From the NCBI GenBank assembly GCA_963809485.1, contig CAWEJX010000007.1:448001-512000 (forward strand): a stretch of DNA of 64,000 nucleotides. The letters are read 5' to 3'. The notes under the pieces were generated by a model that did no database searches, was not told the DNA's origin, and was given only the letters and a program-made list of their open reading frames with translations. This DNA comes from an uncultured Acidobacteriota bacterium (lineage in GTDB: Bacteria > Acidobacteriota > UBA6911). Positions 1-64,000 of this stretch are shown here, in pieces (positions within the stretch are counted from its first letter, which is position 1; each line of letters begins with the position of its first letter). Position numbers and translations under genes: made by a program.

Positions 1-1876
1 CGTCTATCCGGTCGCCTGCGATCTTTTCCGCCAGCAGCGAAACCTCTTCCAGCGGGTCGGCTCCGGGGGAGATTGGCACGTTGGCCTCGCCGTCGGAGAT
101 AATGACGAGGACGGGACGTACGCCTGCATTTTTCAACCGCTCGGAGCGTATGAGCTGCCAGGCCCGGGACAATCCGTCGGCGAAAGGGGTCCCTCCGCCC
201 GACGGCATGCTCTCGAGGGCCGACTGGGCGACTGCCACGCTCGAAGTGGGCGGCAGGAGCACCGATGCGCACTGGCCACCGAACGCGATCAGCGCAACCT
301 CGCTTCTTTCCTTCTTCGCGTTGCGCAGCATTGCCAGGGCCGCTCCTTTGGCGGCTTTCATCCGGACCTGGGGTCCGGAGCCCATGGAGCCCGAGGAGTC
401 CACAACGAACATAATCAGGTTGTCACGCGGTTTTGCGCGCCGCTTTTTCCGGAAATCTTCCTCTTTTACGCCGGATTTTCCTTCCTGGCCGCCGCCTTCG
501 AGGCCCGACCGGAGGGCTGCCTGGCGCAGGGTGGCATCAATGGCAAGGCTGAAATCGCGGTCGCCGGCCTGGATGCGTTCGGCCCTCAGGTAGCGGCCGC
601 CGCCACCGATTGTCGCGCTTCTTCTTGTCTTCTTCCCGTGTTCTCCCTGGGACAGCAGAGTGTCGATAATTTCGGCTGTGCCTCCATACTCCCTGTCCGG
701 TTGGTGTACCGTCTCGGCATGTTTTTTGCCGAGAAAGGAAAACAAAACGCTTCCCGCGGCCATGGAACCGGGGACCTGCATGCTTTCGGCCATGTCCTCG
801 AGGCTGATTTCTCCCGTCCGCGCGGCATCCGGCTTCATGTCCGCGCGTGATCCGAAAGCGCTTCTGCATGCATCCTCAATTTTCCGGCGCAGTGTCTCCG
901 GCGCATCCAGAGAAAAGGATTTCATCCGATGCCGGACTGCAAGCTGCACAGACTCTGATATATCCGGAACGTCGATCCTGCTTTTTTCCATCAGGGCTGC
1001 ATGAGCGCGCGCAGCTTTGAGGATGGTGATGTCGGCGCGGTGGCCCTGAAGCTGGAGTTCGCGCGTCAACCAGACAATGGCCGTCATCAATTCATCGGGT
1101 ACGGTTACTTCGTTCAAATGCCCGCGTGCATAGGCGATCTGATCCGAAATGGTCCGGTCCGCGGATGCCCAAGTGCCGAAAAAACTCTCAGGATGGCTCT
1201 CGAAAGCCAGACGCCGCTGCACAATCGCCTTCCTCGACGCGAGATCCAGTACGCTTTCCACCGTTACAGAAAGGCCGAAACGGTCCAGAAATTGAGGCCG
1301 GAGCTCCCCTTCCTCGGGATTCATGGTGCCGATCAGAATGAAACGGGCAGGATGGACAAATGAGATGCCTTCCCGCTCCACCGTGTTGACTCCCGAGGCT
1401 GCCGCGTCCAGAAGCATATCCACCAGATGATCGGCAAGGAGGTTCACCTCATCCACGTATAGGATCCCCCGGTTGGCCCGGGCGAGCAGTCCGGGCTCGA
1501 AACGGCGCTCTCCAGCCTGCAGCGCCTTCTCGATATGGAGGCTGCCGACCAGCCTGTCCTCCGTCGCATTGAGAGGGAGTTCGACAAATGGCATGGGCCG
1601 CAGGACCGCGTGACCGGGCGTTTCCGCTCCGCCCGTAAACTCCCTATCCGCAACACTTATGGATTCGCTTGGATCCGAATTAAACGGACTGTCCTCCCAG
1701 ACTTCAAGCGAAGGCAGGAGCTGGGCGAGGGCCCGCGCCGCCGTTGATTTGCCGGTCCCCTTGTGTCCGCGTATCAGCAATCCCCCGATCGACGGGTCTA
1801 CCGCGTTCAGAAGGAGCGACATCTTCAACGCCTCCTGATCCACAATGGCCGAAAATGGGTACTGGTATCGCTTCAT
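1..1876 (-). CDS. Mg/Co-chelatase-like AAA+ ATPase with C-terminal VWA domain (ChlI/ChlD-type), 3' end runs off window
   Basis: Manual translation from ATG 1876: [51 protein letters not shown] (Walker A). The same frame near 420 reads [12 protein letters not shown] (MIDAS DxSxS) and [10 protein letters not shown]. Absent from the ORF track, presumably because no stop lies in the window. Confidence 0.85.
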
Positions 1877-2019
1877 GACCGTCTCCCGCATCCTGCAAAG
1901 CGAAGATATCCCCGGCCGTCCCCGGGATCAAAGAAAAATCATCCGGGAGTTCCCCAAAATATAGCCGCTTTTTACGGCCGCACCCCATTTTGAAGAGGCG
2001 CGTTTCATCGGTGAATCCC

Positions 2020-2048
2020 TTGACATTGCGGGGCTAAAAGGCTATAAA
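2020..2048 (+). promoter_or_regulatory. sigma70-type promoter for rpsA operon
   Basis: TTGACA (2020-2025), 17 nt spacer, TATAAA (2043-2048). Confidence 0.7.
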
Positions 2049-2228
2049 TTCAGGTTTATATCTCTCGTGAATATAGGGATGTGGACCTTTGCTTTTGCCT
2101 CACCGAATCAGTCAAAAGAACGCGGATAGTTCTCTCCCTTTTTTATACCCATACGCAATCATAGTTTCGAAAATAATGCGATCCTTGGCCCGCCTCCGGC
2201 GGGCCCGGATCTAATTCAGGAGGAATGC

Positions 2229-4025
2229 ATGTCAGTGGATGCAAACGAAACAAACCCCGCAACCGGTAAATCCGTTCAGCCGGATGCCGTTTCCGGCCAG
2301 GAAAATGTCCCGGCTGCCGGCGCCCAGCCCAGGGAGGACGAAAACAATTTCGAGAATCTCCTTGCGGCGTACGAAGGCAGAACCCAGAGCTTCTCGGAGG
2401 GCGAGGTGATCCGGGGCAGAGTCATCGCCATTCAAGCAAACGGCGTCATTGTCGACGTCGGCTTCAAATCCGAGGGAATCATCCCGGTCGAGCAGTTCAT
2501 GAACGACCGCGGCCAGATCACCATCAAGGAAGGCGACTCTATCGATGTCTTCCTCGAGCAAACGGAAGACGCCAACGGCTATGTCGTCCTGTCCAGGGAA
2601 AAGGCCGAGCGGATGAAGATCTGGGACGAGATTGAGCGCGCTTACAGAGAAGGCACGGTCGTCAAGGGCCGCGTCATCGAGCGCATCAAGGGCGGTCTGG
2701 CAGTGGATATCGGCGTGCGAGCGTTCCTGCCCGGATCCCAGATTGACGTCCGCCCCGTGCGCAATCTCGACAGCCTGCGCGGTGAAGAATTTGAGATGCG
2801 CGTCATCAAGGTGAACAAAAAGCGCGGCAACATCGTTCTGTCCCGCAAGGCGGTGCTCGAGGAATCGATGAAAGAGGAAAAGGCCAAGACCATGGAGGTC
2901 CTCGAGGGCGGCAAGGTCATGGAAGGCATCGTCAAGAACATCACCGACTACGGCGCTTTCATTGACCTGGGCGGAGTGGACGGCCTGCTGCATATAACGG
3001 ATATGTCGTGGGGCCGGGTGAACCATCCCTCCGAGCTCTTCTCCGTCGGCGATAAACTCACGGTCAAAGTCATCAAGTTCACCAAGGAAGACGGCCGCGT
3101 TTCCCTCGGCTACAAGCAGATGACGGAAGATCCGTGGCTTCATGCCGACATGCGCTACCCCAAGAATATGCGGGTCCAGGGAAAGGTTGTCAGCCTGACG
3201 GACTACGGCGCATTCGTGGAACTGGAGCCCGGGGTGGAGGGATTGATCCACATTTCCGAAATGACCTGGAACAAGAGGGTGAAACACCCGTCGAAAATTC
3301 TTAACGTCGGTGATACAGTCGAGGCCGTCGTCCTGGACATTGACGTGGAATCCCGGCGCATCTCCCTCGGACTGAAACAGACCGAACCGAATCCGTGGGA
3401 CGTCATCGAGACGCGGTATGCCCCCGGAACCGTCATAACGGGCAAGGTGCGGAACATCACGGATTTCGGCGCCTTTGTCGAGGTGGAAGAGGGCATCGAC
3501 GGACTGGTGCACGTCTCGGATATCTCCTGGACGAAACGCATGAAGCATCCGTCGGAAGTGCTGAAGAAAGGCGACGAGGTGCAAGCGGTCATACTGAGCA
3601 TCGACGCCGCCAACCAAAAACTCTCGCTCGGCATCAAACAGCTGGAGCCGGACCGCTGGGAGGACTGGTTCAGCCGTCATAACCTGGGCGATCCCGTCCG
3701 CGGCAAGGTGGTGCGCATGACAAACTTCGGCGCCTTCGTCGAGCTGGAAGAAGGAATCGAGGGCCTGTGCCACGTCTCGGAACTCGATGAAAAGCATGTG
3801 GAGAAGCCGACGGAGTTTCTCAACATCGGCCAGGAAATCGAGATGAGGGTCATCAAGCTGAACCTTCAGGAAAAAAAGATCGGCCTGAGCCTGAAGGCGA
3901 TGAAAGAGGATGAGCCCAGGCTCGAATTCACATCGTACCTGGCTTCCGCCGATTCGGGGAATGCCTCAATGGGCGAGCGCCTGGGGGACCAGCTTCAGCG
4001 CTTCAAGAAAACCGAAAGCGAATAG
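2229..4025 (+). CDS. rpsA: 30S ribosomal protein S1
   Basis: 598 aa, six S1 repeats (YGAFIDLGGVDGLLHITDMSW etc.), AGGAGG RBS. Confidence 0.98.
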   Translation: MSVDANETNPATGKSVQPDAVSGQENVPAAGAQPREDENNFENLLAAYEGRTQSFSEGEVIRGRVIAIQANGVIVDVGFKSEGIIPVEQFMNDRGQITIKEGDSIDVFLEQTEDANGYVVLSREKAERMKIWDEIERAYREGTVVKGRVIERIKGGLAVDIGVRAFLPGSQIDVRPVRNLDSLRGEEFEMRVIKVNKKRGNIVLSRKAVLEESMKEEKAKTMEVLEGGKVMEGIVKNITDYGAFIDLGGVDGLLHITDMSWGRVNHPSELFSVGDKLTVKVIKFTKEDGRVSLGYKQMTEDPWLHADMRYPKNMRVQGKVVSLTDYGAFVELEPGVEGLIHISEMTWNKRVKHPSKILNVGDTVEAVVLDIDVESRRISLGLKQTEPNPWDVIETRYAPGTVITGKVRNITDFGAFVEVEEGIDGLVHVSDISWTKRMKHPSEVLKKGDEVQAVILSIDAANQKLSLGIKQLEPDRWEDWFSRHNLGDPVRGKVVRMTNFGAFVELEEGIEGLCHVSELDEKHVEKPTEFLNIGQEIEMRVIKLNLQEKKIGLSLKAMKEDEPRLEFTSYLASADSGNASMGERLGDQLQRFKKTESE

Positions 4026-4053
4026 CTGGCCGCCGTAGCTCGCGGAATCAGAG

Positions 4054-4959
4054 ATGGCACAGAAACGAACCAGTTTGCTGCTTGTTCTAATCCTGGGCGG
4101 GGGAGCCTTCATCTTCTTCATCCTTTGTCTCCTGGTTTTGGCGGCCCAATTTTCCGGTGAAGGCTCCCCCGGCCTCTTCCTCTCCGGCGGACAGATAGCA
4201 TCCCTCGACCTCGAAGGTGTCATCTCCGACTCGAAGGGTTTCGTGGACGAGCTCAGGGATTTCGGCAACCGGCCCAATGTCCGCTCCGTCGTCGTCCGCA
4301 TTGACAGCCCCGGCGGCGGGGTGGCGGCATCGCAGGAAATATTTGAAGCTATAAGAAAATTCCGCGCCGAGACGAAAAAGAAAGTAGTGGTAAGCATGGC
4401 CTCCGTGGCCGCCTCGGGCGGGTATTACGTTGCCTGCGGCGCGGACAGGATTTTTGCCAACCCGGGAACCATCACGGGAAGCATCGGCGTCATCGCGGAA
4501 TGGTACAACTACGGAGACCTGTTGCGGTGGGCAAAGATGGAAGACGTGGTCATTAAGAGCGGGATTTTCAAGGACGCCGGCTCCGCCACCCGGCCGCTCA
4601 CGGCCGAGGAGCGGGCCTATTTTCAGTCTCTCCTCGACAACATGCACGCCCAGTTCGTTTCCACCGTCGCAAAAAGCCGCAATATGAACGAAGAGGCCGT
4701 GCGCAGGCTGGCCGACGGCCGCGTCTACACGGGCCAGCAGGCCAAGAACGACGGCCTTGTGGACGAGATTGGGACCTATCAGGACGCGGTCGCGGCGGCG
4801 GCCAAAATGGCCGGTATTTCGGGTACGCCCAGGATCGTGAGACCTTCGAAGAAAAGCATTTCTATTCTCGACCTCGTACTCGGGGAATCCCGATCCGTAC
4901 TGCCCATGAGGCGGGACCGTTCGGAATCCCATATACGGTTTGAATACCTCTGGAGATAG
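4054..4959 (+). CDS. sppA: Signal peptide peptidase SppA, short type (S49)
   Basis: RIDSPGG, AASGGYY and TGSIGV motifs; N-terminal TM segment. Confidence 0.93.
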   Translation: MAQKRTSLLLVLILGGGAFIFFILCLLVLAAQFSGEGSPGLFLSGGQIASLDLEGVISDSKGFVDELRDFGNRPNVRSVVVRIDSPGGGVAASQEIFEAIRKFRAETKKKVVVSMASVAASGGYYVACGADRIFANPGTITGSIGVIAEWYNYGDLLRWAKMEDVVIKSGIFKDAGSATRPLTAEERAYFQSLLDNMHAQFVSTVAKSRNMNEEAVRRLADGRVYTGQQAKNDGLVDEIGTYQDAVAAAAKMAGISGTPRIVRPSKKSISILDLVLGESRSVLPMRRDRSESHIRFEYLWR

Positions 4960-4965
4960 CAAGCC

Positions 4966-5241
4966 ATGACAAAAGCTGAATTAGTGGAAGAAGTCGCCAA
5001 TGAGTCGGAATTGACCAAAAAGGACGCGGAAGTCATCGTTCAGACCGTGCTGGACAGCATCACCGAGTCGCTCCAGCGCGGCGAAAAGATCGAATTGCGG
5101 GGATTCGGCTCCTTCCGGATCCGCAACCGCTCATCCCGTCAGGGCCGAAATCCCAAAACGGGATCGGGCGTCAGCGTTCCGGCCAAGAAGGTCCCGTATT
5201 TCAAGCCAGGCAAAGAAATTAAGGATCTCGTCAACCTGTAA
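4966..5241 (+). CDS. ihfB: Integration host factor beta / HU-family DNA-binding protein
   Basis: MTKAEL...IELRGFGSF...GRNPKTG...FKPGK; follows rpsA-sppA. Confidence 0.85.
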   Translation: MTKAELVEEVANESELTKKDAEVIVQTVLDSITESLQRGEKIELRGFGSFRIRNRSSRQGRNPKTGSGVSVPAKKVPYFKPGKEIKDLVNL

Positions 5242-5726
5242 TGGACCGTCTCTGGACCCCCTGGCGCTTCGAATATCTCCGAAAGGCCGATCAGGAGCCT
5301 TCGTGTGTTTTCTGCGGGATCGTGCAGCAGGTTGAGGATCCCGCAAACTTCGTGCTTTTCCGCGGCCGCAATACGTTTATCCTCCTGAACCTTTATCCGT
5401 ACACCTCCGGCCATCTGCTCGTCGTGGCCAACCGCCATATCGCCTCCCTGAGCGATGCGCAGCCCGAGGAACTGCATGAAATGCTTGCCCTGGCCCGGCA
5501 GTGCGAGTACGCCCTGCGCCAGGAATATCACCCCGACGGCTACAATATGGGGTTCAATCTCGGCCGGGCGGCCGGTGCGGGAGTGGAGCACCACCTGCAC
5601 ATGCACATCCTTCCCCGGTGGATTGGAGATTCGAATTTTGTTTCCGTTGTCGGTGAAACCCGCGTCCTGCCTGAGGAATTGCCCACCACCTATCAACGAT
5701 TAAAACCCTACTTCAGGGATTTCTGA
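5241..5726 (+). CDS. HIT-family hydrolase (Ap4A phosphorylase-like)
   Basis: LWTPWR, NLYPY, HLHMH histidine triad. Confidence 0.9.
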   Translation: MDRLWTPWRFEYLRKADQEPSCVFCGIVQQVEDPANFVLFRGRNTFILLNLYPYTSGHLLVVANRHIASLSDAQPEELHEMLALARQCEYALRQEYHPDGYNMGFNLGRAAGAGVEHHLHMHILPRWIGDSNFVSVVGETRVLPEELPTTYQRLKPYFRDF

Positions 5727-5779
5727 TGCGCTTTTCCGCGAATTTAAAGCGATTGGGGCGCCGCCCGGCCGCCGTTCCA

Positions 5780-6270
5780 ACGCACTACTAATGAGTTAGT
5801 TTTATGTTGGTCCGGTCTGGGCTTCGGGGCACGCTCTTGGGTGTTGGCTATTTCGCTTTCCGGCGGGCTTTGCGGATAAATTTTTATCAAATATCCTATT
5901 ACAATCGCGATAGGAGTTTTTATATTTTACCATTCTTTTATTTCCCTTTATTCTTGGGCGTTTGCCTGCGCTACCGGTCGTCAAACCCGCGTCATTACTG
6001 GAAATTTTCGTCATTCAACAAAATAACGCATTTGTTATTTTTTAGTTGAATGTTTGAAACTCCGTGTGCTAACTTTCCGCCGCGTTGTTAAAAAAATACT
6101 TAACGCGGGGGCACGCGAAATCCTGACATTCGGAATTTCAGGGGGCAGCAAAGAGGGTTCTGGAACGGCTGCTCAGGCGCGTCGTCTCGTTTTCCACAGT
6201 TGTGGAAAGGCTGTGGAAAACTCCGGGATATGCAATCATAAATCTTTCCTGTTACCGCCGGGTAAGGATC
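5780..6270. promoter_or_regulatory. oriC part 1 / dnaA promoter region with DnaA boxes
   Basis: AT-rich gap; TTTTCCACA 6190-6198, TGTGGAAAG 6201-6209, TGTGGAAAA 6212-6220. Confidence 0.75.
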
Positions 6271-6271
6271 C

Positions 6272-7573
6272 ATGGATTTCTGGTATCATGTACTCTCGCT
6301 TGTCGAGAAGCGTGTAAACCGGCAGTGTCTCGATACCTGGTTCCGCCCGATCGCTTATCATGGCCGCGAGAGCGGGATCCTGCACCTGACGGTCCCAACG
6401 GACAGCTTCAAGAAGTGCCTGCTCGAGAATTACTCCGATCTGCTGCTGACGGCCGCCCGCGAAATCGGCAAAAGCCCTTTTGAGCTCAGCGTTTCGGTGG
6501 AAAACACTCCCTCCAAAGAACCCCTTTCCCCGGATATGCCCGATCCGTGCCCGGTTTTGATACCGAAATATACTTTTGATACCTTCGTTGTGGGCGGCAG
6601 CAATCAGCTGGCTCATGCTGCGGCCCTGGCCGTCGCCGAGCGCCCGTCGAAGGCGTACAATCCCCTCTACCTGTACGGCGGTGTGGGACTGGGGAAGACC
6701 CACCTGATGCACGCGGTCGGCAATCACATCCAGAAGCGCAACCGAAGCGTTCGTCTGGCGTACATGTCTTCCGAAAAATTCATGAATGAACTGGTCAATG
6801 CCATCCGTTTTGACCGCACGATTCAATTCCGCCAGAAGTACCGCAATATCGACGTCCTGCTAATGGACGACATCCAGTTCATTGCAGGCAAGGAGCGCAC
6901 CCAGGAGGAGTTTTTCCACACCTTCAATGCCTTGTATGACGCCCAGAAGCAGATCGTGATTACGAGCGACTGCCCGCCCAAACAGATTCCCACGCTGGAA
7001 GAAAGGCTTCACTCCCGTTTTGAATGGGGACTGATCGCCGATATACAGCCGCCCGATCTTGAAACCAAACTTGCGATTCTCCGCAAAAAGGCGGAAGCGG
7101 ACGCTTTCCATCTTCGCAACGATGTGGCCATCTATATCGCCGGCGGCATCCGCTCCAATATACGCGAACTCGAAGGGGCTCTGAATCGACTCAGCGCCCG
7201 CGCGTCGCTGGACGGCCTGGATTCGGCCGATATAGATATTCCCTATGCCAAGGATGTCCTGAAGGGCCTCTCCTTCAACGAAGAGCCGCCCGTTTCAACC
7301 GACAAGGTGATGCGCGCTGTGGCTTCTTTCTTCTCCCTGAAACCGGCGCAGCTTAAAGCGAAGAGCAATTCCCGCCCTATCGCGGTGCCCCGTCAGATCG
7401 CCATGTATATCTGCAAGGAGCTCACGAAGCAGTCACTGCCGCAGATCGGTAAGGATTTCGGCGGCAAGCACCACACAACCGTTCTGCACTCCGTCCGCAA
7501 AATCGAAACGCTGCGCAAAAAGGATGCCGAAATTTCCGCCGCAGTGGCCGCAATTGTAAAATCTCTGCGCTGA
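6272..7573 (+). CDS. dnaA: Chromosomal replication initiator DnaA
   Basis: YNPLYLYGGVGLGKTHL, DDIQF, RELEGAL, GGKHHTTVLHS. Confidence 0.99.
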   Translation: MDFWYHVLSLVEKRVNRQCLDTWFRPIAYHGRESGILHLTVPTDSFKKCLLENYSDLLLTAAREIGKSPFELSVSVENTPSKEPLSPDMPDPCPVLIPKYTFDTFVVGGSNQLAHAAALAVAERPSKAYNPLYLYGGVGLGKTHLMHAVGNHIQKRNRSVRLAYMSSEKFMNELVNAIRFDRTIQFRQKYRNIDVLLMDDIQFIAGKERTQEEFFHTFNALYDAQKQIVITSDCPPKQIPTLEERLHSRFEWGLIADIQPPDLETKLAILRKKAEADAFHLRNDVAIYIAGGIRSNIRELEGALNRLSARASLDGLDSADIDIPYAKDVLKGLSFNEEPPVSTDKVMRAVASFFSLKPAQLKAKSNSRPIAVPRQIAMYICKELTKQSLPQIGKDFGGKHHTTVLHSVRKIETLRKKDAEISAAVAAIVKSLR

Positions 7574-7659
7574 TCTTCATGCCAGAACGCCTGCGCCAAT
7601 GCCAAGCGGATGTGCGCGTTTTATACGGAGCAGGTCCGCGTTACCGCCGATCCATGAAC

Positions 7660-7935
7660 GGTTTGTTTTCCACTGACTTTTGCACAGCGTAATGCGTGTT
7701 ATTTTATAGAATTATCATTGTTGTCCACACCGGGCTGCATTGCGTTTCCTGTGGATATTACAGGAGCCGGAGTTTTCCACAAAAAGCCTCGTTTTTGAAC
7801 AAGGCTCCTTCATCCTCCTGCACTGTTCATCCATTGGGATTACTCGGGTTGACCGGCTTTTCCACATATTCACAGGACCTTCTATTTTTACTAGGTATAT
7901 TGGGTGAAAATAAATCCTATAAAAATATCAACAGC
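7660..7935. other. oriC part 2: DnaA-box cluster, DnaA-trios and AT-rich unwinding element
   Basis: Boxes TTTTGCACA 7678, TTGTCCACA 7721, TGTGGATAT 7750, TTTTCCACA 7773 and 7858, ATATTCACA 7866. Then GGACC, TTCTATTTTTACTAG and an AT-rich run. Confidence 0.85.
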
Positions 7936-8024
7936 CCTGAATTGAGCTTGAAACAGGAAGCGGGAAAAGCTGTATAATCCTCACTTCGAATGGTCTCTCT
8001 TATTTCCTCCAAGGAGCGTCCTTC

Positions 8025-9134
8025 ATGAAATTTACCGTTAACAGGAACTCGCTGCTGAACGAGCTCAACCTGGTACAGGGCGTGATAGAGAAAAAAAGCA
8101 CCATACCCATTCTCTCCAATATTCTCCTGGAATGCGCCGGCGAGCATGTCGATATTGCGGCCACGGACCTCGATGTGACGATCCGCTGCGGTTGCGAAGC
8201 ATCCGTGTCGGCCGAGGGGACGACGACGCTTTCGGCGCGGCGCCTGTTTGATATCGTTCGGCTTCTGCCGGATGGGGCGGACATCGCGTTTTCCCTGCTC
8301 GAAAACGATTGGGTCGAACTGCGGTCCGGAAACTCGAAATACAAGATTGTGGCTCTGCCCAAAGAGAACTTTCCATCCATTCCCGAATCCGCTCCTGCCA
8401 CGGCCCAAATCCCGGGAGGGCTTTTGAGGAGCATGATTCAGCGCACCATGTTCGCAATCACGCAGGAGGAGTCCCGCTATTCGCTCAACGGAGCTCTCCT
8501 GGCCCTGCTGCCCGGGGAAATCCGCATGGTGGCCACGGACGGTCACCGGCTGGCCCTGGTGAGCAAGAGCCTGGAAATGCCCGGAGTGGACATGGAGGTC
8601 CGGGCCCTCATTCCCCGCAAAACCCTGGCGGAAATCCAAAAGCTCATCGGGGACCAGGATGTGCTGCTGGAGTTCGGGCGCGATGAAAACCATTTGTTCT
8701 TCTCTGCCGGCGGAAAGCGGCTTGTTTCCCGCATTCTGGCCGGGCAATTCCCCAACTATGAACTGGTGATACCGCGGGATAACGACAAATTTATTGTGGC
8801 TTCCACCAGAGCTCTCAACGATGGAATCCGCAGGGCAGCCGTCATGTCGGATGAGAAACTCAAGGCCATCCGTCTTTCCTTCAAAAAGGGAGCTTTGGAA
8901 TTGACTGCCAGTTGTGCGGAAGCCGGTGAAGCGCACGAGGTGGTGCCGATCGACTTTGAAGGCGAAGAAATCGATATAGGATTCAATCCGTCCTACATTC
9001 TCGATTTTGTCGGTGTCTGCGGCTCGGAGACCGTTTCTATCGCCATCAAGGATTCGGAAACGCAGGGACTGTTCCGGCCCGTCGGCGGATCCGACCTGGA
9101 TTACCGTTATGTTGTCATGCCGATGAAGTTCTAG
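8025..9134 (+). CDS. dnaN: DNA polymerase III beta clamp
   Basis: TIPILSN, VATDGHRL, GQFPNY, C-terminal YVVMPM. Confidence 0.98.
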   Translation: MKFTVNRNSLLNELNLVQGVIEKKSTIPILSNILLECAGEHVDIAATDLDVTIRCGCEASVSAEGTTTLSARRLFDIVRLLPDGADIAFSLLENDWVELRSGNSKYKIVALPKENFPSIPESAPATAQIPGGLLRSMIQRTMFAITQEESRYSLNGALLALLPGEIRMVATDGHRLALVSKSLEMPGVDMEVRALIPRKTLAEIQKLIGDQDVLLEFGRDENHLFFSAGGKRLVSRILAGQFPNYELVIPRDNDKFIVASTRALNDGIRRAAVMSDEKLKAIRLSFKKGALELTASCAEAGEAHEVVPIDFEGEEIDIGFNPSYILDFVGVCGSETVSIAIKDSETQGLFRPVGGSDLDYRYVVMPMKF

Positions 9135-9136
9135 GT

Positions 9137-10249
9137 GTGCAGCTCAAAAGACTGCGTCTTTTTCAATATCGCAACATCCGTGAAATGGAGATTTTTCCCT
9201 CCGCAGGGACCAGCCTGTTCCTGGGGCGGAACGGCCAGGGCAAAACCAATCTTCTTGAATCCATCTACTTTCTGGCCTACGGCAGAAGCTTTCGCACCGC
9301 AACGCCTGCGGACTGCATCCAGCAGGGCTTGAGCGAGTGCCGCGTCGAGGGAACCGTGGAGCATGGGACTCTGACGCGCGATCTTCAAATATCCATCACT
9401 AAAAACGAAAAAAAACTCTTCGCGCTCGGCAAGCCCGTGGCGTTAGACGGTTTCGTCGGGAATCTCCATTTGCTGGCTTTCACCCACGAGCACCTCAGTG
9501 TGGTGCGGGGTGCGCCGGCGGAGCGAAGGGCATTTTTGGATCGGGCCATGGTCACCCTCTATCCCGGCCACATCCAATGCCTTGCCGCCTATGGGCGCTC
9601 CCTCAAACAAAGAAACAGGATCCTGTCGTCCGGGCGCGAGGGAGCCGGAACTGTCGATGAGAACCTGCTGGAGAGCTGGGACGAATCCCTTATCGGGCCG
9701 GGATCGCGCATCGTGTGCAACCGCCTGCGCTACGTCGATCAAATGAAACGGGAACTGCCCCGGGGATTGTTCGACGACGAAGTTTTGAAAATGCATTATG
9801 TCTCTTCCCTTCGTGCCGAGGACGCAGACCTGCCGCAAATCGAGCACGCTTTCCGGCAGCGCCTTCAGCAGGCGCGGAATCACGATCGGAAAACGGGCGC
9901 AACTTCCGTCGGACCCCACCGGGATGATCTCAGGCTTTATGTCAATGGCCGATCGCTGGTCGATTTTGGTTCCGCCGGGCAGCAGCGGTCCGGCCTCCTG
10001 GCGCTTTATTTTTCTCAAATGGAAATCCACAAAAAATTCCACGGCTTCTATCCGGTTTTTCTGGTCGACGACGCCGAAGCCGAATTGGACAAATACCGAC
10101 TTCACACATTCCTGAATTATCTGTCGCAGAGAACCCAGACGTTTTTAACTTCCGCCAAAGATTTTCTCATGGACGAGGCCGCCGAAAACGCATGCCGTTT
10201 TGAAGTAAAAAACGGGATTGTTTTTGCTCCCGAGGCAACGGCCGAATAG
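9137..10249 (+). CDS. recF: DNA replication/repair protein RecF
   Basis: GRNGQGKTNLLE, GPHRDDL, SAGQQR; synteny. Confidence 0.96.
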   Translation: MQLKRLRLFQYRNIREMEIFPSAGTSLFLGRNGQGKTNLLESIYFLAYGRSFRTATPADCIQQGLSECRVEGTVEHGTLTRDLQISITKNEKKLFALGKPVALDGFVGNLHLLAFTHEHLSVVRGAPAERRAFLDRAMVTLYPGHIQCLAAYGRSLKQRNRILSSGREGAGTVDENLLESWDESLIGPGSRIVCNRLRYVDQMKRELPRGLFDDEVLKMHYVSSLRAEDADLPQIEHAFRQRLQQARNHDRKTGATSVGPHRDDLRLYVNGRSLVDFGSAGQQRSGLLALYFSQMEIHKKFHGFYPVFLVDDAEAELDKYRLHTFLNYLSQRTQTFLTSAKDFLMDEAAENACRFEVKNGIVFAPEATAE

Positions 10250-10362
10250 GGGGAGGCGCAGCCGGTTCCGGGCCTACCGCCTCATCCATGTAAGTTTATT
10301 GTTATCAGTATTTTAATCTAAATATAAATCGCGCAATTTTGCTCCATTTTGAAGCCGGCCTG

Positions 10363-10371
10363 TGCTATAAT
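10363..10371 (+). promoter_or_regulatory. Extended -10 promoter upstream of gyrB
   Basis: TGCTATAAT in an AT-rich intergenic region. Confidence 0.5.
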
Positions 10372-10454
10372 TTTTACTTTGGGACTAATCAAATAATTTA
10401 TTGTAAATAAAAAGCTTGCAGCATTTTTTGTCACCCCAATCTTTGAAATAATGA

Positions 10455-12938
<2,484 letters not shown>

Positions 12939-12953
12939 ACAGAAGTCTTTGCC

Positions 12954-15401
12954 ATGAATGAAGCTCTCGAACAGATCCCGGTCAATATCATCGATGAGAT
13001 GCGCAAGTCCTACCTGGACTATGCCATGAGCGTCATCATCGGCCGGGCGCTGCCGGATGTGCGCGACGGGCTCAAACCCGTGCACCGGCGCGTCCTGTAC
13101 GCGATGAATGACCTGGGGAACGCGTACAACAAGCCTTACAAGAAATCGGCGCGCATCGTCGGCGATGTGATCGGAAAATACCACCCGCACGGCGACGTCG
13201 CGGTCTACGACACCATCGTTCGGCTGGTCCAGGACTTTTCGGTCCGCTACCCGCTGATTGACGGCCAGGGGAATTTCGGCTCCGTGGACGGCGACAACGC
13301 GGCCGCCATGCGATATACCGAAGTACGCATGGCGCGCATTTCTGAGGAGCTGCTGGCCGATATCGAAAAGAACACGGTGGATTTCGGCCCCAATTATGAC
13401 GAATCGCTGACCGAGCCCCTGGTTCTCCCGGCCAAATTTCCCAATCTGCTCGTCAACGGCTCTTCGGGCATCGCGGTCGGCATGGCAACTAACGTGCCGC
13501 CTCACAACCTTACCGAGATCATCGGGGCGACCATCCTTCTCATCGAGAACCCCGGTGTGTCCCTGGAAGAAATCATGGCGCAGGTTCCGGGCCCCGACTT
13601 CCCGACGGCCGGCTTCATCTACGGGCGAAGCGGAATCAGGACGGCCTATGAAAGCGGGCGCGGAATCATCGTCATGCGCGCCCGGGCGGCGATCGAGAAA
13701 ATATCGCGGGAACGGGAAGCGATCGTGGTTACGGAAATTCCCTACCAGGTAAACAAGGCAAAACTGATCGAGCGCATCGCCGAGCTCGTGAGGGACAAGA
13801 AGATCGAGGGGATCTCCGACCTCCGCGACGAGTCCGATCGGGAAGGCATGCGCATTGTCATCGAGCTCAAAAAGGAGGAGCCGGCGCAGGTTGTTCTGAA
13901 CAACCTTTACAAGATGACCCCGATGCAGGCCAGTTTCGGCATCATCATGCTGGCCATCGTGAACAGCCAGCCTAAGGTTCTCACCCTGCGCGAATGCCTT
14001 CTTTGCTTCATCGAGTACCGGAAAGAAGTCGTCCGCCGAAGGACCATCTTTGAACTCGGCAAAGCGGAGGCCAGGGCTCACATTCTCGAGGGGCTCAAGC
14101 GCGCTCTGGATATGCTGGATGAAATTATCGCCCTGATCCGCGCGTCCAAGGAGCCTGCCGTGGCCAAGGAAGGCCTGATGACGCGGTTCCAGTTCAGCGC
14201 GGAGCAGGCCCAGGCGATCCTGGATATGCGCCTGCAGCGGCTGACGGGGCTCGAGCGCGAAAAAATCCTCGCCGAGTACGAAGAAACGCTGAAGCTTATC
14301 GCCCGCCTCAAGGAAATCCTGGCCAGCGAGAAGGTGCTGGAAGGCGTGGTGGTCGAGGAGCTGAAGGATGTGCAGGAAAAATTCGGCGACGCCCGGCGGA
14401 CGCAGATTGTGGACGAGGAAGTCGAAATCACGCTCGAGGACCTCATCGCCGACGAAGATGTGGTCATTACCGTCACGCACTCCGGCTATATCAAGCGGAC
14501 GGCGGCTTCCCTCTACCATCCGCAGGGGCGGGGCGGCAAGGGGCGCATCGGAATGACCACGCGCGACGAGGATTTCATCGACCACGTCTTCGTCGCTTCC
14601 ACCCACAGCTACCTGCTCGTCTTTACCAACAGGGGCCAGGTATACTGGCTCAAGGTCTATGAGATTCCTGACGTCGGCACCGCAGGCAAAGGGAAGGCCA
14701 TTGTAAACCTGGTCAACCTGGGCAAGGACGAAAAAATCGCCGACATCATCGCCGTGAAGGACTTCGAAACCAGCGAAAACGTGGTGATGGCCACACGCAA
14801 CGGGATTGTGAAAAAAACCGCCCTGGTCGAATTTGCCAATCCGCGCAGCTCGGGCATCATCGCCATTTACATACCCGACGATGACGAACTCATCGGATGC
14901 CAGCTGACGGACGGAAGCTACGATGTTCTTCTGGCCACGCGCATGGGAAAAGCAATCCGCTTTTCGGAAAAGAATGCGCGCGAAATGGGCCGTACGGCGC
15001 GGGGCGTCATCGGCATCCGCCTGGCCGGAGACGATAAGGTGGTAGCCATGTCCGCCTTCAAAGGCCCCGGCCAGTTCCTGACCGTTACGGAAAAAGGCTT
15101 CGGAAAGCGGACGGACGTCGAAGAATATCCCTGTCAGGGCCGCGGCGGATCCGGCGTCATCAACGTAAAAGTAGGCGAGAAAAACGGCAGCGTTGTGAAC
15201 ACCTGTCACGTGCAGGAAGATTCGTCGGTCATGCTGATTACGGCGCAGGGGAAACTGATCCAGCTCAATGCCGAGGATATCCGCAACACTCAGAGCCGCG
15301 CCGCCGTGGGCGTCAAGTGCATCGATCTTGAAGAAGGCGACTACGTAGCCAGCGTCACCGTCGTCGCCGGGGAAGCAGAAGGCGAAAAGCCCGAAAACTA
15401 G
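12954..15401 (+). CDS. gyrA: DNA gyrase subunit A
   Basis: [22 protein letters not shown], GyrA-box QGRGGKG. Confidence 0.99.
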
Positions 15402-15437
15402 GCTTTCTGGGATTCGAGATTCCGGCTCAGTCTCCAT

Positions 15438-15479
15438 GAACGCTGACCTGCGCAGACAAAGGCGCTGACGCACGCCGAC
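15438..15479 (+). repeat. Stand-alone NNACGCYGAN periodic repeat (units 10/10/12/10 nt)
   Basis: gaacgctgac|ctgcgcagac|aaaggcgctgac|gcacgccgac; same unit pattern as the cargo of the IS200-like elements. Confidence 0.6.
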
Positions 15480-15527
15480 GATTCATGATATCTGCGAAGC
15501 AAGGTTAAATGTTTGATAAAAAGGACC

Positions 15528-15556
15528 TTGACAGGGGTCCGGGTCAAGAGTAACTT
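15528..15556 (+). promoter_or_regulatory. sigma70-type promoter for rpsU
   Basis: TTGACA-N17-TAACTT, followed by AAGGAGG RBS. Confidence 0.55.
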
Positions 15557-15587
15557 ACTCCCTCGTCCGCAAAGGAGGTGTTCTGGT

Positions 15588-15785
15588 TTGGCGGAAGTCA
15601 TTTTAAATGAAGGCGAGTCCCTTGAAAGCGCCCTCCGGCGCTTCAAACGCAAGGTTCAGCAGGAAGACATCATCAAGGATGTCAAAAAGCATTCCTTCTA
15701 CCTCAAGCCTGGTGAGAAGAAACGGATCAAACAGGCTCTGGCCCGCAAGCGTCTGCGCAAAAAAATGCGCGGTGTTCGATCCTAG
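15588..15785 (+). CDS. rpsU: 30S ribosomal protein S21
   Basis: TTG start after AAGGAGG; ESLESALRRFKR...FYLKPGEKKR. Confidence 0.95.
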   Translation: MAEVILNEGESLESALRRFKRKVQQEDIIKDVKKHSFYLKPGEKKRIKQALARKRLRKKMRGVRS

Positions 15786-15926
15786 CCCGCAAGACCGGCT
15801 CCCAGGCCTGATGTTGGCCATAATCTCATCGGGCCTGGGAATTTTGCCTGTCCCGCGGCAGCTGCCTTCGAGTTCTTTGCTTTTCCGAAGCTTTGAGGCC
15901 CTCTGCCGCAATCCCCAAGGCTGCCT

Positions 15927-16748
15927 GTGTATTCAAGAATTTCCGAGACCCTTGCCTCCATCCGTGCCCGCTGCAAATCGCAGCCGTCTGTGGGCTTGAT
16001 CCTTGGCTCCGGACTTGGCTCCTATGCCGACACGCTCCAGGAGCGGACGGTCCTGCCTTTCGGCGAAATCCCTCATTTCCCCGTCTCTACGGTTCCGGGT
16101 CATTCCGGCAACCTGATCAGCGCTGCCGTGCAAGGGGTCCCGGTGGTTGCGTTGCAGGGAAGGATCCACCTTTATGAGGGGTATTCCATGACGGAGGTCG
16201 CTTTCCCCGCCAGAGTCCTCGGCTGCCTGGGCATTCGCGGGCTGATCGTCACGAATGCGGCCGGCGGCATCAACGAATGTTTCCGGCCGGGCGATCTGAT
16301 GCTTATCACGGATCATATCAACCTGATGGGGGCGAATCCTCTGATGGGGGCCAACCTGGATGAGTTCGGTCCACGGTTCCCGGACATGAGCGAAGCCTAC
16401 GACCCGCATCTGCTCAAAGTCGCGTTGGAGGTTGCCCGTGAAGGGCGGATGCCCCTTCAGCAGGGCGTATACGCAGGGCTGTGCGGACCCAGCTATGAGA
16501 CGCCCGCCGAAATCCGCATGTTGCGCGCCCTCGGCGCCGACGCCGTGGGCATGTCCACCATTCCGGAAGTGATCGTAGCCGGCCACATGGGAATACCCGT
16601 GCTCGGCGTCTCCTGCATCACGAACATGGCAGCCGGCATTCTTCCGCGAAAACTCACGCATCAGGAAGTGATCGACACCACCGAGCGGTCGAAGGAAAGC
16701 TTTGCGGCACTCCTCAATGGCATTATCCCGAGGCTAGCAGCTGAATAG
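15927..16748 (+). CDS. punA: Purine nucleoside phosphorylase (trimeric type)
   Basis: ILGSGLG, GRIHLYEG, GPSYETPAE, VGMST. Confidence 0.95.
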   Translation: MYSRISETLASIRARCKSQPSVGLILGSGLGSYADTLQERTVLPFGEIPHFPVSTVPGHSGNLISAAVQGVPVVALQGRIHLYEGYSMTEVAFPARVLGCLGIRGLIVTNAAGGINECFRPGDLMLITDHINLMGANPLMGANLDEFGPRFPDMSEAYDPHLLKVALEVAREGRMPLQQGVYAGLCGPSYETPAEIRMLRALGADAVGMSTIPEVIVAGHMGIPVLGVSCITNMAAGILPRKLTHQEVIDTTERSKESFAALLNGIIPRLAAE

Positions 16749-16841
16749 AAGGAGCAGGCTGAAAGAGGGAAAATAATGAACCCGGCCCTGAGGATAGCTA
16801 AACGTCTTGCATATAGGTCAAATACAATGTAAAATACCCGC

Positions 16842-18008
16842 ATGCGAGACAGGCTAGTATCGGGCAGAATTCGCCGGTCGAAAACAAACGTCCTGCTCCT
16901 GGGGCCCCGCCAAGTGGGCAAATCCACACTATGCCGGTCCATGGCCCCGCTCCGCATTGTCGATCTGGCGGACGAGCAGGTGTTTCTCTCTCACGCAAAA
17001 GATGCAGGCCTGCTGCGGCGGGAGCTCGCGGCGGCTAAAGGCATGGGCCTTATCGTCATTGATGAGGTGCAACGGCTCCCTTCCATGCTGAATACCCTCC
17101 AGTCGCTGGTCGATGATCCCTCCAATCCATACCGCTTCATCCTTACCGGTTCCAGTGCGCGCAAGCTCAAACGCGGAGGAGCAAACCTCCTGCCGGGGCG
17201 AATAATTCTGGAACACATGGATCCGCTGACCTATGAGGAGGTAAAGGATACTTTCGATCTGCCGCGCGCTTTGCAGACAGGGATGTTGCCGGGGATATAT
17301 TTGGGCGGAGATGAAGCCATCTCCGTGCTGGACACTTATGTTGAAGTCTATCTTCGAGAAGAAATCCGCACCGAAGCCCTGGTCAGGAACATGGGAGACT
17401 ACGCCCGATTTTTGGATATGGCGGCAGTTCTCAGTGGACAGTGGCTCAATTATTCGAAAATAAGTTCTGAAACGGAAATTCCCAAAGAGACAATCCGCAG
17501 ATATGCAGCAGTATTGGAAGACACGCTTCTCATATTCCGGTTACCCCCCTTTGCCCCCCGCCGAAAAATCACGCGACGCGTTGCCCAACGGGACAAATTT
17601 CTTTTCTTTGACATAGGCGTCCGCAATGCATTGCTGGGAATCCACCGCCGCCCGCTTACCCCGGACCAGAAAGGACCTGCCTTCGAGCAATGGCTGATTC
17701 TGCAGATCATTTATTTGAATCGGGCATTGCGCAAAGGATGGGATTTTTCATGCTATCGCACCAATGCGGGCGCGGAGGTCGACCTGGTCGTCGAGAGGGA
17801 AAAAGACATTCTGGGCCTTGAAATCAAATCGGGGCGAAACGTATCGAGGGCGGATGGCCGCGGGCTGATTTCATTGGAACAAATCATCGGGCGCTACAAG
17901 CCGTTGAGGAAGTGGATTGCGTATGCCGGAGACCGGCGGCAATTATTTGACAACGGCGTACAAGCCCTTCCATATCGCGAAGCCCTGGAGGAACTCGCGG
18001 AATCCTGA
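16842..18008 (+). CDS. AAA_14 ATPase with DUF4143 (PD-(D/E)XK-like) C-terminus
   Basis: GPRQVGKST, IDEVQR, LTGSSAR, FFDIGVRN, EVDLVV...LEIKS. Confidence 0.85.
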   Translation: MRDRLVSGRIRRSKTNVLLLGPRQVGKSTLCRSMAPLRIVDLADEQVFLSHAKDAGLLRRELAAAKGMGLIVIDEVQRLPSMLNTLQSLVDDPSNPYRFILTGSSARKLKRGGANLLPGRIILEHMDPLTYEEVKDTFDLPRALQTGMLPGIYLGGDEAISVLDTYVEVYLREEIRTEALVRNMGDYARFLDMAAVLSGQWLNYSKISSETEIPKETIRRYAAVLEDTLLIFRLPPFAPRRKITRRVAQRDKFLFFDIGVRNALLGIHRRPLTPDQKGPAFEQWLILQIIYLNRALRKGWDFSCYRTNAGAEVDLVVEREKDILGLEIKSGRNVSRADGRGLISLEQIIGRYKPLRKWIAYAGDRRQLFDNGVQALPYREALEELAES

Positions 18009-18017
18009 CGATAGCTT

Positions 18018-18102
18018 CTGGCCCGCATTTCTCACAGGCTTTCTGCTGCGGCGCGGATCCCGGCATGTCTCGCTACAAAATCCTGTGAGAAATGAGGGTT
18101 AG
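18018..18102. mobile_element. 85-bp MITE-like element with 21-bp imperfect terminal inverted repeats
   Basis: ctggcccgcatttctcacagg (18018-18038) and cctgtgagaaatgagggttag (18082-18102); 18/21 complementary. Confidence 0.55.
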
Positions 18103-18174
18103 GAAATCCTTTCAGGTTGCGAACACAGGTTGTGAACAAATGGAGATTACAGAGAAGATCACGGACCCAGGCTC

Positions 18175-18306
18175 CCTTACCTTCTTGATCGCCACGATGC
18201 GGCCAGAACGTACATCCCGCACCTTCCGCACTTCCCCTATCGCACGCGAGCCGATGCGCTCAAGGATCTCATAGGGGCCGAGTTTGGTGCCGGGGGCGAG
18301 TGTCAT
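18175..18306 (-). pseudogene. N-terminal relic of a Ser/Thr protein kinase
   Basis: MTLAPGTKLGPYEILERIGSRAIGEVRKVRDVRSGRIVAIKKV = subdomains I-II with degraded Gly-loop, then unrelated sequence. Confidence 0.8.
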
Positions 18307-18570
18307 TTCTTTAACAATGAAGTCCAATTCAGGACAATATTGAACGGTTTGACCGGGCTTTCCAGTGCTGGGACGGCTATCAGAAACCGGCTGCCGTCAG
18401 CAGACACATCCAGATTGAAAAGCCCGAAAATGGTCGCAAATGCGATAAATCGGTCGTCGGGAGACCAAAAGCCCATATCGCTGCCTTCCGTGCCCGACAA
18501 GGGGCGTGCATCCGCCGAGTCAAGCGCCCTAATCCACAGGCGCTGAACGCTATCGGGCCCAGCTGCAGAA
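18303..18570 (-). pseudogene. Internally deleted C-terminal relic of a kinase/TolB-like beta-propeller protein
   Basis: RLWIRALDSADARPLSGTEG..FWSPDDRFIAFA joined directly to DVSADGSRFL...IVLNWTSLLKK*. Confidence 0.75.
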
Positions 18571-18630
18571 TCCCTAATAACTAATAGCTAATCCAATAGC
18601 TAATCCCTGCTACACTGCAGATGGTGGCGT

Positions 18631-19800
18631 ATGAAAAAATTCAGGCGGATTATATTGATGGTGCTGGACAGCGTCGGGATCGGGGAGATGCCCGACGCTG
18701 CCGATTGGGGAGATGCCGGAGTGGACACTATCGGCCATGTGATGGCTGCGGAAAAACCGCGGCTTCCCAATCTTGAAAAGCTGGGGCTGGGCAATGTTCG
18801 CACCTTGCCCAACCTTACCCCATCCCCCGAACCTGCGGGATCCTTCGGCAAAGCAGCCATATCCTCACGGGGCAAGGACACTACGGTGGGGCACTGGGAA
18901 TTGGCCGGCCTGATCACCCCGGAGCCCTTTCCTACCTACCCGGAAGGTTTTCCATCCCGTATCCTGGAGCCTTTTAAACGCTCCATCGGGCGGGATGTGC
19001 TGGGCAACAAGACGGCCTCGGGCACGGAAATCATCCAAGAGCTTGGTCCGGAACATATGCGGACGGGAAAGCCGATTGTATACACCTCGGCTGATTCCGT
19101 ATTCCAGGTGGCGGCGCACGAACAGGTTATTGCGCTCCCTGAGCTCTACCGGATATGCAAAATTGCCCGCGAACTGCTCGATGGTCCGGACCGTGTGGCG
19201 CGCGTCATTGCGCGGCCCTTTATCGGCCGGCCGGGAAGCTTCACACGCACAGGAAACCGGAAAGATTTCGCCGTTCCTCCACCGGCGAAGACATTGCTGG
19301 ATCTCCTCAAGGATGCGGGTCTGGCGTCGGTCGGAGTCGGCAAAATCGCCTCGATTTTCGACTTCAGGGGCATAACCTCGCAGCTTGAATCCCATAATAA
19401 CGCGGAGTCCATTTCTCAGACAATCCGGGCCCTAGAGACCGCCCCGGAAGGGCTCATCTTCGTTAATTTAGGAGATTTCGACATGTTATGGGGCCACCGC
19501 AGGGACAGCCGGGGCTATGCGATTGGATTGGAATACTGCGACGGCCGAATTCCTGAGATCCAGAACTGCATGCGCGGAGACGACTGTCTCATACTTACCG
19601 CCGACCACGGCTGCGATCCCACGGCCCACGGGACCGACCATACCCGCGAGTATGTTCCCATTCTTGTATATGCCAGGCGGCTCCGCGGAGGCGTAAATCT
19701 GGGGACACGATCTTCACTGGCGGACATGGGGCAGACCGTCGCGGAAAACTTCGGTCTGCGGCTGCCCGCCGGAACGTCATTCCTCAATGAACTGCGCTGA
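18631..19800 (+). CDS. deoB: Phosphopentomutase
   Basis: VLDSVGIG, GKDTTVGHWE, YTSADS, TADHGCDP, DHTREYVP. Confidence 0.97.
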   Translation: MKKFRRIILMVLDSVGIGEMPDAADWGDAGVDTIGHVMAAEKPRLPNLEKLGLGNVRTLPNLTPSPEPAGSFGKAAISSRGKDTTVGHWELAGLITPEPFPTYPEGFPSRILEPFKRSIGRDVLGNKTASGTEIIQELGPEHMRTGKPIVYTSADSVFQVAAHEQVIALPELYRICKIARELLDGPDRVARVIARPFIGRPGSFTRTGNRKDFAVPPPAKTLLDLLKDAGLASVGVGKIASIFDFRGITSQLESHNNAESISQTIRALETAPEGLIFVNLGDFDMLWGHRRDSRGYAIGLEYCDGRIPEIQNCMRGDDCLILTADHGCDPTAHGTDHTREYVPILVYARRLRGGVNLGTRSSLADMGQTVAENFGLRLPAGTSFLNELR

Positions 19801-19827
19801 TAGATTTACTGGAATAGGCCCGGCTTT

Positions 19828-20364
19828 TCAAACGTTTTCGCCCGTGCGCAGGATGCAGATGTCGGGAAGGTTGCGATAGCGCTGGCCGTAATCCAGGCCA
19901 TAACCGACCACGAACTCATCGGGGATGTCAAACCCGATATAATCCAGGGGCACATGAATCTTGCGTCTCGAAGGTTTGTTGAGCAACGCCACAACTCTAA
20001 GTGACGTCGGGCCCCGCGCCCGAAGGCTCTGCACGAGGTAGTGGAGCGTCAGGCCGGTGTCGATGATATCCTCGACCAGTATCACATCCCTTCCTTCCAC
20101 ATTCTCGTCCACGTCTTTCAGAAGATGAATCTCGCCGCTGCTCCGGGTCTGGTTCCCATAGCTGCCCGCGGCGATAAAATCGTAGGACAGCTCCAGCTCG
20201 ATGGACCGCACGAGGTCCGCGAGAAAGATGCTGGCGCCTTTCAGGACGGCGACCAGGTGTGGAGTTTTCCCGCCGTAATCCTGGGTGATCTGAACGCCCA
20301 ACTCGCGTACGCGTCTGCGGATGGTCCGGGAATCGAGCAGAATGGATTCTACCGAAGCATCCAT
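19828..20364 (-). CDS. hpt: Hypoxanthine phosphoribosyltransferase
   Basis: VEDIIDTGLTL, FVVGYGLDY...RNLP; start chosen at MDASV. Confidence 0.95.
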   Translation of the reverse strand: MDASVESILLDSRTIRRRVRELGVQITQDYGGKTPHLVAVLKGASIFLADLVRSIELELSYDFIAAGSYGNQTRSSGEIHLLKDVDENVEGRDVILVEDIIDTGLTLHYLVQSLRARGPTSLRVVALLNKPSRRKIHVPLDYIGFDIPDEFVVGYGLDYGQRYRNLPDICILRTGENV

Positions 20365-20588
20365 TTGGTTATCCCATTGGACTCCCATGGCTTTTTCCCT
20401 TCGGATGAGTGATTCATCTTTATCATAGGATGTGTGAATAAGAAAGTGCCTGGAAACAATCCGCGGCGGGCAGGGGACCCGCGCATCCGGGGAATCCGGA
20501 GATATTTCCGCCGCACGGAGTTATCCCGGTCCCCGGTTTGCTGATATAATTTGCCTCTTCTGCCCGCAAAACGGGGAGGACGCGAGGA

Positions 20589-21806
20589 ATGATTCTGCCG
20601 AGAAGGATGTCTCTGGGTGTAAACGTCGGCGGTATTCGTGTGGGTGCCGGAGCCCCGGTTGTCGTGCAATCGATGACCAACACCGACACCGGAGATGCTG
20701 CCGCCACCGCGAGCCAGGTTGCTGCGCTTGCCGCCGCCGGATCGGAACTGGTGCGCATCACCGTCAACACCCCGGCAGCGGCAAAGGCTGTCCCCGAGAT
20801 AGCCCGAAGGGTCGAGGACCGGGGGATGCGCGTACCCATCATCGGGGACTTCCACTACAACGGACACATTCTCCTGGCGAAATATCCGGAGTGCGCGCGT
20901 ATTCTGGCAAAATACCGCATCAATCCGGGGAATGTGGGCGTCGGCAAAAAGCGCGATGAGAACTTCAGGCGAATTATCGATATTGCCGTCGAGCACGACA
21001 AGCCGGTCCGGATCGGGGTGAACTGGGGATCCCTTGATCCGGAGCTTGTCGCGCGCCTGATGGATGACAACAATAGGAACTCTGGGCCCAAGGATGCCCG
21101 GGATTTGATGATTGAGGCGATGTGCCTGAGCGCCCTGGAATCGGCCCGCATGGCGGAGGAATATGGTTTGCGCGACGATCACATAATCCTGAGCGCAAAG
21201 CTGTCCGGGGTCCAGGACCTGATCGAGGTTTATCGCGCACTCGCCAAACGCTGCTCTTATCCCCTGCATCTGGGTCTGACCGAGGCCGGCATGGGGGCAA
21301 AGGGCATCGTCGCGTCCACGGCGGCGCTGGCCGTGTTGCTGCAGGAAGGGATCGGCGACACGATCCGGGTTTCGCTGACTCCTGCGCCAAATGGCGAACG
21401 CACGGAGGAGGTCCTGGTAGCACAGCAGATTCTGCAGTCCCTCGAGATCCGGAGCTTCATGCCTCAGGTTTCCGCCTGCCCCGGCTGCGGCCGCACATCG
21501 TCCTCGTTTTTTCAGGAGATGGCGGACCGGATCCAGAACCACATCAGGGACCGTATGCCGGTTTGGAGAGTCCGCTATAAGGGCATTGAAGACCTCAGGA
21601 TTGCCGTCATGGGTTGCGTGGTAAACGGTCCGGGGGAATCCAGGCATGCTAACCTGGGCATCTCGCTTCCGGGATCAGGAGAAGATCCGAAAGCGCCCGT
21701 TTATGCGGACGGCCGGCTGGCGGCAATTCTGCACGGGGATGACATAATTCCGCAATTCATCGAGATGATCGAAGAGTACGTCGCCTCCCATTACCGGCTT
21801 CCTTAG
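20589..21806 (+). CDS. ispG: HMBPP synthase
   Basis: [39 protein letters not shown]. Confidence 0.97.
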
Positions 21807-21895
21807 AGATTCATAATTCGTGCCGTTTGCGGCCGGTTTCTGATGTATCCTAATAATTTTGCAGAAAAACAATCTTTGGAACGGAATGCATGCAT

Positions 21896-23656
21896 ATGTT
21901 GAAAACGCACAACTGTGGGGATTTGCGATTGGCGGATGCCGGAAAGAGCGTGAACCTCGCCGGCTGGCTGCAGGGAAGAAGGGACCACGGCAATTTGATA
22001 TTCATGGATCTGCGCGACCGCTCAGGCCTGATCCAGGTCACGGCAGACCCGACGGTGGGGGAAGCCTTCGCGGTCGCCGAAAAAGCCAGGAGCGAATACG
22101 TCCTTCAGGTATCCGGAACGGTCCGTCCGAGGCTTGAGGGGAAAGCCAATCCGAACCTGGCGAGCGGCGAGATTGAGGTCCTGGCACAAACGATCACCAT
22201 CCTCAATACCGCCAAAACGGTCCCGATGCCAATCGACGACGACGGATATAAGACAGATGAAACGACGCGGCTGAAATACCGGTACCTAGATCTCCGCCGG
22301 ACGCGGCTTCAGAAAAACCTCATGCTGCGCCACAAAACGATCAAGTTCATACGCGATTATATGGATCAGCAGGGGTTTGTGGAAATCGAGACGCCGATGC
22401 TGATCAAGTCCACCCCGGAAGGCGCCCGCGATTACGTGGTTCCGAGCAGGGTTCAGCAGGGCAAGTTTTACGCCCTGCCCCAGAGCCCTCAGCAGCTCAA
22501 GCAGCTTCTGATGGTGGCCGGCTATGAGAAATATTTTCAGATTGCCCGCTGCATGCGCGACGAGGATCTGCGCGGAGACCGCCAGCCTGAATTCACCCAG
22601 CTGGACCTCGAGATGTCGTTTGTCGGGCGGGACGACGTCCTGGACCTGGTCGAAGGCCTGGTAACGGGCTTGATTCCCGCCGTAACGCCCCACAAGCGCA
22701 TTTTCAGCCCGTTTCCCATTATGAGCTATAAGGAAGCCATGGGCCGCTATGGAACGGACAAGCCCGATCTCCGCTTCGGCATGGAGATCGTCGATCTGAC
22801 CGATGCCGTGCGGGCGTCCGATCTCAGGCTGTTTGCCGAAACGGTTCAATCGGGCGGCGCTGTCAAATGCATCCTCGTGCCCGGCTGCGCTTCCTACTCA
22901 CGCAAGGACCTGGACATACTGACCGAATTTGTGAGGGCGGCGGGCGCCAGAAATCTTGCGACGCTGGCGTGGACCCCGGAGGGACTCAAAGGGACTGTGG
23001 CGAAATCGCTCAAACCGGAGGAGGCGTCCGAAATCGCGAGCCTCACGCAGGCGAAAGAAGGCGATCTTGCCTGCATCATCGCCGATAAAGCAGCCGTGGC
23101 ATGCAAGGCGCTGGGTGCGCTGCGCCTGGAATTCCGGGACCGGCTGAAACTGGCCCCTCCGGACCTGCTGGCCTTCGGATGGGTTGTCGATTTTCCCATG
23201 TTCGAGTGGAACGAGGAAGAGAAGGCCTGGGATTCGGCGCACCATCCATTTACCAGCCCCAAGGAAGAAGACCTGGACAAGCTCGAGAGCGATCCCGGGT
23301 CCGTCATGAGCAATGCCTACGATCTTGTGTGCAACGGGTACGAGCTTGCCAGCGGCAGCATCCGTATCCATCGCCGGGACGTCCAGGCCAGAATTTTCAG
23401 GTGCCTGGGCTATGGGGACGAGGAGATCCAGCGCCGTTTCGGCCACATGCTGGACGCTTTCGAGTTTGGCGCCCCGCCCCATGGCGGGATGGCTCCCGGG
23501 CTCGACCGGCTGATAATGCTGCTGGCCGACGAGCTGAACATACGCGAGGTCATCGCGTTTCCCAAAACAGCCAGCGCTACCGATCTCATGTTCGACGCGC
23601 CATCGGATCTTGCGCCTAAACATCTGCGCGAGCTCCACATAAAAATAGTGGAATAA
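21896..23656 (+). CDS. aspS: Aspartate--tRNA ligase (probably non-discriminating)
   Basis: RRDHG, STPEGARDY, LPQSPQ, RQPEFTQLDLE, GAPPHGG. Confidence 0.97.
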   Translation: MLKTHNCGDLRLADAGKSVNLAGWLQGRRDHGNLIFMDLRDRSGLIQVTADPTVGEAFAVAEKARSEYVLQVSGTVRPRLEGKANPNLASGEIEVLAQTITILNTAKTVPMPIDDDGYKTDETTRLKYRYLDLRRTRLQKNLMLRHKTIKFIRDYMDQQGFVEIETPMLIKSTPEGARDYVVPSRVQQGKFYALPQSPQQLKQLLMVAGYEKYFQIARCMRDEDLRGDRQPEFTQLDLEMSFVGRDDVLDLVEGLVTGLIPAVTPHKRIFSPFPIMSYKEAMGRYGTDKPDLRFGMEIVDLTDAVRASDLRLFAETVQSGGAVKCILVPGCASYSRKDLDILTEFVRAAGARNLATLAWTPEGLKGTVAKSLKPEEASEIASLTQAKEGDLACIIADKAAVACKALGALRLEFRDRLKLAPPDLLAFGWVVDFPMFEWNEEEKAWDSAHHPFTSPKEEDLDKLESDPGSVMSNAYDLVCNGYELASGSIRIHRRDVQARIFRCLGYGDEEIQRRFGHMLDAFEFGAPPHGGMAPGLDRLIMLLADELNIREVIAFPKTASATDLMFDAPSDLAPKHLRELHIKIVE

Positions 23657-23719
23657 AACACAACAGCCACGAATCCGGCGAATCCGCTTCGCTTCCATTC
23701 GTGGCTGTTTTTGTGTTTC
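23657..23719. terminator. Long palindrome between convergent aspS and VWA gene, probable bidirectional terminator
   Basis: aaacacaacagccacgaat ... attcgtggctgtttttgtgttt. Confidence 0.6.
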
Positions 23720-26067
23720 AGAAAGAGATTGAAATGGCGCGATGTACCAGCCGGATGAATTCCTGTCGGTAACCCTGACTGTCGGGTCCCCGCCCTTCCT
23801 TGGCCCATTCCAGGACGCTTTCCAGGTTGGCACTCCCTTTGTGCGGGGAGTCGCGCAGCACCATTCCGAAAGCGGCCACGGCCGCGGCAAATTTGAAGTC
23901 CTGCGAAGCCCTGCTGAATTTCTCCGCAGAATCTTTGACTGCGAACTCGGAAAGAACGCTCTGATCTTTCTCCGGCTCCTTGCTGCGGATTTTGACCGTC
24001 AGGACTTCGTTGCTGTCTGCCGAGGCAGAGGGTTGGACCGGCTTTTGATACTTCAGTGGATCCACACCCAGTGCGGTAGCCGCCATTCCTGCGGGAACAA
24101 GCTCATAAAGGGCCGTCACCGTATGCCCGGCTCCCACCGCGCCTGCCGTTTTGTCGTCGTCGTTGAAATCCTCCTTGGGCATCATCCTGTCTTCGTAGCC
24201 GATCAGGCGGTAGGAACTCACCCGTCGCGGGTTGAATTCGACCTGTATTTTTACGTCTTTGGCGATCGTGATCAGGGTCGCATTCATCTGCTCGACCAGG
24301 ACCTTCTTTGCCTCGCGCAGGGTGTCGATGTAGGCATAGTTGCCGCGCCCCTTGTTTGCCAGCAATTCCAGGGTCGCGTCCTTATAGTTGCCCATCCCGA
24401 ATCCCAGGGCGCTGAGGTAGATCCCGCTTTTCGCTTGTTCTTCGATAAGGCGCGTCAAATCTCCACGGTTGGTGACGCCGACATTGAAATCGCCGTCGGT
24501 TGCCAGTATCACGCGGTTTGTCCCGCCCTTTCAGGAAATTTCCCCTGGCGGTTTTGTAAGCAAGCTGGATGCCGGAAGCGCCGTTGGTGCTGCCGCCCGC
24601 CCGAAGGTGGTCAATGGCCCGCCGTATCTTCTCCTTCTGGTCGCCGCTGGTGGAAGGCAGCACAAGGCTCGTGTCTCCCGCATACACGACAATTGCGACC
24701 CTGTCCGATTCCGTCAGCTGGTCCACGAGCAGGCGCATCGATTCCTTTACGAGGGGAAGCTTGTTTTCATCGGCCATCGATCCGGATACGTCGAGCAAAA
24801 ATACCAGGTTGCCCGCCGGCCGCTTGCCGGGGCTTATTTCGCGCCCTTTCAATCCGATGCGCAGGAGCTTGTGCTCCGGTTTCCAGGGAGCTTCGGTGAT
24901 TTCAAAATCGACCGCAAACGGTTTCTCGTTTTTGGGACCTTTGTAGTCGTAATCAAAATAGTTCACGAGCTCTTCAACGCGAACCGCGTCTTTTGGAGGC
25001 AGTTTTCCGCTTTCCAGGAAGCGGCGCACGTTCGAATAGGACGCGGTGTCCACGTCGATGGAGAAAGTGGACAACGGATTCTGTGCTGCATCCAGGAAAG
25101 GATTGTCACTGATGTAGTCATAGGTTTCGGTGTTAAACGAGCCGCGTTGGCGAGGGACCGGAGGCGGTCCGTCCCAGGGACGAGGTCGCGGGGGCGGAGG
25201 CATCCTTCTGTGCATCGACACGCCTTCGGACTTCTGAATATAGGCGGCCGAAACTCCGCCGGCCAGATTTCCGGCCGTCCCCGCAGCGGATTCTGCCTGA
25301 ATTGCGGGGAGCTTTGCGGTGACGGTTAACGTTTCGTCGGTCCCCTTGATTTCCCCGGAAAGCCCCGGCTTTTCAGGAGCAGCGGCCTGGACCTTCTGCT
25401 CTTCGGGCGCCGAAACCGAGGCTGCAAGAATGGCGTCCGCTTTGGCTTTGTACTCTTCACCCTTCGCCCGCTCCGTTTCGGCGATACGGTTCATTTCTGC
25501 GGGCACGCCTGTCCCTTGCGGAGCAACGGATGTGTCGTCCCGGTCTTTAGAAACTGTGGGCTCCGGCGTTTGCCGCTCGTTTGTTTTCATATCCGTGGAG
25601 GGTCCTGAACTCTGCGCGGATTGAGACGAAAGGCTTCTCCCGCTGCTTTGCCCGGAAAGATCCTGGATTTGGGCCGGCTCTTTTAATTCAGCCGTCATCA
25701 CTGGGCTGCTTTTCTGCCGCACGGCAGCTGTCTGCTCGCGTCCTGGTTGCCTGACAATCACTGAAAAAGCCAGAAGCAGAGCCGCAGCGGCGCCGGCAAA
25801 AATCCAAACCGGCTTCCGCATGAGCCAGCTTCTGCCGGCCCCCGCGCGGGATTCGATCTTCTCACGCTGGGTTTGGGTCAGCGTGAGGGCGGGTTCCGCC
25901 CGCAGCTCCTCCTTCAGCAATCCGGCAGTCTCCCGGATCCCCTCGACGAGCCGGCGCATTTCTGCGGATTCTGCCAGGATACCCTCGATTTCCGCTCTCT
26001 CCTTCTCGTCCGCAATTTCGCCGAGAGCATAGGCGGTCCATCGCGGATCATCGGCGTCCATCTTCAT
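23718..26067 (-). pseudogene. Anti-sigma-like N-terminus + TM + YfbK-type VWA protein, split by a 1-nt frameshift near 24527
   Basis: ORF 24382..26067 (PLSTFSIDVDTASY, FLLDVSGSM) continues as NRVILATDGDFNVG...LIGYE in ORF 23718..24512 once one G is removed from AAAGGGCGGG. Confidence 0.8.
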
Positions 26068-26582
26068 TGCACCCTCCTTATGGCCGGCCGGTTCCGGACT
26101 CTCTCCCGAATGGTTTTGAGCCCGGTGTGGATGAGAAATCCGACATTGCTTACCGAAAGATTTGTAATCCGGCTGATTTCCAGATAACTCAGGTCGCCCT
26201 GGAACTTCAGTCTCAGGACCTCCTGCTGGTTTGCGGGGAGAGTGTCAAGCACCTTCAGGACTTCTGTGAGCTGCTCCTCCTTCTCCAGGTCCGCGGCAAA
26301 CTCCGGCCCGGAGCGGGAGTGCATCTGCGCATCGCTGATTGAGGTCATTTTTCTCTCCTTTCGAAGCACATCCAACGCGCGGTTGCGGCAGACGATATAA
26401 AGCCATTGCGTCAGATGATCCCGGATTTCAGCCGGCTTCTGGAGACAAAGCTTCAGGAAGGTGTCCTGCACGACCTCGCGCGCCTTTTCCTTGTCTCCGG
26501 TGATGTGAGCCGCATAGCGTATCAGCGGTTGCTCGAATTCGGCCAGTACGGATGGAATCCAGCTTGAATCGGGAGTCTTCAT
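26064..26582 (-). CDS. ECF sigma-70 factor
   Basis: VVQDTFLKL, WLYIVCRNRALD, region 4 HTH; ATGA-coupled to the VWA gene. Confidence 0.92.
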   Translation of the reverse strand: MKTPDSSWIPSVLAEFEQPLIRYAAHITGDKEKAREVVQDTFLKLCLQKPAEIRDHLTQWLYIVCRNRALDVLRKERKMTSISDAQMHSRSGPEFAADLEKEEQLTEVLKVLDTLPANQQEVLRLKFQGDLSYLEISRITNLSVSNVGFLIHTGLKTIRERVRNRPAIRRVQ

Positions 26583-26706
26583 GCAGCCCTCATTCGCTTT
26601 TCCGGCTTCCCTATATGCGAAAACGTTTCAGCGCAGATTTTCTTAGAGAAAAATTTTGGGTCTCACGGGCCCGGAATCGACGAGATTGTAAAAAGGACGG
26701 GTTGTT

Positions 26707-28215
26707 TCAGGCAAGCAATTCCGCGAAACTGCCCCGGCGGATAAGCTGGCGCAGGATTTCGATGTCGGGCGAGGAATCCCTGTCATTCGCCAGGGGTTCT
26801 ATGGCCTGGCGGACCAGGGCATAAGCTTTGCGCGTCCCTTCCCCCGGCTCCAGAGGTTTGCGAAATTCCATACCCTGGCAGGCAGCGAGTATTTCCGCGG
26901 ACAGCACGGTTTCCAGATTGTCGGCCACGGATCTAAGTTTCAATGCCGCCGTCATCCCCATGCTTACGTGATCCTCTTTGTTGCCCGATGTCGGGATGCT
27001 GTCCACAGAGGCGGGGTGCGCCAGGATCTTGTTCTCCGACACCAGGGAAGCGACCATGACCTGAAGCATCATGTAACCCGATGATAATCCGGGGCTCGGG
27101 CTCAGGAAGGCGGGCATGCCGCTCAAATCGGGATTGACCAGGCGTTCCAGGCGCCGTTCGGAGATGCTCGCCAGGTCGGCCAGAACCAGCGCCGCGTAGT
27201 CGAGGGCGTAGCCCACCGGCGCGCCGTGAAAATTGCCGCCCGCGAGGATCGATCCTCCGTCCGCGAAAACCAGAGGATTGTCCGTCGCGCTGTTGATCTC
27301 GCGGGTGAGTATCTCCCTGGTATGGTCCAGCGCGCCCCGCACGGCGCCGTGAACCTGGGGAACGCAGCGAAGCGAGTAGGCATCCTGGATGCGCCCGCAA
27401 TCGCGGTGCGATTCCACGATGGCGCTGTTGCGCAGCATGCGGGTGATGTGGGCCGCGGTCTTCTGCTGGCCGGGGTGCGGCCGCACCTGGTGGATGCGCG
27501 AGTCGTCGGCAACCACGCTGCCGAGCAGGACCTCCAGTGTAAGAGAGGCTGCAACATCCGCCGTGTCCATGAGACTGCGCGCGCGCTCGATCACCAGCCC
27601 CCCCACCGCGGTCATGAACTGAGTGCCGTTGAGCAGGGAAAGCCCTTCTTTCGCCTGCAGCTCGAGCGGAGAAAGCCCCGCGCGCTGCAAAGCTGCGGAT
27701 CCGGGAAGCCGTTCCCCGCGGTAAAAAGCCTCTCCTTCCCCGATCAAAGCCAGCGCCATATGAGCGGACGGCACGAGATCGCCGCTGGCGCCCACGGATC
27801 CGCGCGAAGGGACGACGGGGCAAACCCTTTTGTTCAGGACGGCGATCAGCATGTCGATGATTTCCGGCCGCACGCCGGAGAAGCCCTTGGCAAGCGAATT
27901 GGCGCGGAGCAGGATCGCCGCCCGGACTTCGGGCTCCGCCAGCGGCTCCCCCGCGCCGCATGCATGGCTGCGCAGCAGGTTCAGCTGCAGCTGACGGATT
28001 TCATCATGGGGGATACGGACGTCGCTGAGCTTGCCGAATCCCGTAGTCACGCCGTATACCGGGAGGTTGCTGTCCAGGGCTCGGTCTATGACCGCTCGGC
28101 TTGCGAGGACTCTCTGGCGGGCCTTGCCGGCCAGTTCCACCAGCGCGAAATCCAGCGCTACGTGCGCCAGTGTTCCGAGCGTCAGCGATTCGCCGTCCAA
28201 CGATAAGCCGTGCAT
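26707..28215 (-). CDS. hutH: Histidine ammonia-lyase
   Basis: YGVTTGFG, GSVGASGDL (MIO), QDAYSLRC, GGNFHG, EDHVSMG. Confidence 0.93.
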   Translation of the reverse strand: MHGLSLDGESLTLGTLAHVALDFALVELAGKARQRVLASRAVIDRALDSNLPVYGVTTGFGKLSDVRIPHDEIRQLQLNLLRSHACGAGEPLAEPEVRAAILLRANSLAKGFSGVRPEIIDMLIAVLNKRVCPVVPSRGSVGASGDLVPSAHMALALIGEGEAFYRGERLPGSAALQRAGLSPLELQAKEGLSLLNGTQFMTAVGGLVIERARSLMDTADVAASLTLEVLLGSVVADDSRIHQVRPHPGQQKTAAHITRMLRNSAIVESHRDCGRIQDAYSLRCVPQVHGAVRGALDHTREILTREINSATDNPLVFADGGSILAGGNFHGAPVGYALDYAALVLADLASISERRLERLVNPDLSGMPAFLSPSPGLSSGYMMLQVMVASLVSENKILAHPASVDSIPTSGNKEDHVSMGMTAALKLRSVADNLETVLSAEILAACQGMEFRKPLEPGEGTRKAYALVRQAIEPLANDRDSSPDIEILRQLIRRGSFAELLA

Positions 28216-28216
28216 G

Positions 28217-29035
28217 CTATTCCTTCCTGGATAGCCTGATATCTCCTGCATAGGTAACCAGCTTCAATGGTGCGCCGCCGTCGCCCACAGCGCCCTTTAA
28301 CGACTGTGAATTTTTGCTGACGACGATTTGAGGAGGTTCTGGCTCGCCCTCGACGACCTGGGGAGGGTAGTCTACGGTGATGGTGCCATTGCGCGTCTCC
28401 AACTGAATGGCTGCGGAGTAGTCGAGAGGGAGCTTCACATCCACCGAACCGACCTGGGTCAGCGCAGCGAATTCCATTCCTTTCCAGTTTTTGCCGGACA
28501 TCTCGACAGAAATGTCGCCCTTCAAAGTCTCGCCCGAAAAGTATCCCTCCATCGATTTGGCTTCCAGGCTGCCTTCGCTGGTCGAAATCTCAACCCAGCC
28601 GTTCACCGATTCAATGGTAAAATCACCCCGCTTCATCGTGCCTCGGATGTCGGTCTTCGCCTTCGGGACATATAGGGTGAGGTTATATTCCATGGTCGCG
28701 TCGGGTTGCGTCGGCTCCGCTATGCGGATGGTGGAACTGGTCTGGGTCCAGCGCACCCTTATGGGATGAGCCTTGAGCAGAAGCATGGCCTGCTCTGCGG
28801 AATGGTAATAGACGATTTTTTCCGCCTCCATGCGAACGGATCCCTTCTGCCAGCCCACAATTGTGATGTTGCCCGGCACTCCGGCCGTGATCTCGATCTT
28901 TCCGCCCGGGAAAAAATTGAATTGCTTTTCCTCCCGTTCGACGTAGGGCGCTTCGGGGACCTGCGTTTTGGCAGGTTCCTGGAGCCACGAAACGGGGAGT
29001 AATAGGGAGCCCATCAAAATCATGAAGAACGGCAT
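28217..29035 (-). CDS. Secreted DUF4097/adhesin (toast-rack-like) beta-repeat protein
   Basis: Signal-like N-terminus, beta-repeat T..GDI pattern, C-terminal GDGGAPLKLVTYAGDIRL. Confidence 0.7.
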   Translation of the reverse strand: MPFFMILMGSLLLPVSWLQEPAKTQVPEAPYVEREEKQFNFFPGGKIEITAGVPGNITIVGWQKGSVRMEAEKIVYYHSAEQAMLLLKAHPIRVRWTQTSSTIRIAEPTQPDATMEYNLTLYVPKAKTDIRGTMKRGDFTIESVNGWVEISTSEGSLEAKSMEGYFSGETLKGDISVEMSGKNWKGMEFAALTQVGSVDVKLPLDYSAAIQLETRNGTITVDYPPQVVEGEPEPPQIVVSKNSQSLKGAVGDGGAPLKLVTYAGDIRLSRKE

Positions 29036-29049
29036 CGGCAATCGCTCCT

Positions 29050-29997
29050 TTATTTGAAGAAATCCGGCGCTGCAATCTCCGGGAGACGGCCCACGGTGTG
29101 GATGTCTATCCCGTGAAATATCGCCAGGGACAAAATTGCCAGGCAAATCCACCACGCCGCGCGTGCCGCCGGCGACTTCAGACGCTTCGGAAGGATCCGC
29201 ATCCAATGATACAGTATCCAGCATTCCAGGGCGAAAGGAGGAAATCCGAAAAATCCCAGGACCGGCATTTCAAACACTTTCCATTTGCCGAAAAAGGGCA
29301 CGGTGTAGATCCACTTGGAGCCCGCCCAGAAATTAAAAAATTCCCAGATCAGGCCGCAAATCAATCCTCCCAGCATCAGGCTCCACACGCGCCTGCGGTC
29401 TCCGGAAAATATGCCCAACGAGAGGCTTTGCATCCCGGACCTCTCCAGCAGGGGATCGAAAAGAAAAATGGGCCCCAGCCAGACGGCAGGGAAAAAATAG
29501 CGCGGCCACACGATGGGCGCGGCCGTCATTATCAGGCCGAGCGCAATAAACACGGGGGACGGGCGCGTCCTGCCGCCGGAAACATCCGGGCGGCATTCCG
29601 AGGCCATGGATTGAGAAGAGCTTCCGAAGAGCGGCTCCACGAGGTCCGAGGTGATGAATATGGCAGGGAGCACGGTTGCGAACGACAGCGCATAGCCAAA
29701 CCAGCGCAGACAAAGGTGCATGGGGACGACACTGTAGGACCAGTTCTGGATGCGGAAATTGAAGGCTTCAAAAATCAGCCAGATAAAAATGGAGAGGGGA
29801 AGCATGCACCATAGTTCGTTCCGTCTGTTGATAAAAAGCGATCGGCCCCGGAGCTTCAGCAGCAGGTTATCAGCCAGCAGGATATAGGACCACCAGGCGA
29901 AGCAGTAAAACCATGTGGAGACAGGCTCAATTTTGCGGACGAGGCAGTATTCGGAGATAATCAGGAGCAGCAGGCCGGCCCAACCATAAATTTTCAT
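29050..29997 (-). CDS. Conserved polytopic membrane protein
   Basis: Many TM segments; WEFFNFWAGSKWIYTVP...FEMPVLGFFGFPPFALE motif. Confidence 0.75.
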   Translation of the reverse strand: MKIYGWAGLLLLIISEYCLVRKIEPVSTWFYCFAWWSYILLADNLLLKLRGRSLFINRRNELWCMLPLSIFIWLIFEAFNFRIQNWSYSVVPMHLCLRWFGYALSFATVLPAIFITSDLVEPLFGSSSQSMASECRPDVSGGRTRPSPVFIALGLIMTAAPIVWPRYFFPAVWLGPIFLFDPLLERSGMQSLSLGIFSGDRRRVWSLMLGGLICGLIWEFFNFWAGSKWIYTVPFFGKWKVFEMPVLGFFGFPPFALECWILYHWMRILPKRLKSPAARAAWWICLAILSLAIFHGIDIHTVGRLPEIAAPDFFK

Positions 29998-30023
29998 TTA
30001 CACGGTATTATCCCACAAAAATA

Positions 30024-30227
30024 ACAGGCAGCCATGAACCTTCACCGGGTTTTGTTGAGGGCGACTCTAGAGGCCGGTCCATAAATTTTAACGCTGACGC
30101 ACGCCGATAAACGCTGACTTACGCTGAAAAAATATAGATAAATAATATTTTCTCAGCATTTAAGGTTGATTGGGCGAAGACGGCTCTCCCGAGCCGTCCT
30201 CAATAAAACTTGGGAATCTTTGCCTGT
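30024..30227. repeat. Nested repeat: REP-like inverted arms enclosing four 10-nt NNACGCYGAN units
   Basis: gttttgttgagggcgactc vs gagccgtcctcaataaaac; hairpin gacggctctcccgagccgtc; units at 30089-30128. Confidence 0.6.
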
Positions 30228-30253
30228 CTGAAGGCAGGAGTTTGGGGCTGATG

Positions 30254-31117
30254 CTAGAGCCAGCTTATCTTCAAGCCGCCGATGCCGGTTTGGACGCGGA
30301 CGGAAATTTTGATCGCGGCGGTGTCGTAATTTGTGCTGTAGTAAGCGGAATCCCGCTGATTGAAACCGTCGAGGTGCACGCCACTCAGGAAATTTTTTTC
30401 GGCTTCAACCTTGACCCCGATCTCGCGCGGCATCTTGACGTTGACTCCGCCCACCCCGACCTGGATGCGGATGTCGGCATCGCGATTCCACTCCCCTGTG
30501 AAATCCAGATCCGCTCCGCCGACGCCTCCCTCGTATTCGAACTCGCGAAAATTGAGATTTCCCAGACCGACCGCTTCAATGCTGCCGACGCCGTTTTTTA
30601 TGCTGATATATTCGCAGGGAACCGGATTCGGTTTGTAAACAGACAGTTTTGCGCCTCCCACTCCGGCCTCGAAATTGAGGCGCGTCAGCTTCATCCCTGA
30701 CAGGGACAGGCGGGCGTCCCCCACTCCCGCGTTTACGGTCAAATCCAGGGGGATGGATTCATTGAATGCCAGCCTGAGCCTGTTATTGTGTCTATGCCTT
30801 CGCACCCCTGATCTGCGGGTGCTTGGGAGGTCGAAAGAAAATCGACCCTCCTCCCCAGCGAGGGCGGTATCGTATCGGACTTCGGGGACATAGCTCGCTT
30901 TGTCATATTCCAGGTCGAGAGAGTACAGCTCGGACTCTTTATCGCCGGCTGTGATTTCCAGGGAACCGATCCCAAAGCGGACCGTTGAATTCAGTTTTTT
31001 TTCCTTATCGAGAGGTTGAGCCTGGTTCATCAAAGTCATTTCAATGGGCACACGTTCGTCGAAGCCGCATCCGCAAAGCACCAGCAGACTGCTTATCATC
31101 CAGGTTGCTCTTTTCAT
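30254..31117 (-). CDS. Toast-rack (LiaG/DUF2154-like) lipoprotein
   Basis: Lipobox-like LCGC; repeated GVGG...LDF beta motif. Confidence 0.7.
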   Translation of the reverse strand: MKRATWMISSLLVLCGCGFDERVPIEMTLMNQAQPLDKEKKLNSTVRFGIGSLEITAGDKESELYSLDLEYDKASYVPEVRYDTALAGEEGRFSFDLPSTRRSGVRRHRHNNRLRLAFNESIPLDLTVNAGVGDARLSLSGMKLTRLNFEAGVGGAKLSVYKPNPVPCEYISIKNGVGSIEAVGLGNLNFREFEYEGGVGGADLDFTGEWNRDADIRIQVGVGGVNVKMPREIGVKVEAEKNFLSGVHLDGFNQRDSAYYSTNYDTAAIKISVRVQTGIGGLKISWL

Positions 31118-32907
31118 CGCGCGATTCCTTTCTGGATTCGGTCCGCAGTGCGGCGAAACTGCTCGAGAATTGCGGGCCTGTTCTCACCATGCCCCGGCCT
31201 TGACGCCAGCACGGTTTTGGCTTCCTCTTTCGGTTCGTCACGATCCTCCTCATCCCCGGTGTCCCGTGTAATCTGGATGGTGTCGTGTTCGGTCTCCAGC
31301 AGGATCCTCGGCCCTCCCGACTTGACGGTGGATTTTAGCACCGAGGAATTTCCTTCCTTTTTGGCGGGCGCCAGCCCCGAATATCCGGACTCGATGTCCC
31401 CATTCCGGGAGGTGGCATCCATGACGAACGAAGCTCCCTCCGGAAGAGACAGGTCGATGGAGCCGTTGCGGTTTATGACACGAATGCCGCTCTTGCCGAG
31501 GCTCCGCGCCGCCAGGCTGACATCGGCGTATTCATTCGTGATGTCGCAGTTGTCGGAGGCGTCGGTCACGACCACGTCCTTGAGTGTGGTCTGAATGTCG
31601 AGCGGCCCGCGTATTTCGTGGACGGTCACGGCGCTGGCGCGGGCTTTCAATTTGAGGGAGCCGCCGATATCATCGGCTCTGATGCTGTCGGAATTCGAGC
31701 GGATCTCAACGTTTCCCCGTATGCTTTTCAAAGCCAGCGTGGCGTAACTTGTCTCGGCGGTGACATTGGAAGCGACATTGGAGACCTCGACGTTTTTGTG
31801 GCTTGCGGTGAGTTTCAGGCTGTCCTTCAAATCGTCGACGTAGACGTCCGAGCCCCGGGCATCGATCGTGACGGGTCCGGTCGCCTTTTCGAGCCGGACA
31901 TTGTTTTCGGTGATGGAGATCGATACTTTTCCCTCGATGTTGAGCAGCTGCAGAGGCGAATACTCGTTGGTCACGGTTACGTCGCCCTTGATATCTTCAA
32001 GTTGAGCCCTGCCGCGGCTGTCGAGGACCACGTTCCCCTTCAGGTTCGTAAGACGCGATTCCCCATACCGGTTGGACACGGTGAACTGGCCGGTGCAGTC
32101 GCGGATCTCAAGGGAGCGATGCGTGGTGCTGAGAATCATGGATCCGTCGATATTTGCCGCCCGCACTTCGCCAAAGGAATTTCTGACTTCCACCACGGAG
32201 TTTTTTGGGATCAGAACTTCCAGGTCGGTGTTGAAAACATATTGCTTCGAGCTCAGGGATTCACGGTTTGTCCTCAACACGAACACGCCGGCATCCGGTT
32301 TCGCGGCCAGCTCCGCTTCAGGCTTCGCTTCAGGCTTCGCGTCGGCGGAAAGCCCGCCCTGCCCCTCCATCCCGGTTTCGAGACGGATCTCGGAAGCAAT
32401 GTCTTTCGCGCGCGATTCGTCCGCATACACAACTTTTTTCAAGCGGACGCGAACCTCCCGGTCGTTTCCCGGGGTTATGGCAACCAGGCCGTAGGAATTT
32501 TCAATGCGGATAGGCTTTGCAGGATCCAGCGGGTAAGTGGCTTCCTCCGTGTAGGCGTGGGAATCTCCTATCCATTGACCGGGCCGGACGGAGGTGCCTC
32601 CGATTTCTATGGGCAACTCCCGGACGAAGCGGACGAAATGGCTTTCCGAGATCCTTGTCATTGCCGACCCGACAAGGAGCAGCAGGAGAATTCCAAAGAT
32701 TTCCCCGATCCGGATCGAGAAGGCATCTTTATCGAGGTAGTAATCGATCACTTTTCCCAGGCCCAGCAGAATCAGCAGTACGGGCCAGTAGCGGCTGGCA
32801 ACGGACCAGAAGTTGAGCCCGATCCCCAGATTCATCAGCAGGAACAGAACCCCGAAACTAATCCAGAGCAGGGCTCCCAGCAGCGATGGACGATGCCTCT
32901 TTGACAT
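31114..32907 (-). CDS. LiaF/DUF5668 TM domain + DUF4097 beta-repeat protein
   Basis: GVLFLL...YWPVLLILLGLGK N-terminus; long beta-repeat region. Confidence 0.8.
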   Translation of the reverse strand: MSKRHRPSLLGALLWISFGVLFLLMNLGIGLNFWSVASRYWPVLLILLGLGKVIDYYLDKDAFSIRIGEIFGILLLLLVGSAMTRISESHFVRFVRELPIEIGGTSVRPGQWIGDSHAYTEEATYPLDPAKPIRIENSYGLVAITPGNDREVRVRLKKVVYADESRAKDIASEIRLETGMEGQGGLSADAKPEAKPEAELAAKPDAGVFVLRTNRESLSSKQYVFNTDLEVLIPKNSVVEVRNSFGEVRAANIDGSMILSTTHRSLEIRDCTGQFTVSNRYGESRLTNLKGNVVLDSRGRAQLEDIKGDVTVTNEYSPLQLLNIEGKVSISITENNVRLEKATGPVTIDARGSDVYVDDLKDSLKLTASHKNVEVSNVASNVTAETSYATLALKSIRGNVEIRSNSDSIRADDIGGSLKLKARASAVTVHEIRGPLDIQTTLKDVVVTDASDNCDITNEYADVSLAARSLGKSGIRVINRNGSIDLSLPEGASFVMDATSRNGDIESGYSGLAPAKKEGNSSVLKSTVKSGGPRILLETEHDTIQITRDTGDEEDRDEPKEEAKTVLASRPGHGENRPAILEQFRRTADRIQKGIAR

Positions 32908-32916
32908 GGTTCACTC

Positions 32917-33132
32917 CTATGGCGCTTTGTCCGGCGCGGGAGGTATTTCCGGCCACGTGAAATATTCCACAAGCTTCTTCACTCCGATCAGGATGAAAAT
33001 GACCGGCCAGTATTTGGAAATCAGGCGCAGCGCCGAAAAGGGTGCATAAAAATTTTCAGCAAGGAAAATTACCCCGAGGGCAATCAATATGAGACCTGCT
33101 GTCAGAGCACCGGTATGAGTTCGAATGGACAT
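32917..33132 (-). CDS. Small LiaI/DUF5668-like membrane protein
   Basis: GLILIALGVIFL...YWPVIFILIG. Confidence 0.75.
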   Translation of the reverse strand: MSIRTHTGALTAGLILIALGVIFLAENFYAPFSALRLISKYWPVIFILIGVKKLVEYFTWPEIPPAPDKAP

Positions 33133-33133
33133 T

Positions 33134-33787
33134 TCAGATATCCTCCTTCGGCCCGAAATCCTTGGGGATTGCGAGCGGACCGGAATCGCGGCTCCGCTTC
33201 TCCCGCTCCTTCATGGCCCGGTAAACCAGGTAAGCGCCCATCGCGATGAAGATCAGTGGCCACAACCGGTTCAGAAAGTAATAAGGAATGAGGTTCTGCA
33301 GAAGGAACAGGATCCCGAGAATGATCAGAAAGACACCCCAGCCGATGCTGGTCTTGTCGTGACCCGGCAGCTTGGCGGAAGCGAAACTGGCATCCAAACG
33401 TTTGCGGGCATTGGCTTCGGCGGTACGATAAGCGTCAAACATGGTAAAAACAATGAAGGCAAAAGCGCCGAAACCGAATACCCCGTTCACCTTGTTGCCC
33501 ATCATCACCAGACCGGCCCAAACGGCAAAATAGGTGAGGCCCTTCATATATTCGCTGTTGTAGACAGCGCCCATTCCGGGAATCAGGGCGCAGAGCGTAG
33601 CCCTTTTGGGAGCGTCGGCCGGCAGCCGGAGATTCTTCATCGAGGCCGCCCACTCCGCTCCTTCCGTCAGGCAGTTCTGGCAGTAGACTTTGTTTTTCAC
33701 TCTGTGCGCACATTCGGCGCACAGGGCTTTGTTGCAGAGGCTGCAAAAATCCTGGGAATCCGCTGCAGGGTGAAATGAGCATTTCAT
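33134..33787 (-). CDS. B-box-like zinc finger + DUF5668 membrane protein
   Basis: CxxH..CxxC..CxxC..CxxC N-terminus; IPGMGAVYN; LWPLIFI. Confidence 0.8.
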   Translation of the reverse strand: MKCSFHPAADSQDFCSLCNKALCAECAHRVKNKVYCQNCLTEGAEWAASMKNLRLPADAPKRATLCALIPGMGAVYNSEYMKGLTYFAVWAGLVMMGNKVNGVFGFGAFAFIVFTMFDAYRTAEANARKRLDASFASAKLPGHDKTSIGWGVFLIILGILFLLQNLIPYYFLNRLWPLIFIAMGAYLVYRAMKEREKRSRDSGPLAIPKDFGPKEDI

Positions 33788-33902
33788 AGCAAATCTCCTC
33801 TCCGAGATCCTGTTTCTCGCTGTCTTTCCTCCGCGAACCTTCGCTTCGTTACATGCGGGCGACCCATTCGAAAACGCGAAGTCACGGGCAATATTTCTAC
33901 AG

Positions 33903-34535
33903 TCATGCCGGCAACAGAGGCAGGCCGCTCCTCTTTTCCGCTGGAGCCCGCTCTTTCCTCTGCCCGGGCTCCTCCGATTTCTTTCTTCCCTCCATTGGGA
34001 CGTCTATCCGCTCGATCAGGAAGCGCAGTTGGTTGACTGTGTTGTTTTTGAAGTAATTGAATTGGGCTTGCCACTCATTGGTTTTGTCGTAGGCCTTAAG
34101 CCCCTGGCCATAAAGCCGCTGCACGCCCCGATCCATCACCTGGAACACCTCCGCAGGAGAAATGCCCGATAATGCCGCCGGAATGCGGGGGCCGGCATAA
34201 TTTGCCAGGAGAACCACGAAGAGGGCCGCAAGGCCGGCCCCGACTGCAAACCGCGGAGTGAGCAACGGACCCGCCAGATAGCGCTTCAACTGTTCACGGA
34301 AGGACCGGCGTCTTGGACGCCCGGATGTGCGAAGCAGGATTCTGTCCACAACATCAAGGTTAATTTCAAGGGATGGAAAGCTGTGGCACAGATTGACAAC
34401 GGACCGCATTTCATTCAGCAGATCCGAGCACTGAGGGCAGGTTTTCAGGTGCTCGCCAACCTGATCCATTTGCTCCGCCGCGAGGCTCGACTCCATGTAT
34501 TCGCTCAACTGTTCCTGCACCCTTGGGCAATCCAT
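33903..34535 (-). CDS. zf-HC2 anti-sigma factor
   Basis: HLKTCPQC (HxxxCxxC), one TM segment. Confidence 0.88.
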   Translation of the reverse strand: MDCPRVQEQLSEYMESSLAAEQMDQVGEHLKTCPQCSDLLNEMRSVVNLCHSFPSLEINLDVVDRILLRTSGRPRRRSFREQLKRYLAGPLLTPRFAVGAGLAALFVVLLANYAGPRIPAALSGISPAEVFQVMDRGVQRLYGQGLKAYDKTNEWQAQFNYFKNNTVNQLRFLIERIDVPMEGRKKSEEPGQRKERAPAEKRSGLPLLPA

Positions 34536-34543
34536 GACGACTC

Positions 34544-35161
34544 CTAGACCGGGCTGCCCTGCTGTTGGGCACGCCGTTTCATCAACAACCTGGCCAGCTC
34601 GATACGCCCGCGGTTGATACGGCTTTTTACCGTGCCCTCGGGTACACCGAGCATGTCGGCAATCTCCTGGTAAGCCATTCCCTCAAGGTCTCTAAGTATA
34701 ATGGCCTCCTTGAGTTCGGGAGAGAGAGCCTGCAATCCTTCCTGGAGGAAGCTCGCTGCCTCCAGCTGTTCTGCCGCACGATGGGGATTTGGAGTCCTTT
34801 CATCTTTCAGATTCATGGTTTCCAATTCCTCGCTCCCTGCCGTCTGCGGAAATCTGCGGCCTTGCCGGTAATGATCGATGACCAGGTTTCTCGCCACTCT
34901 CAAAATCCAGTTCTGAAAACTTCCCGCCTCCGAACGGTAGCTCTGGAGGTTTTGATAAACTCGAATCAGTATCTCCTGAGTCAGATCCTCCGCCTCATCC
35001 CTGCGGCTCGTATAGCGGTAGCTCAGGTTATAGATACGCTTCCCGTAGGAGTTGACCAGGCTTTCCCAGGCGTCATCATCTCCTTGGATACAGCGCTCTA
35101 CAAGTTTGTGATCGCCTGAGAGCACTCGCAACTCCTTGGCCACTATCTTCTTCTCAATCAT
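34544..35161 (-). CDS. ECF sigma-70 factor (true start probably GTG 35125)
   Basis: AEDLTQE, WILRVARN, GTVKSRINRGR; AAGGAG lies 6 nt before GTG 35125. Confidence 0.93.
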   Translation of the reverse strand: MIEKKIVAKELRVLSGDHKLVERCIQGDDDAWESLVNSYGKRIYNLSYRYTSRRDEAEDLTQEILIRVYQNLQSYRSEAGSFQNWILRVARNLVIDHYRQGRRFPQTAGSEELETMNLKDERTPNPHRAAEQLEAASFLQEGLQALSPELKEAIILRDLEGMAYQEIADMLGVPEGTVKSRINRGRIELARLLMKRRAQQQGSPV

Positions 35162-35163
35162 GG

Positions 35164-35190
35164 AAACGAAATTGAATGTATCAAAGTTCC
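35164..35190 (-). promoter_or_regulatory. Candidate autoregulatory ECF promoter
   Basis: GGAACT-N16-CGTTT on the minus strand directly upstream of the sigma gene. Confidence 0.6.
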
Positions 35191-35357
35191 AAAAAAGCCT
35201 TTTTCCCGGGTACCCGGTGTTGCACAGCCGGGTTGTTTAATGAATAAATAGCACAAAATCAGCATTTGTGCCTGCACGGATTTTCCGGCCTGCCGGCAAA
35301 TTTTGCTCGCAGTGCATAAACAAGGCCGGAAGAGCTGGAAATCTGAATGCACATAAT

Positions 35358-35594
35358 TCTATTAGTAAATCCCCGGCTCTGCCGGGGGACTCAAAGCGTT
35401 TGACAGCTCCGTATTTTGAAACGCTGAGATACGCTGACCAAAGCGCTGACAAACGCCGATCTGGTCGGCGTGGATCGGAAGCACCTAATCGGCTTTTGCC
35501 CGCGTAAGTCAGCGTTCAAGACCAGCGTAACTCCTCCAACCGCTTTGAGAGGTTCCAATCCTTCAAGCCTCCGGCTTTGCCGGAGGTGCCTGAC
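35358..35594 (+). mobile_element. Non-autonomous IS200/IS605-type element, copy 1
   Basis: TAAT| ... TAAA-hairpin (tccccggc tct gccggggg) ... CAAG-hairpin (cctccggc ttt gccggagg) ... TGAC|. Confidence 0.85.
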
Positions 35595-35810
35595 TAATGA
35601 GCGACCGGCTCGGCAGACCTTCGAAGCTTGGTGAGTTGCGGATTCGGGCTCCCAGCCTCCGGCCGCTGCACCTTCCCGCTTTTCTTTATCCTTGACCTTT
35701 GAAACAATTTCCTATTAATTCTTCCAAGATCTTTGTATTCTTGAAGTTGTGCCGCAACAAGCGTGGAGCAAAATGAGCGGCTTCCAGACCTTCAATCCAG
35801 GGCCCGCACC

Positions 35811-36269
35811 ATGAAATGCCCTTTTTGCGGATTTTTAAAAGACCGGGTGGTGGATTCGCGCGAAAGCCGCGACGGAGATTCAATCCGGCGCAGGCGTCAG
35901 TGCCTGAACTGCGGGCGTCGCTTCACCAGCTATGAACGCAGTGATGAAATACCTTATATGGTGGTGAAAAAGGACGGCGGCAGGGAAAGGTTCGACCGCA
36001 ACAAGATCCTCAACGGACTTCTCAAAGCATGCGAAAAGAGGCCGGTCAGCCTCACCCAGCTTGAGAAGATCGTCGACAAGGTGGAACAAACCGTTCAGGA
36101 AAGCCCTGAGCGCGAGCTGGAATCGGTGAACATAGGGAAAATCCTTCTGTCTGAGCTCAGACGCATCGACAAGGTCGCTTACCTCCGTTTCGCTTCTGTT
36201 TATCTCGAATTTGAGGATGTGAGCGAATTCATGACCGAGATTAATGAGCTTTTCGAAAAAAAACAGTAA
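35811..36269 (+). CDS. nrdR: Transcriptional repressor NrdR
   Basis: MKCPFCG..VVDSR..IRRRRQC..C..RFTSYE; VAYLRFASVY. Confidence 0.98.
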   Translation: MKCPFCGFLKDRVVDSRESRDGDSIRRRRQCLNCGRRFTSYERSDEIPYMVVKKDGGRERFDRNKILNGLLKACEKRPVSLTQLEKIVDKVEQTVQESPERELESVNIGKILLSELRRIDKVAYLRFASVYLEFEDVSEFMTEINELFEKKQ

Positions 36270-36302
36270 CGGCGGGTGTGCCCCTGCGCGGAAGCCGGAT
36301 TT

Positions 36303-36369
36303 AAAAAGCAAACACGAAATGCACGAAATGCGCAGCAAATGATTTCGTCTATTTCGTGTCTGCTTTTTT
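36303..36369. repeat. 9-nt-periodic palindrome (CACGAAAT units), possible terminator
   Basis: aaaaagca aacacgaaat gcacgaaat ... atttcgtct atttcgtgtc tgcttttt. Confidence 0.6.
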
Positions 36370-36419
36370 GTCCCCCGGCATCGCGGCCCGCAAGCTGACT
36401 CTTTATTTATACTGTCCCA

Positions 36420-37448
36420 ATGTCAAAGAATCCGGTGCAATTCGACAGTGAAAACGAGCTCATCCGCCTCCTGCAGGATCGCTACCGGATTAAAAATCCT
36501 TTGGTAAAGAAAGGGATCGGAGACGATGCCGCCGTCCTATGCCCCAGGCATGCCGAGGAGTACTGGGTGATCACTACGGATATGCTGCTGGAAAACATCG
36601 ACTTCCGCCTTAGGTGGACGACTCCCGGCGACCTGGGCCGCAAATCGATCGCTGTGAACCTCAGCGATCTGGCCGCCATGGGCGCGCGGCCACGCTTCTA
36701 TACCGTTTCGCTTGCGCTTCCCAGGGAAATATCGCGGAAATGGATCCTGGATTTTTATGACGGGTTGACGGAACTGGGCAGTTCCATGGGGGCAATGCTG
36801 ATCGGGGGAGATTTTTCGCGCTCTGACAGCGGCATTACAATTTCTATTGCCGCCTTGGGGGAATCGCTGCGACGGAAGATTCTGTATCGTTCCGGAGGTC
36901 AGGCGGGGGATCTGCTGTATGTGACCGGGACCCTCGGCAAGTCGGCTGCGGGTTTTAGACTGCTGGAGCAAGGCTTCGGGCGGGCCCGCTCCGGGCCGCA
37001 AAAGGCAGCCGTTCAAGCGCATCAAAGGCCGGAGGCGCGCTGCGAGGCCGGGCTATGGCTGGCGCAGTCCGGCCTGGTCCATTGCATGATGGACCTGAGC
37101 GACGGTCTTTCCATGGATCTGCCGCGGATGTGCGCGGCCGGCAGCGTTGGAGCCGAAATTGATTCGGCGAATCTGCCCATATTCGGGGAATCCGCGCATT
37201 GGGGATTGGACCCATTAGAGCTTGCCCTGCACGGAGGAGAGGATTTCGAGCTGCTTTTTGCCGTTCCGGGCTCCAGGGCTGAACTGTTGAAGCGAACCTA
37301 TCCGGCGCATTTCCCCAAAATCACCTGCATAGGGAATCTGACCGGCAACGCCGGAGCGGTCTGGATCCGCGAACCGGGGAAGAAACGAAGACGCCTGAGG
37401 GAAGGCGGCTATGACCATTTTCGCCGGAGAAAGCCTGCCGATGGTTGA
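36420..37448 (+). CDS. thiL: Thiamine-monophosphate kinase
   Basis: GIGDDAA, VNLSDLAAMGA, MDLSDGL, GGEDFELLF. Confidence 0.96.
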   Translation: MSKNPVQFDSENELIRLLQDRYRIKNPLVKKGIGDDAAVLCPRHAEEYWVITTDMLLENIDFRLRWTTPGDLGRKSIAVNLSDLAAMGARPRFYTVSLALPREISRKWILDFYDGLTELGSSMGAMLIGGDFSRSDSGITISIAALGESLRRKILYRSGGQAGDLLYVTGTLGKSAAGFRLLEQGFGRARSGPQKAAVQAHQRPEARCEAGLWLAQSGLVHCMMDLSDGLSMDLPRMCAAGSVGAEIDSANLPIFGESAHWGLDPLELALHGGEDFELLFAVPGSRAELLKRTYPAHFPKITCIGNLTGNAGAVWIREPGKKRRRLREGGYDHFRRRKPADG

Positions 37449-37550
37449 ACTGGTGCGAGAGGTTGAGCCCGGTGCTGTCTCGTCGTACTCTTTATATAGG
37501 CGCGCAGGCACAAGCCCGATGCAATTGCCGTTACCTGGTGCGGGGTGCCT

Positions 37551-38339
37551 ATGAATGAAGAAGCGGGAGAAAGGATTCAGGAATTTTCCCTGTACGAGCT
37601 CGAGAAACTGCTGGGGTATAGCTTTGCCAACCCGGAGCTGCTCTATCAGGCCCTGACCCATCGATCCTTCGTCAATGAACATGAAGGGGAAAATCTCCGG
37701 AACAATGAATCCCTGGAATTTCTCGGGGATGCCGTCCTCGGTTTTCTGATCAGCTCCAGAATCTTCCGGCTCCATCCTGATCTTACGGAAGGGGGGCTCA
37801 GCAAAATCAAGGCATACCTGGTCAGCGCAGCCAATCTGGTTCGTCTGGCTGAGAAAATTCATCTGGGCGAATTTATTCGCCTGAGCAGAGGCGAAGAGAA
37901 GACGGGCGGCCGGACGAAACGCGCAATCATGGTGGATGCCTACGAAGCGATCATCGGGGCAATTTACCTGGATGGCGGAGTGGAAGCCGCATCGGATTTC
38001 GTATCGCGCCAGATGGATGAGTTTTTTGCAGGACTGGATCTCAAGCAGCTGACCTACGGGGATTTCAAGTCGGCGCTGCAGGAACAGCTGCACAATCTTG
38101 GCCGTCCTGAGCCCGTTTACCGTGTTGTGAACGAGATCGGGCCGGACCACAAAAAGACTTTTGTGGTTCAGGTCGTTATTCACGGGGAAGTGGTTGCCGA
38201 ATCATCAGGCACAACCAAAAAGGAAGCGCAGCAGTCCGCTGCCCGTCTTGCGCTTGAAAGCCTGGCCGCCACCCATTCCCCTTCGGACCCCGCACCGGGT
38301 TCCCCGCCCGACCCCCAATCCTCCACACCCAGCAGCTGA
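37551..38339 (+). CDS. rnc: Ribonuclease III
   Basis: ALTHRS, NESLEFLGDAVL, dsRBD KSALQE...KKEAQQ. Confidence 0.97.
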   Translation: MNEEAGERIQEFSLYELEKLLGYSFANPELLYQALTHRSFVNEHEGENLRNNESLEFLGDAVLGFLISSRIFRLHPDLTEGGLSKIKAYLVSAANLVRLAEKIHLGEFIRLSRGEEKTGGRTKRAIMVDAYEAIIGAIYLDGGVEAASDFVSRQMDEFFAGLDLKQLTYGDFKSALQEQLHNLGRPEPVYRVVNEIGPDHKKTFVVQVVIHGEVVAESSGTTKKEAQQSAARLALESLAATHSPSDPAPGSPPDPQSSTPSS

Positions 38340-38408
38340 CTTCAGGATCGGGGAACGCGGACCTGCGCTGACAAAAACGCCGACGGACGACGATTATCAA
38401 GAGGCGAG

Positions 38409-39878
38409 CTAGTGCGAGAAGAAATTGCCGATGCGCCGGGTCGAGGTTTTATCCGGTTTCTTGAGCTCTTCGGACAGCCTGCGCGCTTCCCTGTTTTCAG
38501 GATCCAGGCCAAGAACTTCGCGCAACTGCACTTCCGCTTTCCTGGGCAACGATACCTTTAAATAAAGCTTTGCCAGAGCCAGACGGCTTTCAATCGAAAA
38601 GGGCTCCAGCTCGCTGGACTTCAGTAGATGCTGTTCCGCGCTTTTTCTATGTTTCGGTGATTCCGACTGCGCAACTCCAAGATAGCGATGGTATCGGGCA
38701 TTCCCGGGACTGAGCCACACACAGTTTTTCAGATGCTCGATCGCCTTCTCAAAGTCGCCCCGAGCCAGGCAGGCGCGCCCTTCCCGGAAGATCACTTCAG
38801 CCTGGTCTCTGTCCGCCGGGCCGGCCGCAGTTCCGGAACTGCTGCGCTTTTCAATCGGGCTTTCATTTTTACGCCGGTTGTCATCGTAGAGTGCTCGAGA
38901 GGAGGGATTTCTGAGTGTTCCGTAGGATTCATTAATGTATGTGAATACCTGTTCGGCCTTGGCCCGCACTTCGGCTGAAAATTGCCTGGACTGATAACGA
39001 TCGGGATGATATTGCCGCGCTAGTTCGTGATACGCACCCTGTATCTCCTCGGCGCTTGCGTCCGTTGCGACACCCAGAATTTTGTAGGGATCGGCAGCTT
39101 CAAATTGCTGGAGCATTGCCTCGAGATTCTGAATTGCGGAATCGGTCTCATCGGCTGCAGCCGGCATATGGCCGGCCTTGACCTCCAGCGCCGCTTCCGG
39201 CTCTATCAGCCCAAGAAAGGCAAGACGCAGCAGGAGTTCTTCCGGCTTGACAGTGCCAGCAGGAAAAAGATTAAGCAGGTCCCCGATCTGCATTTTTTCG
39301 CCTGCCAGCGAAAAACAGTAATACTCGGCGTTATCCAGCGGCAAATTCGCCGCGTCGCGCGAGGCGTTCTGGGGGATGGAGAACGCCCGCTGATAGAAAT
39401 CAGGAGGTATCGCGGCCAGGGCATCGGAAGCTGCGCGCCGGGCAGAGAGGACGAGTATTTCCGGCAGTGCCAGATCGAGGCTCAACCGGTAACGGACAAG
39501 GTTCTCTCCGGGATAAAAGTGCATCTCACAATCAGCCCATTTCAACATTGAGGCCAGAATGGCAATCGCCTGCTCCCGCCTCGCCTGCTCGAGAATGCGT
39601 TCATCGCCATTGGAAATCTTCAGGATGGCCTCCTCGCTGGTTTTCCCGGTCTCCATCAGAGAGGCGACTTCAGGGACGGCGGCGCGCGGCAGGAGGTTCT
39701 TCAGGACTGCGATGCGCGCGAGGTGTTCCTCCGGCAGGCAGCTTTCGGCAAAGGCGAGAGTCCCCTGTTTCAGGACCAGCTGTTTTCTGGCCGATTCCTT
39801 CTGGATGCGAAAAAGGCCGCTTTTGGCGCTATCGTGCAATTCGAACAATTTATCGATCAACGGCCGGTTACATCGCAT
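38409..39878 (-). CDS. DUF4388-like + DnaJ (J) domain + TPR protein
   Basis: DPYKILGV...AYHELARQYHPD; C-terminal TPR helices. Confidence 0.8.
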   Translation of the reverse strand: MRCNRPLIDKLFELHDSAKSGLFRIQKESARKQLVLKQGTLAFAESCLPEEHLARIAVLKNLLPRAAVPEVASLMETGKTSEEAILKISNGDERILEQARREQAIAILASMLKWADCEMHFYPGENLVRYRLSLDLALPEILVLSARRAASDALAAIPPDFYQRAFSIPQNASRDAANLPLDNAEYYCFSLAGEKMQIGDLLNLFPAGTVKPEELLLRLAFLGLIEPEAALEVKAGHMPAAADETDSAIQNLEAMLQQFEAADPYKILGVATDASAEEIQGAYHELARQYHPDRYQSRQFSAEVRAKAEQVFTYINESYGTLRNPSSRALYDDNRRKNESPIEKRSSSGTAAGPADRDQAEVIFREGRACLARGDFEKAIEHLKNCVWLSPGNARYHRYLGVAQSESPKHRKSAEQHLLKSSELEPFSIESRLALAKLYLKVSLPRKAEVQLREVLGLDPENREARRLSEELKKPDKTSTRRIGNFFSH

Positions 39879-39981
39879 GGCAATCCAAAGGACATGGTAT
39901 TTATCGGCGCAGCAGGGGCGCGAATTATCACGATTTTATGGATGCCCGGGCAGATATTGGGGAAATTCGCGCGGTTTTTTT

Positions 39982-40722
39982 CTATTTGAAGCGGCCTGAA
40001 AACAGCCAGTAGCCGAGAAGCGCCAGGGTGTCGTATGCGCTGTGGGCCACGATGGGTGCAATCAGGTTCCCGCTCAACAGATATATAAGGCCGAATATCA
40101 GGCCGTAGACCGTGGCGATGAAAATGCCCTGAACCCCCTGAACGTAATGCCCCGCACCAAACGCAAGACTCCATAGGATCAGACCCACGCCCGCCCCTCC
40201 GAGATATCGGCGAAACTTGTTGAGAATGAAGGCGCGCTGTAATTCTTCCTTAATTCCACCGGCCACCAGCGCCGAAAAAATCAAAAGGGCCAGCTGCTGA
40301 GGCGTATGTATGATCTCAATGAGCGGATTGCGTTCCGTATAATACTCCGGCAGGTAGGTCCGAAGGGCAAAGGACACAAGCGCGTTGATCATGAAAAGGA
40401 CCGGGACCAGCGCAAGTCCCAGAAACAAATTGGATTTCCATCGGCTCCATTGCCATCCGATGCTGCGGATGGATTCCCTGTGAAGTTTCAGTATCAGGGC
40501 GAGAAGGAGAAAGGTGATACAGGATTCCAGCAGGAGGAAAACCGCCATAAACCGGACGTCGCTAATCAGCAGCTCGGACTTATTGCTGCCTATGGCTACA
40601 AAGGGCAGCGCTGCCAGAAAACTCGACATCAGGCCCGAGAGCAGGAAAACTTCAGCCAGGGCCTGGATGCGATCCATCCAGGACTTTCGGGGAGCGGAGG
40701 GCAGTATTGGCGCATAATCCAT
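39982..40722 (-). CDS. CPBP/CAAX intramembrane metalloprotease
   Basis: EELQRAF, FGAGH, PIVAHSAYD. Confidence 0.9.
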   Translation of the reverse strand: MDYAPILPSAPRKSWMDRIQALAEVFLLSGLMSSFLAALPFVAIGSNKSELLISDVRFMAVFLLLESCITFLLLALILKLHRESIRSIGWQWSRWKSNLFLGLALVPVLFMINALVSFALRTYLPEYYTERNPLIEIIHTPQQLALLIFSALVAGGIKEELQRAFILNKFRRYLGGAGVGLILWSLAFGAGHYVQGVQGIFIATVYGLIFGLIYLLSGNLIAPIVAHSAYDTLALLGYWLFSGRFK

Positions 40723-40944
40723 TTTTAGACCCTAACAGCATGCGGCGGCAGAGTCAAGCCAACCGGCATTGAGGTCATTTATTTTCAGTGGTTTGCCACC
40801 GAAATGGGGAGCGCAGGCGCACAAAATCGGGGCGACGGCTGCCGGCGCTGGGGGGATATTTTTAATGAGGTTGAACCCTTCGATCGGTTTCTTCATCAAT
40901 CTTAGTGATTGGAATCAAATATGTTGCCGTGCAAGAATGAAACA

Positions 40945-41601
40945 ATGAAGAGGATCTGCAGCATTCTAATCATTCTGGCCTTTGCGTTCCCTCCGCCTGC
41001 AGCCCAGGCTTCGGGCGATGGGACCCTCCCCGAAGGTACGCGGATCTCTTTGCAGCTGAATGATCACCTGAGCACAAAGGTGAACAACGAGGGCGATTCT
41101 TTCACTACGGTTGTCATTGCGCCCGTATATCTTGGGGACCGTATTGTGATTCCCAAGGGGAGCCTGGTGGCGGGCAGCATCTCGCGCATTATCCGCCCCG
41201 GCAGGTTCAGGGGTAAAGCGGTCATGAACCTTCTCTTTCAGTCCATAAACATCCCCGGGCGCGGTCAGTTACCGATTGCGGCGTCTCTTGTAAGCGTGGA
41301 TTCCGAAGGGAATTCAGGAGTTCGCACGGAAAATACGGTTGAAGGAGAAAGCTCCGGTCGAAGCGATGCCGGCAGGGTTGTGATTCCCGGGCTGGCCGGA
41401 GCCGGAATCGGGACTCTGGCCGGTGGAGGAAAAGGCGCTGCCATAGGCGCCGGAGTCGGAGCCGCCATCGGGCTGGCGACTGTGTTATCCACCCGCGGCA
41501 AGGATCTTCAGGTTCGCAGGGGAGCCACCATGGATATCGCGCTCGACAGGCCCCTGTCAGTTCCGCTCGAGGGAGAGGGCGCGACCGCCAAAAACCGATA
41601 G
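40945..41601 (+). CDS. Exported protein, TrbI/VirB10-like beta domain with glycine zipper
   Basis: Signal peptide; LPEGTRISLQL...IPKGS; GAGIGTLAGGGKGAAIGAGVG. Confidence 0.7.
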   Translation: MKRICSILIILAFAFPPPAAQASGDGTLPEGTRISLQLNDHLSTKVNNEGDSFTTVVIAPVYLGDRIVIPKGSLVAGSISRIIRPGRFRGKAVMNLLFQSINIPGRGQLPIAASLVSVDSEGNSGVRTENTVEGESSGRSDAGRVVIPGLAGAGIGTLAGGGKGAAIGAGVGAAIGLATVLSTRGKDLQVRRGATMDIALDRPLSVPLEGEGATAKNR

Positions 41602-41689
41602 TGCAGCTAAAAAGCCACCTTTCTTCTCTTCCCGGCGCAGCTAAATATCAAAATGTCGAACCGCAGAAGCTTGGGCCGAACTTCATAAT

Positions 41690-41916
41690 TAAATTGGTAA
41701 ATCCCCGGCTCTGCCGGTGGACTCAAAGAGTTTGACAGCTCCGTATTTTGAAACGCTGAGAAAAGCGCTGACAAACACCGATTTGTTCGGCGGGGATCGG
41801 AAGCGCCTCATCGGCTTTTGCCCGCGTAAGTCAGCGTTCAAGACCGGCGTAACTAGTCCAACCGCTTTGAGCGGTTCAAATCTTTCAAGCCTCCGGCTTT
41901 GCCGGAGGTACCTGAC
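41690..41916 (+). mobile_element. Non-autonomous IS200/IS605-type element, copy 2
   Basis: Same ends as copy 1; TAAT at 41686-41689, TGAC at 41913-41916. Confidence 0.85.
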
Positions 41917-41984
41917 TTCTCGTTCATCATCCGAGATTCTGCGGTTCCAAAATTGGCAGCAACTCTGAAGCCTCCGGAGGATGC

Positions 41985-43262
41985 CTATTCCCCCTTTTGA
42001 ATGACCTCCCTGCCCTCCATATACGGCCGTAAAGCTTCCGGAATAACCACCGACCCATCCGTCTGTTGATAGTTTTCCAATATGGCAAGCCAGGTCCTGC
42101 CGATTGCGAGGCCCGATCCATTGAGGGTGTGCAGGTACTGCCGCTTGCCGTCCTCATTTCTGAACCGTATATTGGCGCGCCTCGCCTGGAATGCCTCGAA
42201 GTTGCTGCAGGATGAAATTTCCCGGAAACGGTTCTGACTCGGCAGCCACACTTCCAGATCGTAGGTTTTGGCGCTCGAAAATCCCATGTCCCCCGTGCAG
42301 AGAACCACTACCCGGTAGTGGAGCCCGAGCCGCTGCAGGATGTCCTCGGCATCACGGGTCAGCGATTCCAGCTCCTCGTAGGAGCTCGCGGGATCGGCGA
42401 ATTTCACCAGCTCCACCTTGTTGAATTGATGCAGGCGGATCAGTCCCTTCACATCCTTTCCGTAAGAGCCGGCTTCGCTTCGGAAGCAGGGTGTGAACGC
42501 CACGAATTTCTTCGGCAGCTGGGCCTTTTCCAGAACCTCGTCCCGGTAAATGTTGGTGACCGGTACTTCCGCTGTGGGTATCAGATAGTAATCCGTTCCC
42601 TCGACCCGGAACAGATCCTGGGCAAACTTGGGCAGGTTGCCGGTTCCGAAGAGGCTTTGGAAATTTGCCATAAAGGGAGGCAGGACTTCCCGATAGCCGT
42701 GATGTTTCGTGTGGACATCCAGCATAAAATTGATCAGGGCTCTTTCCATAAGAGCTCCCGTTCCGCTAAGAAGCGAAAAACGCGAGCCGGTAATTTTGAC
42801 GGCTCGATCCATGTCCAGGATTCCCAGGGAGGTTCCCAGATCCACGTGGTCGAGAGGAGCAAAATCGAATTTCGGGGCGCTTCCCCATCGGCGGACCTCC
42901 CGACTCGTCGTTTCGTCGCAACCGGTCGGGACCGAAGGGTCAGGCAGATTGGGAATGCTGTGCAGGAATGAATTCAACCTCGCTTCCGCCTGGCTTGCCG
43001 TTTCATCAAGCGACTTGATTTCGCTCGAAATCTCCTTCACTTTCGCCTGCTGCGCCGCGGTGTCGCTTCCTGATCTCTTCAGCTTTCCGATAGCTTCGGA
43101 AGCCTCGTTGCGCTGCCGCCGGAGCTCCTCGCAGCGCAGGATGATGCTCTTCCATTCCGCGTCCGCGGCGATCAGCTCATCGAGGGGGTATTGCCCTCCG
43201 CGGGCGGCCAGCCTTTCCCGAACGCTGTCTATGTTCTCCCGGATAAAGTTTTTATCCAGCAT
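41985..43262 (-). CDS. serS: Serine--tRNA ligase
   Basis: [41 protein letters not shown]. Confidence 0.98.
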
Positions 43263-43324
43263 ATGGGATCCTCCCTACCACGCATTCTACCATTGAAGCG
43301 AGGCTATCCACGGGATTTCGAGAT

Positions 43325-43523
43325 CCAGCGGAGCGGTGGTTCCGAAGACTTTCGCGGGTCTGACGCCTTTCCGGGATTCAGGTGGCTGAGGCGCATGCCG
43401 CCTTAATGCTCCCACGGGGGGAGCGGCATAGGGCGCTCATCTGAAAGCATAGAGGCTCCTCTCGAAAAGACCTTCAAGTTTGCCGTAATTGGTCTGCACG
43501 ACGCCGCTAGTCGGAGCCCTCAT
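43325..43523 (-). pseudogene. N-terminal relic of a type-B carboxylesterase
   Basis: After GGAGG: MRAPTSGVVQTNYGKLEGLFERSLYAFR*APYAAPPVGALRRHAPQPPESRKGVRPAKVFG; in-frame TGA at 43437-43439. Confidence 0.8.
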
Positions 43524-43671
43524 CGGATGTTTTCTCCTCCAACAGGTTTTCACTCCCTGCGCATTCTATCATTGACATTGTCAGATGCCGTTGTTTCAAT
43601 CATTTTTGGCTTCAGGGGGCGGTTACCGGATACAATGAGGTTCCAGCACACTTTTGAGAAAGAAGAACAAA

Positions 43672-44550
43672 ATGGCCAAAATCCGAAGAGCGGTTTTCCC
43701 TGCCGCAGGTTTGGGCACACGTTTTCTTCCTGCGACGAAAGCTCAACCTAAAGAGATGCTTCCCCTGGTTGACAAGCCCCTCATCCAGTACGCCGTGGAG
43801 GAAGCCGTCGCCTCCGGACTCGAGAACCTGGTGATCATCACCGGGCGGGGGAAGAATGCAATCGAGGACCACTTCGATGTTTCCTATGAACTGGAAAAGA
43901 CTCTGGAGCAGCGTGGACAATCGGAGTTGCTGAGCCGGGTACGTTCCGTTTCCGAAATGGTGCACATCGCCTATGTCCGGCAAAAAGAGGCTCTGGGACT
44001 GGGCCACGCCATACTTGTAGCCAGAGAACTCACGAACCATGAGCCCTTTGCCGTTCTGCTCGGAGACGATGTCATCGTGGCCGACGTGCCGTGCATTCGC
44101 CAGATGATGGACATTTATGAGCAATATGAATCCAGCGTGGTGGCGATCATGGAAGTCCCCATGCAGGAGACGGGCCGGTATGGGATCATCAAGGGCCAGG
44201 CTGTCCCCGGCACCGACGGAAAACTGTTTGAAGTGCTGGATATGGTTGAGAAGCCGAAGGTGAAGAAAGCCCCGTCCAACCTCGCCATCATCGGAAGGTA
44301 TATACTCACGCCGGCCATCTTTGAAGCGCTGGACGAAACCGAAAGGGGCAGCGGGGGAGAAATCCAGTTGACCGACGGGCTCTGCCGCCTGTTAAGCCGG
44401 GAAAAGGTACTGGCATATAAATTTCAGGGCAAGCGGCACGACGCGGGCGACAAGCTCGGTTTTCTGCAGGCAACGGTTGATTTCGCGCTGGCCAGCGAAG
44501 AGTTGGGGCCCGCATTCCGCGCGTATCTGAAATCGCTGGATCTTGGTTAG
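43672..44550 (+). CDS. galU: UTP--glucose-1-phosphate uridylyltransferase
   Basis: AVFPAAGLGTRFLPATKAQPKEMLP, VEKP, GEIQLTD. Confidence 0.97.
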   Translation: MAKIRRAVFPAAGLGTRFLPATKAQPKEMLPLVDKPLIQYAVEEAVASGLENLVIITGRGKNAIEDHFDVSYELEKTLEQRGQSELLSRVRSVSEMVHIAYVRQKEALGLGHAILVARELTNHEPFAVLLGDDVIVADVPCIRQMMDIYEQYESSVVAIMEVPMQETGRYGIIKGQAVPGTDGKLFEVLDMVEKPKVKKAPSNLAIIGRYILTPAIFEALDETERGSGGEIQLTDGLCRLLSREKVLAYKFQGKRHDAGDKLGFLQATVDFALASEELGPAFRAYLKSLDLG

Positions 44551-44678
44551 CCCGGAGAAGGCGTGTACTGCGGGCAACGGCGGTGGGATTGCCGGCGCCC
44601 GGACCAGCAGTAAGAGGCATTTTTGAATTCCCGCGAAGGTTGAATCAGGCAGCCTTCCGAATAAACTCGAGAGGTCTC

Positions 44679-45968
44679 ATGAGAATATTGGTAATCGGTT
44701 CCGGTGGCAGAGAACACGCGCTCGTCTGGAAGCTTCGCCAGAGTCCGCGCGTCGGCGCAATATTTTGTGCGCCGGGCAATGGAGGAATTGCGGGAACGGC
44801 CCGTTGCGTGCCTGTGCAGCCGAACGACTTTGGAGCAATCGACGACTTTGTCCGCAAGGAGAAGATCGATATCGTGGTTGTCGGCCCGGAAGCTCCCCTG
44901 GCTGCGGGCCTGGTGGACCACTTGAAAGGTTCCGGCGTCGGCGTCCTTGGGCCAAGCCGTCAGGCGGCGCAACTGGAGTCCAGTAAAGTCTTCGCCAAAG
45001 ATTTCATGAGCCGGCACGCAGTTCCGACCGCTCCCTATGCAACCTTCCGCGATCCGCAATTGGCGCTCGAATTCCTGGATTCCAGGACCGCCCGGTATCC
45101 CATTGTCGTCAAAGCTGATGGGCTTGCTGCCGGCAAAGGCGTTGTAGTCGCCGGAAATGCGCCGGAGGCGCGCGCGGCGGTCCAGCGCATCATGGTCGAG
45201 CGGGAATTCGGTTCGGCCGGGGATTTCATCATCCTCGAGGAGTGCCTGGAGGGTATCGAGGCGTCCTACATTGTATTTACGGATGGGGAAACGGTTCTTC
45301 CCGCGGTGGCTGCGAGAGACCACAAAGCGGTCAATGATGATGACCAGGGGCCGAACACCGGGGGCATGGGCGCCTACTCGACCGACGACGTCCTTGGCCC
45401 CGAACTCGAAGAGGAGGTTCTGCAGCGGGTCATTCACCCCGTCATTCGCGGAATGAAGGCTGAGGATCTGCCGTTTCAGGGAATCCTGTATGCGGGATTG
45501 ATGCTGACCGCCCGCGGAGTACAGGTCCTGGAATTCAACGTCCGCATGGGCGATCCGGAAGGCCAGGTAATCCTTCCGCGGCTCAAGAGCGATTTTTCCG
45601 AATTATGCGAGGCGCTCTGCAGCAGCCGGCTGAAGGACTATAAGGCCGCCTGGCACAAGGATGCGGCGGTTTGCGTGGTGCTCGCCTCCGGCGGCTATCC
45701 GGGGTCGTATTCCAAAGGGAAGGCGATCGCGGGCCTCGCGATGGCCGAAGAGGATCCCCGGGTCGCTGTTTTCCACGCGGGGACGCGGCAGGAAAATGGG
45801 GCTTTTTATACCGATGGGGGCCGTGTGCTTGGAGTGACGGCAACCGACAAAGACCTGGCCTCCGCCATGATGGCGGCATACGAAGCCGTCAACAAAATAC
45901 ACTTCGACGGGATGCATTATCGCCGGGACATCGGGGCCAAGGGCCTGGTGAAAACTCCTGGCGCATGA
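44679..45968 (+). CDS. purD: Phosphoribosylamine--glycine ligase
   Basis: GSGGREHAL, KADGLAAGKGV, GPNTGGMGAY, EFNVRMGDPE. Confidence 0.98.
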   Translation: MRILVIGSGGREHALVWKLRQSPRVGAIFCAPGNGGIAGTARCVPVQPNDFGAIDDFVRKEKIDIVVVGPEAPLAAGLVDHLKGSGVGVLGPSRQAAQLESSKVFAKDFMSRHAVPTAPYATFRDPQLALEFLDSRTARYPIVVKADGLAAGKGVVVAGNAPEARAAVQRIMVEREFGSAGDFIILEECLEGIEASYIVFTDGETVLPAVAARDHKAVNDDDQGPNTGGMGAYSTDDVLGPELEEEVLQRVIHPVIRGMKAEDLPFQGILYAGLMLTARGVQVLEFNVRMGDPEGQVILPRLKSDFSELCEALCSSRLKDYKAAWHKDAAVCVVLASGGYPGSYSKGKAIAGLAMAEEDPRVAVFHAGTRQENGAFYTDGGRVLGVTATDKDLASAMMAAYEAVNKIHFDGMHYRRDIGAKGLVKTPGA

Positions 45969-46026
45969 AATGACGGTGCGGCCTAGAATTGCGCGGCTGA
46001 TTTTTCTTCGATGAATGGAGGCGGCA

Positions 46027-46533
46027 GTGATCCTACCCCAGGTGGCCATCGTTCTTGGAAGTGATTCGGACTACCCTGTAATTCAGGACATGATACAAAT
46101 CCTGAAAGATTTCGGCGTCGCGCATGAACTGACGGTATCGAGCGCCCATCGCTCGCCGGACCGGACCCACAAATATGCCGCGAAACTTGAGGAGCGCGGC
46201 ATACAGGTGGTTATTGCCTGTGCGGGCGCCGCCGCGCACCTTGCCGGGGTGATTGCCGCACAGACGATTCTGCCCGTGATAGGCGTTCCGGTCGATTCCT
46301 CGCCCCTGAACGGTCTGGATGCGCTCCTGTCCACCTCGATGATGCCGGCAGGCGTTCCCGTGGCGACCATGGGCATAGGGAAAATGGGCGCCGCAAATGC
46401 CGCCGTCCTGGCGGTGCAGATCCTGGCCAGGAACGATCCTGCATTGGCCGGGCGCCTGCACGACTACAAAAAGAGGCTGGCGGATAAAGTCGAACAGCGG
46501 GACGCCGAATTGAAGAAGGCCCGGGATGTCTAA
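46027..46533 (+). CDS. purE: N5-CAIR mutase
   Basis: GSDSD, SAHRSP, AAHLAG, MPAGVPVAT; GTG start after GGAGG. Confidence 0.97.
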   Translation: MILPQVAIVLGSDSDYPVIQDMIQILKDFGVAHELTVSSAHRSPDRTHKYAAKLEERGIQVVIACAGAAAHLAGVIAAQTILPVIGVPVDSSPLNGLDALLSTSMMPAGVPVATMGIGKMGAANAAVLAVQILARNDPALAGRLHDYKKRLADKVEQRDAELKKARDV

Positions 46534-47854
46534 ATTTTCGGTCCGGACATTCGGCTGCCGCTGCAACCAGGCGGACAGCGCGGCGATCCGCGAAGGTCTC
46601 TGCCGCCGCTCCATGGCCGAAAGCGAAAACCCCCTCGATGCCGACCTCATTGTTGTGAATACGTGCACGGTCACGCACCGGTCGGATCAGCAGGTCCGCC
46701 AGGCAATCCGGCGTCTGCACCGCGAGAATCCCTCGGCGTGCCTGGTCGTGACGGGATGTTACGCCGAGCGGGATCCGGAAACCCTGGCGGCAATTCCCGG
46801 GGTGAATTATGTTCTGGGCAACGCCGACAAAGAACGGCTGCCGGAAATAGTGCGGGATCGCGGGCAGGATTCGCCGGGGCAAATCTTCCACGCCGCTATC
46901 GATGGAGCATGCGGCTGTCTGCTGCCGCCGATGGCGCAAACCGGAGGCAAGACGCGCCCGCTTGTCAAACTGCAGGATGGATGCGACGCCCGCTGCGCCT
47001 ACTGCATCGTCCCCTATGTGCGCGGGCCCGGACGAAGCGCGCGGCTCGAGGACGTCGTTGCCGAGATCCGGTCTCTTGCCGCGCAGGGTTTCCAGGAAAT
47101 TGTCCTTACCGGAGTTCACCTGGGCGCTTTCGGGCTCAAGATCAAAGGAAAGATCAAAGGACACCCGCGCCTGATCGATCTGCTGCGTCAGATCGTTGAA
47201 ATACCGGATCTTGGCCGGGTCCGGCTGAGCAGCATCGAGCCGATGCATTTTAGCCGCACCCTCATCGACCTGGCGGCCCGGAGCGCGGTATTCGCCCGCC
47301 ACTTCCACATTCCCTTGCAGAGCGGCAGCGACCGTATCCTGCGCCGCATGCGGCGGCCATACACTGCCGCCCGGTTCCGGGATCTGCTGCGGCGTATACT
47401 GGAGGCGATGCCGGACGCCGGAATAGGCACCGATGTCCTGGTCGGATTTCCGGGAGAAACAGAGGAAGACTTTTCCGAAACCTGCGCTCTCATCCGGGAG
47501 TCGCCTCTGGCCTACCTGCACGTATTTCCCTTCTCGCCTCGGGAAGGAACAGAGGCTTTTTCGCTGTCCGGCAGAATCCCGTCGAAAGTGATGAAAGAAC
47601 GGCTCAACCTGTTGCTTGCGATGTCCCGCGCCAAAAGCCTCGCGTTCCGGAGCAGGTTTTCCGGACAAGTGCTTCCCGCGATCACGCTAGCCCGTGAGGA
47701 AGAGCTGGGGGCTTCCATGGCCCTCACCGGAAACTATATCCACGTGCGGATTCCCGGCCTCACCGTGCCTCCCAACCGCCTTGTGAATGTCCGCATTGAG
47801 GATGTCCACCCGGATGCGACCTTCGGCCGATTAGAAAATTCCTCCCGCACATAA
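46526..47854 (+). CDS. mtaB: tRNA t6A37 methylthiotransferase
   Basis: TFGCRCNQ, NTCTVT, VTGCYA, QDGCDARCAYC, HVFPFSPREGT. Confidence 0.93.
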   Translation: MSKFSVRTFGCRCNQADSAAIREGLCRRSMAESENPLDADLIVVNTCTVTHRSDQQVRQAIRRLHRENPSACLVVTGCYAERDPETLAAIPGVNYVLGNADKERLPEIVRDRGQDSPGQIFHAAIDGACGCLLPPMAQTGGKTRPLVKLQDGCDARCAYCIVPYVRGPGRSARLEDVVAEIRSLAAQGFQEIVLTGVHLGAFGLKIKGKIKGHPRLIDLLRQIVEIPDLGRVRLSSIEPMHFSRTLIDLAARSAVFARHFHIPLQSGSDRILRRMRRPYTAARFRDLLRRILEAMPDAGIGTDVLVGFPGETEEDFSETCALIRESPLAYLHVFPFSPREGTEAFSLSGRIPSKVMKERLNLLLAMSRAKSLAFRSRFSGQVLPAITLAREEELGASMALTGNYIHVRIPGLTVPPNRLVNVRIEDVHPDATFGRLENSSRT

Positions 47855-47906
47855 TCCGCGATTCTCCCAAAATCATTCCCAAAAAATCTCGCAGCAGGAA
47901 AAGCAG

Positions 47907-47978
47907 GGACACCCGATATTTGGCGCAAGAGAAGCGTGTGGGGGAAGTGAAGAGTGTGGATGAAGAGTGTGGACACCC
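47907..47978. repeat. GGACACCC direct repeats and tandem TGAAGAGTGTGGA x2
   Basis: GGACACCC at 47907 and 47971; 13-mer tandem at 47948-47973. Confidence 0.6.
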
Positions 47979-48187
47979 AACATTTAACGAGAGTAGATAA
48001 AGAAGGTCGCTCCCATCACTCATTTATGGTTTTGCCTGGTATCAATAATCACTGGGGGATGTAGCAAATCGATAAGGGCAGGCCTGCAGTATTTGGCGAG
48101 ATGAAGACCAAGGATTGCTGGAGGCTATCTTCGTGATTAGGAAGAGGCTGTCCTTTAGGTGAAGGATACCTGGCAGAGGAGCGTGGC

Positions 48188-48730
48188 TCAGGCTGACTGC
48201 ACCGAAGGAGCTGCGAAAGCATTTCGAGCTTCGGATAAGCCAACGAGCCACCTTCGGCCGAGCTGATCCGCAAATTCACGCAGACTGGAAATAAGACCGG
48301 CTGCAAGGCGGAATTTCGGACCGAAACGGGAAATGGTATCTATCCAGGCTTGAGGCTTAGCGCCAATCCGCAGCAGAATCGGTGCAAGCCGGGGATCAAT
48401 GGCGCCGCGTTTGTCAGCCCGCAGGATGCGCCCTGATTGATCTACCAGATCAATGTAGTCGGCGGCAGTCATCTGAAGGATGCCACGTCGGCGGGCATCC
48501 GATTGAATGGGACACAGCCAAAGGGATGGGGTGTCGAGAGAACCAACAGGGATAGGCTCGGGTATAGAACCGGAAATGCCACCTTTATCTTCCGGCATCA
48601 GCATGTTCCCCGCGGAAGACCCGCCCGGGGCGTGTTGAGTTAACTCGCCAGGTACCAAAGCTTTGCTGGCCATTTCGCTCTGCCAGGCGCGAAGCCGTTC
48701 CTGAATGCTGGTGAAGTCGCTTGCCTCCTG
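48188..48730 (-). pseudogene. C-terminal half of a RAYT-like (Y1/HUH) transposase
   Basis: SDFTSIQERL...DYIDLVDQSGRILRADKRGAI...ILLRIG; the catalytic HUH N-terminus is missing. Confidence 0.65.
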
Positions 48731-48819
48731 CACCTGACCTGCACCTGCACCTGCACCTGCACCTGCACCTGGCCTGGCCCCTGGCCTGGCCCTGGCCTGG
48801 CCTGGCCTGGCCTGGCCTG
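48728..48819. repeat. Compound microsatellite (GCACCT)n then (GGCCT)n
   Basis: cctgcacctgcacctgcacctgcacctgcacctggcctggcccctggcctggccctggcctggcctggcctggcctggcctg. Confidence 0.95.
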
Positions 48820-48941
48820 ATCCTCTTATCGATAAGCTCGAGGAGCTTGCTGACCTCGAAGATATCAAGAAAATACGACGTGAACCGACGCGGCCCCTCG
48901 CAGATGTGATTCGCGATCTGGGATTAGATGGCGAAATATAG
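48819..48941 (+). pseudogene. C-terminal relic of a RelB/Phd-like antitoxin
   Basis: DPLIDKLEELADLEDIKKIRREPTRPLADVIRDLGLDGEI* overlapping the relE start; upstream in-frame stop at 48735 and no ATG between. Confidence 0.7.
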
Positions 48942-49188
48942 GATTGAGGTATCAGCTACTGCTGAGCGGCAACTGAAAAAGATACGCCGGGAGGACAAGG
49001 TTCGTATTCTGCGAGGCATTTCGCTTCTTGCCGATCAGCCCCGCCTCGATGGCTGTAAGAAGATGAGCGGCCACGATGATATTTATCGCATCCGTATCGG
49101 AAATTACCGTGTGATTTACGAGATCGACCGAAAGCGAATCATCGTTGTCATCCTGAAGATCGGCCACCGAAGAGAAGTGTACCGGTAA
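48928..49188 (+). CDS. relE: RelE/ParE-family toxin
   Basis: YRIEVS..AERQLKK...YRIRIGNYRVIYEI...KIGHRREVYR. Confidence 0.92.
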   Translation: MAKYRIEVSATAERQLKKIRREDKVRILRGISLLADQPRLDGCKKMSGHDDIYRIRIGNYRVIYEIDRKRIIVVILKIGHRREVYR

Positions 49189-49345
49189 TGTGGTTTTATC
49201 GCCGGTATTGCCGTTTAAAACTTCGATTGCCAGAGGGAATCCTTCAGGCGTGACAATCAAGGCAATAACCACCTGAACGCAATACGATCTCTTGTCACGG
49301 CTGTACCCAAACTGGCGCTTTCCTGTTTCCGGCGGATCGAACTTG
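49186..49345 (-). pseudogene. Internal fragment of an IS1634-family DDE transposase
   Basis: KRQFGYSRDKRSYCVQVVIALIVTPEGFPLAIEVLNGNTGDKTTL. Confidence 0.8.
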
Positions 49346-49408
49346 GTCTCCGTAATGGATCCGGCTGCATCCGCCGCCAAGGCGGAAAGCACGGGAGAGG
49401 CATTCGGG

Positions 49409-50059
49409 TCAGCTGATAATCTTTTTGCGTACCGCATAGAGCACAATCTCGGCGGTATTGTGCAGGTTCAGTTTCTGCATGAGATTGGTCCGGTGGGTCT
49501 CGACGGTATAGGTGCTTAATTCAAGGATTGCGGCTACTTCCTTGTTGGATTTTCCCTCCGCGAGCAGTTGCAGCACTTCCTTTTCCCGGTCCGTCAATAT
49601 GTCGTAGGAATCGTCCATCCCCCGCTGCTGCAGCGTCTTCACATAATCCTCGAGCAGCGTCTGGGCGATCTGCGGACTGAAGAAGGGGCGTCCCTGCGCA
49701 ACGACCTGCACAGCCCGCACCAGGTCCACTTCCGCGGAGTCTTTCAGCAGGTATCCCTTCGCGCCGGCGCTCAGGGCCCGGACAAGATACGCTTCATCCG
49801 GGTACATGCTGAGCATGATCACGCCGATCCTGGGATTGCTCTTCACGATCTTTGCGGTCGCATCAATGCCGTTGAGCTGCGGCATGGCAACATCCATGAT
49901 GACGACATGGGGTGCGAGCTCTTCCGCGAGTTTGACAGCCTCGCGGCCTTCCGAGGCTTCGCCGACCACCTCCATCCCGGGTTGGCGTTCCAGCAGGAAG
50001 CGGAGCCCTTTTCTCACGATGCCGTGGTCATCCGCCAGGAGTATGCGAATCTCGCTCAT
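49409..50059 (-). CDS. NarL/LuxR-family response regulator
   Basis: LADDH, MDVAMP, GYLLK, LTDREKEVL, TVETHR. Confidence 0.96.
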   Translation of the reverse strand: MSEIRILLADDHGIVRKGLRFLLERQPGMEVVGEASEGREAVKLAEELAPHVVIMDVAMPQLNGIDATAKIVKSNPRIGVIMLSMYPDEAYLVRALSAGAKGYLLKDSAEVDLVRAVQVVAQGRPFFSPQIAQTLLEDYVKTLQQRGMDDSYDILTDREKEVLQLLAEGKSNKEVAAILELSTYTVETHRTNLMQKLNLHNTAEIVLYAVRKKIIS

Positions 50060-51402
50060 GCTTCCGCCTCCGCACCGCTGAGAGGCAGTTGGACCTCCAG
50101 AACTGTGCCCCTCTCAGCATGGGATGAAATTGATAGCGCGCCACCCAATTTTTTCACTCTCTCCTCCATTCCGATCAATCCCAGCCCGCGTCCCACGGAC
50201 TCCCGGGAATCGAATCCGATTCCATCGTCGGCTACGGTTACGTAGAGGTGGTCTTTGCCTCCATGAACCGTAATCCTGACATTTTTGGCTTGAGCATGGC
50301 GCGCGCAGTTGGTGAGAGATTCCTGTGTCACCCGGTAAATACAGGTGCTCACCGTTTCGGGAACATTGCTCAGGTCCCCATCGACTTCTATCGATACCGG
50401 TATCCCGCTGCGGCCGGAGAACTCCCGTACATGCCACTGAAGAGCCGGGCCCAGCCCCAGATCATCAAGCATGGAAGGACGCAATCCCATGGCAAGATCG
50501 CGCACCGACTGCATCGTCCGCTTGGTAACGTCTTTCGCCTCGGCCAGGTGTTCCTGAAATTGGTCTCCCGGGGCGTTGCGCAGATGATCCAGGTTGCCCA
50601 GCTCCATTTTGAGCGCGGTCAGAAGCTGGCCGACCTCATCGTGCAGCTCCCGCGAGATCGATTTTCGCTCCTCTTCCTGTGCCTGCACAAGCTTTTGAGA
50701 TAGATATCGCAGCTCGCGTTCCGCGCGCTCCGCCCTGCTTCGCTGCTCGGCCGAGCGTTGCTCCAGGCGCGAAACGCGGAAGATGCTCATTCCGGCAACA
50801 CCCACCGCAAGAATAACCGAGAATGCGAACATTTTGAGCAGGTAGGCCTGGAAATCGAGGCGCTTTTTTTTGATTCTTTCCTGCTCCCTGATCAGATTGC
50901 GGGCATTCAGATCATCGATCTCGCGCGTGACGGAAACAATGGCGTGCCTGCGCGGTATCACCTGCCTCCTGAGAAACGCCGAACCGCGCGCGGCCTTTTC
51001 CTGAGGAGTCCATTCGAAGACAGGGTCCAGAGAGTCCCAGTAAATGTTTATTTCATTTCGCAGACGCTCCAGAATTTTGCCCTCGTCGTGGCTGATGAGA
51101 AGATTCAGGGACGCCAGATGCTTCGACAGCTCCGATCGTATTTCCAGCAGTTCATTCCGGTACATGGGTGCGGTCCCCTGGGTCGGATCCAGGAGATAAT
51201 CGCGCACCAGAATGCCGGACAAATAGTTGTCGCTTTGAATATCCTTGAGCATGGAAGCCGTCTGCCGGTAAATTTCGTGAATCGAAGCCACTTCTTGGGA
51301 AATCCGCTCAGCTTTCCGGAAACCTTCAAATCCAAGAACGCCGATGAGCACGACCAGGCTGCCAAATCCGATCAAAAGGATGATGCCTGTCCTGTACTTC
51401 AT
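50056..51402 (-). CDS. HisKA_3 sensor histidine kinase with periplasmic four-helix domain
   Basis: QEEERKSISRELHDEVGQ, QESLTN, DDGIGF, GLGLIGMEER; two TM segments. Confidence 0.95.
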   Translation of the reverse strand: MKYRTGIILLIGFGSLVVLIGVLGFEGFRKAERISQEVASIHEIYRQTASMLKDIQSDNYLSGILVRDYLLDPTQGTAPMYRNELLEIRSELSKHLASLNLLISHDEGKILERLRNEINIYWDSLDPVFEWTPQEKAARGSAFLRRQVIPRRHAIVSVTREIDDLNARNLIREQERIKKKRLDFQAYLLKMFAFSVILAVGVAGMSIFRVSRLEQRSAEQRSRAERAERELRYLSQKLVQAQEEERKSISRELHDEVGQLLTALKMELGNLDHLRNAPGDQFQEHLAEAKDVTKRTMQSVRDLAMGLRPSMLDDLGLGPALQWHVREFSGRSGIPVSIEVDGDLSNVPETVSTCIYRVTQESLTNCARHAQAKNVRITVHGGKDHLYVTVADDGIGFDSRESVGRGLGLIGMEERVKKLGGALSISSHAERGTVLEVQLPLSGAEAEA

Positions 51403-51492
51403 GGCGTTCCTCCGACTGTCATGCCTTTTCCGGCAAAAACTCCCGCCTTTAGGGGATACCCTCAAAAGGCGCTTTGCCCTTATTATAGGCGC

Positions 51493-52359
51493 ATGCTGGT
51501 ACTTATCACAGATCTGGATGGCACGCTCCTGGACGATGGCTATTCGTACCAGCCTGCGCTTCCGGCCCTGGAGGCGTTACAGCGCCTGCATATACCGCTG
51601 GTGCTTTGCACAAGCAAAACCTGCGCTGAAGCAAAAGCTTTCCGCCTCCGGATCGGCAACCGGGACCCGTTCATTGTCGAGAATGGCGGGGCGCTATATA
51701 TCCCTGAAAACTGCTTCCCGTTGGATCTGAATGCTCTGATTCACCGGGGCGGGCATGCTGTGATAGAGTTCGGGCAATCGTATCCGGAGCTCCTTCAATG
51801 CCTGCATCAGGCAGCGGCGGAGAGCGGATGTACCGTACGCGGTTTCCAGCAAATGACCGTTGAAGAAATCAGCCTGTCCTGCAAGATGCCCCTGGAAGCG
51901 GCCCGGCTGGCTAGGCAGCGCGAATACGACGAGCCGTTTGAAATCCTGAGCGGCGATCCCCGAAGACTGATTGCCGCGATCGAAAAGCGGAAGAAGCGCT
52001 GCACGCGCGGGGGCCGTTTTTACCATATTCTGGGAGCCAATGATAAATCGCACTGTGTAAATCTCCTGATCCACTATTATCAGAGAGCTTTCGGTCCCAT
52101 TACCACCATTGGTCTGGGGGATGGGCCGAACGATGCCGGATTCCTGAAGCTGGTCGATGTCCCTCTCGTTATGAAATCCCCTGCAAGTGAGGAGTTGTTG
52201 ACCGCTGTCCCGCATGCGCGACTATGCCCGGGCAACGGAGGACCGGCAGATTGGAATGCAGCGGTTCTGTCTGCTCTTGTCAAGCATCTGCCTGCCGAAA
52301 AGCCGGCGGCTGAAATGACAGCCTCGCGTTCGAATATGCCCAAGGCTGCCGCCGTTTAA
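51493..52359 (+). CDS. HAD-IIB mannosyl/glucosyl-3-phosphoglycerate phosphatase (MpgP/GpgP)
   Basis: TDLDGTLL, CTSKT, ENGG, REYDEPF, GGRFYH, GDGPND. Confidence 0.88.
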   Translation: MLVLITDLDGTLLDDGYSYQPALPALEALQRLHIPLVLCTSKTCAEAKAFRLRIGNRDPFIVENGGALYIPENCFPLDLNALIHRGGHAVIEFGQSYPELLQCLHQAAAESGCTVRGFQQMTVEEISLSCKMPLEAARLARQREYDEPFEILSGDPRRLIAAIEKRKKRCTRGGRFYHILGANDKSHCVNLLIHYYQRAFGPITTIGLGDGPNDAGFLKLVDVPLVMKSPASEELLTAVPHARLCPGNGGPADWNAAVLSALVKHLPAEKPAAEMTASRSNMPKAAAV

Positions 52360-52368
52360 TGGCAAGCC

Positions 52369-53076
52369 TCACAGATGCCTCCATAGCGGCCTGTCATCCG
52401 GGCTCTCTTCATCGGTCCCCTTTCCTTCCTGAAGGTAATTGCGCACAGACTCCCGTCCGCTGAGGCCGAGAGCCAGGCTGGCGGCCAGGACGATTCCTCC
52501 TACGACCAGGATGAATGCTGCCAGGAAGACATCCCGGGCGAAATCGAGATGGTCCGCGGCGGCGACGATTCCGACAAAGGTGAAAAGAGCCCGGACAAAG
52601 GCAGCCAGCTTTCGCGGCCAGGGCATTCCTTCGTTGACCGCCCATATCAGCGTAGTCCGTCCGAAGTACCTTCCGATCCAGGTTCCTGCGACAATAATGG
52701 CTGCGGCGCCCACAAGCTTGGGAAAGAGAAGCACGGCCATTTCCGTCAAGCGCGAGGAAAGGTCCGAGTTGAAGGAGTTCAGAGCTACAAGCATTCCTGC
52801 CACAAGAATTATCCAGTACGCCGTTTTTGCCGCTACCTGGGATGTCCGCAGGCGTCCGGACCGGTCGAGGATCGACGATAGTCCGCTGCGCTTTAAAAAA
52901 CGGTCGACGCTGATTCCCTTGAAGATTTTGATGATCAGCCATCGAGCGGCCTTTGCCATAATCCAGGCGACTGCAAGTACGAAAATGGCGGCGAGCAATC
53001 CGGGCACATAGGTCAGGATCTGGGAAGAAATCCTCTCAACCGCCTGCTTTAAAATTTGTTTCAGGAGACCAAGCAT
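52369..53076 (-). CDS. TM-helix-repeat membrane protein (MscS TM/CmpX-like)
   Basis: Two P.L.AA repeats, ALGLSGR C-terminal motif. Confidence 0.75.
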   Translation of the reverse strand: MLGLLKQILKQAVERISSQILTYVPGLLAAIFVLAVAWIMAKAARWLIIKIFKGISVDRFLKRSGLSSILDRSGRLRTSQVAAKTAYWIILVAGMLVALNSFNSDLSSRLTEMAVLLFPKLVGAAAIIVAGTWIGRYFGRTTLIWAVNEGMPWPRKLAAFVRALFTFVGIVAAADHLDFARDVFLAAFILVVGGIVLAASLALGLSGRESVRNYLQEGKGTDEESPDDRPLWRHL

Positions 53077-53080
53077 AGGC

Positions 53081-54421
53081 CTACACCTCCATACTCAGCT
53101 TTGAATCCGCCATGCTTTCCACCCGGGCGGGTCGGTATGAAACGGATTCCGTTTCGTTTCGCCAGCGCTTTATCAGCTCGGGCTTTTTCTCTTCGAAGGT
53201 CAGGCACAGGCGCTCGATCCTGTCATCCACTTCGTTGGAGCCCAGCATCCGGGTCTCGCTGACAAAGGATGCGATGCGCGCCAGATAGAGGGGCGTCAGA
53301 GACCGGAGCAGGTGTCCGCGTTCCACAGGCTGTTTCTTATAGGCCACGGCGAAGTCGAGAACGACCTGGGACCAGAGATCGTCGTCCAGGCTGAAATCCT
53401 TCGCGCCGGGATTCCGGGCCCCGATTCTGCGAATGGCTGCAAATGCCTCCGGGGAAAGCGCCGCAGACCAGATCTCGCCCAGCTCCTCGCACCCCCGCTT
53501 GAAGGCTGCGATCATCCGTTCGGTATTGACCTCGATCGGATCCAGGCCGACGCCGTAGCGGAATCCGAACAGGTCCACTTCCTGGCTGCCCGTGCTCGAC
53601 GTCCACACCGGTTCATATTCCTGCATCAGCCGGAATACGCTGCCGACAACCTGGTGCAGCATGTCGCTCAGATGGAGGCCGGGGTCCTTGGCATCGTGCA
53701 GCTTTGCGCCAAGAAAGCTTTGGCACACGCGGTAACCCTCTGCCATCGCAATTGTGGACATCCATATGTCGATGCCGAAGCGGGCGGTATCGGTTTCCCA
53801 GTCGCTCCGGGTCAGATACCGCCCGATCAGCCGCCGGGAGATTCCAAAATCGCCGCCGATCGGTTGGCGCAACCGCAGGCCATAAAGCGCCCGGGTCAAG
53901 GGGTAAACGATGCTGTTGGTGATTGTGCCGTCATACTTGTGACGGTGATAGTACGGCCCGACAAAATCAAACCCCGTGTGCAGTATGGGCCGCAGGAGCA
54001 AGTCGATCCACTCGGGTGTTATCGAGCGCAGATCCGAATCCACGACCACGCAGGCCCGGGCGTCGAGATGTTGGGCAATCTGAAAGATCAGGTGGAACGC
54101 GCTGCCCTTGCCCGGAATTCCGTGATACGGGAAGGACAGCCGGTGCACTGGGAACAGCGGTGTCGTCATCAGCAGAAGCCGTTCCTTGTCAAGGCCCGTT
54201 CCCAGCACCGCATCGCGCGTGCCGTCGGTTGAGCCGCCGTCGGAGTTGACGATCACTGCCCGGAACTGCGGAAAGTATTTCTCCAATCCGGCCTGCGCCG
54301 CCGCGATCACGTGGCCGATCGTTCGGCCGTTGTTGTAGCTGGGCACACCGATCACGATGTCCGCTCTGTCGATTCCCTCCAATGCTTTATGAGCCTCCTC
54401 GGAAAATAGCCTTTCGATCAT
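53081..54421 (-). CDS. GT2-fold glucosylglycerate/mannosylglycerate synthase-like (single-step Ggs/Mgs)
   Basis: GVPSYNN, SDGGSTDGT, PGKGSA, DSDLRSI, RHKYDGTITN, RQPIGGDFG, FGIDIW, KLHDAKDP. Confidence 0.75.
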   Translation of the reverse strand: MIERLFSEEAHKALEGIDRADIVIGVPSYNNGRTIGHVIAAAQAGLEKYFPQFRAVIVNSDGGSTDGTRDAVLGTGLDKERLLLMTTPLFPVHRLSFPYHGIPGKGSAFHLIFQIAQHLDARACVVVDSDLRSITPEWIDLLLRPILHTGFDFVGPYYHRHKYDGTITNSIVYPLTRALYGLRLRQPIGGDFGISRRLIGRYLTRSDWETDTARFGIDIWMSTIAMAEGYRVCQSFLGAKLHDAKDPGLHLSDMLHQVVGSVFRLMQEYEPVWTSSTGSQEVDLFGFRYGVGLDPIEVNTERMIAAFKRGCEELGEIWSAALSPEAFAAIRRIGARNPGAKDFSLDDDLWSQVVLDFAVAYKKQPVERGHLLRSLTPLYLARIASFVSETRMLGSNEVDDRIERLCLTFEEKKPELIKRWRNETESVSYRPARVESMADSKLSMEV

Positions 54422-54431
54422 GACCGACCCA

Positions 54432-55661
54432 TCACGATGCACGTCCTTGAATGGATTCAACGCCCGGTTCCACAGCATTCAGCAAGAGGTCGAAGAAGTC
54501 GGGAATAGCCGCCTGCACGCGGTTCCAGCTGGGCATGAGGGGCAGGCCCAGCGGACTCTCGATGAATTCCTGCGCAGCCTGATGAAGGCTCTGGGCAAAG
54601 GTGGCAACGGCGAGCTCCTCCGCGTGCCGGTCGAATTCCAGGCCGTTGATCATGGCGTCCGCGCAATATCGGTCGATCGTGTCCTCCGCCATGCGAACGT
54701 AGCGCACTTCGAGGCTCCGGAAGTGGTCCTTGGTGAAGATGACTCCTTCGGCCGCAAGCGTGCGCATCAGCGACTTTGCAACTTCGCAGGACATCCTTCT
54801 CAGCCCTTTCGTGGGGTCCTCTTCGGACAGTTCCTGGTGCTTGTGTTCATAATTGTCCGCCAGATCCACCTGGCAGATGCGCGCCAGCGAGCAGTTTCGA
54901 TATACCTCGGCAAGCACGCCGACTTCCAGCCCCCAATCCCACGGGATGCGGTTTATCCGGGCCAGGTTGATCTGCATGGCGAATTCGCCCGCAAGGGGAT
55001 ATCGAAAACTGTCCACAAACCGGAGAAAAGGCGTGCTGGGCGCCATGTTTTCCATGGCGCGGATCACGGGAGTCATAAAAAGGCGCGTGACCCGGCCGTG
55101 CATACGGTCCGTGACGCGTGCGTAGTAGCCCTTGCAGAATTCGAAGCCGAGGTTCGGATGCGCGACCGGGTAGACGAGCCGGGCCAGGAGCCTTCGGTCG
55201 TAGTTCACGATATCGCAGTCGTGCAGGGCGATAACGCTGCAGTCGGCCTTCGCCAGGATGTAGCCGTAGGCGATCCAGCAGCTGCGCCCCTTTCCGTCGG
55301 CGCCTGCCGAGAGGCCCTTGTCTTCCAGCATCCGCAGCAGCGCCTGCACCGGTTCGCTGTTTATCCACAAGATGCTGACGGGGCAACGGAAATTTGTGAA
55401 AAATGCCTGTGCCTTTTCATATTCCGATGGGCCCGCCCCGCCCAGCGCGACCACGATACGGCGGAGGTAGTTCACCTGCACCAGTTCTTCAGTGATGCGC
55501 TTCATGGCAGGCGATTCAAACTCGCGGTACAGAGCGGGCAAAACCAGCGCAATGCCCCTGCGCCTGGATATTTCGTTCAGGCCCTTTTCCAGCCGGGCTG
55601 TGCCGTTTTGCTTCAAGCGATGCAGCGTCGCAACCATTCCCGTCTGATAAAAGTCGGCCAT
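54432..55661 (-). CDS. Glucosyl-3-phosphoglycerate synthase-like glycosyltransferase (GpgS)
   Basis: MADFYQ.G..TLH, GKGR, LHDCDI, KGYYAR, GRVTRL, FRYPLAGEF, WGLEVG, YEHKHQ. Confidence 0.8.
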   Translation of the reverse strand: MADFYQTGMVATLHRLKQNGTARLEKGLNEISRRRGIALVLPALYREFESPAMKRITEELVQVNYLRRIVVALGGAGPSEYEKAQAFFTNFRCPVSILWINSEPVQALLRMLEDKGLSAGADGKGRSCWIAYGYILAKADCSVIALHDCDIVNYDRRLLARLVYPVAHPNLGFEFCKGYYARVTDRMHGRVTRLFMTPVIRAMENMAPSTPFLRFVDSFRYPLAGEFAMQINLARINRIPWDWGLEVGVLAEVYRNCSLARICQVDLADNYEHKHQELSEEDPTKGLRRMSCEVAKSLMRTLAAEGVIFTKDHFRSLEVRYVRMAEDTIDRYCADAMINGLEFDRHAEELAVATFAQSLHQAAQEFIESPLGLPLMPSWNRVQAAIPDFFDLLLNAVEPGVESIQGRAS

Positions 55662-56153
55662 GGCGCACCTCCATAACGCTTGTATCAGGAAAACCTGCCG
55701 CGCGGCATCCCCGGAGAAGGGGATTATGTGGAGAAAAAGACAGTAGCTGTGGTTGGTGCTGGATTCCGGGGAAAGCGATCCTTCCTGTTTTCGGAATCCC
55801 CTGCCGACAGGGTTTATTCCGCGCGCTTTTCGCCGTAACGGATATGGCTATGGTGAAACGCCTCTCTGCGGTCGACCTGGCGATCGCGCAAAAAAACAAT
55901 CACTTCCATAGAGGACAAGAAAACATAATTCGCCCTTGGTCCGAAGCAGGCTGCCAGTTCACTTCGAAAAAAACCCTGACCAGGGACAGCCGCTCCGGAT
56001 TTTTCGACCCTATACCGGTTTGATAGGATGGATATAGTTTACCGCACTGCCCGAGCGGTCTGCATTCCTTGGAAAGGGAATCCCGCGCCCAATCGCGGAT
56101 TGCTGCCAGCTTGCGGCGGGCAGGCCGGAAATCCCCCCGAGGCTTTCCAGCTT

Positions 56154-56972
56154 TTACTCTTTCACTCCGCCTGCTGTCAGGCCGGCAACGATTCGTCTTT
56201 GAAAGACGGCTACCGCAGCAATCAGCGGCGCTGTGCTTACGACTATGCCTGCTGCCAGCAATCCCCAGGGAATCTCATAGGCGAACGCGCCGCTCAGCGT
56301 TGCAACTCCCACTGTCACCGTGCGCGAAGATTCCAGGTTCATGAAAGTCATGGCGAACATGAACTCATTCCATGAAAAAATGAATACCAGAAGAAAAGCG
56401 GTCGTTAACGCGGGAATGGCCAGAGGCATGATGATTTTGCGATACGTGTCGAAGGCCGTCAGGCCGTCGATTGCCGCCGCTTCCTCCAGTTCATACGGAA
56501 TCTGTTCCATATATCCTGTAAGCAGCCATACTGCGAAGGGGAGGTTCAATGCGGCGTAGGGAATGATGAGGCCCCAGGGCTGGTTGACCAGGCCCGCGAA
56601 GCGGACAAGTTCATATACCGGGAATACGAGCACAATAGGAGGGAAAAAGGCCAGGATCAGCAGCAAAGAGGCTATCGTGGAGCGGAAACGTCTCGGAGCT
56701 CTTGCGAGCCTGTATGCGGCAAGGGAGGCGCAGGAAGTACAAAGCAACGCCGCAAGCGCCGCGATCACAATGCTGTTGAGATAATAGGCGGCGAACGGCC
56801 GGCGCAGGAAAAGCCCGGCATAATTATCCAGCGTGAAGCTCGAAGGCAACAAGGAGGGCGGTACCTGTGCAAGCTCCAGGGAGTCTTTGACGGAGGATAT
56901 GCCGTACCACGCCAGCGGAGCTGCCGCGACTGCGCACCAGATCAAAATGAAAAGCCTAGCGACCCATTTCAT
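56154..56972 (-). CDS. Carbohydrate ABC transporter permease (MalG-like)
   Basis: ELEEAAAIDG EAA loop; FSWNEF; GLTAGGVK. Confidence 0.95.
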   Translation of the reverse strand: MKWVARLFILIWCAVAAAPLAWYGISSVKDSLELAQVPPSLLPSSFTLDNYAGLFLRRPFAAYYLNSIVIAALAALLCTSCASLAAYRLARAPRRFRSTIASLLLILAFFPPIVLVFPVYELVRFAGLVNQPWGLIIPYAALNLPFAVWLLTGYMEQIPYELEEAAAIDGLTAFDTYRKIIMPLAIPALTTAFLLVFIFSWNEFMFAMTFMNLESSRTVTVGVATLSGAFAYEIPWGLLAAGIVVSTAPLIAAVAVFQRRIVAGLTAGGVKE

Positions 56973-57846
56973 ATTTCCTTGGCAGCAGGGAATAAAGCGC
57001 CCAGGCAGTCAGGGCCAGTACAAGCACGATGGCCACCACAAGCGCGCCGCCGTAACCGAAATCAAGATATCGCATATAGGTATAATAGCCGTATACCGAA
57101 ACCGTCTCTGTCGCGCCGCCCGGTCCCCCCCCGGTCAGCACATAAACCAGATCAAAAACCGCAAAAGCCTGGACGATTCTGAATATCAGCGCCAGGAAAA
57201 TGAACGGCAACAGATAGGGCAGGGTAACATACCTGAATTTATGCCATGCCGTCCCTCCGTCGATCTCGATGGCCTCATACATTTCCTTTGGAATGCACTG
57301 TAGCCCGGCGAGCAGCACGATAAAGACAAAAGGGAAAGCCTTCCAGACGTCGGCCATGATTATGGTGCTCAACGCCGTCTGCGGCCTTCCCAGCCAGGCC
57401 AGCGGCGAGTCCACGATCCCGATTTTCAGGAGCACGGCATTAATAACGCCGTACTGGTCGTTGAAGATCCACATCCAGAGCACCGCTATGATTGCCGTTG
57501 GAAGAGTCCAGGGGATCAGCAGGAAAGTCCGCGCAGTCCGGCGCCCCTTTTTTATTTTTTCTACGGCCAGGGCCAGCAGCAAGCCAAGCAGGAATTCCAG
57601 AGCAACCGAAACGATCGTAAACAAAGCCGTAGTTTTGAGCGAGCTGTGAAAGCGCGAATCTGCGAGGAGCCGGGCGAAATTTCCCAGTCCGGCGAAATGC
57701 GCCTGGAATCCGGTCTCCAGATTGAGATTCAGAAAACTGAGAATCAACGTCCGGAGGATCGGATAAACAAAGATAAGCAGCACCAGTGCGGCTGCAGGTG
57801 TGAACCAGAGGATTTCACGCATTCTTTTGGATACGAGGATGCTCAT
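56956..57846 (-). CDS. Carbohydrate ABC transporter permease (MalF-like)
   Basis: GLGNF, ADVWK, YEAIEIDG, LTGGGPG. Confidence 0.95.
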   Translation of the reverse strand: MSILVSKRMREILWFTPAAALVLLIFVYPILRTLILSFLNLNLETGFQAHFAGLGNFARLLADSRFHSSLKTTALFTIVSVALEFLLGLLLALAVEKIKKGRRTARTFLLIPWTLPTAIIAVLWMWIFNDQYGVINAVLLKIGIVDSPLAWLGRPQTALSTIIMADVWKAFPFVFIVLLAGLQCIPKEMYEAIEIDGGTAWHKFRYVTLPYLLPFIFLALIFRIVQAFAVFDLVYVLTGGGPGGATETVSVYGYYTYMRYLDFGYGGALVVAIVLVLALTAWALYSLLPRKYEMGR

Positions 57847-57861
57847 GGTGGTTCCCGTACA

Positions 57862-59076
57862 TCACCCTTTCAGAAGAGCGCGAGTCTCCCGCGCCGCTTC
57901 CCTCAGCGCGTCCTCACACGGGATGCGTCCGGTCAGTGCGGCGCTTAACCATCGCTGGAGTATATCCGAAGCCTGCGCGTATTCCGGAATAGAAGGCCGG
58001 GAACGCGCCTTTTCGAAAACAGGCAATAGCTCCGCGGGCACCAGGCTTCTCCGCGAAGGGATTCGGCCCACTTTCTGCTGCACGCGTGTCAACTGCCCGG
58101 AACGAGTCATGTATATCAGGAATTCCCATGCCTTTGCCGGATCCGGGCAAAATCCGGAGATGGCAAATCCCCATCCCCCGAGTGTCGCAGCGCCCGAGTG
58201 TCCCGGCTGATGCACCATGGACGTGAATGCGGTTTTGTCCTTCACCGGCGCGTTACTGCGCTGCATCAGGGACCATACATAAGGCCAGTTGCGAAGAAAC
58301 ACCGCGCGCCCGCTCTGGAACAAAATCCGCGTATCTTCTTCGATATAGCTCGTCACGGCCGGTGGAGATATGGTGCCGATGGTATCCTTTAAAAAATTCA
58401 ATGCCTGGAGCGCCTCCCGCCCGTCTACATAAACCTGCCTTGTCTCCGGATCAATCCAGTCTCCGCCGAACCCCCAGAGAACCTCGAGAAACACGGTGAC
58501 CAGGCCCTCATATTGCTTCCCCTGCCAGAGAAAACCCCAGCGCTCCCTGGTCTGGAGTTCGCGCGACCGCTGAACCAGCTCATCGAAAGTCTGCGGCGGC
58601 TCGGGCAGCAGATCCTTCCGATAGTAAAGCAGGCCTGCATCGGTGAACGCCGGGATGCGGTAAAGACTCCCTTTATAGGACCCCGCTTCGAGTTCCGCGG
58701 GGAGAAAATCCTTGAGGTCTTCCGCTGAGAGACAGCCGGTTAAATCACGGAGCCATCCCGCTGCCGCGAACTTCGCGATCCAGATTGCGTCGCAATAGAC
58801 GATGTCAAAGGCAGATTTCCCGGACAGAAAAGAGGTCGAATAGAGATCTTCCCGCGCATTGGTTGCGGGAGGACCTTCTACCAGGCGCACGCGGGTTCCC
58901 GGATTCAGGCTGTTGAATTCCGTGACAAGCTCGCGCCAGATGCCTGTCCCGTCGGGTTCCATCAAAATCGAAAGCTCCCCGCTAAGGCGTGACGGAGCCA
59001 TCCTCAGGCTGAGGATGATCAATATCGCTATTGCAAGCGCGGCGAAGGCTTTCGCCAGTATCTTTGTCAAAGACAT
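57862..59076 (-). CDS. Sugar ABC transporter substrate-binding protein (trehalose/maltose-like family)
   Basis: DAGLLYYRKDLL, QGKQYEGL, FLRNWPY, ATLGGWG; exact start uncertain. Confidence 0.9.
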   Translation of the reverse strand: MSLTKILAKAFAALAIAILIILSLRMAPSRLSGELSILMEPDGTGIWRELVTEFNSLNPGTRVRLVEGPPATNAREDLYSTSFLSGKSAFDIVYCDAIWIAKFAAAGWLRDLTGCLSAEDLKDFLPAELEAGSYKGSLYRIPAFTDAGLLYYRKDLLPEPPQTFDELVQRSRELQTRERWGFLWQGKQYEGLVTVFLEVLWGFGGDWIDPETRQVYVDGREALQALNFLKDTIGTISPPAVTSYIEEDTRILFQSGRAVFLRNWPYVWSLMQRSNAPVKDKTAFTSMVHQPGHSGAATLGGWGFAISGFCPDPAKAWEFLIYMTRSGQLTRVQQKVGRIPSRRSLVPAELLPVFEKARSRPSIPEYAQASDILQRWLSAALTGRIPCEDALREAARETRALLKG

Positions 59077-60070
59077 GGATGTCCTTAGGTTCGATGTGCA
59101 GCGGTATCGAGTCTGAGGGCGGCCGCTCATCCGAGAGAACCATCAGGGAGACTTCCCCAATTCTTGTATGCACCAGGAATCGAGCGCCGAGGTTTTCGGC
59201 CCAGACGACTTTCGCCGGAATTCCTGTACCTGTTTTGATCGCTTCCGGACGAATACCGATCTTCACGGGTCCGGAGAAATCGAGCCCTGTTTGAATTTCA
59301 TCAGACCCGACGCGAAAAGTGCCCGCTTTTAAAATGACGTCCAGCAGGTTCATTGCCGGCGACCCGATGAATGAGGCTACGAAGAGGTTTTTCGGCATCC
59401 GGTACAGAGCTTCGGGGCTGCTGATCTGCTGGACTTGCCCCCGATCCAAAACGACGGTCCGGTCCGCCAGAGTGGTGGCTTCCACCTGATCGTGTGTGAC
59501 GTAGATTACCGTGGCCTTGAGACGCGAAAAAAGCTCCTTGAGCTCATGACGGACCTTTTCGCGCAAAATCGCGTCGAGGTTGCTAAGCGGTTCATCGAAA
59601 AGAAAAACCTTTGGTTTGCGGATCAATGCCCTTCCCAGGGCGACGCGCTGCCTCTGACCGCCGCTCAACTCGCGCGGTCTCTTCTCGAGCAGGTCTTCGA
59701 TCTCCAGCATCCGGGCGGTCTCGTGTATGCGACGATCGATTTCGGCGCGGGGAGCCTTTTTGAGGACCAGGTTGAGCGCAAGGTTTTCATAGCAGCTCAT
59801 GTGCGGATAAAGAGCATAGGACTGAAAAACCATCGCCACATCGCGCGAACGGGCAGGGATTTCGTTGACCCGCCTGTTTCCTATCCAGATCTCCCCTTCG
59901 GACGGCTGATCGAGACCCGCAATGATGCGGAGAAGTGTCGATTTGCCGCATCCCGAAGGCCCGAGCACCGTCAGTACCTCCTGGTCCCGGATTTCGAAGG
60001 AGACCTCTCTCAGAGCATAAATGCTTCCGGAGAAACGCTTTGAAACGCTCATGCAACGCACAGAAGCCAT
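58982..60070 (-). CDS. Sugar ABC transporter ATPase (MalK-like)
   Basis: GPSGCGKST, VFQSYALYPH, LSGGQRQR, DEPLSNLD, YVTHDQ. Confidence 0.96.
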   Translation of the reverse strand: MASVRCMSVSKRFSGSIYALREVSFEIRDQEVLTVLGPSGCGKSTLLRIIAGLDQPSEGEIWIGNRRVNEIPARSRDVAMVFQSYALYPHMSCYENLALNLVLKKAPRAEIDRRIHETARMLEIEDLLEKRPRELSGGQRQRVALGRALIRKPKVFLFDEPLSNLDAILREKVRHELKELFSRLKATVIYVTHDQVEATTLADRTVVLDRGQVQQISSPEALYRMPKNLFVASFIGSPAMNLLDVILKAGTFRVGSDEIQTGLDFSGPVKIGIRPEAIKTGTGIPAKVVWAENLGARFLVHTRIGEVSLMVLSDERPPSDSIPLHIEPKDIHVFDKDTGESLRRACNSDIDHPQPEDGSVTP

Positions 60071-60243
60071 AGTGCCCCTATTGGAACCGCCGCACGCCGC
60101 CGGCTGCTTTGCTCATTGGGCGGGCGGATGGATGCAATGCGCGGGCAACGTGAACCTCCCGGATCCGCCCCAATGGAAGTCGCCGGGATAAAGCGCGCTA
60201 ACGATGCGGTATATTCTGTCCCTTTGCATCGTTTTCGAATAAT

Positions 60244-60496
60244 TACATTGGTAAACCCCCGGCTCTGCCGAGGGACTCAAAGAGTTTGACCGCTCCGTAT
60301 TTTGAAACGCTGAGAAACGCTGATAAAAGGGCTGACAAACGCCGATTTATTCGGCGAGGGTCGGCGAGCAAAAGCCGATGAGGCGCTTCATCGGCTTTTG
60401 CCCGTATAAGTCAGCGTTCAAGACCGGCGTAACTAGTCCAACCGCTTTGAGCGGTTCCAATCTTTCAAGCCTCCGGCTTTGCCGGAGGTACCTGAC
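60244..60496 (+). mobile_element. Non-autonomous IS200/IS605-type element, copy 3
   Basis: TAAT 60240-60243, TGAC 60493-60496; has an extra internal 14-bp perfect inverted repeat. Confidence 0.85.
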
Positions 60497-60497
60497 T

Positions 60498-60875
60498 TCA
60501 CGACTCCAGGATGACCGTGGCTACTGCCCACTGCTCCGTGTGCGAAAGGCTGAGGTGCACTTTGCCGGCTCCCTTGCTCAGGCTGAGCCTTTCGGCTTCA
60601 CCGTGAAGCAGCATGGTAGGGGCGCCCTGCCTTTCCCTGTGAACCTCCACATCCAGCCAGGTCACTCCCTGGGCCCAGCCCGTCCCCAGCGCTTTGAAAA
60701 GCGCTTCTTTTGCGGCGAAACGCGCAGCAAAGTGAGGCACCGGGTCGCGGTGGCCCGAGCAGAACTGCTGTTCCCCGGGCGTGAAGACCCTTCCGATGAA
60801 ACGGTCCTTCAGCCGGTCCATGACTTTTCGAAGACGGGCAATTTCGACGATATCCACACCGGTGCCGATGATCAT
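60498..60875 (-). CDS. acpS: Holo-ACP synthase
   Basis: GTGVDIVE, FAAKEA, SLSH. Confidence 0.97.
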   Translation of the reverse strand: MIIGTGVDIVEIARLRKVMDRLKDRFIGRVFTPGEQQFCSGHRDPVPHFAARFAAKEALFKALGTGWAQGVTWLDVEVHRERQGAPTMLLHGEAERLSLSKGAGKVHLSLSHTEQWAVATVILES

Positions 60876-60931
60876 CAATAACTCCGATAGCGGGTTGACA
60901 GAGTGCGACAAAACGACTCAATATTCCGGAT

Positions 60932-61747
60932 ATGCGAAGGGATGGATTTGTCCTCCGGCAGGCCCGGGGAATACCTGTATACAGCTGCTGTGCCTTTGAA
61001 AAGCTGGGAGGCCTTTGTCATGGCTTCTCCACGCGCAGGGACGGCGCACCCGCGCTTTCCGAATGCTCCCTGAACCTCGGCTATACTGCCTGGGACACGC
61101 CTGAGCGTGTGGATCAAAACCGTCGGCGGTTCCTGGATGCAATCCGTCTCGACGAAGCGCGCCTGGTTACCCTGCACCAGGTTCATTCCAATCGTGTGTA
61201 TATCATAAGGGATAATTCCGGCCAATGGAACCAGCCAGAAGCGGATGCGCTCATCACCGGCATGGAAGGCGTTGCCCTGGCGGTTCAAACCGCCGATTGC
61301 CTGCCGGTGCTGATCGCGGATCCTGTGACGGGGACCCTGGCGGCAGTCCATGCGGGCTGGAGAGGAACGCTGGCACACATTTTGCCGGGCACGGTCCATC
61401 AGATGAAGACAAGCTTCGGCGTCGATCCTGCCAATCTCCGGGTTGCTGTCGGACCCGGAATCCGAAGCTGCTGCTATGAAGTGGGACCGGAAGTGGCGGA
61501 GTTTTTCGACGAGGAATTCCCGGGAGCGAACCTAGTTGCGCCAGCACAGGCGCCGGGGAAATATCTACTGGATCTGTGCCGCGCCCTGGAAGTCGACGCG
61601 CACAGGGCGGGAATACGGCCGGAAAATTTTAATGATTCCTGCCTCTGCACCCGGTGCCGCAGCGACGAATTCTTCTCCTATCGCGCCGAGGGAGCCCGCG
61701 CCGGCCGGATGATGGCCGTCATCGGTCGAATTCCGCTCACACGGTGA
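60932..61747 (+). CDS. pgeF: YfiH/PgeF-family protein
   Basis: HGFSTR, QVHS, TADCLPVL, HAGWRG, CCYEVG, FFSYR. Confidence 0.93.
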   Translation: MRRDGFVLRQARGIPVYSCCAFEKLGGLCHGFSTRRDGAPALSECSLNLGYTAWDTPERVDQNRRRFLDAIRLDEARLVTLHQVHSNRVYIIRDNSGQWNQPEADALITGMEGVALAVQTADCLPVLIADPVTGTLAAVHAGWRGTLAHILPGTVHQMKTSFGVDPANLRVAVGPGIRSCCYEVGPEVAEFFDEEFPGANLVAPAQAPGKYLLDLCRALEVDAHRAGIRPENFNDSCLCTRCRSDEFFSYRAEGARAGRMMAVIGRIPLTR

Positions 61748-61792
61748 CGCGGAGCTCACGGAGGACCTGCTCTGCCTCCGTGAACTCCGCGT
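61747..61792. repeat. Periodic palindrome (CRCGGAG units) next to element copy 4
   Basis: acgcggagctcacggagg ... cctccgtgaactccgcgt. Confidence 0.65.
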
Positions 61793-61804
61793 TTCCCCAT
61801 TAAT

Positions 61805-62038
61805 TACATTGGTAAACCTCCGGCTCTGCCGGGGGACTCAAAGAGTTTGACAGCTCCGTATTTTTAAACGCTGAGAAACGCTGATAAAAGCGCTGACAAA
61901 CGCCGATTTGTTCGGGGATCGGAAGCGCCTCATCGGCTTTTGCCCGCGTAAGTCAGCGTTCAAGACCGGCGTAACTCCTCGAACCGCTTTGAGCGGTTCA
62001 AATCTTTCAAGCCTCCGGCAAAGCCGGAGGTATCTGAC
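61805..62038 (+). mobile_element. Non-autonomous IS200/IS605-type element, copy 4
   Basis: TAAT 61801-61804, TGAC 62035-62038; right hairpin loop is AAA instead of TTT. Confidence 0.85.
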
Positions 62039-62060
62039 TTGTGAAATCCGTGGCGCAGCT

Positions 62061-63107
62061 CTATTCCGGCTCACGGCCCGCGAGCATGCCGCAGGCAGCC
62101 GAAATGTCGTTGCCTCGCGGGCGGCGGATGCTGACGGTGATATGGTGACCGGCCAGGATTTTTTCAAAAGCCAGCACGCGTTCCGGGCCGGGGGGATTCA
62201 CTGGAATCGTGGGGCCGGCATTGAGAGGGATAAGGTTGACCTTTTTCTTAAGGCCCTGGAGCAGGCGCGCCAGCCGGTGAGCATCCTCCGGCGAATCATT
62301 GATCCCGTCCATAAGGACATATTCGAACGTAATGCGCCTCCGCTGCTCCACAGGGAAGGAGCGGCAGGCGTCCAGCAGTGCTTCGATGTTCCACCTTTTG
62401 TTGGTGGGAACCAGCAGATCCCGCACAGCATCGGTGGTCGCATTGAGAGAAATGGCAAGGTTGGGGATGACCGGCTCCTGGGCAAGCCTTTTGATGCCGG
62501 GGACAACGCCTGACGTGGAGAGCGTCACGCGCCGGGGGGAGATCGACATTCCCCGGTCGTCGGTCATCAGGCGTACGGCTCTCATGACACTTTCATAGTT
62601 GTGCATTGGCTCGCCCATACCCATAATCACGACATTCAGGCGCTTGGAAACCGAACCCCGGTCGGCTTGCAGCGACAGCACCTGGCCGGCGATCTCTCCC
62701 GCAGACAAATTTCGTATCATGGGCAATTTGCCGGTGGCGCAGAACAGGCATCCGACAGCACAGCCGACCTGGGTCGAGATGCACAAAGTGTCTCGGCGCT
62801 CTTCCGGTATGAATACAGCTTCGACTTTTTGCCCTGGAGCCGGCTCAAACAGGTAGCGCCGGGTCCCATCGGAAGAAACAAAAACCCAGCGGACGGGCAT
62901 GTACTCGATGACAAACCGTTCTTTGAGCTTTTCGCGAAATTGCTTTCCGAGATCGGTGAACTGGTCCCAGGAACGGAGAAGGCGCCGGTAAATTCCCGCA
63001 TAAATCTGGTGCGCGCGGTATGCACTCTCGCCCATTTCCCGGACCCCCGCCTCGATTCCTTCCAGGGTCGCGCCGACCAGATTTGTGGTTCCCATTCTTC
63101 CCATCAT
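62061..63107 (-). CDS. rlmN: 23S rRNA m2A2503 / tRNA methyltransferase
   Basis: CISTQVGCAVGCLFC, MGMGEP, STSG, AACGML; start at 63107 or 63095. Confidence 0.96.
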   Translation of the reverse strand: MMGRMGTTNLVGATLEGIEAGVREMGESAYRAHQIYAGIYRRLLRSWDQFTDLGKQFREKLKERFVIEYMPVRWVFVSSDGTRRYLFEPAPGQKVEAVFIPEERRDTLCISTQVGCAVGCLFCATGKLPMIRNLSAGEIAGQVLSLQADRGSVSKRLNVVIMGMGEPMHNYESVMRAVRLMTDDRGMSISPRRVTLSTSGVVPGIKRLAQEPVIPNLAISLNATTDAVRDLLVPTNKRWNIEALLDACRSFPVEQRRRITFEYVLMDGINDSPEDAHRLARLLQGLKKKVNLIPLNAGPTIPVNPPGPERVLAFEKILAGHHITVSIRRPRGNDISAACGMLAGREPE

Positions 63108-63256
63108 TCCTTGTTCATGCAACAATACCATTTTCCCCGCAATGCCCTCGAGTTTTTGAGCCATAATCGGGGACAGGGTGATTTTGGCCCTTTCGGGCCG
63201 GGGTCGCGGTGTGGTAGTAATACGGCGGAGGAAGTCCTCTGAATCCCAAAACCTGC

Positions 63257-64000
63257 ATGGATGTGCGTAAAAGGGTGATGAAAAACGGCCTCACCGTCGC
63301 CTCGGAGGTCATGCCCCATCTGCGCTCCGTGTCGCTTGGCGTCTGGGTGAAATGCGGTTCGCGATTCGAAAGGGACGGGAAGGCCGGCATCTCGCATTTT
63401 ATCGAGCACCTGCTTTTCAAAGGCACACGGAAACGCTCAGCTGCTGAAATCGCGGAAGCGATTGATTCCGTTGGCGGCCAGCTCGATGCTTTTACGGAAA
63501 AGGAGTATGTCGGGTATTATGCCAAAGTGCTTGACGAGCACCTTCCGTTTGCCTTCGATCTGCTTTCAGACATCGTTTTGAATCCGACATTCCCCGCCGC
63601 CGAAATGCAGCGCGAGCGCCGGGTGATTTTCGAAGAAATCAATATGGTCGAGGACTCTCCCCAGGATTTGATCCTGGACATGTATCAGCAGAATTTCTGG
63701 AAGGGACATCCCCTGGGCCGGCCCATATCGGGGACCAAACAGTCGGTCGGAAGAATAGGCCGGCGCGACGTAAGGGAGTTTTTCCGGGGCAACTACAACG
63801 CCAGCAACATGGTTATTGCGGTTGCGGGCAGCATTCGGCATCGGGAAGTTGCCGAACTGGCCGAACGCTATTTTTCATCCCTGGAGGCGGGCGTGGCTGC
63901 CGATCCCGGTCCGCCGCCAATTGCCCGTTCCGGCCGGGTCGTGCGCCGGAAGAGCAACCTGGAACAGACTCATATCTGCCTGGGAACCGTTTCGCCCGCG
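63257..64000 (+). CDS. M16 (pitrilysin-family) peptidase, partial
   Basis: MDVRKRVMKNGLTV...GSRFE...GISHFIEHLLFKGT (HxxEH); runs off window. Confidence 0.92.
   Translation, partial: MDVRKRVMKNGLTVASEVMPHLRSVSLGVWVKCGSRFERDGKAGISHFIEHLLFKGTRKRSAAEIAEAIDSVGGQLDAFTEKEYVGYYAKVLDEHLPFAFDLLSDIVLNPTFPAAEMQRERRVIFEEINMVEDSPQDLILDMYQQNFWKGHPLGRPISGTKQSVGRIGRRDVREFFRGNYNASNMVIAVAGSIRHREVAELAERYFSSLEAGVAADPGPPPIARSGRVVRRKSNLEQTHICLGTVSPA

Follow-up and report, generated by a model that had tools for sequence, protein, structure and literature searches.

A large family of gene-less intergenic repeats in an uncultured Acidobacteriota genome, probable non-autonomous derivatives of an IS200-group insertion sequence

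The window analysed here, 64,000 nucleotides of contig C7 from an uncultured Acidobacteriota bacterium (source genome G000; sister species G006), contains four related short repeats, all on the forward strand. They and their surroundings are as follows.

6563-7504, +: dnaA (G000:C7:454563-455504), for context only
35354-35357, +: target tetranucleotide TAAT of copy 1, outside the element and kept once at the G006 empty site
35358-35594, +: copy 1, 237 bp, between an ECF sigma factor gene and nrdR; TAAA 35366-35369, left hairpin 35370-35388, CAAG 35564-35567, right hairpin 35568-35586, TGAC 35591-35594
41686-41689, +: target TAAT of copy 2
41690-41916, +: copy 2, 227 bp, between a TrbI-like gene and serS; TAAA 41698-41701, left hairpin 41702-41720, CAAG 41886-41889, right hairpin 41890-41908, TGAC 41913-41916
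60240-60243, +: target TAAT of copy 3
60244-60496, +: copy 3, 253 bp, its 3' end 1 nt from the acpS stop codon; TAAA 60252-60255, left hairpin 60256-60274, CAAG 60466-60469, right hairpin 60470-60488, TGAC 60493-60496
61801-61804, +: target TAAT of copy 4
61805-62038, +: copy 4, 234 bp, between a Cu-oxidase_4 family gene and rlmN; TAAA 61813-61816, left hairpin 61817-61835, CAAG 62008-62011, right hairpin 62012-62030, TGAC 62035-62038

The four copies align end to end over their full length and share one layout: TAAT, 8 nt, TAAA and a hairpin on the left, and on the right a hairpin preceded by CAAG, then 4 nt and TGAC, with T as the next base. As single-stranded DNA the hairpins fold stably, with z-scores of -3.0 to -4.2 and only 0 to 2 of 200 shuffled sequences folding equally well. 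Each copy is intergenic by Pfam analysis of the neighbouring genes, and no full independent gene was found among the ORFs of at least 80 aa that overlap them. The four intergenic copies described in the initial annotation are real at these coordinates. Copy 2 is without one 10-nt ACGCTGA-type repeat, copy 3 retains the outer arms of the central hairpin of a longer form, and the right hairpin loop of copy 4 is inverted (CAAAG rather than CTTTG).

Genome-wide, 278 left-end and 282 right-end matches pair into 246 complete elements, in agreement with the earlier expectation of a large family. About 68 further partial copies are present, and the family makes up 1.2% of the 6.04-Mb genome. Two size forms exist, of ~230 bp and ~395 bp. 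The filler between the ends (120-280 bp) includes a hairpin of roughly 190 nt and is unrelated to the parent element described below. The end hairpins, perfect 8-bp stems whose loops (CTCTG and CTTTG) are in direct rather than inverted orientation, lie subterminally on one strand, and there are no terminal inverted repeats. The elements have no coding capacity, share their ends with a tnpA-bearing insertion sequence (IS) and are dispersed in many copies, the features by which PATEs (palindrome-associated transposable elements) and MITEs are recognized.

The boundaries proposed from the window also hold elsewhere in the genome. Directly 5' of the element, 149 of the 246 copies have TAAT, 38 have TGAT and 13 have CAAT. 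TAAA serves as left guide in 188 copies and CAAG as right guide in 201, and 203 copies end in TGAC; part of the deviation stems from alignment-register errors. The frequency of TAAT is far above chance, since its genomic background is only 0.0017 per position. In the family alignment, information content falls to about zero directly outside TAAT and beyond TGAC plus the following T. This T lies just after the cut in 191/246 copies, compared to a 25% background.

Comparison with 767 kb of the sister species, in which both flanks are collinear for 28 of the source-genome elements, scored 8 sites as filled and 20 as unfilled; at sites filled in the source genome and empty in G006, insertion in the former and precise excision in the latter are indistinguishable. 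The junction length is exact at 8 of the 20 unfilled sites, and at a ninth (C8:46097) on inspection. The empty sites keep TAAT or TGAT once and show no target duplication, as anticipated for this class of element. Conversely, two insertions specific to G006 have exact empty sites in the source genome, with TGAT retained. Paralogous empty-like sites exist too. Within the window, copy 1 is missing from the orthologous G006 site, whereas copy 2 is present at its site and is thus an older insertion common to both species. For copy 4, the exact empty site, ...CCATTAAT joined directly to TTGTGAAAT..., was found in G006 and in metagenome contigs. Copy 3 is missing in G006 and is skipped by soil/wetland metagenome contigs, one of which skips 254 nt rather than 253 nt; we read this as a T-run indel of that strain, because the length of the G006 site fits a 253-nt insertion.

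The T that follows TGAC in all four window copies had left a 1-nt doubt about the right boundary. This doubt is settled by two source-genome elements, C21:178586 (junction TAAT-AGCC) and C8:46097 (junction TAAT-ACTC), at both of which TGAC is followed by A. These sites fix the placement of the cuts exactly after TAAT and exactly after TGAC. The original boundary therefore stands, and the T after TGAC is a target preference that lies outside the element.

The orientation of the copies is strongly biased. The top strand lies on the G-rich strand, as given by the sign of GC skew, in 214 of 246 copies (binomial p 3e-34), and on contig C7 the family changes from - to + across dnaA, with the flip between C7:441 kb and C7:483 kb. 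Gene strands, by a crude measure, are about 50:50, and the elements are not co-oriented with adjacent genes; the bias tracks replication, not transcription. Replication-linked orientation is expected for single-strand transposition (PMC5371812, PMC3597680), and the direction seen is as expected from insertion into the lagging-strand template. These observations bear on the proposal that the repeats are terminal-inverted-repeat MITEs mobilized by a DDE transposase, or else that they do not move and are structured RNA or regulatory sequences. Small, non-coding, intergenic and hairpin-rich elements would suit either, and a few short metatranscriptome contigs overlap them. However, the exact junctions without duplication, the directly matching loops and the replication-linked bias argue against both, the presence differences between sister species indicate that the elements have moved, and no Rfam family matches at threshold. 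We consider this explanation very improbable, although a secondary host function of the elements is possible.

The ends can be read with the DNA-guide code of IS608, in which, according to passages of PMC3201880, C-3 pairs with G-35 and T-4 with A-34, while A-2 is unpaired to the guide. Taking the guide as the 4 nt directly 5' of the hairpin foot, the IS608 register fits TAAA/TAAT and CAAG/TGAC, as the initial annotation had predicted, both in the miniature family and in element IS-B of G133. It also fits AGGT/CTAA and AAAG/TTAC in 3/3 IS-C copies, AGTC/CTAG and AAAG/TTAC in 4/4 IS-D copies, and CATA/TGAT in G035. In this comparison, eight guide/site pairs follow the rule, the family's two and six in related tnpA-bearing elements. 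Within the family, covariation of guide and flank is not significant (TGAT flank in 4/15 copies with CAAA vs 32/188 with TAAA). TGAT is a genuine target, as two empty sites retain it, and is used ~10 times less per site than TAAT. A G·T wobble between guide position 1 and site position 2 seems to be tolerated. Additionally, every cut seems to need or favour a T immediately on its 3' side: the left end, the position following the right end and the target all have one, as do 14/15 loci from other phyla.

A parent with the same ends, which the initial annotation had called for, exists in G133, a member of another genus of the family. It is intact, present in three identical copies, and agrees with the miniatures in both guides, both hairpins, the TAAT/TGAT flank and the TGAC end; the linkers differ. 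Its Y1 transposase (Pfam Y1_Tnp, E 1.7e-37) matches the solved IS200, ISHp608 and ISDra2 transposases. Degenerate copies of the tnpA-bearing element occur in the genus-mates G002 and G007. An intact cognate tnpA was not found in the source assembly (95.7% complete, 7.3% contamination). Its four Y1_Tnp matches are a nonsense-mutated IS200-type gene, a RAYT, a split unrelated tnpA and a 279-aa Y1-like protein. The first of these is the only tnpA in the assembly with a TAAT/TAAA left end, and its right end is missing; the G006 copy of the same IS is frameshifted.

The source genome also has a REP/RAYT system elsewhere. Its intact 150-aa RAYT-type Y1_Tnp protein, together with the high copy number and intergenic position of the elements, could suggest that they are REP/REPIN-type repeats spread by this domesticated, single-copy Y1 protein rather than IS200 derivatives. 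However, another kind of repeat flanks the RAYT gene (three hairpins, 143-bp spacing), and neither family end has a match within 6 kb of this gene. REPs, as far as the excerpted literature describes them, are palindromes of 20-40 nt, often in inverted pairs, that flank a single-copy RAYT (TnpA-REP). Both kinds of repeat are high-copy intergenic hairpin sequences tied to a Y1 HUH protein, but the elements here are 230-395 bp long and have two distinct, directly oriented ends homologous to those of tnpA-bearing IS200 elements; they also carry guides, insert at a fixed target and have a parent IS. An origin through RAYT is accordingly most unlikely.

We conclude, with a probability of about 90%, that the repeats derive, as non-autonomous elements of PATE/MITE type, from an IS200-group IS of the IS200/IS605 family and were pasted 3' of TAAT. 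Of the parent, each repeat would retain nothing but the two ends, on a single strand: a left end of 8-nt linker, TAAA guide and hairpin, and a right end of CAAG guide, hairpin, 4-nt linker and TGAC. A Y1 (HUH) transposase, which we infer to have been supplied in trans, would bind both hairpins on the single-stranded top strand, where each 4-nt guide 5' of a hairpin would base-pair with its cleavage site (TAAA to TAAT, CAAG to TGAC). Cuts after TAAT and TGAC would release the element as a putative single-strand circle, to be pasted 3' of a new TAAT, or less frequently TGAT, in the lagging-strand template, with T preferred next to the cut.

The earlier proposal of mobilization in trans by a TAAT-targeting Y1 transposase is supported by the parent ends in G133, but not as a statement about the present, and is best read as referring to past movement. 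No pair of copies is at least 99% identical in either size class; the family is thus probably immobile in this genome now, its cognate tnpA lost or broken. Alternatively, the same elements could still be mobile here, through a transposase missed by assembly or through a non-cognate Y1 protein, for example the RAYT, which is intact, the 279-aa protein, or the product of stop-codon read-through in the mutated IS200 gene. The many differences from G006 (20/28 comparable sites unfilled there) and the youth of the long form (median 96.5% identity to consensus) would fit such activity, the assembly has gaps and repeats frequently drop out of assemblies, and the mutated gene shares the TAAT/TAAA left-end logic. 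We nonetheless regard it as unlikely, given the lack of near-identical copies, the different hairpin family around the RAYT, and a tblastn search of the source genome with the parent-type TnpA that returned only the broken gene (52% identity) and a 27-aa remnant.

The family resembles IS608 (ISHp608) and the IS200 group in several respects. Its subterminal hairpins lie on one strand, each with a 4-nt guide directly 5' of its foot, and guides and sites correspond in the same register (guide 1 to site 2, guide 2 to site 1, guide 4 to site 4), with A as the third base of the site. Insertion takes place on the 3' side of a tetranucleotide and duplicates nothing, and the orientation is again that of the lagging-strand template. 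In contrast to IS608, the elements are gene-less, have TAAT/TGAC rather than TTAC/TCAA as sites, perfect 8-bp stems and a preferred T after the cut, and are without tnpB. The linkers are also shorter, 12 nt vs 19 nt on the left (cut to hairpin foot) and 8 nt vs 10 nt on the right. A shortened left linker impaired IS608 strand transfer in vitro, and the 12-nt left linker counts against derivation from IS200/IS605.

PATEs are ends-only IS200/IS605 derivatives, described, in the portions of PMC7290912 and PMC10055086 considered here, from Haloquadratum, Halanaerobium hydrogeniformans and Geobacillus stearothermophilus. Like the present elements, they are short and gene-less, have retained the IS ends and presumably move in trans. 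By the same account, H. hydrogeniformans has a single PATE-like element and G. stearothermophilus "several" in a set of 47, compared to 246 complete copies here, and PATEs often carry a TnpB guide RNA. The present filler, in contrast, is unrelated to the parent. A PATE bearing a TnpB/IscB guide RNA was considered separately and is not supported by searches covering tnpB and Rfam, with 0 matches to PF07282 (tnpB) in the genome and no Rfam family at threshold for the elements.

The mechanism is already known, and the family is a new example of an IS200/IS605 PATE/MITE. As a natural data set on single-strand "peel and paste" transposition it is unusually large and clean, with hundreds of gene-less copies, exact junctions and a measurable target spectrum (TAAT > TGAT > CAAT, plus T after the cut). 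More tentatively, and at odds well short of even, its ~250 events may be a natural record of the IS200 DNA-guide code that adds the wobble and the 3' T as two extra rules, with 1.2% of the genome reached through a transposase lost since then or through cross-mobilization by the diverged, now nonsense-mutated IS200 copy. Across four related tnpA-bearing lineages of the same class the guide/site pairs differ and every one conforms to the IS608 code, which supports code-based target prediction for uncharacterized IS200 elements. Copy orientation maps the replichores and origin of a draft Acidobacteriota genome and can orient contigs relative to the origin. For annotation, the family accounts for ~74 kb of "intergenic repeats".

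The four intergenic stretches that the initial annotation had proposed as copies of one element are genuine and can be aligned end to end. They belong to a family of gene-less IS200-group elements of the PATE/MITE type, spread by single-strand, peel-and-paste transposition to positions following TAAT. Gene-less PATE/MITE-type derivatives of IS200/IS605 elements are already known, as described in parts of two publications (PMC7290912, PMC10055086); the unusual aspects here are the copy number and the cleanness with which the data show the mechanism. A search of open-access literature text, with ISfinder outside its scope, found no published description of the family. The copies in the window are:

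35358-35594 (+), copy 1, between an ECF sigma factor gene and nrdR
41690-41916 (+), copy 2, between a TrbI-like gene and serS
60244-60496 (+), copy 3, between an ABC ATPase gene and acpS
61805-62038 (+), copy 4, between a Cu-oxidase_4 gene and rlmN

Each copy comes after a TAAT flank and opens with a T and seven further bases, which lead to TAAA and a hairpin module of 19 nt (CCCCCGGC-TCT-GCCGGGGG, in some cases slightly altered). The right part comprises CAAG, the hairpin CCTCCGGC-TTT-GCCGGAGG, four bases and TGAC, and the next base is T. As single-stranded DNA, the two hairpins form stable folds (z -3.0 to -4.2). The loop of the right hairpin of copy 4 (window 62012-62030) is inverted, with CAAAG instead of CTTTG, so that this hairpin is able to pair with the left one. 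A further short dispersed repeat (…CATCAT…ATTCTGCGGTTC-AAAA…) adjoins several elements, among them copy 2, where it lies in the right flank (window 41917-41960); it also occurs at C20:916 kb, C8:143.9 kb, C8:475.5 kb and C20:1215.5 kb of the host genome, and one element sits within a member of it.

BLAST searches of the host assembly (G000; 6.04 Mb in 21 contigs, the window being C7:448001-512000) with the two end sequences identified 278 left and 282 right ends, which form 246 paired elements and leave 32 and 36 orphans, respectively, bearing out the large family suspected initially. The paired elements total 73.6 kb, or 1.2% of the genome, and fall into a short form (143 elements of 160–300 bp, mode 220–240 bp) and a long form (103 elements of 360–400 bp, mode ~395 bp). 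No end pairs are spaced 600–1500 bp apart in G000 and, thus, none of the copies is gene-bearing. The long form differs from the short one by an additional ~160 bp, and this insert folds with its flanking arms into one long hairpin of ~190 nt. Copy 3 retains the outer arms of this hairpin and has therefore arisen from the long form by deletion. The hairpin loop, 43 nt in length, occurs in two orientations (55 and 25 copies, with 80 of 103 parseable). A flip-flop switch was considered and rejected, since the orientation of the loop is strongly associated with diagnostic bases in other parts of the element (e.g. 48/3 vs 2/20), which indicates two sub-lineages rather than recurrent inversion. The orientations mark sub-lineages with TACATT-type and TCTATT-type starts (e.g. 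loci L053-L057), and one of them places AAGGAG-spacer-ATG at the head of a putative 42-codon frame. No Rfam family matched the window at its gathering threshold; with E relaxed to 1, the only matches to three long copies were hairpin look-alikes below threshold (microRNA precursors, isrG) and there were none to copies 3 and 4, so that a known RNA family was dropped as an explanation.

Position-specific counts over the 246 copies uphold the TAAT and TGAC boundaries: no information is present upstream of TAAT, and it is high from TAAT on, through TGAC. The base immediately after TGAC carries 0.94 bit (T in 191 of 246), with no information further out; genome-wide, just 25% of TAAT occurrences have T as the next base. 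The left guide (the 4 nt 5' of the hairpin) is TAAA in 188/246 copies, the right guide is CAAG in 201/246 and the end is TGAC in 203/246. The flank is TAAT in 149/246, TGAT in 38/246 and CAAT in 13/246 copies; per available genomic site, TAAT is used ~10 times as often as TGAT and 26 times as often as CAAT, the rarer classes being inflated by mutation of the flank after insertion.

The initial annotation had explained these boundaries by a guide rule, the third pairing of which is guide position 4 with site position 4. The rule predicts T-A-x-T from TAAA and T-G-x-C from CAAG, which fits TAAT and TGAC; position 3 is A in both sites. In IS608, as described in two studies, the 4 nt on the 5' side of each hairpin foot recognise the cleavage sites, with C-3 paired to G-35 and T-4 to A-34, while A-2 is not guide-paired and is bonded to T-4 (PMC3201880, PMC3597680); the first two pairings of the rule agree with this account. 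Related tnpA-bearing elements, designated here IS-A, IS-C and IS-D, offer independent tests in the same register. The IS-C right site, initially read as TAAT/TATT, was replaced by TTAC because IS-D fixes the guide register. Guide-flank covariation within the family itself is not significant (TGAT flanks in 4/15 CAAA-guide vs 32/188 TAAA-guide copies).

Guides and cleavage sites of related tnpA-bearing elements
IS-C (genomes G004, G041, G015): left AGGT -> CTAA; right AAAG -> TTAC; 3/3 copies
IS-D (genomes G046, G047, G049, G050): left AGTC -> CTAG; right AAAG -> TTAC; 4/4 copies
IS-A copy in G035: left –; right CATA -> TGAT; 1 copy

Comparison with G006, a sister species of the same genus, covered 767 kb of its 5.3-Mb genome, in which 28 G000 elements have both flanks collinear. 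Elements of G006 were gathered by BLAST of whole loci, as a strict regular expression missed most of them. Eight of the 28 sites are filled in G006 and 20 are not; among the latter, 8 junctions are length-exact, and a ninth on inspection. The flanks are 76–98% identical in DNA between the two species; copies 1, 3 and 4 are absent from G006 and copy 2 is common to both. The empty site of copy 4 reads ...CCATTAAT/TTGTGAAAT... (slash, junction), with both window flanks joined exactly and a single TAAT. Conversely, two G006-specific insertions have exact empty sites in G000, with TGAT retained. The empty-site check proposed at the outset gave exact junctions at these sites, with TAAT or TGAT kept once. 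A boundary shifted by one base, which the initial annotation had allowed for, is excluded by two sites with A after TGAC, whose empty sites read TAAT/AGCC and TAAT/ACTC. The element extends from the base after TAAT through the C of TGAC, and the frequent next T belongs to the target. Insertion in one lineage is indistinguishable from precise excision in the other, and either needs a transposase.

Paralogous empty sites within G000 gave only 5 matches (74–85% identity). A 39-nt mini-element (G000:C20:734866-734904 (-)) consists of the start of the left end joined to the right hairpin and TGAC with nothing in between, and is unique in its kind by strict pattern search; G006 has a full copy at this site. 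Copies 3 and 4 are likewise skipped by soil and wetland metagenome contigs of a close relative (~94% identical); these contigs may come from the G006 species and are not independent evidence. Contig depth is 100–400 times higher on the element than on its flanks, and joints that appear to go back from copy 4 to copy 3 were dismissed as repeat-collapse artefacts. The sequencing-run matches all consist of assembled contigs, none with a share above 0.21, and the few RNA-library contigs that overlap an element give no evidence of transcription.

Nearly all copies on a given contig point in the same direction (e.g. C20, 3+/58-; C6, 15+/0-; C1, 1+/19-), and wherever a contig has non-zero skew, most of its copies lie on the G-rich strand. 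Orientation agrees with the skew sign for 214/246 copies (p 3e-34), comprising 124/143 short and 90/103 long forms. Contig-level skew and dnaA were used for this assessment because local 100-kb GC skew, which agrees for only 236/314 loci, is too noisy in G000. Crude gene calls are distributed ~50:50 between strands, and the elements show no co-orientation with their neighbours (upstream 115 same/131 opposite; downstream 100 same/146 opposite). Such an orientation is the published hallmark of IS608/ISDra2-type elements inserting into the lagging-strand template (PMC5371812). On C7, the contig of the window, orientation switches from - to + between 441 kb and 483 kb, across dnaA at 454.5–455.5 kb (G000:C7:454563-455504; window 6563-7504); this probably places the replication origin inside or close to the window's first 10 kb. 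Orientation on C8 is mixed (12+/20-), with + dominant in the first 200 kb and - beyond, which could reflect the replication terminus, an inversion or misassembly.

The G000 genome has no match to TnpB (PF07282) and four to Y1_Tnp:

G000:C6:297047-300445 (loci L001/L041), IS-A, an IS200-type gene
G000:C15:224127-227471 (locus L002), intact 150-aa RAYT, gene at locus positions 1405-1857 (-)
G000:C20:490861-494142 (locus L003), unrelated IS200/IS605-type tnpA, split by ~400 bp of inserted DNA and with ~70 nt of its own coding sequence duplicated
Fourth match, a 279-aa Y1-like protein

At its left end, IS-A has TAAT, 11 nt of linker and TAAA ahead of a hairpin whose loop is likewise TCT, and the Tyr codon in PKYR is TAG. 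A CAAG-hairpin-TGAC stretch considered as its right end was rejected, as it reads as part of an integrase fragment; the right end is hence missing in G000. This gene abuts a frameshifted tyrosine-integrase fragment, with a tail-fibre-like gene ~320 bp away, and its surroundings are probably a decayed prophage or island. In G006, IS-A occupies a different site; there the Tyr codon is present, but the gene carries a 2-nt frameshift. On either side of the RAYT lie repeats of a different family, made of three hairpins, with 143-bp tandem units upstream of the gene; this resembles the classic REP/RAYT layout and is distinct from the present family.

The tnpA-bearing parent sought initially was found outside G000, as an element (IS-B) with the family's own end sequences in two genus-mates, G002 and G007, and in G133, from another genus of the same taxonomic family. 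The G133 ends comprise TAAA with an identical left hairpin, and CAAG with an identical right hairpin, TCAC, TGAC and then T. The 143-aa G133 protein matches Y1_Tnp (E 1.7e-37) and the solved IS200, ISHp608 and ISDra2 transposases.

Copies of IS-B
G002: N-terminally deleted; contig ends inside the right hairpin
G007: TGA stop; right end truncated
G133: three identical intact copies; flanks TAAT, TAAT and TGAT

In G000, a tblastn search with the IS-B protein yielded just two matches, namely IS-A, at 52% identity, and a remnant of 27 aa next to one element. This remnant (G000:C20:806287-806367 (-)), ~70 nt downstream of the element, resembles the N-terminus of IS-B/IS-C transposases (…SLEHTQ*ECKHHI…), with a tblastn E of only 0.57. 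Long-form copies have a median identity of 96.5% to their consensus and short-form copies one of 89%, and no pair of copies in the family reaches 99% identity. Among 51 genomes of the taxonomic family, the amplified family is confined to G000 (469 first-look candidates) and G006 (188); the amplification took place in the lineage of these two species, and the family has probably been stranded since the loss of its cognate transposase.

The exact 31-nt right-end module recurs in MAGs labelled Terrimicrobiaceae, Desulfobacter and Desulfobacteraceae, adjacent to IS-B-like tnpA genes. The base after TGAC is T in 14 of 15 loci. Judging from these sequences, gene-poor derivatives of IS-B-type elements arise repeatedly in different phyla: a Deltaproteobacteria MAG (loci L120, L129 and L130) contains three copies of an independent ~420-bp derivative with the same guides and hairpins, in which only the last ~38 codons of tnpA are kept.
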